38,095 nucleotides of DNA from an uncultured Muribaculaceae bacterium. Lineage in GTDB: Bacteria > Bacillota_I > Bacilli_A > RF39 > UBA660. The translations under genes and the position numbers were made by a program. Shown here in pieces: positions 1 through 38,095 of the stretch. Each line of letters begins with the position of its first letter. Positions within the stretch are counted from its first letter, which is position 1. The notes under the pieces were generated by a model. That model ran no database searches and was not told the DNA's origin. It was given only the letters and a program-made list of their open reading frames with translations. The stretch lies in assembly GCA_964438315.1 (NCBI GenBank), contig CAYTKH010000003.1:1-38095 (forward strand), given 5' to 3'.

Positions 1-468
1 AATGATGAAGTTGAAATTATTGGTCTTAAAGATACTCAAAAATCAGTTGTTACAGGAATTGAAATGTTCCGTAAACAATTAGACTATGCAGAAGCTGGAG
101 ATAACGCTGGTATTTTACTTAGAGGTATTTCTAGAGAAGATGTTGAAAGAGGTCAAGTAATCGCTAAACCAGGAAGTGTTACTCCACATAAAAAATTCAA
201 AGCTCAAGTATATGTACTTAGCAAAGAAGAAGGTGGACGTCATACACCATTCTTCTCAAATTACCGTCCACAATTCTATTTCAGAACAACAGATGTTACA
301 GGAGTTATTGAACTTCCAGCTGGTGTTGAAATGGTAATGCCTGGAGATAATATTGAAATGACAGTTGAATTAATTGCTCCTATCGCTATTGAAAATGGAA
401 CTAAGTTCTCAATTCGTGAAGGTGGTAGAACAGTTGGTGCTGGTAACGTTTCAGAAATTATTGAATAA
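1..468 (+). CDS. tuf: Elongation factor Tu, 3' part (gene starts before window)
   Basis: Open frame from base 1 ([22 protein letters not shown]); EF-Tu motifs [26 protein letters not shown] and [11 protein letters not shown]. Confidence 0.98.
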
Positions 469-474
469 TAAATT

Positions 475-497
475 GAGATGAAATTTCATCTCTTTTT
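475..497 (+). terminator. Intrinsic terminator after tuf
   Basis: GAGATGAA-at-TTCATCTC inverted repeat followed by TTTTT. Confidence 0.75.
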
Positions 498-545
498 GTT
501 TCCAAATTTTAGACTTTATGGTAAAATATTATCAGAGGAGATAAC

Positions 546-1019
546 ATGATAGAAGAAGTAGAAAAGTATGTAAAAGAAAAACATAAGAATCAAAAAAGAA
601 AAAATGGTACGCCATATTATATTCATCCATTTTGTGTAAGAGATATTTTAAAACAAAAAGGGTATGATGAAAATCATCAATTAGTGGCATTGCTTCATGA
701 TATTTTAGAGGATACTGATGGTACAAAAGAGGAGATATTAAAACTTACAAATAACGATGTATTAAATGCAGTATTATTATTAACTAAAGAAAAAAATTAT
801 AATAATTTAGAATACATTAGTAGAATTAAAAAAAATTCTTTAGCACTTAATGTTAAATTAGCAGATCGTCTACATAATATAGTTGAATGTATATATACAG
901 ACCTCAAATTCAAAAATAAATATATAAAAGAAACGGAAGAATATTATATTGAACTAGCTAGAAAAACAGCATTTGAAGAGGATATTATAAATGCTTTAAA
1001 TTTATTAAAGGATTTTTAA
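546..1019 (+). CDS. HD-domain small alarmone hydrolase (RelA/SpoT hydrolase, Mesh1-like)
   Basis: HxxQKRKxGTPYxxHP, ALLHDILEDT, LLTK and VKLADRLHN motifs; stand-alone, 157 aa. Confidence 0.85.
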   Translation: MIEEVEKYVKEKHKNQKRKNGTPYYIHPFCVRDILKQKGYDENHQLVALLHDILEDTDGTKEEILKLTNNDVLNAVLLLTKEKNYNNLEYISRIKKNSLALNVKLADRLHNIVECIYTDLKFKNKYIKETEEYYIELARKTAFEEDIINALNLLKDF

Positions 1020-1033
1020 AAAAAGATAGGGTA

Positions 1034-2269
1034 CTATCTTTTTAATATACCTGAATTTTTGTACATAAAATACATTTTATTGTTAGTTATAAGTTCTAAA
1101 TCGCCAATATATTCTATCGCTAAAGCATTAAATTTTAATTTAAAATCATTTAGACCTTTATATGGATTATCTTTTATATTGGTTGCAGTAATTCCACCTA
1201 AGTTAAATTTCTTAAATCCCAATTTAGAATATCTTTCACATAATTTCCAAATTAATAGATGTTTAGAATTTAGTACCTTAAATCTAGTATCATATCCATC
1301 TATTAAAAGATTTACTTCATCTTTATTCTTAATAATCATCGCTGATGAAGTAACAATACCATCTGGGTATTTAGTTAATAAATTAGTTGCATTTACAAGT
1401 TGATTTTGATAAACATTAACTAGTTTATCAATTTCAATTTTTTTATTTATTAAGACCTTATTATTTTTTGTATTGTTTCTTATATCGACATTTATTTTAC
1501 TAGCTAAATAATCGTATTTCTGAAATTCTTTTTGACAATTTTGAACAAAAGATTTAGTGTCTAACTTTGTATAGAAAAATTCAACATTATTTGAACTTTC
1601 AAAATACTTATAGGTATCTTTAAAATATTTTAAATCCCTAGGATATTTCTTTTTAGTATGTAAATATAGATAATCTAAATCATCTATGTTACCTTTATAG
1701 ACACTAATTCCATTTTTTGAGGCACTCCTTATTTTAGTTCTAAATTGTTTATTAATGTTTTTAAATAGAATATAGTAAGGTGGATTTAAATCTATAATAG
1801 CCTCAAATCTTGGTTTAATAGATTCAAAAAAATTATTGTATCCTAGATGTTTATATCCTAAACTATTTAAATTAGCAAGAATATTATCATAATAATTATT
1901 TTTAGTAGTTATATTATACTTTAAATCATAGGTACTTTTTATAATATAGGGGCTAATTTTAATACCAACAATTTGATTTCTATTAAAATATTTTTTGATC
2001 TCGTCTGTATAAGTAGCTAGTAAAGAAGTATTATTATAATCGATTAAAAAACCCCTTGGACAGTATGCAAATTTGTACTTTTTATTCTTTTCTATTAAAA
2101 ACAAACCAGCAGCAACAATATTTTTATCATCATACAAACCTAAGAATATACAATCAAATCCTTGATTGCTCATAACGAAAGCATATTCGACTGTTTGATA
2201 AATAGAATTGATATAAAAACTATCACAAAAACATTTAAATTCTTCGTTTGTTAACTCCTTTAAGACCAT
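1034..2269 (-). CDS. FemABX/MurMN-family peptidoglycan bridge aminoacyltransferase
   Basis: 411 aa; YCPRGFLIDY, central coiled coil, FNLGGI...GLNDFKLKFN...EYIGDLE match the FemAB family. Confidence 0.88.
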   Translation of the reverse strand: MVLKELTNEEFKCFCDSFYINSIYQTVEYAFVMSNQGFDCIFLGLYDDKNIVAAGLFLIEKNKKYKFAYCPRGFLIDYNNTSLLATYTDEIKKYFNRNQIVGIKISPYIIKSTYDLKYNITTKNNYYDNILANLNSLGYKHLGYNNFFESIKPRFEAIIDLNPPYYILFKNINKQFRTKIRSASKNGISVYKGNIDDLDYLYLHTKKKYPRDLKYFKDTYKYFESSNNVEFFYTKLDTKSFVQNCQKEFQKYDYLASKINVDIRNNTKNNKVLINKKIEIDKLVNVYQNQLVNATNLLTKYPDGIVTSSAMIIKNKDEVNLLIDGYDTRFKVLNSKHLLIWKLCERYSKLGFKKFNLGGITATNIKDNPYKGLNDFKLKFNALAIEYIGDLELITNNKMYFMYKNSGILKR

Positions 2270-2326
2270 AAACTCACCTCGTGTTAGTTAGTATACCATA
2301 AAATTAAATAAAAATAAATAAATCTA

Positions 2327-2356
2327 TTGAATAATCATATAATATTATGATATAAT
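2327..2356 (+). promoter_or_regulatory. SigA-type promoter of rpsB-tsf
   Basis: TTGAAT, 18-nt spacer, extended -10 TG-a-TATAAT. Confidence 0.65.
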
Positions 2357-2371
2357 GCAATTGGCTTTTTC

Positions 2372-2450
2372 AAATACACACATTATTGATTCTAATGCCT
2401 AGTGCCTTATGGTGGTAATTAGAAGTTGAGATAATGGAGGAATAACAAAA
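2372..2450 (+). ncRNA. rpsB 5' leader (t44/S2 autoregulatory leader-like)
   Basis: ACACAC...TTCTAAT...GTGCC...ATTAGAA...GGAGG arrangement between promoter and rpsB resembles rpsB leaders; inferred from position and motif. Confidence 0.55.
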
Positions 2451-2462
2451 GGAGGAATGAAA

Positions 2463-3494
2463 ATGACAGTAGTGTCAATGAGTTATTTACTAGAAACAGG
2501 AGTTCACTTTGGTCATCAGACTAAAAGATGGAATCCTAAGATGAAAGAGTATATCTTTACAGCAAGAGATGATATTTATATCATAGACTTGCAAAAAACT
2601 GCTAAAAAGATAGAAGAAGCATATGAAGCTTTAAATAAGATAGCAGTAGAAGGAGGAAAAGTACTATTTGTTGGAACTAGAAAACAAGCTAGTGAGGCAA
2701 TCATTGAGGAGGCTAAACGTAGTGATTCATACTATGTAGCTGAAAGATGGCTAGGTGGTACTTTAACAAACTTTAAGACGATTAGAAGAAGAGTTAAGAG
2801 ATTAGAAGAAATTGAAAGAATGGAACAAGATGGTACATTTGATTTACTACCTAAAAAAGAAGTTATTCAAATTAAGAAAGAATATAATAAACTTAATAAA
2901 ATATTATGTGGAATTCGTGATATGCATAAACTTCCAGATGCTTTATACATAGTAGATCCATCAGCTGAAGAAATTGCTATTAAGGAAGCTAGAAAGCTAA
3001 ATATTCCTGTATTTGGTATTGTAGATACAAACTGTGATCCAGATATGGTTGATTATGTAATACCTGGTAATGATGATGCAATTAGAGCAGTTAAGTTAAT
3101 AACTGGTGTTATGGCAAATGCTATTGTTTCAGCTAATGGTGGTAAAATTGTAGATTATGTTAAAGACGATGATAAAAATGAAAACATTATGGAAAGAGCT
3201 TTACAAACAGTAAAGAAGAAAGAAGATTATGTTCCTAATAATAAAAACTTCGATCGTCCAAAAAAGGAAGAATTTAAAAAAGACAGAAAAGAAGAAAAAG
3301 TAGTTAAAGAAGAAGTAAAAAAAGAAGAAAAAGCGGTTAAAGAAGAAGTAGTTAAAAAAGATAAAAAAGAAGAAGCCAAAGATATCGATTTAACTAAAAT
3401 GACAGTTTCTGAATTAAGAGACTTAGCAAAAAATAGAGAAATTAAGGGATATTCAACAATGAAGAAAACAGAACTTATTGATGCCCTAAAATAA
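2463..3494 (+). CDS. rpsB: 30S ribosomal protein S2 with C-terminal charged linker and Rho_N-like domain
   Basis: [46 protein letters not shown]; start set at ATG 2463 for spacing from GGAGGA (2457 also possible). Confidence 0.97.
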
Positions 3495-3506
3495 AGGAGA
3501 TTAGTT

Positions 3507-4382
3507 ATGATAAGTGCAAGCTTAGTAAAAGAACTAAGAGAAAAATCTGGTGCAGGTATGTTGGATTGTAAAAAAGCTCTAGAAGCTAACAATGGTGATA
3601 TCGATGCATCAATGGATTGGTTAAGAGAAAAAGGAATTTCAAAAGCCCTTAAGAAAGCTGATCGTATTGCAGCTGAAGGATTAACAGAAATTTTAATTAA
3701 AGGTAATACTGCAGCTATTGTTGAAGTAAATTCTGAAACAGACTTTGTAGCTAAAAATGATGAATTTAAGAGCTTAGTTACTACAATATTAAATGCAATT
3801 GTAGATAATAATACAGATGATACCGTTGAAAGTGTTTTAAAACTTGAAACAGATGAAGGTACTATTGAAGATTTGATTGTAGCTAAAACAGCTAAAATTG
3901 GAGAAAAATTAAGTTTTCGTCGTTTTGTTAAAGTAATGAAATCAGATAACGAAGAATTTGGTTCATACATTCATATGGGTGGTAAGATATCAGTGCTTAC
4001 TATCGTTGATGGTGCAAGTAGCGAAGTAGCTAAAGATGTAGCAATGCATGCAGCAGCTATGAGACCAATATATGTAAAACGTGAAAATGTTCCCACTGAT
4101 GTACTAGAAAAGGAAAGGGCAGTTTTAAAAGAACAAGCTATCAACGAGGGTAAACCAGCTGATATAGCAGAGAAAATGGTAGAAGGAAGAATTAGAAAAT
4201 ACTATGAAGAAGTTTGTCTAGAAGAACAACCATTTGTCAAAGATTCAGATATAAATGTTAAGACATTTGTTAGTAATAACGGTGGTACTATCGTTAATAT
4301 GGTAAGATATGAAGTTGGTGAGGGACTAGAAAAAAGAAATGAAAACTTTGCCGATGAAGTTGCAAAACAGATAAATGGATAA
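3507..4382 (+). CDS. tsf: Elongation factor Ts
   Basis: VKELREKSGAGMLDCKKAL, EVNSETDFVAKN, KIGEKL; follows rpsB. Confidence 0.98.
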   Translation: MISASLVKELREKSGAGMLDCKKALEANNGDIDASMDWLREKGISKALKKADRIAAEGLTEILIKGNTAAIVEVNSETDFVAKNDEFKSLVTTILNAIVDNNTDDTVESVLKLETDEGTIEDLIVAKTAKIGEKLSFRRFVKVMKSDNEEFGSYIHMGGKISVLTIVDGASSEVAKDVAMHAAAMRPIYVKRENVPTDVLEKERAVLKEQAINEGKPADIAEKMVEGRIRKYYEEVCLEEQPFVKDSDINVKTFVSNNGGTIVNMVRYEVGEGLEKRNENFADEVAKQING

Positions 4383-4389
4383 AAATGTT

Positions 4390-4425
4390 AAAAAGTGATA
4401 TATTCAAAATATATTGCTTTTTTTT
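4390..4425 (+). terminator. tsf intrinsic terminator; near copy at 23332-23379
   Basis: AAAAGTGATATATT-caa-AATATATTGCTTTT followed by T-run. Confidence 0.75.
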
Positions 4426-4532
4426 GTATAAAATTTAGTTACGTAAAAAAATAATATTCTCTAATAGATTTATAATTAATAGTAGTATTAGAATAGATTA
4501 ATAAAAAAATTATACGAAATGATGAAAAATTT

Positions 4533-4893
4533 AAACTTTTGACTTCAAAAAATGATCCGAACTGAGGAATATAGTGAAGGAGTATTACTCTCCTTCATAT
4601 ATTCCTTATTTTTTTGGAATAATGTTCTTTGACAATTTAATAAGAATAGTTGAATACGTTTTTAATATGTCGGTTAGACAAGCTCATTAATAAGTATGCT
4701 TGTGAATAATGCGATTAAAAATATTAAGTATAATGATACTTCTACTAAGATACTAACTATTTAATAGAGGTGTAACCTATGGAATTGATTCATAATCAAT
4801 TGTTCAACTATTAGAAAACATTTAGAAAATAAAGATATATTCATACCTAAAATTTTAAATATTAAATTCATAAAAAAGAAAGGACGTGGAAAT
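4533..4893 (+). ncRNA. Conserved structured leader, copy 1 (putative promoter, hairpin, boxA-like motif, multi-stem RNA)
   Basis: Aligns along its length with 24204-24536; hairpin 4564-4607, TGTTCTTTGACA 4623-4634, closing stem 4645-4656/4801-4812. Confidence 0.65.
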
Positions 4894-5592
4894 ATGAATG
4901 AAACAAATGTAGGGGATTTCTCTATGGAGGATATTTATTTTAAAGATGCATTTACAAAAACAGGAAATAAATTAAATTTAGAGGTGAATGATGTAACAGT
5001 AGATTCAATTATTTCCAAAAATAATAAATTTGGAATTGATAGTGAAGGAAATCTAAGTGTAAATAGCATTTCTTCAAATCAGGGATTTAATATACCGATT
5101 GGTGATTTAGTTTACCCAGTAGGATCAATCTATCTTACCGTAAATAATAGCAATCCATCTTCTTTGTTTGGAGGAAGTTGGGAGAGGATTCAAGGTAGAT
5201 TTTTACTAGGTGCAGATGAATATTATCAAACTGGAACGATGGGAGGATTTTATTCTGTTACAAGTGGAGAACCATCAAACAATGAAACAGGAGCTGCTAA
5301 TGGAAATACAGGAAGTACCACTTTAACTATCGATCAAATTCCAGGTCATGACCATCGTTCAAGAGGTTCTACTTTCATCGAAGGTGGTAGTGGTGCTGGG
5401 TCAGTCGCTACTATGAACTTTGCGGCAGGTAATTATAAAAGACATCATTATGAAACAACCTTAGAAACAGGTGGAGGACAAGGACATACACATACACTAA
5501 ATTCACATACACATACACTAAATTCACATACACATACTGTTTCAGTTATGCCTCCTTATTTAGCAGTTTCAATTTGGAAGCGAATAGCCTAA
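4894..5592 (+). CDS. Phage baseplate gp10-C-terminal / tail-collar-needle-like protein, copy 1
   Basis: YPVGSIY...NPSSLFGGSWERIQGRFLLGA...LTIDQIPGHDH...MPPYLAVSIWKRIA; paralog of 24537-25115. Confidence 0.8.
   Translation: MNETNVGDFSMEDIYFKDAFTKTGNKLNLEVNDVTVDSIISKNNKFGIDSEGNLSVNSISSNQGFNIPIGDLVYPVGSIYLTVNNSNPSSLFGGSWERIQGRFLLGADEYYQTGTMGGFYSVTSGEPSNNETGAANGNTGSTTLTIDQIPGHDHRSRGSTFIEGGSGAGSVATMNFAAGNYKRHHYETTLETGGGQGHTHTLNSHTHTLNSHTHTVSVMPPYLAVSIWKRIA
5484..5537 (+). repeat. 21-bp tandem repeat (2.6 copies) encoding HTHTLNS
   Basis: ACATACACATACACTAAATTC twice plus a partial third copy, in frame. Confidence 0.9.
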
Positions 5593-5657
5593 TTATTTAT
5601 TGAATATATAATTTATTTTCTAAATCATCTTTTAATAAAACGGAATGGAGGAGAAAA

Positions 5658-8600
5658 ATGGAACAAATTGAATTAAAAGATTTAAGAAAAACAAGAGAAA
5701 AACATTTTTTGAGAAAAGATGGGCTTATTGTAGCACAACTTTTTGATGACGATATTCATTATAAAAACGGAGAATTTTACGATGAAATTGATAATACCCT
5801 ATTAAAAGATAGTGAATATTATCATAATAAAAGTAATTCATATAAAGTTTACTTTCATGAAAATACAACAGGACTTTTAACAAAAATAGATTTTGATAAT
5901 CATTATATTTGTTATCAACTTAAAAATAGTAATTATGTACAAGCTATGATAGAAAATAACAACTCTAAACTATACAAAAATATAAAATATGAGAACATTT
6001 TAAATGGCATTGATATAAAGTACAATGTAATGCCTACAAAAGTCAAAGAAAATATTATTATAAAAAATAAGGAATCTTTAGTAGAAAAAATCAGTTTTAA
6101 TATTGAAACAGATTTAACGTTAAAGTTGAATGTTGATAAAAGTATATATGCTCTATCAAATGAAGAAATAATATTTAAAATAGATGCTCCTTACTTAATC
6201 GATATAAATGGTAAAGTTATAAATGAAGTTTCTTATAAACTTAAAAAAAATAATGATGGATATCTTTTAGAACTTATTATTGATAAGTCAATATTTGAAA
6301 ATATTGAACTTGAATATCCGATTACAATTGATCCAACAATAACCAACTATACGAGTAACAATATGTACGATACTTATATTTATCAAGGTGATACAAATGT
6401 TTCTCGCAGTAATCTACCATATTTAAAAGTTGGTGTTGAAAATGTAAACGGAACAAATGTGATTAATAGAACTTTAATAAAATTTGATTTACCAACAATA
6501 GGAACGGGAAGTCAAATTGTATATGCAGGCTTGGATTTAACAGGATATCCTATAGTAGAAGGCTCATCTGATGAAAGTGTGATTTGTGTTCATCAAATTA
6601 CCTCTGATTGGTTAGAATCAGGTGCAAATTGGAATAATATGAACGATAAATATCAATCTAGAATAGAAGCATCATTTATAGGTATAAGAAGTATTGCCGA
6701 TATTGAAGGAACTATACAACATTTGTATCACAATGAATGTGAAATTACAAACTTGGTGAAAAAATGGTATACTTCGGATCCTAATTATGGTATTATGCTA
6801 AAAGCAAATAAAGAGGTTTATAAAAATGGTATAATACCTATGTTCTTTTCAAAAAATCATGGCATTGATAATGTTGAATTAAAGCCACTACTAACGATCG
6901 TTTACAAAAATCAAAATGGTGTAGAGTCCTATATGGATTATAAGGTACAATCCTTTAGTCAAGGAAAAACATATTTGAATACTTATAATGGTAATTTAAC
7001 AAGTATTTTTGAAGTTGGATCTACTAAAACAGGAAAGATGCCAATTAATTTGAATCTTGTTTATAATACAAATGATGTTATTTTAAATAATGATTTAGGT
7101 TATGGTAAAGGTTATAATTTAAGTCTTGGACAAACTATTAAAGAAACTACAATCGATTCTATAAATTATTTGGAATATCTAGATGATGATGAAACAATCC
7201 ATTATTTCAGATTAATTGATAACATTTATAAAGATGAAGATGGTCTTGATATGACAATTGAAAAACAAGACTCTGAATGTATCTTAAAAGATAAAGATGG
7301 TAATAAAATGTTCTTTAATAAAGATGGAAATATATTTTATCTAACTAAAATTAAAGATACAAAAGAAAATATGGCAACAATTACATATAATACAAATCAT
7401 ACAATTTCTAAGGTAATAGATGCTTCATCATCAGAAATTAATATCACTTATCAAGATAATAAAATTATAATAGTAAGTCCAAATCAAACTGTAACTTTAA
7501 ATTATATTAATAATATTCTTACTAGTTTAGCAAAAAAATCTGGTGTAACTACATTTAATTATAATGATAATTTTCTAATTACGAGTATTACAGATGAAAA
7601 TGATTTAAAAATATGTTATGAATATTATGACTATGTTCCATATCGTATAAAAAAAGTGATAGAATTTGCAACTGATAATAGTGTAGGAAATTACTTCAAT
7701 GTAACTTATAATTTTAATTCAACAACAATTATTGATAATAAAAATAAAGCAGAAACCCTAACTTTTAATAATTATGGAAATGTAGAAACTATTACAAGTT
7801 TAAAAAATCATGATGATATTTTAAATGCTTATGGTAAAAATATGCAATATGGAAATGAAGGATATAGTGATGGAAGTGTTTACATTCCAATAAAAAATAA
7901 ACTTTTAAATTATGATATTCCATGTAAATATGTAAAAAATTACTTATCAAATTCTAGTTTTGAAGAAAATAATATTTTATTTACTAAAACAAGTAACGTA
8001 TCGTTATCAATATCAAATGATATATCAGTATCTGGTTTTAAATGTTTAAAAGCTATATCAACATCTATTAATCAAGTTATTAGTCAAAGTATTATTGTAC
8101 CAAAGGATAATTATTATACATTTAGTACATATATAAAAAATTCATCGCCTTTAAAAATCGTATTAAGTTATATTGATTCAAATAATCAAGAACAAGAAAA
8201 AATAGAATTTATTAAATCTAGTGAATCATTTGAAAGATATGATGTTACAACCTATTATCCAAATGATGCAACTAGTAATTTAGTAATTAAAATTGTTTTA
8301 GATGAAGCAGGTACTTATTATATAGATGATGTTCAATTAGAACAAAGTGAGGTAGCTAATTACTATAATTTATTAGATAATTCAGATTTTTCAAAAGGAA
8401 TTAGTGATTGGAGCCTTACAGTACAAGATAACTTAACAGGTTTACCTATATCTTCATCAAATGTTTTTTCAAAAGTAGATTTAAATAATGATGTAACAGC
8501 TTTAAAAATCAAAATGGATCCTGAAAATTCAACTACTGTATCCAAAACATTTAATATTAATGGAAAAGCAAAAGATACATATTATATTTCATTTTGGTAT

Positions 8601-11600
8601 AAAAATGAAGGATACCCTGCATATGATGGTGTTGGATCTGAAGTTATGAACAGTGTAATTATTACTTTCAATTATATAGATGATGAAAATGGACAGTGTG
8701 TTTTACCATCTAAACCATTTAATCCAAACGAGTTTGAATGGCAATACTTTACAGCTAAATTTGAAGCTATAAAAGATTTTGATTCGATGGAATTGTGTTT
8801 CCTACAGTATGGTGAAGCAAATGACTTATATATTACAAATATTAGTTTATTTAAAGATGTTAGAGATGTACATTATGAATATGATGAATCAGGAAATCTT
8901 ACAAGTATAAACGATTTAACAAATCAATCAACTTCATTTAAATATGATACAAATAATCAACTAATTAATATGATGAATCCAAAAGGAACTAATTTTAGTT
9001 ATGAATATAATAAAGAGATAACTGATCAAGTTTTAAATGGAATTAGTGAATCTGGTATATCTAATAAGATAAAATATGATTCTAATAATAATCCAATTCA
9101 AACTAAAATTATTAAAAATCAAACCTCTTATGAAGATATACCCGATGGATATTATAGAATAAAAGTAAAAGGTACAAATAAATATGTTAGATGTACTAAA
9201 TTAGGTGTTGTTTTAACAGAATATGATTCAAAACATAATAATTGGTATATTTTAAAAGAAAATGGTCTATATAAATTAAGACACTGTATTTCAGAAAATT
9301 TATATTTAAATGCTAATTTAAATGATATATTTGTATCTCAAAGTTACTGTTATATAAATTTTCATCTTCAAGAAAATCATCTATATTTGCTAGAAATAGG
9401 AAATAGTAATAATTATTTAAAAGTTGATGGTTCATCATTAGTTATTTCAAATCTAGAAGATAATCATGATAATTTTGAATTTTATCTAGAAAGTATAGAT
9501 AATGAAGAATTTATTGAAAGTAATGCAGAATATACATCTGATGGAAAAGTTATGACTAGTATAACTGATTCTTTATTACATAAGACTCTTTATGACATAG
9601 ATTGCGAAAGTGGACAAGTAAATTCTATTACAAATCCAAATGGTGTTATTACTACATATAGTTATAATGATAAAGATCAATTAACTTCTATATCAACAAA
9701 GGATAAAACTGTTCAATATACATATAATAATCAACAATTACTAGATAAAATTATTCAAAATAATAGACAATATAGTTTTATTTATGATAAATTTTTAAAT
9801 GTTAAACAAATAAAATTAAACAACATTCCTTTAGTAACTAATAATTATGAAGAAAATAATGGTAATTTATTATCTAGTACATATGGTAATAATCAAACAA
9901 TTTCTTTTGAATATGATGATTTTAATAGATTGAAATTAAAGACAAAAAGTGATGATACTTATAAATATATGTATGATAACAATGGTGCTTTAGTAAAGAT
10001 TTTATCAAATAATGATATTATAAAATATACTTATGATATGGCAAAAAGATTATGTCAGTATAGACTTAATGATTTTAAAATTAAATATACTTATGATGCT
10101 AATTTTAATGTTGTATCTAAAATATATGAGTTAGATGATATAAAACATGTAGTAAATTATACATTAAATAATGAAGATATGGTTACTAAGATAGCCCTTG
10201 ATGAATTAGAGATGAACTATGAATATGATAGTTTACAAAGATTAAAGAAAACAACAGGTATTATTAGTGATAGCTATTCTTATGTAACAAATGGTAAGAG
10301 AACATCTATGTTAGTAAAGAAGATGAATAACGTCTCATATGTTTACAATCGTTTAAATAGCATAACACATATCTATAATGGAGAGGTATTAGAACACAGA
10401 TATTACTATGATGATTACAATGAATTAATAAAGGAAAATGATTATGTTTTAAATCAAACGATTGTTTATGAATATGATGATTTAGGAAATATCTTATCAA
10501 AGAAGATTTATAATTTAAATACTAATACATTAATTGATGAAAACATTTATGAGTATAATAATTCAAATTGGATAGATCAATTAACAAAGTTTAATAATAC
10601 AGTAATTACTTATGATGAAATAGGAAATCCTTTAACTATTGGAAATATTCAATTAAATTGGATAAATGGTAGACAATTAAAAGAATATAATGATTCAAAT
10701 TTAAATATTGAATATAAGTATAATGTAGATGGTATTAGAACATGTAAGATAGTAAATGATATTGAAACAAAATATTATTTAGAGGGAAGAAAAATAATAT
10801 TTGAAAAGTGTGGTAATAATGTGATATACTATATGTATGATGAAGCAGGAGAAATTATTGGATTACAATATAACAATACACCTTATTACTATATAAAAAA
10901 TAATCAAAATGATATTATTGCTATAGAAGATAATAATCATTTTGTACTAGCTAAATATACCTATGATTCATGGGGAAATATTATTTCAATTAAAGATATA
11001 AATGGAGTAGATATAAGTAATAATCCAAATAATATTGCAAATATAAATCCATTTAGATATAGAAGTTATTATTATGATGTAGAAACAAAGTTATATTATT
11101 TAAATAGTAGATATTATAATCCATTATGGGGAAGATTTATAAATGCAGATGGTATAATTGGAGCGAATAAAGATATATTATCTTATAACTTATATGCATA
11201 TGTAAGTAATGATCCTATTAATAAAGTTGACTCTGATGGAGAAATGGCTTTAACACTATTCACAACCAGCATACTAGCGGTAGCTATGGCAGTGATGTCT
11301 GTAGTGGCAAGTAAGGTAATCAGTAATGCATTATCTGAAATAGACTTAACGCTTCCAGTTAAAAAACAACTTACTGTACCAGATTTAACCAAGACACATT
11401 CAAAGGATGATACAAAGGTTCAAAGTAAAGTTATTTCTAAAGTATCAGCTGTTTCAAATGTTAAAGAAAATATAACAAGTAAGGATATAACAAAGCCATG
11501 TACTCGTGCAAAAATAGAAGGAAATGATGTAGAAAGGTACGGGGAAAGACTTACTGTTAAAAAAACAGCAAGTGTTGTTATGAGTGGAAATAGTGTAATG

Positions 11601-11762
11601 TGTGATACAGAATTTGATGTATGGAGAGTTGGAAGTAAAATTTATGGAGGTATATATTATGATGGGAAACATAAAAATATGTCAAATTATTATCAGCATT
11701 ATCATCCAAATCGTTGGTCAAATTCAAAAGGAGAACATCCACATATATGGTATTATGATTAA
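5658..11762 (+). CDS. Rhs/YD-repeat polymorphic toxin (WapA-like; DNRLRE, CBM-like and ricin-like domains; His-rich C-terminal toxin)
   Basis: 2034 aa; DTYI..G...RTLIKFDLP (DNRLRE-like), NxLxNSxF CBM-like starts, many YxYD repeats, Rhs core NPFRYRSYYYD...RYYNP.WGRFINAD...NLYAYVSNDPINKVDSDG. Confidence 0.93.
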   Translation: MEQIELKDLRKTREKHFLRKDGLIVAQLFDDDIHYKNGEFYDEIDNTLLKDSEYYHNKSNSYKVYFHENTTGLLTKIDFDNHYICYQLKNSNYVQAMIENNNSKLYKNIKYENILNGIDIKYNVMPTKVKENIIIKNKESLVEKISFNIETDLTLKLNVDKSIYALSNEEIIFKIDAPYLIDINGKVINEVSYKLKKNNDGYLLELIIDKSIFENIELEYPITIDPTITNYTSNNMYDTYIYQGDTNVSRSNLPYLKVGVENVNGTNVINRTLIKFDLPTIGTGSQIVYAGLDLTGYPIVEGSSDESVICVHQITSDWLESGANWNNMNDKYQSRIEASFIGIRSIADIEGTIQHLYHNECEITNLVKKWYTSDPNYGIMLKANKEVYKNGIIPMFFSKNHGIDNVELKPLLTIVYKNQNGVESYMDYKVQSFSQGKTYLNTYNGNLTSIFEVGSTKTGKMPINLNLVYNTNDVILNNDLGYGKGYNLSLGQTIKETTIDSINYLEYLDDDETIHYFRLIDNIYKDEDGLDMTIEKQDSECILKDKDGNKMFFNKDGNIFYLTKIKDTKENMATITYNTNHTISKVIDASSSEINITYQDNKIIIVSPNQTVTLNYINNILTSLAKKSGVTTFNYNDNFLITSITDENDLKICYEYYDYVPYRIKKVIEFATDNSVGNYFNVTYNFNSTTIIDNKNKAETLTFNNYGNVETITSLKNHDDILNAYGKNMQYGNEGYSDGSVYIPIKNKLLNYDIPCKYVKNYLSNSSFEENNILFTKTSNVSLSISNDISVSGFKCLKAISTSINQVISQSIIVPKDNYYTFSTYIKNSSPLKIVLSYIDSNNQEQEKIEFIKSSESFERYDVTTYYPNDATSNLVIKIVLDEAGTYYIDDVQLEQSEVANYYNLLDNSDFSKGISDWSLTVQDNLTGLPISSSNVFSKVDLNNDVTALKIKMDPENSTTVSKTFNINGKAKDTYYISFWYKNEGYPAYDGVGSEVMNSVIITFNYIDDENGQCVLPSKPFNPNEFEWQYFTAKFEAIKDFDSMELCFLQYGEANDLYITNISLFKDVRDVHYEYDESGNLTSINDLTNQSTSFKYDTNNQLINMMNPKGTNFSYEYNKEITDQVLNGISESGISNKIKYDSNNNPIQTKIIKNQTSYEDIPDGYYRIKVKGTNKYVRCTKLGVVLTEYDSKHNNWYILKENGLYKLRHCISENLYLNANLNDIFVSQSYCYINFHLQENHLYLLEIGNSNNYLKVDGSSLVISNLEDNHDNFEFYLESIDNEEFIESNAEYTSDGKVMTSITDSLLHKTLYDIDCESGQVNSITNPNGVITTYSYNDKDQLTSISTKDKTVQYTYNNQQLLDKIIQNNRQYSFIYDKFLNVKQIKLNNIPLVTNNYEENNGNLLSSTYGNNQTISFEYDDFNRLKLKTKSDDTYKYMYDNNGALVKILSNNDIIKYTYDMAKRLCQYRLNDFKIKYTYDANFNVVSKIYELDDIKHVVNYTLNNEDMVTKIALDELEMNYEYDSLQRLKKTTGIISDSYSYVTNGKRTSMLVKKMNNVSYVYNRLNSITHIYNGEVLEHRYYYDDYNELIKENDYVLNQTIVYEYDDLGNILSKKIYNLNTNTLIDENIYEYNNSNWIDQLTKFNNTVITYDEIGNPLTIGNIQLNWINGRQLKEYNDSNLNIEYKYNVDGIRTCKIVNDIETKYYLEGRKIIFEKCGNNVIYYMYDEAGEIIGLQYNNTPYYYIKNNQNDIIAIEDNNHFVLAKYTYDSWGNIISIKDINGVDISNNPNNIANINPFRYRSYYYDVETKLYYLNSRYYNPLWGRFINADGIIGANKDILSYNLYAYVSNDPINKVDSDGEMALTLFTTSILAVAMAVMSVVASKVISNALSEIDLTLPVKKQLTVPDLTKTHSKDDTKVQSKVISKVSAVSNVKENITSKDITKPCTRAKIEGNDVERYGERLTVKKTASVVMSGNSVMCDTEFDVWRVGSKIYGGIYYDGKHKNMSNYYQHYHPNRWSNSKGEHPHIWYYD

Positions 11763-11777
11763 AGGGGGAATTACAAT

Positions 11778-12500
11778 ATGCTTGTAAAAAAAATTTCAGA
11801 TAATGCTTTTTTAGAATTGATAAAATATTCGATAGATAAGAGTAATTATATTTCATTTTTTGTCCAATATAATCGATGTAATCCATGTGACGAATATATA
11901 GTTAAAATCATTTTAGAAGAAGAAAATAAGGATAACGAAACATTTTTTAATACTTATGCACTAGAAGATATTCAAAAATTTGAAAAAAAATATAAGTATG
12001 TAAATAGAATCCAAGAGTTAATACAGCCATATTTTAAAGAATTTCAAGGAGATAATATTTCATTTGAAGACTTTGTAGCGATATATGTACGTGTTGCACT
12101 TATTGATGCATATTACAAATATTATTCTCAAAAAAATTTAGATAATTATATGAGCGAATTAGTTTATGAGCAAAAACATTATTATGGTATAAATAATGAT
12201 TTGTTGGGAATAACTTATTATTTTAAAATTGATGAATATATAAAAAATAGTATTTTATCAAGTAAAAAGAAAATATGGGATTGGATATACCCATATGGTT
12301 TAGAAAACATTTCTTTTCTAAAAGATAATCAATATTGGCTTAAATCAGTAGCTCATGAAAAATTATGTGATATTTACTGTGAATCAGAACAAGAATATAG
12401 GTATTTAAAATCAATTGGTGTTGAGTTTTATGAAAATGAGTATGTACCAATTTCAGATGAAGAAAAAGTAGATATTACAGTTGATGGATTTAAAATATAA
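11778..12500 (+). CDS. Putative cognate immunity protein of the Rhs C-terminal toxin (cytoplasmic)
   Basis: Immediately after the toxin, RBS AAAGGGGG; no TM segment; paralog of 12820-13668 (WxYP..LE.....S.AHE..CD.YC.SE.EYR..KSIGV.F.E). Confidence 0.7.
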   Translation: MLVKKISDNAFLELIKYSIDKSNYISFFVQYNRCNPCDEYIVKIILEEENKDNETFFNTYALEDIQKFEKKYKYVNRIQELIQPYFKEFQGDNISFEDFVAIYVRVALIDAYYKYYSQKNLDNYMSELVYEQKHYYGINNDLLGITYYFKIDEYIKNSILSSKKKIWDWIYPYGLENISFLKDNQYWLKSVAHEKLCDIYCESEQEYRYLKSIGVEFYENEYVPISDEEKVDITVDGFKI

Positions 12501-12510
12501 TTTTAGAAAA

Positions 12511-12802
12511 AGTTAAAATATATAACAGAAAAAGATACTAATATGTTCTCTCTCACTCTGTTATTAAAAATGGCGATATTGTTTGTCTTAATCCTAAAAT
12601 TGATATTCCAACAACAGTTATAGTTGTAAAAAATGGTTCAAGTGTAATGTGTGATGATGAATTTTCTGCTTTTGAAGTAGCTATTAATTTTATAGGATTT
12701 ATTGGTCCTGAAATTGATAAAAATAAAAAATTTGGTAATACATATTATTATCACTATCATCCAGATAGGAATTCTCATAGGCATATATGGTATTATAATT
12801 AA
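12511..12802 (+). pseudogene. Orphan Rhs C-terminal toxin fragment, paralog of the main toxin tip
   Basis: Hand translation VIKNGDIV...VKNGSSVMCDDEFSAFEV...YYYHYHPDRNSHRHIWYYN* matches main toxin VMSGNSVMCDTEF...YYQHYHPNR...HPHIWYYD*; frameshift near 12550. Confidence 0.85.
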
Positions 12803-12819
12803 AATTTGGAGGAATATAT

Positions 12820-13668
12820 ATGTTAATCAAAAAAATGAACAATCAGGTTGCAAGAAGATTAATGAATTATTTGTTAGAGAAGGGTTCTTACTTTTCTCTA
12901 ACTAAATATGTCTATGACAATCGATATGAAAAATATTATGAAAAAATAAACGACATGTTTAAGGAAGACATAAATGTAGATACTATCACGAATAATTTAG
13001 AAGCTGTAGTCGATAAAATTTATGATAAATATAAAAATGATGAACAAATATATAAATTTTTTATAAAAGGGAAGATTTATAGAATAAAGAGTGAAATGAA
13101 ACTATTAAGTGATAAGGAAGATTCTCAAAGTAACCCAAAAAGATACCTAAAAAAAATCATGGAAGAAGAAATAGGAAAATTGGATGAATTGAAAACCCAA
13201 ACAAATGATAAAATAAACTATAATAGCAAGGAATTTTTTAAAGATATCATTTTAGAATATATTTATCATAATCGGGTTTCAAAATTTATTGATATGTATC
13301 AAGATAAAATAATTAAAAAACTAAATGAGATAAATAATTTTGGTAAATATAAAGATAAACAAATAGTTCATGCAATTATTTATGTATTTGTATTAGATGA
13401 AGAGATGAAAAGTGTAATTTTATCAAATCCTAATCCATTTTGTTGGGAATATCCCAATTTTTTAGAAGATCTTGAAATTTATGATGAGAAAAAAATTTTA
13501 TTAAGTACAATTGCTCATGAAGGCATATGCGATTTATATTGTGATTCAGAAGCAGAATATAGAAAATTTAAATCGATTGGTGTCAAGTTCTTTGAAGAAC
13601 ATTTTATTTCTGAACAATATGTAAAAAATGATAACTATATATATGAAGAAATAAAGAAAGATACTTAA
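12820..13668 (+). CDS. Immunity protein paralog for the orphan toxin fragment
   Basis: GGAGG RBS; starts MLIKK like 11778 (MLVKK) and shares its C-terminal motif block. Confidence 0.75.
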   Translation: MLIKKMNNQVARRLMNYLLEKGSYFSLTKYVYDNRYEKYYEKINDMFKEDINVDTITNNLEAVVDKIYDKYKNDEQIYKFFIKGKIYRIKSEMKLLSDKEDSQSNPKRYLKKIMEEEIGKLDELKTQTNDKINYNSKEFFKDIILEYIYHNRVSKFIDMYQDKIIKKLNEINNFGKYKDKQIVHAIIYVFVLDEEMKSVILSNPNPFCWEYPNFLEDLEIYDEKKILLSTIAHEGICDLYCDSEAEYRKFKSIGVKFFEEHFISEQYVKNDNYIYEEIKKDT

Positions 13669-13764
13669 TGCTATCTTTTATATAAATTTGCTTATAATAA
13701 ACAGTTATTATAATTTAACTAAAAGGATAAAAATGTTTGTGTTCTTATCTAGAGAATAACATAA

Positions 13765-13914
13765 CTTAGAAAGGAAAATGTATTAAGTGCATTAACAAAG
13801 ACAGTTACTGATACAGTTAATTATATAAAAAATTTCTTTGTTTTAGATGTTGGAGTTGGTGTAGGATTAAACATGGAAGATAGTAAATATGGTGGTGGGA
13901 CTAAGATATTGTAA
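13765..13914 (+). pseudogene. Possible degenerate Rhs C-terminal stub
   Basis: Startless frame VLSALTKTVTDTVNYIKNFFVLDVGVGVGLN...KIL* whose stop overlaps the next ATG (TAATG). Confidence 0.35.
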
Positions 13915-14495
13915 TGGAAGGAATAGTGATACAATTGGATATTAATCAAATTGAAAAAACGATGATAAAATCTTTAAAAAAGGATTTGATAATAACATGT
14001 ATCGCTTTTGTTTTAATGATTGTCTTTGAATTTATAGTATATATTAATCACTTTTCACCGGTCGTGACACTTTGCTTTTTTCTTCGTATATTTGTGTGTA
14101 TATCATCAACTATTAGAGTATTTCAAATTAAAAAACTAAAAAATGATGATGAGCTACATGAGGAATTAAAACATATAATAAGGTATGTGGAATATGAATA
14201 CATTCTTACAGAAAACTATATTATCAAAGAATATTCCAAAAAAGAAACTTTGAAGTATGAAGATGTAGTTTTGATGTATAAAAAATTGTCTATTTCTCGT
14301 TATGATGGTATTTATCAAGAATTATATTTAATAACTAATAAGGGAAGAAAATATGGATTTATAATAGAATCTGATAGATATGATGAACCTAAGGATTTTT
14401 CAGATATACTCCTAGAAAAAAATCCTAATGTTTTAATCGAAAAAACAAAAGAAAATAAAAGAATATTGTTAGAAAAATATGGTATAAAGTTATAA
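13914..14495 (+). CDS. Membrane protein with two N-terminal TM helices, putative immunity
   Basis: Two hydrophobic segments then a soluble domain; position in the orphan array. Confidence 0.55.
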   Translation: MEGIVIQLDINQIEKTMIKSLKKDLIITCIAFVLMIVFEFIVYINHFSPVVTLCFFLRIFVCISSTIRVFQIKKLKNDDELHEELKHIIRYVEYEYILTENYIIKEYSKKETLKYEDVVLMYKKLSISRYDGIYQELYLITNKGRKYGFIIESDRYDEPKDFSDILLEKNPNVLIEKTKENKRILLEKYGIKL

Positions 14496-14497
14496 GT

Positions 14498-15145
14498 ATA
14501 AAGATATATTGTCTTATAACTTATATGCATATGTAAGTAATAATCCTATTAATAAAGTGGATATAAGTAAGATGGTCATTAAAAGGTGTTATAAAATCAG
14601 CTGTTACAACAGCAAAAAATTGTATAAAAAATGTTATTAAATCTACCATTAATGGTTTTGTAAAAATTACGACAAAAATTGGTTTAAATACATCTGGTAG
14701 TTTACCAAGTAAATTAGTAAGCAACGATGTTAGGAATGTCACATATAGTAGTCAATCACAAATTGCAAACAAAATAAAAAATTCTCAAACCTTTACTTCT
14801 ACAATGCAGAAAATTGCTAAAGAAAATCCAAATAAAACTTTTGATGCAAAAGAGGTATATAAAATAATTTTTGAAAAAGATGATATTGATTTATGGTTGG
14901 GGATCCATGGAGTTAGAATGTATATTACAGGTCAATTAACAAATGGAAGTGGAAATTTATCTATTAAAATGAAAGATAAATATGATTTTAAATCGGAATC
15001 ACTTATGGAACCATTATTAGATGGTAATATACTTAAGCTAGGCATTAATTTAATTAATAACGGAGCCTTTTTATGTCAAGAAATGGACATTATAAAACAA
15101 TATTATATTACCATAAACTTTGATTATTGTGTTAATTGTCAATAA
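14498..15145 (+). pseudogene. Orphan Rhs core end plus complete alternative C-terminal toxin, frameshifted at the cleavage motif
   Basis: 14498-14561 nearly identical to Rhs core 11167-11230 (KDILSYNLYAYVSNNPINKVDIS); frame shifts at 14569, then is open from 14570 (RWSLKG...) into ORF 14804-15145. Confidence 0.85.
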
Positions 15146-15162
15146 TAAGTAGGAGGAGTTGT

Positions 15163-15693
15163 ATGATTAATAGAACAAAACTAGTGTACGCTAAAAATAA
15201 AAAAAGAACTATATCAACTTACAAAGCTAATCATAGTTATTTAAAGAAAATAAAATTTGGAATATTAATAATTGCGATGTTTTTCTTTCTATTTATATTT
15301 TTTGCAGTGCTAGGTGCATTGTTTCATGGATTTGTAGAAAATACTGAATATGAAGCATTACCAAATGGTTACTATGTATGTGAATCTTCTGCTCATGATA
15401 TTAGTATATGTAATAGGGAGAGCATAATTATAATACCTGCTAAGGTTGTTGAACTAGATTACGATAATAGATATGTAATTATAAAACAAGTTGGTTTAAA
15501 GAAAAAGTTTCCAAATAATCCAAATAATTCATACGAAATTCCAGATTATTCAAAAGTATATTTTTGGATAATTGATACTAAGGATGCCATAAACTATGGA
15601 CCTTATATAGAAAAACAAGACTATGAAGAACTAGTAGAAACTCTAAACATAAAAAATTTAAATTTACAAAAAATAGAATCTTTTACTAAATAA
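15163..15693 (+). CDS. DUF3997-like membrane-anchored protein, putative immunity
   Basis: AGGAGG RBS before ATG 15163; TM helix then LPNGY...IIPAKVV...YVIIKQ...YFWIIDTK...YGP. Confidence 0.65.
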   Translation: MINRTKLVYAKNKKRTISTYKANHSYLKKIKFGILIIAMFFFLFIFFAVLGALFHGFVENTEYEALPNGYYVCESSAHDISICNRESIIIIPAKVVELDYDNRYVIIKQVGLKKKFPNNPNNSYEIPDYSKVYFWIIDTKDAINYGPYIEKQDYEELVETLNIKNLNLQKIESFTK

Positions 15694-15721
15694 TTCAATT
15701 ATTCAATAACAATGGTAGCGA

Positions 15722-15967
15722 TTGCTTATGATAGTGGAAATTAAAAAATATCGCTTTAAGATTTTAGAAGTATTATTAATTCTAGTTATTGAATATTTTA
15801 TTTATAATGATACATATAATATCAATAATGTTTCAAAAGGGAAATTATTAGACGAGTTATCATCTAGGGTAGAAACTTTGGATAACAACACTAAAAAATC
15901 AAAAAATATATATTTTGATTATCCAGAACAGACTGTGAAGATGAAATGGTTAGATGTGATAATGTAG
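15722..15967 (+). pseudogene. Degenerate small membrane-protein fragment
   Basis: 81-aa ORF with TTG start and short hydrophobic stretch inside the orphan array. Confidence 0.3.
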
Positions 15968-16038
15968 AGATAAATGTAATTAAACTAAATATTTTTAAGA
16001 AAAAATATGAATGGAGAAAAAATAGATAATATTGCTCT

Positions 16039-16140
16039 ATTATGGGAAGATTTATAAATGCAGATGGTATAATTGAGTTTTTATTAGAACCTTATAAATG
16101 GGATGTGAGTTATTCGTTCACATATAAAGAAGAGGAGTAA
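16039..16140 (+). pseudogene. Rhs core fragment fused to the last ~20 codons of a toxin
   Basis: 16039-16075 copies 11123-11160 (GRFINADGII), then EFLLEPYKWDVSYSFTYKEEE*. Confidence 0.75.
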
Positions 16141-16145
16141 AAATA

Positions 16146-16607
16146 ATGAAATTATCAAAGGAAACAAAAATATTAATTTTTATAGTAATGATAGAATTAG
16201 TGGCTTTTATATTATTTTTTAATAGAAGAGGATTTTTATTTATAAATTGGAAGATATTCTTACCAAAACCTAAAAGCATAGATGTTATATATAATTATGA
16301 TTTTAGAAAAGGGATAGATTTTGAAATATGGAACTATAATTCAAAAAAAGTTAATAAAATAATAAAAAATAAACATTTTAAGCCAATGAATGTAGAATAT
16401 GTAAAGGATAAAATGCTTAAATATTATGAAAGAGTTAATGAAGAACAAAATAAGTTGTTAGAAGAAAATCTAAATATGGATGACATCTTAGTTGAAAATA
16501 ATTATTATGCTTATATACAGGAAAATGATGATCCAAAGTATATGCATTTTCTAATTTTAATATTAGATGTTAAAACCAACAAAATGTATTTGTTTGCATA
16601 TGTATAG
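16146..16607 (+). CDS. Membrane-anchored putative immunity protein, paralog of 22800-23315
   Basis: N-terminal TM; shared NWKIFLPKP/NFKVIFPEP, WxYxxKK, ExNYYA and ILIxDVxxNxxYxF blocks. Confidence 0.65.
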   Translation: MKLSKETKILIFIVMIELVAFILFFNRRGFLFINWKIFLPKPKSIDVIYNYDFRKGIDFEIWNYNSKKVNKIIKNKHFKPMNVEYVKDKMLKYYERVNEEQNKLLEENLNMDDILVENNYYAYIQENDDPKYMHFLILILDVKTNKMYLFAYV

Positions 16608-16719
16608 TAACTAAATTATTTATAGTCTATGTTAAAATTGATAAATGTCTACATCAATTATACCCAACATTTAAAAATAATATCAAATAAAAAATTTCCT
16701 TTAAAAATAGTATAATATT

Positions 16720-16749
16720 AAGTTTCAGAATATTTTTCTGAAACTTTTT
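16720..16749 (+). terminator. Terminator-like hairpin
   Basis: AAGTTTCAGAA-tattt-TTCTGAAACTT followed by T-run. Confidence 0.5.
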
Positions 16750-16835
16750 ACGTAATAAATAATATTATACTAAATCAGCTTACAATACCATATTAATAAA
16801 AAATATAACTTTCTATATGATAGCTTTATAAAATA

Positions 16836-16986
16836 TACTTATGATGAAATAGGAAATCCTTTAACTGTTGGAAATATTCAATTAAATTGGATAAATGGTA
16901 GACAATTAAAAGAATACAATGATTCAAATTTAAATATTGAATATAAGTATAATGTAGATGGTATTAGAACATGTAAGATAGTAAAT
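16836..16986 (+). repeat. 151-bp near-perfect copy of internal Rhs sequence 10607-10757
   Basis: Two mismatches by eye; encodes TYDEIGNPLTVGNIQLNWINGRQLKEY...GIRTCKIVN. Confidence 0.92.
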
Positions 16987-17074
16987 AATGTAATGAGTGT
17001 TAAATCGATTATAGCTAATATTCTTCAAATATGGTATTATTTATATGTGAAAGATTTTATGGTTAACTTAAAGG

Positions 17075-17821
17075 ATGGATGTGATTATTTTGGATAAAGA
17101 TGTAATAAAAAAAGAAAAAGATTTTAAATGTATTTTCCTTTTTATAATGACGATTATAACATTTATAATTGGGTGTGGATTTACTTACTTAACTAAAGGT
17201 GATGTATTTAGTGTAAAGTTAAAATCAATGTTTTTTGGTTATTTGCCAGCTGTTATATTTCTTGTGCTTTTATTGGTCTATTATTTTAAATGTAATACAG
17301 AAAAATCAAAAGATATAATTTCAATAATTTCTATTATTTTAACTTCCTTGTTATTATTTTATTATATATTTACGGCTGCTATGTTGATTTGTGAAGAGTT
17401 TAAAAATCCAGTTAATGATGTCAAGTATTATAAAGCTAATTTAAATAGAAGACTTTTAAAAGTTTTTCCAAAGGAGATTCCAGATAATGTTGAAAATGTC
17501 AAATTTATTTGTATATTAGGAGGAAATGATGTCGCTTTATATTATATAGATAGAGATATGACTATTGATAAGTTTGATAAAAAATATAGATCAAAAGCTG
17601 TATGGATTGGTCATGTTAAAGAATATAATGAGAAAAACGGATTATTAGGTGATGCCGCTTTTTCGAATACCCCTTCTCAATATGAAAATGAAGATGATTA
17701 TATAATTTATTTGGTTGAAGGTCAATGTTATAAGCCAGATTCTTGCAATCACGGGGATTTCTTGTTTGCAGCATTTAATGAAAAGACTAATGAGGTAATA
17801 TTTAAATCAGAAAATTGGTAA
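17075..17821 (+). CDS. Membrane protein (3 TM plus extracytoplasmic domain), putative immunity
   Basis: Three hydrophobic helices, then VFPKEIP...AAFNEKTNEVIF; follows an Rhs fragment. Confidence 0.6.
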   Translation: MDVIILDKDVIKKEKDFKCIFLFIMTIITFIIGCGFTYLTKGDVFSVKLKSMFFGYLPAVIFLVLLLVYYFKCNTEKSKDIISIISIILTSLLLFYYIFTAAMLICEEFKNPVNDVKYYKANLNRRLLKVFPKEIPDNVENVKFICILGGNDVALYYIDRDMTIDKFDKKYRSKAVWIGHVKEYNEKNGLLGDAAFSNTPSQYENEDDYIIYLVEGQCYKPDSCNHGDFLFAAFNEKTNEVIFKSENW

Positions 17822-17908
17822 AACTAGTCTTTTTTTTTAATCCTACGATTCATAGAGTGACTTCTTTTAATAGCTGTAATATTATAGTTTTAGAAAGAAG
17901 GAATTTTT

Positions 17909-18556
17909 GTGAAAAAAAGTATAATAGATTATTATGCAATTATTATGTTGGTATTGTATTTGTTTTATAATATTGGATTAAATTCTTTAAAAATAGGTGG
18001 CTTACTTTATCAAATAATTATGATTATCTTAATTATTGTAAATGCAGTAATATTGATTATTTTAAAAAAAGATATTAAATATAAGGAATCAATTTGTATT
18101 ATTTATTTTTTTACATGGTTATTTTCTAAAAATATACCTCAGTGCCTTTTTAATTTTTCTAACATAATTGTATTAATTGTTGTTGGTTTAACAGAAAGTA
18201 AGTTTTTAAAAGAATTTGCAATTATAATTACACTTATTGTACTTATATTCTTTTCACCATTATTCTTTGCTTTTCTTTTACATTTTGGTACAAGCATGAG
18301 TGAAGAAGTAGGTAGAAATGATATTTATGAAGATACGCATTACTATTGTAAAAATAATTATGAAATTTATTCTTATTCACTAGGTGCTATAGATAAATTT
18401 CATTATAGTATAGGTAAACATTACGAATTTTTAGATATTGATGATATAATATATATATCTTATAATGAACGAAGAGAAGTATCTCAAGAAGAGTATAATA
18501 ATTATTTAAATAATCATAAATGCAAATTGGTTGGTGATATGAATGGATTTAAATAA
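17909..18556 (+). CDS. Multi-pass membrane protein, unknown function
   Basis: GTG start after AGAAGGA; several hydrophobic helices; overlaps the next gene. Confidence 0.65.
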   Translation: MKKSIIDYYAIIMLVLYLFYNIGLNSLKIGGLLYQIIMIILIIVNAVILIILKKDIKYKESICIIYFFTWLFSKNIPQCLFNFSNIIVLIVVGLTESKFLKEFAIIITLIVLIFFSPLFFAFLLHFGTSMSEEVGRNDIYEDTHYYCKNNYEIYSYSLGAIDKFHYSIGKHYEFLDIDDIIYISYNERREVSQEEYNNYLNNHKCKLVGDMNGFK

Positions 18557-19418
18557 AATATCCAATTTTATAAAAGAAAAAAGAAAGAAATTAGGAATTA
18601 CTCAAGATGAATTAGCTGAAAAGCTATTCGTTACTGAAAAAGCTATTTCAAGATGGGAAACAGGAAGAGGGACTCCAGATATATCTTTACTTCTTCCATT
18701 ATCCCAAGAACTTAATATAGATGTATCAGAATTATTAAATGGAGAGGAAAATAAGAAAAGTAAAAATGAAGTAGAAAGATTAATTGAATATAACGAAATT
18801 ATTAAAGCAAACAAATATAACTTTCAATTTAAATCAACTATATTCTTTTATATATTGTCTATATTGTCTTTCTTGGTTTATTTAAAATTTGAATATAACC
18901 CCAATATAGAAGTTAATTATTTTATTAGATTATTAATTATAGTTCTTGCTTCTATATTTGTAATTATTGGTAATAAAATATATAGTAATAACTATGTTGA
19001 AAAACTAGAAGATAAAAAGAAAGTATTAAAACTTTCTCGTGTAATAGTATTTATATATTACGTAATCTTATTATTTAACATGACTGTATTTGCTAGATAT
19101 AACAATATTAATAGTTATAATTTAATTCCATTTAAATCTATAATTGATACATTTAAAAATGAAACAACATACTCAATTATTATAAATATATTTGGAAACT
19201 TGTGTATATTTATGCCATTAGAATACTTCTTAATAGAATTATTTAAGGTAAAAAGATTTTTAAATAGTTTAATATTATCATTTAATATTATCTTATTAAT
19301 AGAATTACTACAATATGTGTTTAAGATTGGAATATTAGATATAGATGATTTAATATTATGTACTTTTGGTATGATGATATTTTACATTATATATATAAGA
19401 ATTAGAAAAGATGATTAA
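18543..19418 (+). CDS. XRE-family HTH fused to a VanZ-like membrane domain
   Basis: IKEKRKKLGITQDELAEKL.VTEKAISRWETGRGTPD (XRE HTH); NLIPFKSI...NIFGNL..FMPL...IELLQ...DIDDLIL (VanZ). Confidence 0.85.
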   Translation: MDLNKISNFIKEKRKKLGITQDELAEKLFVTEKAISRWETGRGTPDISLLLPLSQELNIDVSELLNGEENKKSKNEVERLIEYNEIIKANKYNFQFKSTIFFYILSILSFLVYLKFEYNPNIEVNYFIRLLIIVLASIFVIIGNKIYSNNYVEKLEDKKKVLKLSRVIVFIYYVILLFNMTVFARYNNINSYNLIPFKSIIDTFKNETTYSIIINIFGNLCIFMPLEYFLIELFKVKRFLNSLILSFNIILLIELLQYVFKIGILDIDDLILCTFGMMIFYIIYIRIRKDD

Positions 19419-19748
19419 AGCTCATAATTATTTAAGCCATCATTATGGCATGCCCAAAAAATAATCCAAATTAAGATTTTCCTAGTTTTTAATTATTATA
19501 AAATTATATATGTTGGAAGTCTAGCCAATTTCTTAGAGATAAAAGATTTAGAAAGTTTTATCAAATATATTAAAAGCAAATCAAATTTTCTTAAAATGCC
19601 TTTAAATTGGTGTAAAATTGATAATTATGTCTTTACTTTAAAATTATCTACAAACTGTTTTAAGTTTTAAAAGTAAAGACATTTTTACTAATTATTAACA
19701 ATTATGTAGAATGAATTAAGTAATTATAGTTAATATCTTCAAATATGT

Positions 19749-19808
19749 TATACTATATGTATGATGAAGTAGGAGAAGTAATTTGACTAAAATATAACAA
19801 TACACCTT
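19749..19808 (+). repeat. Degenerate copy of Rhs segment 10825-10884
   Basis: TACTATATGTATGATGAAG(t/c)AGGAGAA...AATATAACAATACACCTT; contains an in-frame TGA. Confidence 0.75.
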
Positions 19809-19809
19809 T

Positions 19810-20097
19810 TCTATAAACAATTTTTTATGCTAATCCAAATGTTAATTCTGCAAAAGATTCTGCTCCAATATATCCAAATTTTTCCATTCTTATCTTCATT
19901 CATAATAAATAATATATCAGTTTTGGTTATATTTTCAAAAAATTCCTTGTGTACACTGGGATAAAGTTGCATAAAATTTCTTTTTCTATTGCTTTTGGAT
20001 AATCTAATACTTCATAATTATTATCAGAAAATTTTTGTTTCCAATAGTTTATATTATCTTGTAATTTAGCATTGCTTACAATTACCACTTTCTGCAT
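19810..20097 (-). pseudogene. Nucleoside 2-deoxyribosyltransferase-fold pseudogene B
   Basis: Joined frames read MQKVVIVSNAKLQ...DILFIMNEDKNG..GYIGAESFAELTFGLA*; two frameshifts and a stop. Confidence 0.55.
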
Positions 20098-20109
20098 TAT
20101 AGTTCTTCT

Positions 20110-20449
20110 TTACAATTTAATTATTTCTTTTAAGTTTTCATCATCAGTACCTACTAATCTAACAATACTAGGTAACTTATAGAAATTAACTGTATTTCAA
20201 TACTAAATTCTTCTTTAGTTTCAGAACATAAGAATATTTTTTTGTTTAATGTTATTCCTATTCCTAATTCAATATGAGTTTCTCTTCCTGTTGGTAGTAA
20301 AATAATGACAACATCAGAATCAATAATACCTTGTTGTTTTGATTTAGAATATTCTATTAAATCTTCAATTGTTTCATTTCCATTAATATTTTTGAGTAAT
20401 AATTAACTAATTTACAATTTTTCATTCCTGATCCTATATAAAATTTCAT
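20110..20449 (-). pseudogene. Nucleoside 2-deoxyribosyltransferase-like pseudogene A
   Basis: MKFYIGSGMKN...(frameshift)...GIIDSDVVIILLPTGRETHIELGIG..LNKKIFL...*NTVNFYKLP; RBS GAAGGAAAG. Confidence 0.65.
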
Positions 20450-20499
20450 TTCTTTCCTTCATTTATCTTTTAATTATGGCAAATTCGCCATAATTGTAT

Positions 20500-21525
20500 T
20501 TACCCGTTTAACTCAAAGTTTTTCTTTTCTTCTTCAACGGCACTAATCAACTCTTGTTCTGTTGGCATATGCAATTTGTATTCCGAAGAAAATATTGTTT
20601 TATTATCTTCTGGTAAAGTATATTTTACAACAGTTTTGTTTTTCAATGTTGATAATAAAATTCCAACAGTTGGGTTTTCATCACTGTTTTTTATTTCTCT
20701 ATCATAGTAATTAACATACATTTGCATTTGACCAATATCTTGGTGACTTACTTTACCAATTTTTAAATCAATTATAACAAAACATTTTAAAAGTCTGTTA
20801 TAAAAAACTAAATCTGGATAAAAGTGTTCTTCGTCTAGAGTTAATCTTACCTGAGATCCTACAAACATAAACCCTTTTCCTAATTCTAATAGAAATTCCT
20901 TTAAATGTTCCAATATATTTTTTTCTAAATCAGTTTCTAAATAGTCTGTATTTTCTTTAATATCAAGAAATTCTAAAACAAATGGATCTTTTACTAAATC
21001 TCCACCTGACTCTAAAACTTGACCTTTTTCAGCAAGTTTTAAAATCTTTTCTTTATCAGTAGATAAGGCTAATCTTTCATATAATAAAGAGCCTATTTGC
21101 CTTTGAAGTTCTCTAACACTCCATCTAGTATTTATACATTCATTGAAGTAAAAATTCCTTTTATTATTTTCTTCTATTTTTATTAATTCCAAATAATGCG
21201 ACCAACTCAATTTGGAAGACACTGTCTTCCAAATTGGATATATTAAATAGAATTTTCTCATAGTTCGCAGATTTCTTGAGGAAAAACCTTTCCCAAATTC
21301 ATCTGTTAATTTTTCTGATAATCGATCAAGAACGGAATCACCATAACTTGCTCTTTCATCACCTTGTTGAATTTCCATAATTGCTTTTCCTATATTCCAA
21401 TAAAGATTAAGCATTTCAGCATTTACAGCACTATATACTTTATTTCTACTACTAATAACTAATTCTTTAATATTATCAAATATATTATTGATTTCATTAC
21501 CATTTTTAATTAATTCATTGTCCAT
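20500..21525 (-). CDS. YhcG/DUF1016 PD-(D/E)XK nuclease-domain protein
   Basis: YWNIGK, GKGFS.RNL..MRKFY, LSWSHY, KDPFVLEFL, FLLELGKGF.FVG.Q, DLVFYNRLLKCFVIIDLK, GQMQMYVNY. Confidence 0.92.
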   Translation of the reverse strand: MDNELIKNGNEINNIFDNIKELVISSRNKVYSAVNAEMLNLYWNIGKAIMEIQQGDERASYGDSVLDRLSEKLTDEFGKGFSSRNLRTMRKFYLIYPIWKTVSSKLSWSHYLELIKIEENNKRNFYFNECINTRWSVRELQRQIGSLLYERLALSTDKEKILKLAEKGQVLESGGDLVKDPFVLEFLDIKENTDYLETDLEKNILEHLKEFLLELGKGFMFVGSQVRLTLDEEHFYPDLVFYNRLLKCFVIIDLKIGKVSHQDIGQMQMYVNYYDREIKNSDENPTVGILLSTLKNKTVVKYTLPEDNKTIFSSEYKLHMPTEQELISAVEEEKKNFELNG

Positions 21526-21575
21526 TAATTGCCTCCATTCTTTAATTTAATCATAAGATTTCTTATGTCTAAATT

Positions 21576-21609
21576 ATACTATATATGGTAAAATACTATA
21601 TATGGTAAA
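21576..21609 (+). repeat. 17-bp perfect tandem duplication
   Basis: ATACTATATATGGTAAA twice, in the divergent intergenic region. Confidence 0.8.
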
Positions 21610-21723
21610 AATTCGCTATACTCCCATTGAATTTTTATGACAATTCCTATATAATATTTTATAAAGAGAATAAAGTTCGTAACTTGTATGTGATTTGCTT
21701 TTATATTGAAAGTGTTACTTCCT

Positions 21724-21873
21724 CAATTTGAATATTGGAATTATCTAAGTTGTAAAGGATTAAAGAAATTTGTAGCCACTTTGATAAACAATGAAACAGG
21801 GATGTTTCAAAAAATGGGAATTATTAATAATTACTATATAACTGTTGTTTTTGATGAAAATTTTGATAATTGA
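21724..21873 (+). pseudogene. Orphan toxin C-terminal stub, family of 14570-15145
   Basis: QFEYWNY...ATLINNETGMFQKMGIINNYYITVVFDENFDN* aligns with INLINNGAFLCQEMDIIKQYYITINFDY. Confidence 0.75.
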
Positions 21874-21932
21874 ACTAATATAAACTTTAAAATATGAAAT
21901 TATGTTGTAAAGAGAGGAAGTTATAGAGGTAT

Positions 21933-22601
21933 ATGAAAAATAAATATAAGTTATGGATAATAGAAGGCTATTTTCTTTTGGTATTCATTTTAGCCCTATC
22001 AAGTAATTTTAAATTTCATTATTTCTTCTTTTATTTTCTATTATATACTGGTGTATTACTACCTATATTTTTTCCTATATTTTTAATTGCCAGTGGAATA
22101 TTTGAAAAAAATAGAAAATGGATTACTGGCTTAATTTTAATTACTATAGAAGTGATTGTGATTATCTTGATAATGTTATCAATGTCTTCACCTATAGAGA
22201 CAGTTGTAAGCAATCTAAATTTAAATTTATATGATTCTAAGATTGTTTCAGATAAATCAACAAAAGGTTTTTTTGGAGATGGTATGTATTATATAGTTAT
22301 AGATTGTAAAAAAAGTAAAGAGAAGATTTCAGAGCAAATTAGTAATAGTTGGAAATCACTTCCATTTACAAATAATTTAAATTTAATAATGTATGAAGAA
22401 AATAATTATCATTATCATTTAGCACAAGACATAGTTCTTCCAAGAATAGAGGATGGTTACTATTTATTTGTAAATAGACATTCCAGTGCAAAAAGCAAAT
22501 ATCAAGATGACGACTTATTTGACTATCATTCATTTGATTTTACTTTAGCTATTTATGATATAAAGACAGCTTTATTATATTATTTTGAATATGATACTTA
22601 A
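21933..22601 (+). CDS. Membrane-anchored putative immunity protein
   Basis: Three N-terminal TM helices; GFFGDG motif; C-terminal FTLAIYD...LYYFEYDT; follows a toxin stub. Confidence 0.65.
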   Translation: MKNKYKLWIIEGYFLLVFILALSSNFKFHYFFFYFLLYTGVLLPIFFPIFLIASGIFEKNRKWITGLILITIEVIVIILIMLSMSSPIETVVSNLNLNLYDSKIVSDKSTKGFFGDGMYYIVIDCKKSKEKISEQISNSWKSLPFTNNLNLIMYEENNYHYHLAQDIVLPRIEDGYYLFVNRHSSAKSKYQDDDLFDYHSFDFTLAIYDIKTALLYYFEYDT

Positions 22602-22640
22602 TAAAAATAGAGACTATCTTTTTAAAAAGTTCTTCTATAA

Positions 22641-22781
22641 ATTTATAATGGCTATTCCAATTTAGAGGAACTTAACTTTTGGTTGAGTATAATAAATAAC
22701 ATAGCTTATGTTTATCAAGAGTTAGGATTTTTAGGAAATTATAGATTTTATGTTAATTATAGTTTTGTATATGAAGAATAA
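22641..22781 (+). pseudogene. Orphan toxin C-terminal stub, same family
   Basis: ...LSIINNIAYVYQELGFLGNYRFYVNYSFVYEE* shares the INN-x-A-xxx-QE-x-G-xx-xx-Y pattern; its end resembles the 16075 stub (YSFTYKEEE). Confidence 0.75.
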
Positions 22782-22799
22782 ATAGTTTATGGAGGTAAT

Positions 22800-23315
22800 A
22801 TGAAAGAAAAACATAATAAACTTATTAATAAGTGGTTTGTTATTATAAGTATCTTATTAATTTTTATTATTTTAATAGTAGTATCTTGTTGTTATGAAAA
22901 ATCAATAAGTTTATATATGAATTTCAAAGTGATTTTTCCAGAACCTAATAAGATTGAAACAATATATTATGATAAAAAAATGGGGGCAACAACTGTTGAA
23001 AAATGGACATATAGTCCTAAAAAAATGGCAAAATTTATGAAAAATAAAGATGTAAAAAAAATAGATGTTGATAAGGTTAATCAAATATTTGAAATTTTGG
23101 TAGAAAATGTAAGTTGGTTCAAAAATTACATTGAGATTGATAAAATTTTTGATAAAAAGTTAATTAACGAATCTAATTATTATGCAGTAAAAGTGGATAC
23201 AAAAAATGGTATTACAGAGGATGTTTTTAGTGCCGATTTTTGGTATCGACCTGCTTATTTCATATTAATAGCAGATGTTGAAAATAATGAAGTTTATATC
23301 TTTGAATCTTTTTAA
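22800..23315 (+). CDS. Membrane-anchored putative immunity protein, paralog of 16146-16607
   Basis: GGAGG RBS; N-terminal TM; motif blocks shared with 16146. Confidence 0.65.
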   Translation: MKEKHNKLINKWFVIISILLIFIILIVVSCCYEKSISLYMNFKVIFPEPNKIETIYYDKKMGATTVEKWTYSPKKMAKFMKNKDVKKIDVDKVNQIFEILVENVSWFKNYIEIDKIFDKKLINESNYYAVKVDTKNGITEDVFSADFWYRPAYFILIADVENNEVYIFESF

Positions 23316-23331
23316 TTCATAAGAAAAACAT

Positions 23332-23379
23332 ATAAAAAATGTTAAAAAGTAGTATATTTAAAATATATTACTTTTTTTT
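23332..23379 (+). repeat. Near copy of the tsf stop/terminator region 4379-4425
   Basis: AAAAATGTTAAAAAGTAGTATATTTAAAATATATTACTTTTTTT vs AAAAATGTTAAAAAGTGATATATTCAAAATATATTGCTTTTTTT. Confidence 0.8.
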
Positions 23380-23680
23380 AACTTATTAAACTAAGAAAGG
23401 ATGTATTTTATAAAGCAATGATTAAAAAATATATTGTGTTAGATTTTAAATAATTAAGTAATAGTATTTAAGTACAATATTTTTGTATAACAACCATTGT
23501 AGATGTTTGGTACTTGTTTATGATAAATTTTTTTTTAGTTGTATGTTGTATCAAATATTATATTAATATTATTTTGTTTAATAATTATTACAAAATGGTA
23601 AGTAGTGCTAAATTTCTTCAAAACCTGAAGAAATTTTATATTTTCTTAAGCCTTAAAAGAACTTTAAAAAAAGCACGTTC

Positions 23681-23723
23681 ACCTCCTTTATCAATTCAAA
23701 AAAATTTGGAATTGATAGGAGGT
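23681..23723 (+). promoter_or_regulatory. Hairpin sequestering the sigma-gene ribosome binding site
   Basis: ACCTCC-tt-TATCAATTC...GAATTGATA-GGAGGT; anti-SD pairs with the SD 5 nt before the ATG. Confidence 0.6.
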
Positions 23724-23728
23724 AAAAA

Positions 23729-24226
23729 ATGAAAAATTTTCCAAAGAGAAGAAAAGACAAAAATAATCCTTATACATTGGGATTTAATGAAAATACAAAC
23801 AGTTATACAGTTACATTTATCGATTCATTAAGAAATATACAAACAATCGATATTACATATGAATTATATCTTGCATTTAATCAATTTGAATTAAATGATT
23901 TATCATTTATGAATGAATATGATAGGCATATTGAACATTTAGAACAAACAGAGGCATATCTTTATCAAAAATCCATCAAAGAACATATTGATATAGAAGA
24001 TGAAGTAATTAAGAAAATTACATATCAAGAATTAAAAAAAAATATAGAATCTTTACCTGATATTCAAAAGAGAAGACTAAAAATGTATTTTTTTGATGAT
24101 TTGAATTTAAAGCAAATTGCTGAAATAGAGGGTTGCTCCATTCGATCTATTAAATATAGTATTGATATAGCAATTGAAAAATTATCAAAAAATAAAAAAA
24201 TTCAAACTTTTGACTTCAAAAAATGA
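23729..24226 (+). CDS. Sigma-70 region-4 (ECF-like) regulator of the type found on mobile elements
   Basis: PKRRKDKNNPYTL...NEYDRHIEH...IESLPDIQKRRLKMYFFDDLNLKQIAEIEGCS...AIEKL (region 4 HTH). Confidence 0.85.
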   Translation: MKNFPKRRKDKNNPYTLGFNENTNSYTVTFIDSLRNIQTIDITYELYLAFNQFELNDLSFMNEYDRHIEHLEQTEAYLYQKSIKEHIDIEDEVIKKITYQELKKNIESLPDIQKRRLKMYFFDDLNLKQIAEIEGCSIRSIKYSIDIAIEKLSKNKKIQTFDFKK

Positions 24227-24536
24227 TTTTAACTGAGGAATATAGTGAAGGGGATTACTCTCCTTCATATATTCCTTATTTTGTTCTTTGACAGTTGAAC
24301 AAGAATAGTTGAATACGTTCTTAATATATCGGTTAGACAAGCACTTTAACAAGTATGTTTACGAATAATATTTGATTATAAATATTAAGTAGCTGATACT
24401 TCTACTAAAATGCTAGCTATTTAATAGAGATGTAACTATGGAATTGATTCATAATCAATTGTTCAACTATTAGAAAAATTTAGAAAATATTTATGCAATA
24501 AGTACTAAATTCATAAAAAGGAAAGGACGTGGAAAT
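24204..24536 (+). ncRNA. Conserved structured leader, copy 2
   Basis: Homologous to 4533-4893; hairpin 24235-24277, TTGTTCTTTGACAGTTGAAC 24281-24300, closing stem 24304-24315/24460-24471. Confidence 0.65.
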
Positions 24537-25115
24537 ATGAATGGAACTAATTCAGGAAATTTTTCGATGGAGGATATTTATTTTAAAGATGCATTTACAA
24601 AAACAGGAGATAAATTAAATTTAGAGGTGAATGATGTAATAATAGACTCTATTATTTCCAAAAATAACAAATTCAGTTTGGATGAAGAGGGTAATTTAAT
24701 TGTAAAAACATTATCAACAACAGGTGGACTATCAAATATTACAGAAATAGTAAATTTAATATATCCTGTTGGTTGTATTTATATATCAGTAAATAATGTA
24801 AACCCATCTACTTTATTTGGGGGAACATGGGAACAAATTAAAGACAGATTTTTACTTGCTTGTGGTGATACTTATACGAGCGGTACTATTGGTGGAGAAG
24901 CAACTCATACTTTAACTATTTCTGAAATGCCTAGTCATGGTCATAAGGCAACTTATAGTCCATCGGCAGTTGGTACTGGGTGGGAGAGCTATAGAACTGG
25001 TAATAGTACTACTAGAGGATTAAATGACTATTTAAATGCCTATACTGGTGGTGGACAAGCACATAACAATATGCCACCTTATTTAGCAGTTTCTATTTGG
25101 AAAAGAATAGCTTAA
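24537..25115 (+). CDS. Phage baseplate gp10-C-terminal / needle-like protein, copy 2
   Basis: N-terminal ~55 aa nearly identical to 4894; YPVGCIY...NPSTLFGGTWEQIKDRFLL...GGEATHTLT..EMPSHGH...GGGQAHNNMPPYLAVSIWKRIA. Confidence 0.82.
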   Translation: MNGTNSGNFSMEDIYFKDAFTKTGDKLNLEVNDVIIDSIISKNNKFSLDEEGNLIVKTLSTTGGLSNITEIVNLIYPVGCIYISVNNVNPSTLFGGTWEQIKDRFLLACGDTYTSGTIGGEATHTLTISEMPSHGHKATYSPSAVGTGWESYRTGNSTTRGLNDYLNAYTGGGQAHNNMPPYLAVSIWKRIA

Positions 25116-25176
25116 TTATTTGAATGTATAATTTATTTTCTAAATCATCTTTTAATGAAATGGAATGGAGGTAAAA

Positions 25177-25479
25177 ATGTTAAATTTTATATTAAAATAT
25201 TGGATAGAAATTTTGTTTACATCTTTAACTTCGGGAATCATATATGTAACAAAGGAATATTCAGGCTTAAGAAATGGCCTTCAATCAATACTTAGAAATG
25301 AAATTGTAAGAATATATGAAACATATTCAAAATTGGGATATTGCCCAAGTTATATGAAAGAAAACGTTAGTAAAATATATGTAAGCTATCACAAGTTAAA
25401 AGGAAATGGTATGGCTACTGCTATGATTAATGAAATATATAAATTACCAAATACAAAGGAGGAAAAACATGCAAAATAA
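25177..25479 (+). CDS. Phage lysis-module holin-like protein with one N-terminal TM
   Basis: GGAGG RBS before ATG 25177; GLQSILRNEI...Y..LGYCP...YxSYHKLKGNG pattern common upstream of endolysins. Confidence 0.6.
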   Translation: MLNFILKYWIEILFTSLTSGIIYVTKEYSGLRNGLQSILRNEIVRIYETYSKLGYCPSYMKENVSKIYVSYHKLKGNGMATAMINEIYKLPNTKEEKHAK

Positions 25480-25660
25480 ACTAATAAAACAAATTTGTGA
25501 ATTATTAAAAGTAAAATCAATTATTACTCTTATATCTTTTATAGCATTTTTTAATCTATCTATGACTTCAAAATTAGATACTGATAACTTTATGTTGATA
25601 CTAGGAATGATTACAACTTATTTTTTTAATAAAGAAAGAAGTGACTCAAAAGATGAATAA
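25469..25660 (+). CDS. Small two-TM holin-like protein
   Basis: AAGGAGG RBS before ATG 25469; [10 protein letters not shown]...[11 protein letters not shown], charged tail; overlaps the endolysin start. Confidence 0.65.
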
Positions 25661-26549
25661 AAGAAGAGCAATAGATATTTCCTCTTATCAAACAAATGTA
25701 GATTATAATAAGGTTAAAAATGATGGTATAGAAATGGTTATTTTGAGAGTTGGTTTTACTGGATATGGTGTAATGAAAACGAAACAAAAAGATAAAATGT
25801 TTGAAAAACATTACAAAGGATTTAAGAATGTAGGAATACCTATTGGAGTATACTGGTATTCTTGTGCTTATACAGAAAAAGAAGCCAAAGAAGAAGCTAA
25901 AAAAGTTTTAGAATATATCAAAGAAAAAGAAATTGAATTACCTATTTTCATAGATGTCGAAGATAACCATGATACAACTAAGATAGGTAATGCAAAGCAA
26001 AATCAATATAGTTTAGGAAAAAAACAATTGACTAAAGTTGTAAATGCTTTTTGTAAAACGATTGAAGAGTCTGGATATTATGTAGGAATATATGCTAGCA
26101 CATATTGGTTAAATACAAAATTAGACATGAATGTTTTAAAGAAATATGATATTTGGGTTGCTCACTATAATGTAAATAAACCAACTTATAAAGGAAAATA
26201 TGGAGTTTGGCAGTATACTTCTAAAGGAAAAGTAAATGGAATTAATGGAAATGTAGATTTTGATTATATTTATAAAGCATATCCAGATATTATAAGAAAA
26301 AAAGGTTTAAATAATATTACAATTAAAGGTAATAATAAAGTTCAAGATTATAACCAAGTACAAAGTAATTATAAAAAACAAGATATAATTTATATTGTAA
26401 AAAAAGGGGATACTTTGAGTGGAATTGCTAAAAAATATAATACTACATACCAAAAACTCGCTGAATATAATAATATTTCCAATCCTAATTTAATTCTAAT
26501 TAATCAGATAATAAAGATTCCAAAACCAACTACTAAGAATATTATATAG
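25653..26549 (+). CDS. GH25 muramidase (endolysin) with C-terminal LysM, no signal peptide
   Basis: [41 protein letters not shown]; Lys[14 protein letters not shown]; alternative start GTG 25641. Confidence 0.92.
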
Positions 26550-26670
26550 CCTGTAAAAAAGGAAGATAATTTTATTAAGATAGTAAAAACATATAATGGT
26601 AATTAGAGTATTTATATAATAGAAATAAGGAAGTAACTTTAAAAATTTATCTAGGTAAAATAATAAAAGA
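26550..26670 (+). pseudogene. Decayed second LysM domain beyond the endolysin stop
   Basis: In frame after TAG: PVKKEDNFIKIVKTYNGN*, then shifted YLYNRNKEV and KIYLGKIIK. Confidence 0.65.
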
Positions 26671-26722
26671 TTTATAAAAAGTAAAAGATATATGGTATAA
26701 TTAAAATGGGAGGAGTTTTAAA

Positions 26723-27274
26723 ATGACAATGGATTATCCGATAAAATATGCAGTATTAGAATTAAAAAAAGAAGGTGGTCTTATAGTTGGATATAAAGAT
26801 ATCACCCAAGGATTTATAGTTTCAAAGTGTTATGTAATGGAAAGTAATATATTATATAGACTTAATAGAATAACCCATAAGGTAGTATTCCCATTTGCGG
26901 ATATTTCAAAATTTCAAGATTCCATCAAAAATAGTAATCAAAATATTGGTGAAAAGAATATACCTTGCTATGATGCCTCTGGTAATATTAGTCCAGTTTG
27001 GGTGGTAAAAGATTTATTTGATTCATATGAAGAAGCTAAAATAGTTGCAGAAGGAGCAAATAAAGAATATAGGTGTAATTTGGCAGTAGAAGTAGATATA
27101 GAAAGCAAAGATTGGAATTGGAAACTGAAAAAAATAAGACAAGAATTTGATAAAAATTTAAAATTATGCTATTTATTTGAAAAATTGGTACAAGAAGCAA
27201 CTGAAGATATGAATGTAAGCGAGTTACTTACTAATGAACAAGAATCTCTTGTAAAAATTTTAAAAATAAGATAA
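26723..27274 (+). CDS. Hypothetical protein
   Basis: 183-aa ORF with GGGAGGAG RBS and TG-g-TATAAT just upstream; no recognised motif. Confidence 0.7.
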   Translation: MTMDYPIKYAVLELKKEGGLIVGYKDITQGFIVSKCYVMESNILYRLNRITHKVVFPFADISKFQDSIKNSNQNIGEKNIPCYDASGNISPVWVVKDLFDSYEEAKIVAEGANKEYRCNLAVEVDIESKDWNWKLKKIRQEFDKNLKLCYLFEKLVQEATEDMNVSELLTNEQESLVKILKIR

Positions 27275-27401
27275 TTTAGTTGATAGTAAATAAATATTAA
27301 AATTGTACTAAATTTCTTATAAAAATTAGAAACCTTTTAATTTTCAAAAGTTTGTTGAAAAAATAAAAAAAATAATATATAATTAATTAGGAGGAACAAA
27401 A

Positions 27402-27944
27402 GTGGAAGAAATTTTATTGGAAGTAGAAGAAAAAATGCAAAGTTCTATTGCAAATATGGAAAAAAGATTTGCAAATATTAGAGCAGGTAGGGCCAATCCG
27501 GCTATCTTAGATGGAATAATGGTTAATTACTATGGGGTAGATACTCCGTTAAAACAACTAGCTACAATATCAATACCAGAAGCTAGACAACTAATGATTA
27601 AACCATTTGATAAAAGTAGTTTAACTTCAGTTGAAAAAGCTATATACGAATCTAATATTGGTCTTACACCAAATAACAATGGTGAAGTAATCATATTAAA
27701 TATACCAGTTTTAACAGAAGAAACAAGAAAAGAATATGTGAAACAAGCAAAAGCTATGGCAGAAGAATGTAAAATATCACTAAGAAATATAAGACAAGAT
27801 GCTAATAACGACATAAAAAAATTAGAATTACCAGAAGACGATGTAAAATCAGCGGTAGAAGAGGTACAAGAATTAATTAATAAATATAATAAAATTGTCG
27901 ATGATAAAACTAAAGAAAAAGAAACAGAACTAATGAGTGTTTAA
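27402..27944 (+). CDS. frr: Ribosome recycling factor
   Basis: IRAGRANP, V.YYG..TPL.QLATIS.PEAR, LTEE.RKE, RNIRQD. Confidence 0.97.
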   Translation: MEEILLEVEEKMQSSIANMEKRFANIRAGRANPAILDGIMVNYYGVDTPLKQLATISIPEARQLMIKPFDKSSLTSVEKAIYESNIGLTPNNNGEVIILNIPVLTEETRKEYVKQAKAMAEECKISLRNIRQDANNDIKKLELPEDDVKSAVEEVQELINKYNKIVDDKTKEKETELMSV

Positions 27945-27996
27945 TTCTTTTTTTTTATATTTTAATATGATATAATTAAATATAAGGTGATTATTA

Positions 27997-28401
27997 ATGG
28001 AACAAAAAACAAGAAGCGAATATAGAAAAGACATAATGACAATTCTCTATCAAATAAATGTATATAAAAAAAACAAAATGCCATACAATGTTGATGACAT
28101 AATAAAAGAGATACTAAAAATCGATAACGAATTTGTCAAGGACATCGTCTATGGGGTCCAAACATATATAACTGATATCGAAAAATACGCTAACGATAAC
28201 TTAGAAGATTGGACTATTGACCGCTTAGGGTATGCAGATCAAGCTATATTACAAATGGGAATTTATGAACTAGTATATACAAATACACCTGATATCGTCT
28301 GTATTAATGAAGCTATCGAGTTAGCTAAAAGCTATAGCGATGATAGTGTAAGAAAAATGATTAATGCTGTCATGGATAAAATATTACATGATAAGGAGTA
28401 A
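27997..28401 (+). CDS. nusB: Transcription antitermination factor NusB
   Basis: W..DRL...DQAIL..GIYEL, P..V.INEAIELAK.YS, INAVMD. Confidence 0.93.
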   Translation: MEQKTRSEYRKDIMTILYQINVYKKNKMPYNVDDIIKEILKIDNEFVKDIVYGVQTYITDIEKYANDNLEDWTIDRLGYADQAILQMGIYELVYTNTPDIVCINEAIELAKSYSDDSVRKMINAVMDKILHDKE

Positions 28402-28404
28402 ATT

Positions 28405-29685
28405 ATGCAAGATAAGTATTTGACAGTTACAGCAATTACAAGATATTTAAAAAATAAATTTGATATTGATGATAATTTAAGAACTGTTTATTTAAAAGGG
28501 GAAATATCTAACTGTAAGATACATACAACAGGTCATATCTATTTTTCAATTAAAGATGAAACAAGTAAAATAAATGCTATAATGTTTAAAAGTAGTGCAA
28601 CAAAGTTAAATTTTGAACCTAAAGAAGGTATGAAAATAATGGTTACTGGTTCCATAACGGTATATGAGTCTACTGGTAATTATCAAATATATGTAACTGA
28701 TATGCAAGAAGATGGTATTGGTAATTTATATATCGAATATCAAAAATTAAAAGCAAAATTAGAAAAGGAAGGTTTATTTGATTCAAAATATAAAAAAGAA
28801 ATACCCAAATATCCAAAAAAAATAGGAATCGTAACTGCTAAAACAGGAGCTGCTATAAGAGATATACTATCTACGATAGAAAAAAGATACCCAATGTGTG
28901 AAACCTATTTGTTTCCATGTTTAGTTCAAGGTGATAATGCAGCTAGTGATATTAAAGCAAAAATAGAACAAGCAAATAAAAACGATTTAGATGTTCTAAT
29001 AGTAGGTCGTGGTGGTGGCTCATTTGAAGATTTAAACTCCTTTAACGATGAAGGAGTAGCAAGAGCAATTTTTGCATCAAAGATACCAATTATAAGTGCA
29101 GTAGGTCATGAAATAGATTTTACCATTGCAGACTTTGTTGCAGATTTAAGAGCATTAACACCAACGGCAGCAGCAGTACTAGCAGTACCCAATATAAGTG
29201 ATATAAAAGATAGTATAAATCAATTAAAAATTAGGATAAACGAAGCCATTTATAAAAAAATTAACTATTTAAAACTATACATGGATACTTTTAAAAACTC
29301 ATTTATAATTAAAAATCCTAGATTGATGTTTGATAATCGTAAGCAATATCTTGATATGATAAATGAAAAATGTAATAATATTATAATTAATAAAATACGT
29401 GATTTAAAATTAAAATTAGATAAGATAAGAAGTAATTATATAATCAACAATCCAGAATTTTTATATAAAGAAAAAAAAGATAAATTAGAAAAAATAACCG
29501 AAAAATTGATATTAGTAAATCCTTTAAACATATTAAAAAAAGGTTATTCGTTAATATATGTAGATAATAAAGTAATAAAGAACATAAAAAACATCAAAAT
29601 TAATGATAAATTAAAAATAAAAATGTACGACGGTAATATTAATGTTACCGTAAATAGCAAGGAGCAGAATAATGGAAAAAGTTAA
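28405..29685 (+). CDS. xseA: Exodeoxyribonuclease VII large subunit
   Basis: GEISN, GHIYFSIKD, LIVGRGGGSFEDL..FN.E, ISAVGHEIDFTIADFVAD. Confidence 0.96.
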   Translation: MQDKYLTVTAITRYLKNKFDIDDNLRTVYLKGEISNCKIHTTGHIYFSIKDETSKINAIMFKSSATKLNFEPKEGMKIMVTGSITVYESTGNYQIYVTDMQEDGIGNLYIEYQKLKAKLEKEGLFDSKYKKEIPKYPKKIGIVTAKTGAAIRDILSTIEKRYPMCETYLFPCLVQGDNAASDIKAKIEQANKNDLDVLIVGRGGGSFEDLNSFNDEGVARAIFASKIPIISAVGHEIDFTIADFVADLRALTPTAAAVLAVPNISDIKDSINQLKIRINEAIYKKINYLKLYMDTFKNSFIIKNPRLMFDNRKQYLDMINEKCNNIIINKIRDLKLKLDKIRSNYIINNPEFLYKEKKDKLEKITEKLILVNPLNILKKGYSLIYVDNKVIKNIKNIKINDKLKIKMYDGNINVTVNSKEQNNGKS

Positions 29686-29893
29686 ATTTGAAGATAAAAT
29701 AACTAATCTAGAAAAAATAATTAATGAATTAGAAAGCAATGAAACATCATTAGAAGATTCAATTGATAGATATACAACTGCTATGAAACTTATAAAAGAA
29801 TGTGATAAAGAGTTATCTAATTACGAAAAACATATAAGCAAAATAGTAAATGAAAATGGCGAAATAGAAAATTTTGAAATAGAAGAAAACTAA
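29672..29893 (+). CDS. xseB: Exodeoxyribonuclease VII small subunit
   Basis: FE....LE.II.ELE.....LEDSI..Y; overlaps xseA. Confidence 0.92.
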   Translation: MEKVKFEDKITNLEKIINELESNETSLEDSIDRYTTAMKLIKECDKELSNYEKHISKIVNENGEIENFEIEEN

Positions 29894-29986
29894 TAATTTT
29901 TTAGAAATTACCAAATAAAACTTATAATATTATAAATGATAATGTAAATAATAATAATGTAGTCTGTTTTAAAAGGAGATGTTAAA

Positions 29987-30982
29987 ATGTTTTTTAAAAA
30001 ATTAAAAACAACATTAACCTTAACATTTCTAACATTAGTTATTATTCCCGTAAATATTTTAGCGTATTCAAAAACTGTTATAGCAGGTGGTGAAAACATT
30101 GGTATAACAGTAGAATCAAAAGGTATCATCATCGTAGGTACATATGATGTTGATGGTGATAAAATAGCAACAGACGCTGGTTTAAAAAAAGGCGATATAA
30201 TTAAAACTATCAATGATAAATCAGTTCTATCAATCGATGAAATGGTTAAAGAAATAAACAAAAGTGATAGTTTAAAAGTAAAAATAGGCTACTATCGTAA
30301 AGATAAGATGATGAATACAAATCTAAAATTAGTAAAAAAAGATAATGTATACAAAACAGGTCTTTATGTGAAAGATAGTATAACGGGTATAGGTACCTTA
30401 ACATTTATAGACCCTAAAACTGGTATGTATGGAGCCTTAGGTCATGAAATATCTGAATCCAATACAAGTACGATGCTAGAAATAAGAGATGGTAAGATAT
30501 TTGATTCAAATGTAACAAGTATCGACAAGTCTAAAATTGGTAATCCTGGCAGCAAAAATGCAACTTTGAATTCATCAAATGTAAATGGTAATATTTTAAA
30601 AAATACAGAAAGTGGTATTTTTGGTAAATATATAAGTGAATTTGATAATAATAAAGAGTATAAAGTTGCAAAAGTTGATGATATTAAACTAGGTAAAGCT
30701 AAAATTTTGACAGTTTTAGATGGTACATCAGTAAAAGCTTATGATATTAATATAATCAAAATCAATAATAAGAGTGATTCCAAAATAAAAAAAATATTAT
30801 TTGAAGTTACAGATGATGAACTGTTAAGTAAAACAGGAGGTATCGTCCAAGGAATGAGCGGTTCTCCAATTATACAAGATGACTATATTGTAGGTGCAGT
30901 AACTAGTGTTGTTATAAGTAATCCTACTAATGGGTATGGTATTTTAATAACTGATATGTTAGAAGAAATGGAAAAAGAGTAA
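29987..30982 (+). CDS. spoIVB: SpoIVB-family serine peptidase (PDZ plus S55)
   Basis: Signal peptide, PDZ, GIGTLTF.DP, YGALGH.I, TGGIVQGMSGSPIIQ. Confidence 0.9.
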   Translation: MFFKKLKTTLTLTFLTLVIIPVNILAYSKTVIAGGENIGITVESKGIIIVGTYDVDGDKIATDAGLKKGDIIKTINDKSVLSIDEMVKEINKSDSLKVKIGYYRKDKMMNTNLKLVKKDNVYKTGLYVKDSITGIGTLTFIDPKTGMYGALGHEISESNTSTMLEIRDGKIFDSNVTSIDKSKIGNPGSKNATLNSSNVNGNILKNTESGIFGKYISEFDNNKEYKVAKVDDIKLGKAKILTVLDGTSVKAYDINIIKINNKSDSKIKKILFEVTDDELLSKTGGIVQGMSGSPIIQDDYIVGAVTSVVISNPTNGYGILITDMLEEMEKE

Positions 30983-31079
30983 AACTCTTTTTAATATTTT
31001 TAAATTGTCAAAAAATGTAAAAAATAAAATATCTACTATACAATATTATTTAATAATGTTATAATTAAGAGGTAGGAGA

Positions 31080-32081
31080 GTGATTTTAATGTTGATATTA
31101 GCTAAAGCTATGTTGGCACTTATGATAGGTTTTATTTTAGCTATAATAAGTGGATTAATTCTTATTCCACTGTTTAAAAAGCATAAAAATAAACAGGTAT
31201 TAAGCGAATATCTCAAAAAAGAACACTCAAAAAAAGAAGGTACACCAACAATGGGAGGATTCATCTTTATAATACCTACTATTTTAACGATAATTATATT
31301 ATTAATTACAAATAAAATACAGTATTCGACCAATTTAGCTATAATTTTATTTGTATTCGTCGGTTATGCACTTATAGGTTTTATAGATGATTATTTGATT
31401 TTAAAAAAACATACGAATAAAGGACTAACTCCTATGCAAAAGATGTTAGCACAATTATTTATAGCACTAGTATTTTTCTTTTTGTTTCTAAAAAATGGCT
31501 TAAAACCAGAACTTTATATTCATACCCTTAACTTTAGAGTCAATATGGGGTGGTTTTATGGAATGTTTTTACTTTTTATTTTAGTAGCAAGTTCAAATGC
31601 TGTTAATATAACAGATGGGTTAGATGGCTTAGCTGGTGGCTTATCTTTGATAGCATTTTTAGCACTAGGACTAGTAGCATGGAATTCAACATGGGTACAT
31701 GGTAGTGAAGAAATAGCAATATTTTGTTTTATATTAGTAGGTTCTTTACTTGGATTTTTATTTTATAACACATATCCAGCAAGAATATTCATGGGGGATA
31801 CAGGATCTTTATCTTTAGGGGCTACGATGGCTTCAGTAGCAATATTAACTAATCATGAAATTACTTTTATAATTATAGCTGGTGTTTTCATTATAGAAAC
31901 ATTATCATGTATTCTACAAATCGCATCATATCAACTATATCATAAACGCATTTTTCCTATGGCACCAATACATCATAGTTTTGAAAAAATAGGTTGGGAT
32001 GAAAGGGATATTGTAAAGACCTTTTGGGTTGTTGGATTACTGCTAGCTATGGCAGGTGTATTATTCGCTGTTTGGATTTAA
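31080..32081 (+). CDS. mraY: Phospho-N-acetylmuramoyl-pentapeptide transferase
   Basis: KKEGTPTMGG, GFIDDY, SNAVNITDGLDGLA, FMGDTGS, MAPIHHSFE. Confidence 0.96.
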   Translation: MILMLILAKAMLALMIGFILAIISGLILIPLFKKHKNKQVLSEYLKKEHSKKEGTPTMGGFIFIIPTILTIIILLITNKIQYSTNLAIILFVFVGYALIGFIDDYLILKKHTNKGLTPMQKMLAQLFIALVFFFLFLKNGLKPELYIHTLNFRVNMGWFYGMFLLFILVASSNAVNITDGLDGLAGGLSLIAFLALGLVAWNSTWVHGSEEIAIFCFILVGSLLGFLFYNTYPARIFMGDTGSLSLGATMASVAILTNHEITFIIIAGVFIIETLSCILQIASYQLYHKRIFPMAPIHHSFEKIGWDERDIVKTFWVVGLLLAMAGVLFAVWI

Positions 32082-32186
32082 AAAATCCTTTTTTTTTACT
32101 AAATTTTATTAATCAAATAGAATAAAATTCTTTTCTTTTTAATTAATATGTAGTATAATTATTTATAGATTATAGGAGATGACATT

Positions 32187-33425
32187 ATGAAACATGTATA
32201 TACAAGTATAGATATTGGTTCCGACTCCATTAAAATTGTTGTATGTGAATTATTTCATAATAAGCTAAATTTATTAGCTGCTTCATCTGTTAAATCAAGT
32301 GGGATAAAAAAGGGATTAATAACTGATGTAGAGGCAGCTAGTAAGTCAGTAAAAAAGGGTTTAGCTGAAATAGAACAAATGCTGGGTATAAAGATCAAAA
32401 AAGTTATAACATCAGTTCCAAACTATTATGTGGATTTTTCCATTGAATCCGCTGAAAAAGAAATAGATGAAAGTGTAACGAATGATGATATCATAAAAAT
32501 ATTAAGATTAAGTACGGAAAACAAAGTACAATCAGATAAGGAAATAGTTACCGTTGTACCAATTGATTTTGAACTTGATGGTAGAAGGGGGATTAAAGAT
32601 CCAAAACTCTTATCTGGTGAAAAGTTAAAAATTAGGACAGTAGTAGTATCAACACTAAAAAAAACAATTTATTCAGTAGTTAATTTACTTGATAGTATAG
32701 GACTAGAAGTTGTCGATATTTCACTTGCCAGTATTGGTGATTATTATTCTTTTAAAAATAAAGACAATTCACTAAAAGTAGGTGCTATTATCAATATAGG
32801 TTACGAGACAACTAGTGTATCCTTATATAATAAGGGAATAATATATAAAAGTTCAATCCTAGGTGTTGGCGGTAAAAATATTGATAATGATATATCATAT
32901 ATTTACAAGGTCGATAATCAAGAAGCTGTGAAAATTAAAGAAAAATTTGCACTAGCAAGCAAAGAGCATGCTAATGTTAATGATTATTATGAAGTTACAA
33001 ATCAAATGGGTGAAAATATAAAAATAAATCAGTTAGAAGTTACAGAGGTTGTATCATCTAGAATAGAAGAAATTTTAGTTTTGGCAAGAAAAGAGATAAA
33101 TACTTTGACAAAAAGTGAAGTTGATTATATAATAATAACTGGTGGTACGAGTAGTATCAGTGGATTTAATATAGCAGTAGAAGAAGTACTAGGGCTAGTT
33201 GCATCTGTTGGAAATATTAAAATATTAGGTGTTAGAAATAACAAGTATTCGTCTGCTATTGGAAATATTGTATACTTTATAAATAAGTTAAAATTAAAGG
33301 GACAAGATTATACAATGATTAGTGATGAGGATAATGAAGGATTGTCGCCAAATCATAAAGGAATTTTAAATATATCAAATGAGTCTATGTTGGGGAAGGT
33401 TTTTGGTTACTTCTTCAATGATTAA
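32187..33425 (+). CDS. ftsA: Cell division protein FtsA
   Basis: IDIGS..IK, GIKKGLI.D, INIG..TT, ITGGTS; precedes ftsZ. Confidence 0.93.
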   Translation: MKHVYTSIDIGSDSIKIVVCELFHNKLNLLAASSVKSSGIKKGLITDVEAASKSVKKGLAEIEQMLGIKIKKVITSVPNYYVDFSIESAEKEIDESVTNDDIIKILRLSTENKVQSDKEIVTVVPIDFELDGRRGIKDPKLLSGEKLKIRTVVVSTLKKTIYSVVNLLDSIGLEVVDISLASIGDYYSFKNKDNSLKVGAIINIGYETTSVSLYNKGIIYKSSILGVGGKNIDNDISYIYKVDNQEAVKIKEKFALASKEHANVNDYYEVTNQMGENIKINQLEVTEVVSSRIEEILVLARKEINTLTKSEVDYIIITGGTSSISGFNIAVEEVLGLVASVGNIKILGVRNNKYSSAIGNIVYFINKLKLKGQDYTMISDEDNEGLSPNHKGILNISNESMLGKVFGYFFND

Positions 33426-33437
33426 GGAGGAAAAAAT

Positions 33438-34487
33438 ATGAATATGTTTGGTTTAGAAATGGATCAATTGGCAAAGATAAAAGTAATTGGAGTTGGTGGT
33501 GCAGGTAATAATGCTGTAAATCGTATGGTTGAAGCTGGTATTAAAGGTGTTGAATTCATAGCGGCTAATACAGATTACCAGGTATTGGATAAATCCAAAG
33601 CCGATGTTAAAATTCAAATTGGTATGGATTTAACAAACGGACTTGGTGCAGGAGCTAATCCTAAAATAGGTAAAGAGGCAGCTTTGGAAAGTAAGGAAGA
33701 ACTTAAGTCTGCTTTAGAAGGATCTGATATGATTTTTATTACATGTGGAATGGGTGGAGGAACTGGAACAGGAGCAGCCCCAGTTGTCGCTGATATTGCA
33801 CAAGAATTAGGTGCACTTACTGTTGGTATTGTTACTAAACCATTCTCATTTGAGGGTAGTACTCGTATGGCACAAGCTTTAGAAGGTTTGGAGGAATTAA
33901 AAAAACACGTAGATACTTTAATTGTTATACCTAATGACCGTTTAAGAGAGATTATTGATAAATCGACATCCCTTATTGATTCGTTTAAAGAGGTAGATAA
34001 TGTTTTAAGACGTGGTGTACAGTCTATATCAGATTTAATTGCTGTAGCAGGATTAATTAACTTAGACTTCGCTGATGTTAAAGCTGTTATGAAAAATAAA
34101 GGTAGTGCATTAATAGGTATTGGTATGGGAACAGGTGCTGATAGAGCCAAAGAGGCTGCTAAACAAGCTGTTACTAGTCCACTTTTAGAAGCTAGTATAA
34201 GTGGAGCCACTAATGCAATTATCAATGTTACAGGAGGCTCTAATTTAACTTTGTTTGAAGTTGAGGAAGCCGCAGAAGTTATTAGAACATCTGCTAAAAC
34301 AGATATAAATACAATATTTGGTGCAGTTATAAATGAAAACCTAGAGGATGAGATTATTGTAACTGTTATCGCTACAGGATTTGATGAAGAGAAGAAAGAA
34401 AAAGTAGAAGTTGGTAGTCCAGCATCAGCTGAAGATGATGATGATGAAGGGGATATACCAGCATTCTTAAGAAAGAGAGTTTTTTAA
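33438..34487 (+). CDS. ftsZ: Cell division protein FtsZ
   Basis: [35 protein letters not shown]-terminal DIPAFLR. Confidence 0.99.
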
Positions 34488-34489
34488 AA

Positions 34490-34680
34490 CGTTGAAAAAG
34501 AGTAGTAATAATTATGTGTTAATTAGAGAAAATGTGGTAGGTGAAAACATTTTAACGAGTAATTATGAACTTACTTTGGAGTTTAAATCGTGTTATTCGC
34601 GTTAAGAAAAAAGGATAGTTTCTATTAAAGTAGGATGGTACCGCGGTTAAGCTCGCTCCTACAATTAGGAACTTTTTATT
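34490..34680 (+). promoter_or_regulatory. Leucine T-box riboswitch
   Basis: Stem I with AGAGA and GGTGAAA motifs, specifier GAA-CTT-AC (34570-34572), T-box AAGTAGGATGGTACCGCG (~34628-34645), TCCTA/TAGGA terminator plus T-run; upstream of leuS. Confidence 0.88.
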
Positions 34681-34692
34681 TTAGGAGGTATC

Positions 34693-35079
34693 ATGAAAGA
34701 AAAAGATTCAATTAAAAAATTTTATTTGAAACCAGATAAATCAGATTGGTTAGATTTAGATTGTAATGGGATAATACTATCATATAGAACCATTGTAATT
34801 AAAAAAAGTGGGAGTATAAGACCAAAGATAATATTTGATAATGATATTTATATGAAAAACATTTTAGATGTTTATCCAGTTTTTTTTGAAAACGGATTAG
34901 ATATAGATGATAATATAGAACTAATTAAATATTTTGATAAAAAAAATCATAGTATTTTTAGAAGAAAAAAAATAGAAGAATATTTAAAAAAATCAAAATA
35001 TTTATTTAAATATGATGTTGATGATTCAAAAAATAAAGATGTGATTGAAGAAAATTACCACAAGATAAAAAGTAGATAA
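34693..35079 (+). CDS. Hypothetical protein between the T-box and leuS
   Basis: 128-aa ORF with AGGAGG RBS; no recognised motif. Confidence 0.7.
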
Positions 35080-35090
35080 GGAGAGTTTTT

Positions 35091-37907
35091 ATGTATAATC
35101 ATGAGGAAATAGAAAAAAAATGGAGAAAATATTGGGAGGAACATGAAACATTTAAAACTGATGTTTGGGATTTTTCAAAACCAAAATTTTATGCATTAGA
35201 TATGTTTCCATATCCATCAGGAGTTGGATTACACGCAGGACATCCAGAAGGATATACTGCTACCGATATCGTCTCTAGAATGAAAAGAATGCAAGGATAT
35301 AATGTATTACATCCAATGGGATTTGATTCATTTGGTTTACCAGCTGAACAGTATGCAATTAAAACGGGAAATCATCCTGCTGGATTTACAGAAAATAACA
35401 TAAAGGTATTTAGGGAACAACTAAAAACATTAGGTTTAACTTACGATTGGAGTAGAGAAGTATCAACTTGTGATCCTAGTTACTATAAGTGGACACAATG
35501 GATATTTAAAAGACTCTATGAGGCTGGTTACGCTAAATATGAAGATATGCCAGTCAATTGGTGTGAAGAATTAGGGACGGTTTTATCTAACGATGAAGTA
35601 ATAGATGGTAAAAGTGAACGTGGGGGATACCCTGTTATTAGAAAAAATATGAAACAATGGGTCATCGATATACCAGCTTATGCTGATAAATTACTTGATG
35701 GTCTAAATGAAATCGATTGGCCAGAATCAACTAAAGAAATCCAAAGAAATTGGATTGGTAAAAGTATAGGGGCTCACATTACATTTAAAGTTGATAATCT
35801 AGATGAAAGTTTTACTGTTTTTACAACTAGATGCGATACTCTTTTTGGTGCCACTTACTGCGTTTTAGCTCCAGAACATGAATTAGTAAAAAAGATAACA
35901 ACAATAGATAAGAAAAAAGAAGTTGAGGATTATATTAATTTATGTTCAACTAAATCAGATATTGAAAGAACAGAATTAAATAAAGAAAAAACAGGAGTAT
36001 TTACAGGTGCGTATGCCATCAATCCTGTAAATAATGATAAAATACCAATTTGGATATCTGATTATGTACTAGTTTCGTATGGTACAGGTGCTATTATGGC
36101 AGTACCAGCTCATGATACAAGAGATTACGAATTTGCATTAAAATTTGATATTCCTATTATTCAGGTATTGGAAGAAGAAACAGGCACTAAAGGTGAAAAT
36201 GAATCACATAAGGATAGTATTGTCGCTATTGTATATGATGAAGAAAATGATAAATATTTAACTATTAATTGGCTTGATAAAGGTGGCAGATTATTTATAG
36301 GTGGTACAAGACGTGATGGTGAATCAGCTTTAGATTGTGCTATTAGAGAGATAAAAGAAGAAACAGGTTACACAGATATAGAATTTAAATATGAGGGATT
36401 TTTAATAAATCATCATTACTATGCTTATAACAAGGATAAATACTTTAATATAGATTGTACACCACTTTTATTTAATTTAAAAAGTAATAAAAAAGAGGAA
36501 CAGAATTTAGATTCTGATGAAGAATTTAAAGTTGAGTGGGTCGATAGAAAAGTAGTAGAGGATGAGATAAAAGATGAATTACATAGAAAATCATTAGAAT
36601 ATGTAACCAATAAAACAGCGATGGTAGGAGACGGAATCCATATCAATTCAAGTTTCTTAGATACCTTAAATAAAGAAGATGCTATAAATAGGATGGTAAA
36701 ATGGCTAGAAGAAAATAAAGTTGGTAAAAAACAGATTAATTATCGTATTAGGGATTGGATATTTGCAAGGCAGAGATATTGGGGTGAACCTATTCCAATA
36801 GTTCATTTAGAAGATGGTAGTAATGTTACGTTAGAAGATAGTGAATTACCACTTGTATTACCAGAATTAGAAGATTACAGTCCATCTAAAACGGGAGCAT
36901 CACCATTAGAAAAAGCTACAGAATGGATAAATGTAACTATAGATTCTAAAAATGGAAAAAGGGAGACATCGACTATGCCCGGTTCAGCAGGATCATCATG
37001 GTATTTTTTAAGATACATAGATCCTCATAATGATAATGAAATAGCAAATAGAAAGCTACTAGAACATTGGATGCCAGTTGATTTATATGTTGGTGGACCA
37101 GAACATGCAGTAGGACATTTGCTATATTCTAGGATGTGGAATCATTTTTTATATGATAAAGGAATCGTACCTGTTAAGGAACCATTTAAAAAACTAGTTC
37201 ATCAAGGAATGATACTTGGATCTAATGGCATCAAAATGGGAAAAAGATATCCTGAATATGCTGTTAATCCAAACGATATTGTCAAAAAATATGGAGCTGA
37301 TACCTTAAGATTATATGAAATGTTCATGGGACCACTTGATGCAGATAAAGCTTGGAGTGATAGTGGTGTAGAAGGTGCAAGAAGATTCTTAGATCGTGTT
37401 TATAGATTATTTACTGAGGGTAAAATAGTTGATAAAGAAAATATAAATTTAGAAAAAGTTTATCATCAAACAGTTAAAAAAGTTACAGAAGATTATGAAA
37501 AAATGAGTTTTAATACAGCTATTAGTCAAATGATGATTTTTGTAAATTCATGTTATAAAGAAGAAATTTTACCTTTAGAATATGCTTTAGGTTTTCTAAA
37601 ATTATTAAATCCTGTAGCACCTTATATTACAGAAGAATTATGGAATATTCTAGGTCATAATGATACAATTGCAAATGAGACGTGGCCAGTTTATGATAGT
37701 TCAAAAATAGTTGAAGAAACATTTGAAATGGTTGTTCAAGTAAATGGAAAGGTAAGGGGTAAGATTACTGTTGCATGCGATACATCAAAGGAAGAAATGG
37801 AGAGAATCGCTAAAAATATAGAAAATGTAAAAACGTATATAGAAGGTAAGGAAATCGTAAAAATAGTCATCATACCTAAAAAGTTGGTCAATATTGTCAT
37901 AAAATAA
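35091..37907 (+). CDS. leuS: Leucyl-tRNA synthetase with inserted Nudix hydrolase domain
   Basis: [55 protein letters not shown]; Nudix box [24 protein letters not shown]. Confidence 0.97.
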
Positions 37908-37911
37908 TTTT

Positions 37912-37939
37912 AAAAAACTTCAAAAAATGAAGTTTTTTT
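37912..37939 (+). terminator. leuS terminator
   Basis: AAAAAACTTCA-aaaaa-TGAAGTTTTTT plus T. Confidence 0.75.
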
Positions 37940-38017
37940 CGTGCATACTAAAATACGACAAAATTCTAAAGTTACATCTGCTATAGTAGAAGATAATTCT
38001 ATTTAGGAGGTGAATAT

Positions 38018-38095
38018 ATGATAGAAGAAAAAGAAAAGTTTTATACATGTAAAAATGATAGAGTATTTAAAGAAATAATGTTAAAAAAAGAAAAT
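38018..38095 (+). CDS. Start of a probable Rpn / PD-(D/E)XK nuclease-family transposase-like gene (truncated by window)
   Basis: AGGAGGTG RBS; MIEEKEKFYTCKNDRVFKEIM has the NDxxFK N-terminal motif; only 26 codons visible. Confidence 0.45.
   Translation, partial: MIEEKEKFYTCKNDRVFKEIMLKKEN

Follow-up and report, generated by a model that had tools for sequence, protein, structure and literature searches.

A candidate phage-derived toxin island pairing a signal-less Rhs protein with a fibre-tip gene, with accessory regulator and lysis genes

Results

The window, the whole 38,095-nt stretch of DNA that was analysed, contains an island that we read, with somewhat better than even confidence, as a phage-derived toxin island with a core of a fibre-tip gene (gp10C) and a signal-less Rhs gene, accessory regulator, leader and holin/endolysin genes, release of the toxin by lysis and targeting by gp10C. 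The pairing of gp10C with an Rhs protein that has no Sec signal, often with regulator and lysis genes nearby, suggests release by cell bursting and phage-like aiming. An earlier note on this DNA had proposed a sigma-driven two-module weapon released by lysis, and that reading is partly supported.

The island appears to be an insertion of ~23 kb between tsf and frr, which are adjacent in genome G392 with a gap of ~150 nt. Its GC content is 23.9% vs. 28% in the flanks. The left edge is the tsf terminator hairpin (4381-4425, plus strand), the first copy of a 45-nt direct repeat whose terminator-like second copy (23335-23379, plus strand) is 91% identical. At the right edge, just before frr, lies a 183-aa ORF (26723-27274, plus strand) that had no family match in Pfam and PHROG searches and that the tsf-frr gap of G392 does not contain. 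In four related loci, a tRNA gene is found just 5′ of the regulator. Virion, integrase and type VII secretion (T7SS) families were not matched among the 30 window ORFs scanned. For T7SS, the absence claimed earlier holds for the window only, since the genome has a T7SS EssC gene on contig C87. A second copy of the regulator and leader is on contig C46 of the same genome.

Two modules within the island share ~1.0-1.1 kb of homology and diverge at the next ATG, as the earlier note had claimed. A repeat search of the window returned 4525-5657 and 24196-25177 as direct copies with 83-100% identity, in eight collinear segments at a near-constant offset (19,520-19,671 bases), including 4525-4580/24196-24251 (93%), 4623-4710/24282-24369 (88%), 4777-4818/24436-24477 (100%), 4856-5063/24499-24706 (86%) and 5547-5598/25070-25121 (90%). 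In pairwise alignment, the two copies match across the leader, at either end of the Gp10_C gene and along the spacer (5595-5657, plus strand, 89% identical to 25115-25177) as far as the ribosome-binding site and ATG, where the identity stops; what follows is a 2034-aa Rhs toxin gene in copy 1 and a set of lysis genes in copy 2. With the leader alone as query, a whole-genome search returned the second copy (E = 3.8e-106, 83% identity). The gp10Ca-to-Rhs junction is present at 100% identity in Logan contigs from four samples of one study (X1 and X2 covering 5508-10636, X3 5508-8489 and X4 5508-6196), and the gp10Cb-to-hol1 junction, also at 100% identity, in those from two samples (X1 and X2); positions 24465-24579, inside the repeat, are bridged by no Logan contig.

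The two fibre-tip proteins, gp10Ca (4894-5592, plus strand, 232 aa) and gp10Cb (24537-25115, plus strand, 192 aa), match Gp10_C (Pfam PF21939; E = 1.5e-21 and 3.9e-21, respectively), and gp10Ca also matches PHROG tail proteins. gp10C has no signal peptide. Its alignment shows conserved ends and a hypervariable middle, and the two window alleles diverge exactly in this middle, receptor-binding part; residues 67-192 of gp10Cb share ~50% identity with the tip of antireceptors from Lactobacillus delbrueckii phages.

The Rhs/WapA-like polymorphic toxin (5658-11762, plus strand, 2034 aa) consists of an all-beta N-terminal domain (residues 1-232), a DNRLRE domain (238-414), YD (RHS) repeats and an RHS core (1768-1861), followed by a hydrophobic helix and a C-terminal toxin that matches no known family. 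Next to it lies imm1 (11778-12500, plus strand, 240 aa), a putative cognate immunity gene whose homologues come after either Rhs or an orphan C-terminal fragment in five loci (L071, L074, L079, L082 and L103); it had no match in Pfam or PHROG. An array of orphan toxin tips and immunity genes with other cargo extends over 12551-23315 (plus strand), with Rhs fragments at 12551-12802, 14498-14561, 16836-16989 and 19742-19808, imm2 at 12820-13668, an XRE-VanZ gene at 18543-19418, a YhcG-like nuclease gene on the minus strand at 20500-21525, and genes for small membrane proteins.

The regulator (23729-24226, plus strand, 165 aa) matches Sigma70_r4 only. Its predicted fold joins an N-terminal three-stranded sheet with helices to a C-terminal sigma-70 region-4 helix-turn-helix, and neither profile nor fold-level checks detected sigma region 2, so that it may not act as a sigma factor; the proposed alternative sigma factor resembling TcdR is thus not borne out. 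Upstream of it, a hairpin (23681-23723, plus strand; -19.1 kcal/mol, z = -3.67, with none of 200 shuffles as good) contains an anti-Shine-Dalgarno-like stretch that pairs with the ribosome-binding site of the regulator and is kept upstream of regulator homologues. Leader copy 1 (4525-4893, plus strand) contains the final ~30 nt of the regulator gene, with no regulator ORF before it, and has a terminator-like hairpin (4574-4598), a conserved box containing TTGACA and a degenerate pemK-RNA region. Leader copy 2 (24196-24536, plus strand) likewise has a terminator hairpin (24245-24268) and the conserved box, with degenerate remains of the pemK RNA, and the middle of the motif is lost in both; the Rfam search, done with copy 2, gave no match at E ≤ 1. 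The pemK motif (RF02913) was matched above the gathering threshold in six of eight related Rhs loci, where it lies upstream of gp10C, and in the C46 copy. The leader is a degenerate version of a cassette from mobile elements that is composed of terminator, promoter-like box and pemK RNA and usually precedes MazF/PemK and recombinase genes. The shared leader is a real repeat in both modules but not specific to this system, and, being common to unrelated modules, it is no evidence for a dedicated Rhs-lysis circuit.

Behind gp10Cb lie hol1 (25165-25479, plus strand, likely start ATG 25177), read as a membrane-anchored accessory lysis protein; hol2 (25430-25660, plus strand), which is small with two hydrophobic stretches and likely a holin; and an endolysin gene for a GH25 muramidase with LysM (25641-26549, plus strand; Pfam E = 5.8e-31 and 2.5e-17; phrog_291 endolysin, E = 1.6e-60), whose product has no signal peptide. 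While the GH25-LysM assignment stands, hol1 and hol2 match only PHROGs of unknown function (phrog_4105 and phrog_13256), and the label "holin-like" comes from size, position and hydrophobic stretches. In L071, L075, L088 and L030, homologues of hol1 are followed by a small holin-like gene and a lysin gene; those of hol2 occur in L071 and L076.

We surveyed 47 distinct related loci with a core of gp10C followed by Rhs, with ORFs from our own calling and clustering and with Pfam and PHROG checks on cluster representatives. In 39 of 46 assessable loci, gp10C immediately precedes Rhs on the same strand, and in three more it lies downstream, which bears out the fibre-tip gene as a conserved partner of Rhs. 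The regulator is present in 12 of the 47 loci, and holin and peptidoglycan-hydrolase genes accompany it in all 10 with a visible downstream side. These hydrolases come from at least four unrelated families, which argues for repeated recruitment instead of shared decay. Lysis genes were seen in 18/47 loci, with enzymes that are not orthologous (GH25-LysM, M23, M23-LysM, Amidase_2, M15_3, CW_7-LysM and a PHROG endolysin family). In the other 29, the span from ~4.5 kb upstream to 6 kb downstream showed no holin or hydrolase gene, with several views ending at contig ends. The coupling of regulator and lysis genes to Rhs, as earlier proposed, thus holds at visible regulator-bearing loci but is an accessory layer, not a universal one. 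Regulator, gp10C, Rhs, immunity, holin and lysin genes share one operon in L075 (regulator-gp10C-Rhs-imm-hol1-TM-lysin), L030 (regulator-gp10C-Rhs-hol1-holin-M23), L036 and L088, and stand in another order in the closest relative, L071 (regulator-Rhs-imm-hol1-hol2-GH25-gp10C). Since closer relatives have a single operon, the window appears to be a rearranged version, mirrored in L076, where a regulator-less leader precedes gp10C-Rhs and the regulator directly precedes hol2.

The claim that Rhs is leaderless was confirmed, with a hydrophobic N-terminus in 0/41 orthologues. The maximum 12-residue hydropathy is ≤1.18 in 44 Rhs N-termini (L101, among them, is cut N-terminally), and gp10C is in view for 42 of the 43 signal-less Rhs genes that remain with L101 left out. 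Signal-like N-termini (hydropathy 2.41-3.70) occur in the family members L107, L108 and L110 and in all 10 Rhs proteins of the class's other families, and gp10C accompanies none of these 13. Signal peptide and gp10C are mutually exclusive. These gp10C-linked Rhs genes without a signal peptide may all belong to one clade, in which case the loci are not independent and the counts could reflect one ancestral event kept by descent. The N-terminal sequences suggest a WapA-like toxin that lost its Sec signal.

Discussion

From gene content and order we infer that the regulator acts on the leaders, that Rhs is released by lysis, and that gp10C contacts Rhs and binds the target. The regulator would activate the leader promoter before gp10Ca-Rhs and before gp10Cb-hol1-hol2-GH25; switched-on cells would produce Rhs, gp10C and lysis proteins and then burst or leak; and a receptor-binding gp10C trimer would guide the freed Rhs, so that Gram-positive neighbours without the immunity protein would be attacked.

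Module 2 might instead be only the degraded terminal part of the late operon of a prophage (late activator, fibre tip, holin and endolysin) beside a separate Rhs array, the shared 1.1 kb reflecting recombination between two phage-derived fibre genes with no functional link. A small gp10C-like gene, a holin and a lysin are the usual end of streptococcal and lactobacillal prophages, L092 and L093 follow a gene for a tail protein (phrog_372) and tail-like genes, the regulator and leader cassette is a general mobile-element part, and 29/47 loci have no lysis genes. We nevertheless consider such a chance neighbourhood unlikely: gp10C is kept with Rhs in 39/46 loci without other phage genes, lysis genes of differing enzyme families occur at all 10 assessable regulator-bearing loci, and the loci lie outside complete prophages, their flanks being housekeeping genes with no head or packaging family among the 25 commonest PHROG families in 148 flanking ORFs.

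The toxin could also leave by a non-lytic route (T7SS, another exporter or lysis of the sporulation mother cell) with the lysis genes as irrelevant passengers. This would fit the majority of loci, which have no adjoining lysis genes, and the sporulation genes of the organism (a SpoIVB match at 29987-30982, and C46 ORFs that we take, from their own sequences alone, to be yabP, yabQ and spoVG). EssC is above the cut-off in G000, G010, G017 and G321; however, it is present in 21 of 44 Rhs-positive genomes vs. 180 of 401 overall and absent (E ≤ 1e-150) from the other 23, a share equal to background, so that Rhs is not T7SS-linked. Given also that Rhs has no LXG or WXG100 match, that its N-terminus is an all-beta sandwich not resembling LXG, and that G282 (95% completeness) has the full operon without EssC, non-lytic exit seems improbable. 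We give as little credence to a gp10C that serves as chaperone or assembly factor in the producer, or tethers Rhs to the producer's own wall as in WapA-like contact-dependent inhibition. The gene order is tight, with stop and start codons overlapping at times (L030), 12 loci have a small coiled-coil ORF resembling fibre-assembly helpers between the gp10C and Rhs genes, and Rhs has carbohydrate-binding-like domains of its own; yet the C-terminal domain of gp10C is a bona fide phage receptor-binding tip, its hypervariability is expected under selection for target range, and the two window alleles differ exactly in the receptor-binding part. Lytic release with targeting by gp10C is the reading that we prefer.

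Bacillus subtilis WapA is an Rhs polymorphic toxin of Gram-positive bacteria. WapA of Streptococcus suis is likewise a WapA-type Rhs polymorphic toxin, according to passages of PMC12704120. The island resembles this type in its YD-repeat shell, an RHS core with a variable C-terminal toxin behind it, an adjoining immunity gene, orphan toxin-tip/immunity arrays and DNRLRE in the N-terminal region. It differs in that its Rhs has no Sec signal (0/41 orthologues) and no LysM or sortase partner, and in that the constant partner is a phage fibre-tip gene, with a regulator and lysis cassette in a subset, whereas signal-bearing Rhs genes of the class's other families lack gp10C (0/10).

Type 10 secretion releases the Tc toxins of Yersinia entomophaga through a lysis cassette, as sections of PMC10847048 and PMC10847046 describe it. 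As far as those sections go, that system shares with the island a very large signal-less Rhs-type component whose gene neighbours a dedicated regulator and a holin/endolysin cassette of phage type, and a specialised subpopulation lyses to release the toxin, a step that is proposed for the island. In contrast, the island host is Gram-positive, its cassette lacks a spanin, TcA/TcB partners are absent, the toxin is antibacterial with immunity genes, and its partner is a receptor-binding tip from phage.

TcdR is a full group-5 sigma factor. The Clostridioides difficile PaLoc combines TcdR, the TcdE holin and TcdL, an endolysin remnant (in the excerpts of PMC12485765 and PMC10516005), and by these excerpts resembles the island in that its signal-less toxins are encoded next to a positive regulator, a holin and genes derived from an endolysin, and in that a phage origin is presumed. 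The island regulator, however, matches region 4 only, the toxins are unrelated, and the island endolysin is intact.

Colicins, pyocins and diffocins are lysis-released bacteriocins and phage tail-like bacteriocins. Colicin-like systems rely on lysis of part of the producer cells, in the portion of Zhang et al. (2012; PMC3482391) that treats them. With these the proposed mechanism shares a release costly to the producer, a phage-type receptor-binding part, an immunity protein and the killing of related strains, but the island has no tail tube, sheath or baseplate, its killer is an Rhs cocoon toxin, and its receptor-binding protein is a separate small gene product. With the pemK RNA cassette (RF02913) of Firmicute mobile elements the island shares the order regulator, terminator, conserved box and pemK RNA; that cassette precedes a MazF/PemK pair and recombinases in seven loci (six relatives and C46), whereas in the island it precedes gp10C. 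Taken together, these comparisons would place the system among the Rhs/WapA polymorphic toxins, with a release resembling type 10 secretion.

The repeated leader and gp10C gene in the tsf-frr island

The two-module duplication claimed in the earlier note was confirmed: eight collinear direct-repeat segments (86-100% identity, offset 19,520-19,671 bases) match positions 4525-5657 to 24196-25177. The first copy comprises leader 1 (4525-4893) and gp10Ca (4894-5592), upstream of the Rhs gene (module 1), and the second comprises leader 2 (24196-24536) and gp10Cb (24537-25115), upstream of the putative lysis genes hol1 and hol2 and a GH25-LysM gene (module 2). Pairwise alignment showed the non-coding leader, about 65 first and 16 last gp10C codons, and the spacer up to the RBS and ATG to be common to both copies, which diverge in the middle of the gp10C gene and from the ATG onward. 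When the 369-nt leader was compared with the whole genome, the second copy was recovered (E 3.8e-106), together with a third, weaker copy on another contig of the same genome, C46.

The island is flanked by tsf on the left (3507-4382) and frr on the right (27402-27944), and its GC content is lower (23.9% in the tsf-frr block vs. 28% in the flanks). In the surveyed genome G392, with gene order rpsB-tsf-frr-nusB-xseA, the tsf-frr gap is about 150 nt, so the window carries an insertion of about 23 kb. G197, a genome of the window's genus, gives no clean empty site: its frr has other upstream neighbours and no tsf. The layout of tsf directly followed by frr, with no pyrH between, is that of the window genome and of G392 (locus L119). 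An extra 45-nt repeat (91% identity) matches the tsf terminator (4381-4425) to 23335-23379. The 45-nt repeats are possibly the att sites of two tandemly integrated islands, but the repeat occurs in only two copies and the island is without a recombinase. Orphan tips and cargo occupy 11778-23315: besides four Rhs fragments and a pair of related immunity-like genes, this stretch encodes small membrane proteins, an XRE-VanZ protein, and a YhcG-like nuclease. Outside the island, a T-box leader (RF00230, 105.4 bits) lies at 34483-34663, upstream of ORFs 34693-35079 and 35091-37907.

The genome is a MAG (69.5% complete, 1.28 Mb, 123 contigs), and its gene order was compared with Logan contigs (k = 31) from four samples (X1-X4) of one study, possibly including the source sample; matches were at 100%. 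The gp10Ca-to-Rhs junction is bridged by contigs 5508-10636 (X1 and X2), 5508-8489 (X3), and 5508-6196 (X4), the stretch from upstream of the regulator into leader 2 by contig 21470-24465 of one sample (X1), and gp10Cb-to-hol1 by contigs of X1 and X2 that start at 24579 and extend beyond 25300. The Logan contigs leave 114 bases of the repeat (24465-24579) unbridged, as expected with k = 31. The comparison spanned a 20-kb stretch, and the tsf-to-leader junction lies outside that stretch.

The Rhs toxin and its putative immunity genes

The 2034-aa product of the gene at 5658-11762 (+ strand) belongs to the Rhs/YD-repeat proteins (PF05593, E 4.4e-27; TIGR01643, E 3.4e-17), with the RHS core (TIGR03696, E 1.6e-17) at residues about 1768-1861 and a WapA-type N-terminal surface or carbohydrate-binding region, DNRLRE (NF033679, E 1.3e-21), at residues 238-414. 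Residues 1-240 were modelled as all-beta (pLDDT 90.6), and the model of residues 44-233 is a galactose-mutarotase-like beta sandwich with Z 12.2 (11-12), rmsd 3.2, and 174 aligned residues. The window toxin is thus an Rhs/YD member with a WapA-like N-terminal region that differs from WapA in having no Sec signal.

By its sequence, the C-terminal region is a putative toxin with an adjacent putative immunity gene and displaced tips. Rhs fragments, or orphan tips, are found at 12551-12799, 14500-14562, 16837-16992, and 19742-19810, and homologues of imm1 (11778-12500, +) and imm2 (12820-13668, +) come after Rhs or orphan tips in seven other loci. A 154-nt repeat (98% identity) joins the 3' part of the Rhs gene (10607-10760) to an orphan fragment (16836-16989), which makes it a likely place for recombination to exchange toxin tips.

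Loss of the signal peptide is associated with gp10C

Relatives were gathered with a regulator search of 151 genomes of the family, a scan with Rhs residues 1-481 of one genome per species (5 loci), and a search with the same residues of 401 family genomes, 44 of which matched; these belong to 39 of the 214 genera. Neither of the two other genomes from the window's genus gave a match to these residues. The 48 loci, window included, contain one duplicate (L039 = L094), leaving 47 distinct, and L092 and L093 are near-identical. ORFs came from our own script and were labelled via phmmer and BLAST clustering, with only cluster representatives checked against Pfam and PHROGs.

The Rhs protein had been described as leaderless, and a hydropathy test (not SignalP) agrees: over 12 residues, hydropathy peaks at 0.92 in the window protein and at no more than 1.18 in 41 orthologues, and no in-frame start codon is possible upstream of 5658. 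The main group has 44 Rhs N-termini without a hydrophobic stretch (maximum at most 1.18), vs. 2.41-3.70 in the signal-bearing relatives (n = 13). The proposed co-occurrence of gp10C with Rhs was also borne out: of the 46 assessable loci (L101 being cut by a contig end), 39 have gp10C immediately upstream of Rhs in the same orientation, three (L071, L100, and L109) have it downstream, and in four (L097, L107, L108, and L110) it was not seen. Three of these four, the family members L107, L108, and L110, have signal-like N-termini (2.45-2.59). At the class level, the Rhs N-terminal domain is present in 20 genomes of eight other families; among the 10 contexts fetched, all had signal-like N-termini (2.41-3.70), and none had gp10C or the regulator. 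Overall, gp10C was in view beside 42 of 43 signal-less Rhs genes (the 44th, in L101, has its N-terminus cut) vs. 0 of 13 signal-bearing ones. That signal-peptide loss goes with gp10C gain is the clearest result of the comparison; the association is rather surprising and open to testing. If, as may be, the signal-less Rhs genes form a single clade, the counts may reflect one old event whose outcome has persisted across 39 genera and at identities as low as about 36%.

Both small genes encode Gp10_C fibre-tip proteins (PF21939, E about 1e-21) without a signal peptide. At about 50% identity, gp10Cb residues 67-192 match the antireceptor tip of Lactobacillus delbrueckii phages, and small gp10C homologues directly precede lysis genes in streptococcal prophages. 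An alignment of 22 gp10C sequences shows a conserved N-terminal strand motif and conserved last ~15 residues, flanking a hypervariable part that carries large insertions. Between gp10C and Rhs, 12 loci have a small coiled-coil ORF of 65-158 aa without a Pfam or PHROG match (e.g., L087:5608-5976 and L074:14015-14365), mostly beside a long gp10C (350-417 aa) with an extra N-terminal domain of about 170 aa. A complex prediction with three gp10Ca chains and Rhs residues 1-240, supplied as alignments, scored 0.00 with no controls and speaks neither for nor against binding. In G010 (L039/L094), the genes directly upstream of gp10C-Rhs encode a 57-aa double-glycine-leader peptide and a C39-peptidase ABC transporter, placing two kinds of antibacterial weapon side by side.

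A region-4 regulator and a pemK-type leader

The gene abutting leader 2 (23729-24226, +), which the earlier note listed as the only intact sigma-70 region-4 gene and read as a sigma, does carry region 4, the -35 recognition helix-turn-helix (PF08281 and PF04545, E about 4e-6), and its PDB profile matches are to region 4 of FliA, SigF, and SigW. However, region 2 (core binding and -10 recognition) was not found by Pfam, NCBIfam, or PDB profiles, the NCBIfam sigma matches are all far below cut-offs, and the predicted structure (pLDDT 77.9) consists of a three-stranded sheet and a long helix followed by a C-terminal helix-turn-helix. Foldseek of this model against the PDB returned nothing at E <= 0.001 and region-4 rows only, with TM 0.82-0.87 to isolated region-4 chains and only 54-79 region-4 columns aligned at low rmsd. 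Because only the helix-turn-helix matches sigma factors in profile and fold, we refer to the protein as a region-4 regulator rather than a sigma factor. Of the 151 family genomes, 17 contain homologues. A hairpin at 23681-23723 (-19.1 kcal/mol, z -3.67) pairs an anti-Shine-Dalgarno-like stretch with the regulator RBS, which it would hide, judging from the predicted pairing. The hairpin stretch recurs upstream of regulator homologues, appearing in many loci as the end of a spurious 'RSPP'-type ORF.

The leader is indeed carried by both modules, as proposed, but is not peculiar to them: in seven loci (six relatives and C46) the regulator and the same leader are followed by a small ORF and a MazF/PemK-like gene and then by serine or tyrosine recombinases, and this set is a mobile-element module. 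An alignment of 21 leaders contains a long terminator hairpin, a conserved TTGACA-containing box, and a structured stretch that is the pemK RNA motif of Rfam (RF02913; 62.6 bits on C46). The main text of Weinberg et al. (2017; PMC5737381), in the part available to us, does not contain the term 'pemK'. The motif scores above the gathering score upstream of gp10C in six of eight Rhs-type loci (L030, L034, L036, L075, L076, and L088) and was found in none of seven regulator-less loci. Positions 23300-25200 of the window gave no Rfam match, pemK RNA included, at E <= 1; the two window leaders still have the hairpin and the box, but of the motif only its ends, the middle being missing. The final ~30 nt of the regulator gene persist in leader 1, so at this position a copy of the gene has been lost or was never made.

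The C46 element (L006:4735-9661, minus strand) has a second regulator (48% identity), the full pemK RNA motif (8882-8962), and, downstream of the regulator, a 62-aa ORF, a MazF/PemK-like gene, two large serine recombinases, and a resolvase fragment. It adjoins ORFs that we take, from their sequences, to be yabG, spoVG, yabP, and yabQ, and resembles a mobile element that has integrated, or a skin-like element. tRNA genes stand immediately upstream of the regulator in L071, L036, L034, and L073, suggesting that tRNA genes serve as integration sites for the regulator-bearing islands, in which no integrase was seen.

Lysis genes and operon forms

Module 2 had been credited with two holin-like genes and a muramidase. 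The latter stands: the GH25-LysM gene (25641-26549) encodes a hydrolase without a hydrophobic N-terminal stretch, adjoining cargo as in type 10 secretion. The two holin-like ORFs match only PHROG families of unassigned function, hol1 (25165-25479) phrog_4105 and hol2 (25430-25660) phrog_13256; the latter has two hydrophobic stretches and directly precedes the lysin, and relatives carry Phage_holin_4_1 (E 1.2e-22).

Of the 47 Rhs loci, 12 have the regulator, and 18 show holin-like genes, hydrolase genes, or both in the region viewed. The proposed coupling of Rhs to regulator and lysis cassette is partly supported: lysis genes occur in all 10 regulator-bearing loci with a visible downstream side (L034 and L037 are cut), and in eight of 35 regulator-less loci. 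The hydrolase type varies between loci: GH25-LysM in the window and L071; M23 in L030, L072, L074, L077, L088, L092, and L093; M23-LysM in L096 and L106; Amidase_2 in L036; M15_3 in L040; CW_7-LysM in L075; and a PHROG endolysin family in L073. Single operons are found in L075 (regulator-gp10C-Rhs-imm-hol1-TM-lysin), L030 (regulator-gp10C-Rhs-hol1-holin-M23), and the closest relative, L071 (regulator-Rhs-imm-tip-imm-hol1-hol2-GH25-gp10C). L076, from another genus, has the window's order, with a regulator-less leader before gp10C-Rhs and the regulator directly before hol2. The same set of genes has thus been rearranged in several ways, of which the window shows one. Circular permutation does not account for the orders of L071, L076, and the window, since no single cut yields them. 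In L036, a group II intron D1-D4 fragment (RF02001, 49.7 bits; 12568-12738) lies between the Rhs immunity gene and the holin gene.

Prophage and type VII secretion

A fibre-tip gene beside lysis genes could belong to a prophage, and Rhs could be exported by a T7SS. No capsid, portal, terminase, tail tube/tape-measure, or integrase gene was found among the island ORFs scanned, as the earlier note had stated, nor do the modules lie within complete prophages: housekeeping flanks appear further out in the loci inspected (L113 and L114), and there are no head genes in 18 kb at L092/L093. Among 148 flanking ORFs, the 25 most frequent of 124 PHROG families are regulators, methyltransferases, and transporters, with no head or packaging family among these 25, although single matches in the rest are possible. 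Tail-like genes are upstream in only one genus among the relatives (L092/L093). There, in L111:12023-15355 (genome G038, upstream of L092), small ORFs and a 574-aa ORF are arranged like a siphovirus tail module; the run is broken by reverse-strand lipoprotein genes and followed by a 652-aa tail protein, lysis genes, and gp10C-Rhs. This tail-like module may be a relic of how the gp10C-Rhs pair was acquired.

The claim that a T7SS is missing is true of the window only, as EssC is encoded on another contig of the same genome (C87), and in three of four relatives tested. EssC is nevertheless not tied to Rhs carriage: it is missing in 23 of 44 Rhs-positive genomes (present in 21), which matches the background (present in 180 of 401 genomes sampled), and G282 has the full operon and no EssC. 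The Rhs protein gave no LXG or WXG100 Pfam match, and its N-terminus is an all-beta sandwich, not an LXG helix bundle. The protein does not fit a T7SSb LXG toxin.

Discussion

How very large Rhs/WapA toxins exit Gram-positive cells and find their targets is a standing question; a paper on S. suis WapA, in the part available to us, leaves the toxin's passage through the wall unresolved (PMC12704120). The locus family resembles a natural experiment, in which one toxin scaffold has either a Sec signal and no partner, or no signal and a phage receptor-binding partner, with a subset of the latter loci adding their own regulator and lysis cassette.

We propose, as the most likely mechanism, that the regulator would activate the leader promoter or promoters, and that switched-on cells would make gp10C, Rhs, immunity, and lysis proteins and then lyse or leak. 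With the producer gone, the toxin would have to reach its target as a free particle, and target finding would be supplied by gp10C as a phage receptor-binding protein. The Sec signal and WapA-type wall anchoring would no longer be needed after lytic release. Free-particle release with aiming by gp10C would explain why signal loss goes with gp10C presence. This lysis-coupled interpretation is partly supported, its main weakness being that loci without a nearby cassette would need another exit.

Carried further, a gp10C trimer might attach to the Rhs cocoon after release, as a swappable aiming subunit of a diffusible toxin particle, and such aiming would take the place of the Sec export and wall attachment seen in WapA. 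With its two gp10C alleles, the window would equip a single toxin for two target ranges, and the region-4 regulator, sequestered RBS, and pemK-type leader would form a switch committing a few cells to altruistic lysis. Taken as a whole, a tail-less, phage-fibre-guided Rhs bacteriocin, aimed by gp10C, with two target ranges and an altruistic-lysis switch, is a tentative reading that we consider rather unlikely. 

If the proposed model of lytic release with gp10C aiming holds, lysis-based (type 10-like) release would extend to interbacterial Rhs toxins of Gram-positive gut bacteria, phage fibre tips would be newly used as detachable aiming subunits, and the toxin would be modular, its host range readable from the gp10C allele. 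The pemK RNA motif and its regulator gain a second, testable genomic context.

In the portions of the literature available to us, we found no published Rhs/WapA toxin of Gram-positive bacteria with a phage fibre-tip partner or holin cassette, and the word 'holin' was not found in the accessible part of Zhang et al. (2012; PMC3482391). As far as the sources available in part describe them, two known systems resemble the release logic proposed for the window: the Tc toxins of Yersinia, released through type 10 secretion, and the PaLoc of C. difficile.

Follow-up and report, generated by a model that had tools for sequence, protein, structure and literature searches.

Two shortened canT/pemK-type leader RNAs, probable antiterminators by homology, ahead of tail-fibre operons in a gut bacterium

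The duplicated element and its surroundings

The window, meaning the whole 38,095-nt stretch of DNA analysed, contains two 168-nt copies of a non-coding element, at 4645–4812 (copy 1) and 24304–24471 (copy 2), as reported in a preliminary description of the sequence. The copies are 83% identical across 371 nt around the elements, and within 4645–4812 the two are identical at 149 of 170 alignment columns. Alignment of both copies bore out what had been said about their conservation, as the named linkers are retained and the 11- and 15-nt indels fall beyond the element, with only four gap columns inside it. The adjacent gene had been described as diverged in its middle part, and the downstream proteins are 48% identical overall, near-identical over the first 55 residues and gapped in the middle. 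For copy 1 the folding energy had a z of -2.66, which 0 of 200 shuffles equalled, and for copy 2 a z of -2.89, which 2 of 200 did. An nhmmer profile built from 49 other elements found exactly three places in the genome of origin, namely copy 2 (E 6.4e-15), copy 1 (E 1.4e-9) and a third, full-length copy on a different contig (C46). Unitigs of the DNA runs break at sequence common to both window copies.

The features around the two copies are listed in Table 1. Copy 2 has a gene for a protein with sigma region 4 only upstream and mobile-element cargo downstream, whereas at copy 1 that gene is missing except for a 3'-end remnant, with no sigma ORF upstream of it. A terminator-like block upstream of the remnant may mark the left boundary of the duplication. 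The sigma-like protein matches NCBIfam sigma models only over residues ~50–159, below the cut-offs, and has 179 relatives among species genomes; viral contigs contained no relative and phage records only three weak matches. The ORF at 22800–23315, upstream of copy 2, proved unrelated to EF-Ts on comparison. Downstream of both copies the ORFs are intact and their ribosome-binding site is conserved. Predicted terminators occur only just upstream of the boxA-like box that precedes each element, and a conserved AGTGAGGAA...GTGAgAGG hairpin is found at this place in sigma-family loci. A simple scan predicted no intrinsic terminators on the + strand downstream of either copy, which was counted against the antiterminator reading given below.

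Searches with the element itself found no match to phage records by blastn and 0 matches to a pattern for the reduced core in viral contigs. When the element DNA was compared with 61 relatives, only short AT-rich matches were found, one genome (G020) excepted.

Table 1. Positions of the two elements, their parts and neighbouring features in the window
Feature	Position	Strand	Evidence and remarks
Terminator-like block after tsf	4381–4428	+	Nearly identical to 23336–23383 (alignment)
Sigma-region-4 gene, 3'-end remnant	4480–4556	+	59/81 columns identical to 3' end of copy 2 sigma gene
Long hairpin and U-run, intrinsic-terminator-like, just upstream of box	4565–4615	+	Scan match 4574–4598; 94% identical to copy 2
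boxA-like box GTTCTTTGACAATTTAATA, copy 1	4624–4642	+	16/19 consensus positions
P1 5' arm (closing stem)	4645–4656	+	Pairs with 4801–4812; 7/10 P1 pairs with double changes in 51 relatives
P2 5' strand	4661–4668	+	Pairs with 4721–4728; T4661 is C in copy 2 (U.G to C-G); all P2 pairs covary
Local hairpin ACAAGC/GCTTGT	4678–4703	+	Occupies place of family P3 5' strand (fold; alignment with L064)
P2 3' strand	4721–4728	+	Also half of alternative TATTAAGTA/TATTTAATA stem
Reduced pemK-type core	4730–4782	+	RF02913 27.4 bits, E 0.0058; compared with L064 and L065
P7 hairpin AATTGATT-cat-AATCAATT	4783–4801	+	Same in both copies; 7/7 pairs with double changes in relatives
P1 3' arm	4801–4812	+	Pairs with 5' arm; covariation
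Cargo, copy 1: Gp10_C tail-collar protein (4894–5592) and 2034-aa RHS-repeat protein (5658–11762)	4894–11762	+	Pfam
Hairpin pairing sigma-gene ribosome-binding site AGGAGGT with ACCTCCT	23681–23723	+	Equivalents in L003 and L004
Sigma-region-4-only protein, 165 aa	23729–24226	+	Pfam Sigma70_r4_2, residues 102–145
Terminator-like hairpin and U-run, copy 2	24236–24283	+	Scan match 24245–24268
boxA-like box GTTCTTTGACAGTTGAACA, copy 2	24283–24301	+	15/19 consensus positions
Copy 2 element	24304–24471	+	P1 24304–24315/24460–24471; P2 24320–24327/24382–24389; P7 24442–24460
Cargo, copy 2: Gp10_C tail-collar protein, two small phage-type ORFs, GH25-LysM lysin	24537–26549	+	Pfam, PHROGs

Family structure and its reduced form in the window

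A sequence-only MAFFT alignment of 51 elements, compared with 500 shuffles, was used to determine the structure. The whole unit is 200–300 nt long and has ten helices comprising 54 pairs. The proportion of paired cells was 93.9%, against 80.6% in the shuffles, none of which (0/500) reached the observed value, and 47 of the 54 pairs had double changes where 28.8 were expected. The covariation score was 0.419 versus 0.186, and in a control where the partner was slid by 1–3 columns only 29–45% of cells were paired. Strands also paired better within their own locus than across loci, with median scores of 21 versus 12 for P1 and 18.5 versus 11 for P2.

Four stems had been proposed for the window copies, and this alignment distinguishes between them. 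The 12-bp closing stem AATAGTTGAATA/TGTTCAACTATT (P1) and the 3' hairpin AATTGATT-cat-AATCAATT (P7) are real, as both covary in the relatives and compensatory changes preserve them. T4801 is common to both, so one of the two is a pair shorter than originally described. The inner stem ACAAGC (4678–4683)/GCTTGT (4698–4703) is complementary in copy 1 and has a counterpart, AAGCA/TGTTT, in copy 2, but the wider family does not have this helix. The remaining stem, TATTAAGTA (4722–4730)/TATTTAATA (4758–4766), is likewise complementary, over 9 bp in copy 1 and 13 bp in copy 2, but is in competition with P2 (TTTAATAT/ATATTAAG), a helix of the family. Because P2 covaries in the 51 relatives, and its U.G pair is bettered to C-G in copy 2, the strands of this fourth stem were probably assigned the wrong partner or represent an alternative fold.

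Alignment with L064, a relative that shares its P1 and its downstream gene with the window copies but has the full helix set, revealed what they have lost. Deletion has removed the P3 3' strand and helix P4 from copy 1, and both copies lack P3 (3' strand), P4, P5 and P5b, a loss counted against the antiterminator reading. In the core of copy 1, the invariant strand AUAAUGAUAC (4730–4739; 10/10 positions) is followed by one irregular hairpin instead of two, then by a shortened P6, AGG-UGUAA-CCU (4768–4778), and AUGG. In copy 2 AUAAU has been replaced and GAUAC alone remains. The window copies have therefore arisen by internal deletion and retain the box, P1, P2, P7 and a shortened P6, together with AUAAUGAUAC in copy 1 alone. 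The leader of L063, the closest relative by its sigma protein (65% identical), is still more eroded, which makes decay in this sub-lineage plausible.

The differences between the two copies are unevenly distributed. In P1, P2 and P7 together, 57 of 58 columns are identical, the sole change being U.G to C-G, while among the remaining columns 92 of 112 agree (Fisher one-sided p 0.0011). This conservation of the helices from copy to copy points to constraint since the duplication and was counted in favour of the antiterminator reading.

The preliminary description could not assign the RNA to a known family, a statement that does not hold. The Rfam pemK motif (RF02913), a model spanning 61 nt with three hairpins and a gathering cut-off of 34.8 bits, matches relatives of the element at 62.6, 52.4, 48.5, 48.4, 48.2, 47.1 and 43.8 bits, the first of these being the middle of the full-length C46 copy and the sixth the relative in G020. 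A match of this kind, which the description had said would remove novelty, is thus given by the full-length relatives, only weakly by copy 1, which falls below the cut-off (27.4 bits, E 0.0058), and not by copy 2 (no match at E<=0.1). In the nearest sub-lineage, L098 scored 32.8 bits and L065 31.8 bits, and L064 had no match. The motif occurs in 11 of 101 relatives and, in a phylum sample of 151 genomes, in 12. These make up 26 distinct loci, and the motif lies at the equivalent place in the C46 copy and 25 loci in other genomes. Copy 1 resembles the Rfam motif in having AUAAUGAUAC, the P6 hairpin and the closing AUGR, but instead of a three-hairpin junction ending in the GGUGAAAUUCC hairpin the window has the single irregular hairpin and the shortened P6. 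The real unit differs from the Rfam model in having ten helices, as well as the box and a closing stem that lie outside the model. The pemK motif reportedly originates from a survey of 224 motifs. It is not mentioned in the main text of PMC5737381.

Tn916 canT and the boxA-like box

The antiterminator canT of Tn916 (Wirachman and Grossman 2024, PMC11658703) belongs to the same RNA family and has the same layout. One of the family loci (L037) is Tn916, as a 601-nt stretch matches plasmid copies annotated 'excisionase from transposon Tn916' at 100% identity and its ORFs are Int, Xis, orf5, Orf8 and Orf7. Counted from the orf8 stop, the box lies at nt 121–139, the P1 arms at nt 142–153 and 398–409, and the pemK match at nt 283–383. 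The change canT(S3) (ATA to TGC, nt 283), which inactivates the antiterminator (PMC11658703), alters the first three bases of the invariant AUAAUGAUAC; these bases are in frame with Tyr65 of orf5, in agreement with the same paper. The deletion canT(delta162), nt 229–390, takes out the whole pemK motif. Replacing this AUA inactivates canT, and copy 2 has lost it, a further point counted against the antiterminator reading.

In the nhmmer search and the alignment with L064, the box, P1, P2, core and P7 were found in the same order, which establishes common descent of the window copies with the canT-containing element. The place in the operon is also shared, after a sigma-region-4 gene and before the cargo, and Sigma70_r4_2 was found in 17 of 24 ORFs upstream of family elements. 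In Tn916, sig7-sig8 are described as lying upstream of canT in a preprint (bioRxiv 10.64898/2026.10.01.756105). There are several differences. The window copies are ~100 nt shorter than canT, their sigma-like protein has only region 4 in common with Orf7 (E 0.001) and the Orf8 partner is absent. Unlike in Tn916, a terminator-like hairpin precedes the box, and the cargo consists of tail-fibre, RHS and lysis genes rather than the xis-int-conjugation genes.

In Tn916, canT is cis-acting, orientation-specific and processive, and works on heterologous terminators (PMC11658703). It is active from a foreign promoter, in one orientation only, it functions in Bacillus subtilis without any other Tn916 gene, and some shorter fragments retain activity (PMC11658703). 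Such cis-acting, orientation-specific read-through of several terminators has been shown for Tn916 only (PMC11658703). Its authors had no reliable structure and suggested that the RNA alone binds polymerase, and the main text of that paper does not mention pemK, Rfam, boxA or NusB (PMC11658703). In the literature searched we found neither a link between pemK and canT nor a boxA in this RNA.

The box upstream of P1 scored 14–19 of 19 in 25 of 28 elements, while 55 control windows scored <=13 of 19. It matches the boxA of rRNA operons, which related genomes carry in their 16S leaders and 16S-23S spacers; genomes of the same class were used for this comparison as the genome of origin has no assembled rRNA. 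In G046, a 16-nt box pattern was found at 16 rRNA-operon sites, at the element and at two other sites (1170976 and 1293109), neither of which has an element behind it. All matches were rrn sites in G047 (4/4) and G038 (5/5).

In rRNA operons and at lambda nut sites, boxA-dependent antitermination involves NusB, NusE, NusA and NusG. The genome has a nusB gene, which lies within the window (28024–28386), and the box of the element, which the covariation of the P1 arm after it would place in the transcript, may bind NusB/NusE. Both in the rRNA spacer and in the element, the box leads straight into the 5' arm of a long-range stem enclosing a structured RNA. In the rRNA spacer, however, the box itself pairs with the far strand, while pairing in the element is confined to the arm that follows the box. 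The 452-bp canT fragment that is active begins at nt 126, five bases inside the box (PMC11658703), so a complete boxA is not needed for antitermination in the canT reporter, which works with a truncated box. This speaks against a strict need for the box and was counted against the antiterminator reading.

Readings of the window copies

The pemK motif is best explained as the 61-nt core of a family whose full 200–300-nt form is the canT of Tn916-like elements. The window copies are shortened, divergent members of this canT/pemK family, and by homology we consider it probable that they are antiterminator leaders. The best reading is that they serve a tail-fibre/RHS and a tail-fibre/lysis operon, possibly in weakened form. 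The cis-acting structured RNA suggested earlier was to be an antiterminator, riboswitch-like or protein-binding; homology to canT supports the first of these and the riboswitch reading is unsupported. Under the antiterminator reading, the leader would be transcribed together with its operon, and the 5' rRNA-type boxA and the folded RNA (P1, P2, the AUAAUGAUAC junction, P6 and P7) would remain with the elongating polymerase and make it resistant to termination. The long downstream operon would then be expressed only from leader-carrying transcripts, copy 1 driving the tail-collar and RHS toxin genes and copy 2 the tail-collar and lysis genes. We infer that the cut-down copies may still be functional, and we infer likewise where transcription of the leader would start.

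Other cis-acting antiterminator RNAs are known. The conAn2 RNA of plasmid pLS20 (PMC8191782) is a large cis-acting antiterminator RNA that heads a mobile-element operon beside a small protein gene. Like the element it has a long closing stem (20 bp), but it is described as requiring the protein ConAn1 for processivity (PMC8191782). The region 1900–3700 of pLS20 contained no Rfam match at E<=1 and no boxA-like box. The put RNA of phage HK022 and EAR of the Bacillus eps operon are protein-independent cis-acting RNAs that make polymerase terminator-resistant, as cited in PMC11658703; an Rfam scan found no sequence or Rfam relation between them and the element.

A rather unlikely alternative is that the copies are decayed relics, descended from a canT/pemK-type leader that has lost antitermination, with the helices kept through a young duplication or gene conversion and not through function. 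Four of the ten family helices are gone through internal deletion, and the AUA that canT needs is absent from copy 2, the sigma gene from copy 1 and, in the simple scan, predicted terminators from the downstream region. The further eroded L063 leader points the same way. However, where the copies differ, the helices are spared (1 of 58 helix columns versus 20 of 112 others, p 0.0011) and the sole helix change is of a compensating kind. Intact ORFs with a conserved ribosome-binding site still follow both copies, and in Tn916 some shorter canT fragments remain active (PMC11658703).

It is improbable that the RNA is instead a ligand- or protein-sensing leader (riboswitch-like, a target of the PemK/MazF nuclease, or the RNA site of the sigma-like protein) and not an autonomous antiterminator. 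High conservation of the junction nucleotides (AUAAUGAUAC, GGUGAAAUUCC) and a PemK/MazF gene downstream in 41 of 74 sigma-family loci would suit such a role. Against this, canT acts in Bacillus subtilis without other Tn916 genes (PMC11658703), the window copies have no downstream pemK gene, an Rfam scan gave no riboswitch match to the element, and a scan found no alternative terminator/antiterminator pair after it.

The box could also be taken for a DNA-level promoter, with TTGACA as the -35 and RAATAC, 17–18 nt downstream, as the -10 read by the neighbouring sigma-like protein, and the RNA starting after the P1 5' arm. The TTGAMA-RAATAC spacing is a constant 17–18 nt in the 14 sequences read, and the frequent sigma-region-4 gene upstream would provide the reader. 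We regard this as very improbable. The spacer would then contain the P1 5' arm, and this arm covaries with one 150–270 nt downstream, so both arms must sit in one nucleic-acid strand. In rRNA operons this box forms part of the transcribed leader, a sigma-70-type scan gave no promoter starting at the box TTGACA (4631 in copy 1, 24289 in copy 2), and canT works from a foreign promoter in a single orientation (PMC11658703).

That the 12-bp inverted repeat, which bounds ~145 bp, marks a recombinase-flipped switch can hardly be right, even with serine recombinases near many family members, as the repeat sequence varies between loci while its complementarity is kept, which fits a folded strand and not a recombinase site, eight to nine further internal helices covary, and contigs of four DNA runs show the reference orientation only, with no strand-switch joints, although this last is weak evidence because contigs drop rare forms.

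Beyond the antiterminator reading, we tentatively raise the possibility, which is itself doubtful, that canT/pemK RNAs are mimics of rRNA operons. A boxA copied from the 16S-23S spacer would load the host NusB/NusE machinery, and the arm after the box would close the ten-helix RNA as the spacer closes the 23S stalk; with the sigma-region-4 gene and an insulating terminator this would make a portable expression driver.

In the literature searched no function is given for the pemK motif, while canT has a demonstrated function and no reliable structure; joining the two supplies what was missing from each. The ten-helix, covariation-supported model can be overlaid on the published canT deletions, and S3 falls on the invariant junction strand. 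The boxA adds a cofactor hypothesis, boxA with Nus factors, that differs from the binding of polymerase by RNA alone proposed by the canT authors. The cargo that this one leader would drive varies widely and, in small-genome gut Bacilli, includes tail-fibre/RHS-toxin and lysis cassettes. If the mimic reading is true, the driver would serve integrative elements as well as toxin-antitoxin/recombinase modules and tail-fibre cassettes in many species of Bacillota, and its possible scope is indicated by the sigma gene, relatives of which, taken by themselves, occur in 179 species genomes. The window copies are a naturally trimmed version that could help to define the minimal element and, as the minimal version of such a mimic, may define its smallest working core.

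The duplicated element and its relatives

Both 168 nt copies of the element were found where the preliminary description placed them (4645–4812, copy 1; 24304–24471, copy 2), in a small, AT-rich metagenome-assembled genome (MAG) of 1.28 Mb that is 69% complete. The copies are 83% identical across the 371 nt surrounding them, and 149 of the 170 alignment columns within 4645–4812 are identical. Both fold better than shuffled sequences (z −2.66, equalled by none of 200 shuffles, and z −2.89, equalled by two of 200). The tail-collar proteins (Gp10_C) encoded downstream share 48% identity; their N-termini are nearly the same, whereas the middle of the alignment contains gaps.

The proposed closing stem (P1) and the hairpin AATTGATT-cat-AATCAATT were located and have T4801 in common. 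Copy 1 has the inner stem ACAAGC/GCTTGT, of which copy 2 has a weaker version. The strands of the TATTAAGTA/TATTTAATA stem are complementary, but its 5′ half doubles as the 3′ strand of P2, a helix supported across the wider family, so this stem either joins the wrong partners or represents an alternative fold. The box that precedes P1 has, in copy 2, a 3′ part (AGTTGAACAA) that is also complementary to the 3′ arm of P1 (24290–24301 with 24460–24471). This arm thus has two possible partners, a situation that recalls the rRNA spacer, whose box is paired with a far strand.

At gathering thresholds, the sole Rfam match in the whole window was a T-box leader. A permissive scan matched copy 1 to pemK (RF02913) at 27.4 bits, below the cut-off of 34.8 bits, and full-length relatives match RF02913; the earlier statement that the element could not be assigned to a known family was thus not upheld. 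The middle of a third, diverged copy on another contig of this genome (C46) scores 62.6 bits, and a relative in another genome (G020), which precedes a 417-aa tail fibre, scores 47.1 bits. Of 101 relatives, 11 contained RF02913, as did 12 of 151 genomes sampled from the phylum, giving 26 distinct loci. A whole-genome search with a profile made from 49 other elements found only the C46 copy, copy 2 (E 6.4e-15) and copy 1 (E 1.4e-9). Judged by sequence, the window copies very probably belong to the pemK/canT RNA family, canT being the antiterminator RNA of Tn916. The window element is a trimmed form of a known kind of RNA, and the trimmed form is new.

The full-length unit and its box

The RF02913 model, at 61 nt, falls far short of the whole unit. 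One layout was found in all 28 elements (the 26 loci and the two window copies), comprising a conserved box (G)TTCTTTGAMAAYTGAATA, a variable arm with the 3′ end RAUAC, a 5′ domain, the AUAAUGAUAC core, a small hairpin and an arm complementary to the variable arm. The median helix score for P1 was 21 within a locus vs 12 between loci, with 2.0% of cross pairs reaching the self median; for P2 it was 18.5 vs 11 (1.7%).

Homologues were collected, as the preliminary description proposed, through relatives of the sigma-like protein encoded upstream of the element (179, yielding 80 loci). Enough downstream DNA was available for 77 loci, 52 of which passed three motif filters (box, core strand and P6). 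The 51 distinct elements were aligned using MAFFT, on sequence only, and scored against the ten-helix structure taken from one member. In total, 93.9% of cells were paired vs 80.6% in shuffled alignments, and none of 500 shuffles reached the observed value. Covariation was present, with changes on both sides in 47 of 54 pairs (28.8 when shuffled) and a covariation score of 0.419 (0.186 when shuffled), and double-change pairs occur in all ten helices. When the 3′ partner was slid by 1–3 columns, 29–45% of cells paired. Taking the structure from one aligned sequence favours it somewhat, though the slid and shuffled controls are still far off. Between two Tn916-type leaders (L034 and L037) there is a full compensatory swap in P3, GCTGA/TCAGT vs ACTAAC/GTTAGT.

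Complete genomes from this class have GATCTTTGAAAACTAAACA, GATCTTTGACAACTGAATA and GTTCTTTGAAAACTGAATA in the 16S leader and 16S–23S spacer. A 16 nt box pattern had 19 matches in one genome (G046), 16 in its eight rRNA operons, one at a pemK element and two elsewhere with no element behind them. All matches were in rrn in G047 (4/4) and G038 (5/5), and the reversed pattern gave 1, 0, 0, 0 and 0 matches. The box matched at 14–19 of 19 positions in 25 of the 28 elements and at 13 or fewer in 55 control windows. The box of the G047 spacer, together with the bases after it, makes up the 5′ side of the 23S stalk, and the element repeats this layout of a box followed by the arm of a long-range stem. 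By its sequence, the box of the element is rRNA boxA. The boxA signal acts via Nus factors, as the box of the element may also do.

Correspondence with canT of Tn916

One pemK locus (L037) is Tn916: over 601 nt it shows 100% identity to plasmid copies that carry the annotation 'excisionase from transposon Tn916', and its ORFs are Int, Xis, antisense orf5, Orf8 and Orf7. As Wirachman and Grossman showed (PMC11658703), canT, located between orf8 and xis, is an antiterminator that is cis-acting, orientation-specific and processive, and it acts on foreign terminators with no other Tn916 gene present. Their main text says that they did not take structure analysis further, and it makes no mention of pemK, Rfam, boxA or NusB. 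The canT(delta162) deletion removes the entire pemK motif. In the L037 sequence, the ATA at nt 283–285 is the opening bases of AUAAUGAUAC; it is in frame with orf5 Tyr65, the residue targeted by the canT authors, and codon 30 is Ala, as PMC11658703 says. The active canT fragment starts five bases inside the box, which argues against a strict boxA requirement.

Positions of features in the window and in Tn916 (Tn916 positions are nt after the orf8 stop)
Feature	Sequence	Position	Source or remark
Terminator-like block, ~47 nt, near-identical	Window	4381–4428 and 23336–23383	Upstream of each unit; follows tsf in one case and ORF 22800–23315 in the other
P1 arms, copy 1	Window	4645–4656 / 4801–4812	
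P2, copy 1	Window	4661–4668 with 4721–4728	
Hairpin, copy 1	Window	4783–4801	
nusB	Window	28024–28386	Genome's own gene, 3.5 kb downstream of copy 2
T-box leader	Window	34483–34663	Rfam, 105.4 bits; upstream of ORFs 34693–35079 and 35091–37907
Box	Tn916	121–139	This analysis
Active 452-bp canT fragment	Tn916	126–577	PMC11658703
P1 arms	Tn916	142–153 / 398–409	This analysis
canT(delta162)	Tn916	229–390	PMC11658703
canT(S3), ATA to TGC	Tn916	from 283	PMC11658703
Rfam pemK match	Tn916	283–383	This analysis

According to a 2026 preprint from the same laboratory (bioRxiv 10.64898/2026.10.01.756105), Orf7 and Orf8 are a split sigma factor driving the canT-containing transcript. The order Orf7/Orf8 then canT matches that of sigma gene then RNA seen here, and Sigma70_r4_2 was found in 17 of 24 ORFs upstream of elements. 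A literature search found no paper linking the pemK motif to canT or antitermination and none noting boxA in canT/pemK elements; the supplements of the paper introducing the motif may say more on its context. The conAn2 region of pLS20 (L143, NC_015148, 3093–3372) is an analogue and not a relative, with no Rfam match and no box. Its perfect 20 bp closing stem (CAGGATTCACACGTTTATCA/TGATAAACGTGTGAATCCTG) around ~220 nt gives a closed-package layout like that of the canT/pemK unit, in unrelated sequence.

Gene surroundings, retention and proposed role

Copy 2 is preceded by a gene for a 165-aa protein with sigma-70 region 4 only, then a strong hairpin and U-run, and is followed by the tail-collar gene, two small phage-type ORFs and a GH25-LysM lysin. 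Upstream of copy 1 are tsf, a short 3′-end remnant of the sigma gene and the same hairpin, and downstream are the tail-collar gene and a 2034-aa RHS-repeat protein (5658–11762). Copy 1 resembles a version of copy 2 from which the sigma gene has been deleted, and the terminator-like block may mark the left end of a duplicated or mobile unit. Several ORFs without a family match follow the RHS-repeat protein and might be immunity genes. The C46 copy has a sigma-like gene on one side and a small ORF, a PemK/MazF gene and a serine recombinase on the other. In the 74 sigma-family loci for which the available sequence sufficed, the cargo included PemK/MazF (41), serine recombinases (28), tail fibres (8) and lysins (3).

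Immediately 5′ of sigma-like genes is a long hairpin in which the ribosome-binding site, AGGAGG, is paired to a stretch resembling ACCTCC (window 23681–23723; minus strand of L003, ~2150–2200, and L004, ~2205–2250); the intervening stem sequence varies by locus with complementarity kept. Such a hairpin looks suited to masking translation of the gene, the counterpart of which in Tn916 is toxic on overexpression. The hairpin and U-run between sigma gene and box are conserved in sigma-family loci, and the 5′ arm is conserved in sequence (AGTGAGGAAACAGGTGAGAGGG; window 4565–4623; L066–L142, ~100 nt before the box). Many loci repeat part of this arm after the U-run (GGAGCAGG, GGAAT in copy 1), where it is able to pair with the 3′ arm. 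The three-part arrangement could alternatively form a terminator or a 5′ hairpin adjoining boxA.

Relative to L064, a MAG contig with a 57% identical sigma protein, the same P1 arms and downstream gene and the full helix set, both window copies lack the P3 3′ strand, P4, P5 and P5b, and copy 2 additionally lacks AUAAU of the junction strand. RF02913 scores in this sub-lineage are 52–44 bits for L141, L094, L071, L110 and L088, the latter four tail-fibre-associated, and fall further to 32.8 (L098) and 31.8 (L065); the RF02913 scan gave no match for L064 or copy 2. Decay of the window copies is argued for by the still more eroded leader of L063 and by the lack of predicted terminators downstream of either copy. 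However, only 1 of 58 columns in retained helices differs between the copies, vs 20 of 112 other columns (p 0.0011), and that single change is U.G to C-G. This sparing of the retained helices since duplication argues for continued function.

Three rival readings, a sigma-dependent promoter in place of an RNA element, an invertible DNA switch and a sensing leader, each conflict with the long-range covariation or with the canT experiments, or lack their expected parts. Of the kinds of cis-acting structured RNA first proposed, the antiterminator is supported by homology to canT, while nothing supports the riboswitch-like leader. In a course of events that, by homology, we consider fairly probable as a whole, the leader RNA would be transcribed together with its operon and fold, the polymerase would become termination-resistant, and the cargo would be expressed solely from transcripts that carry the leader.
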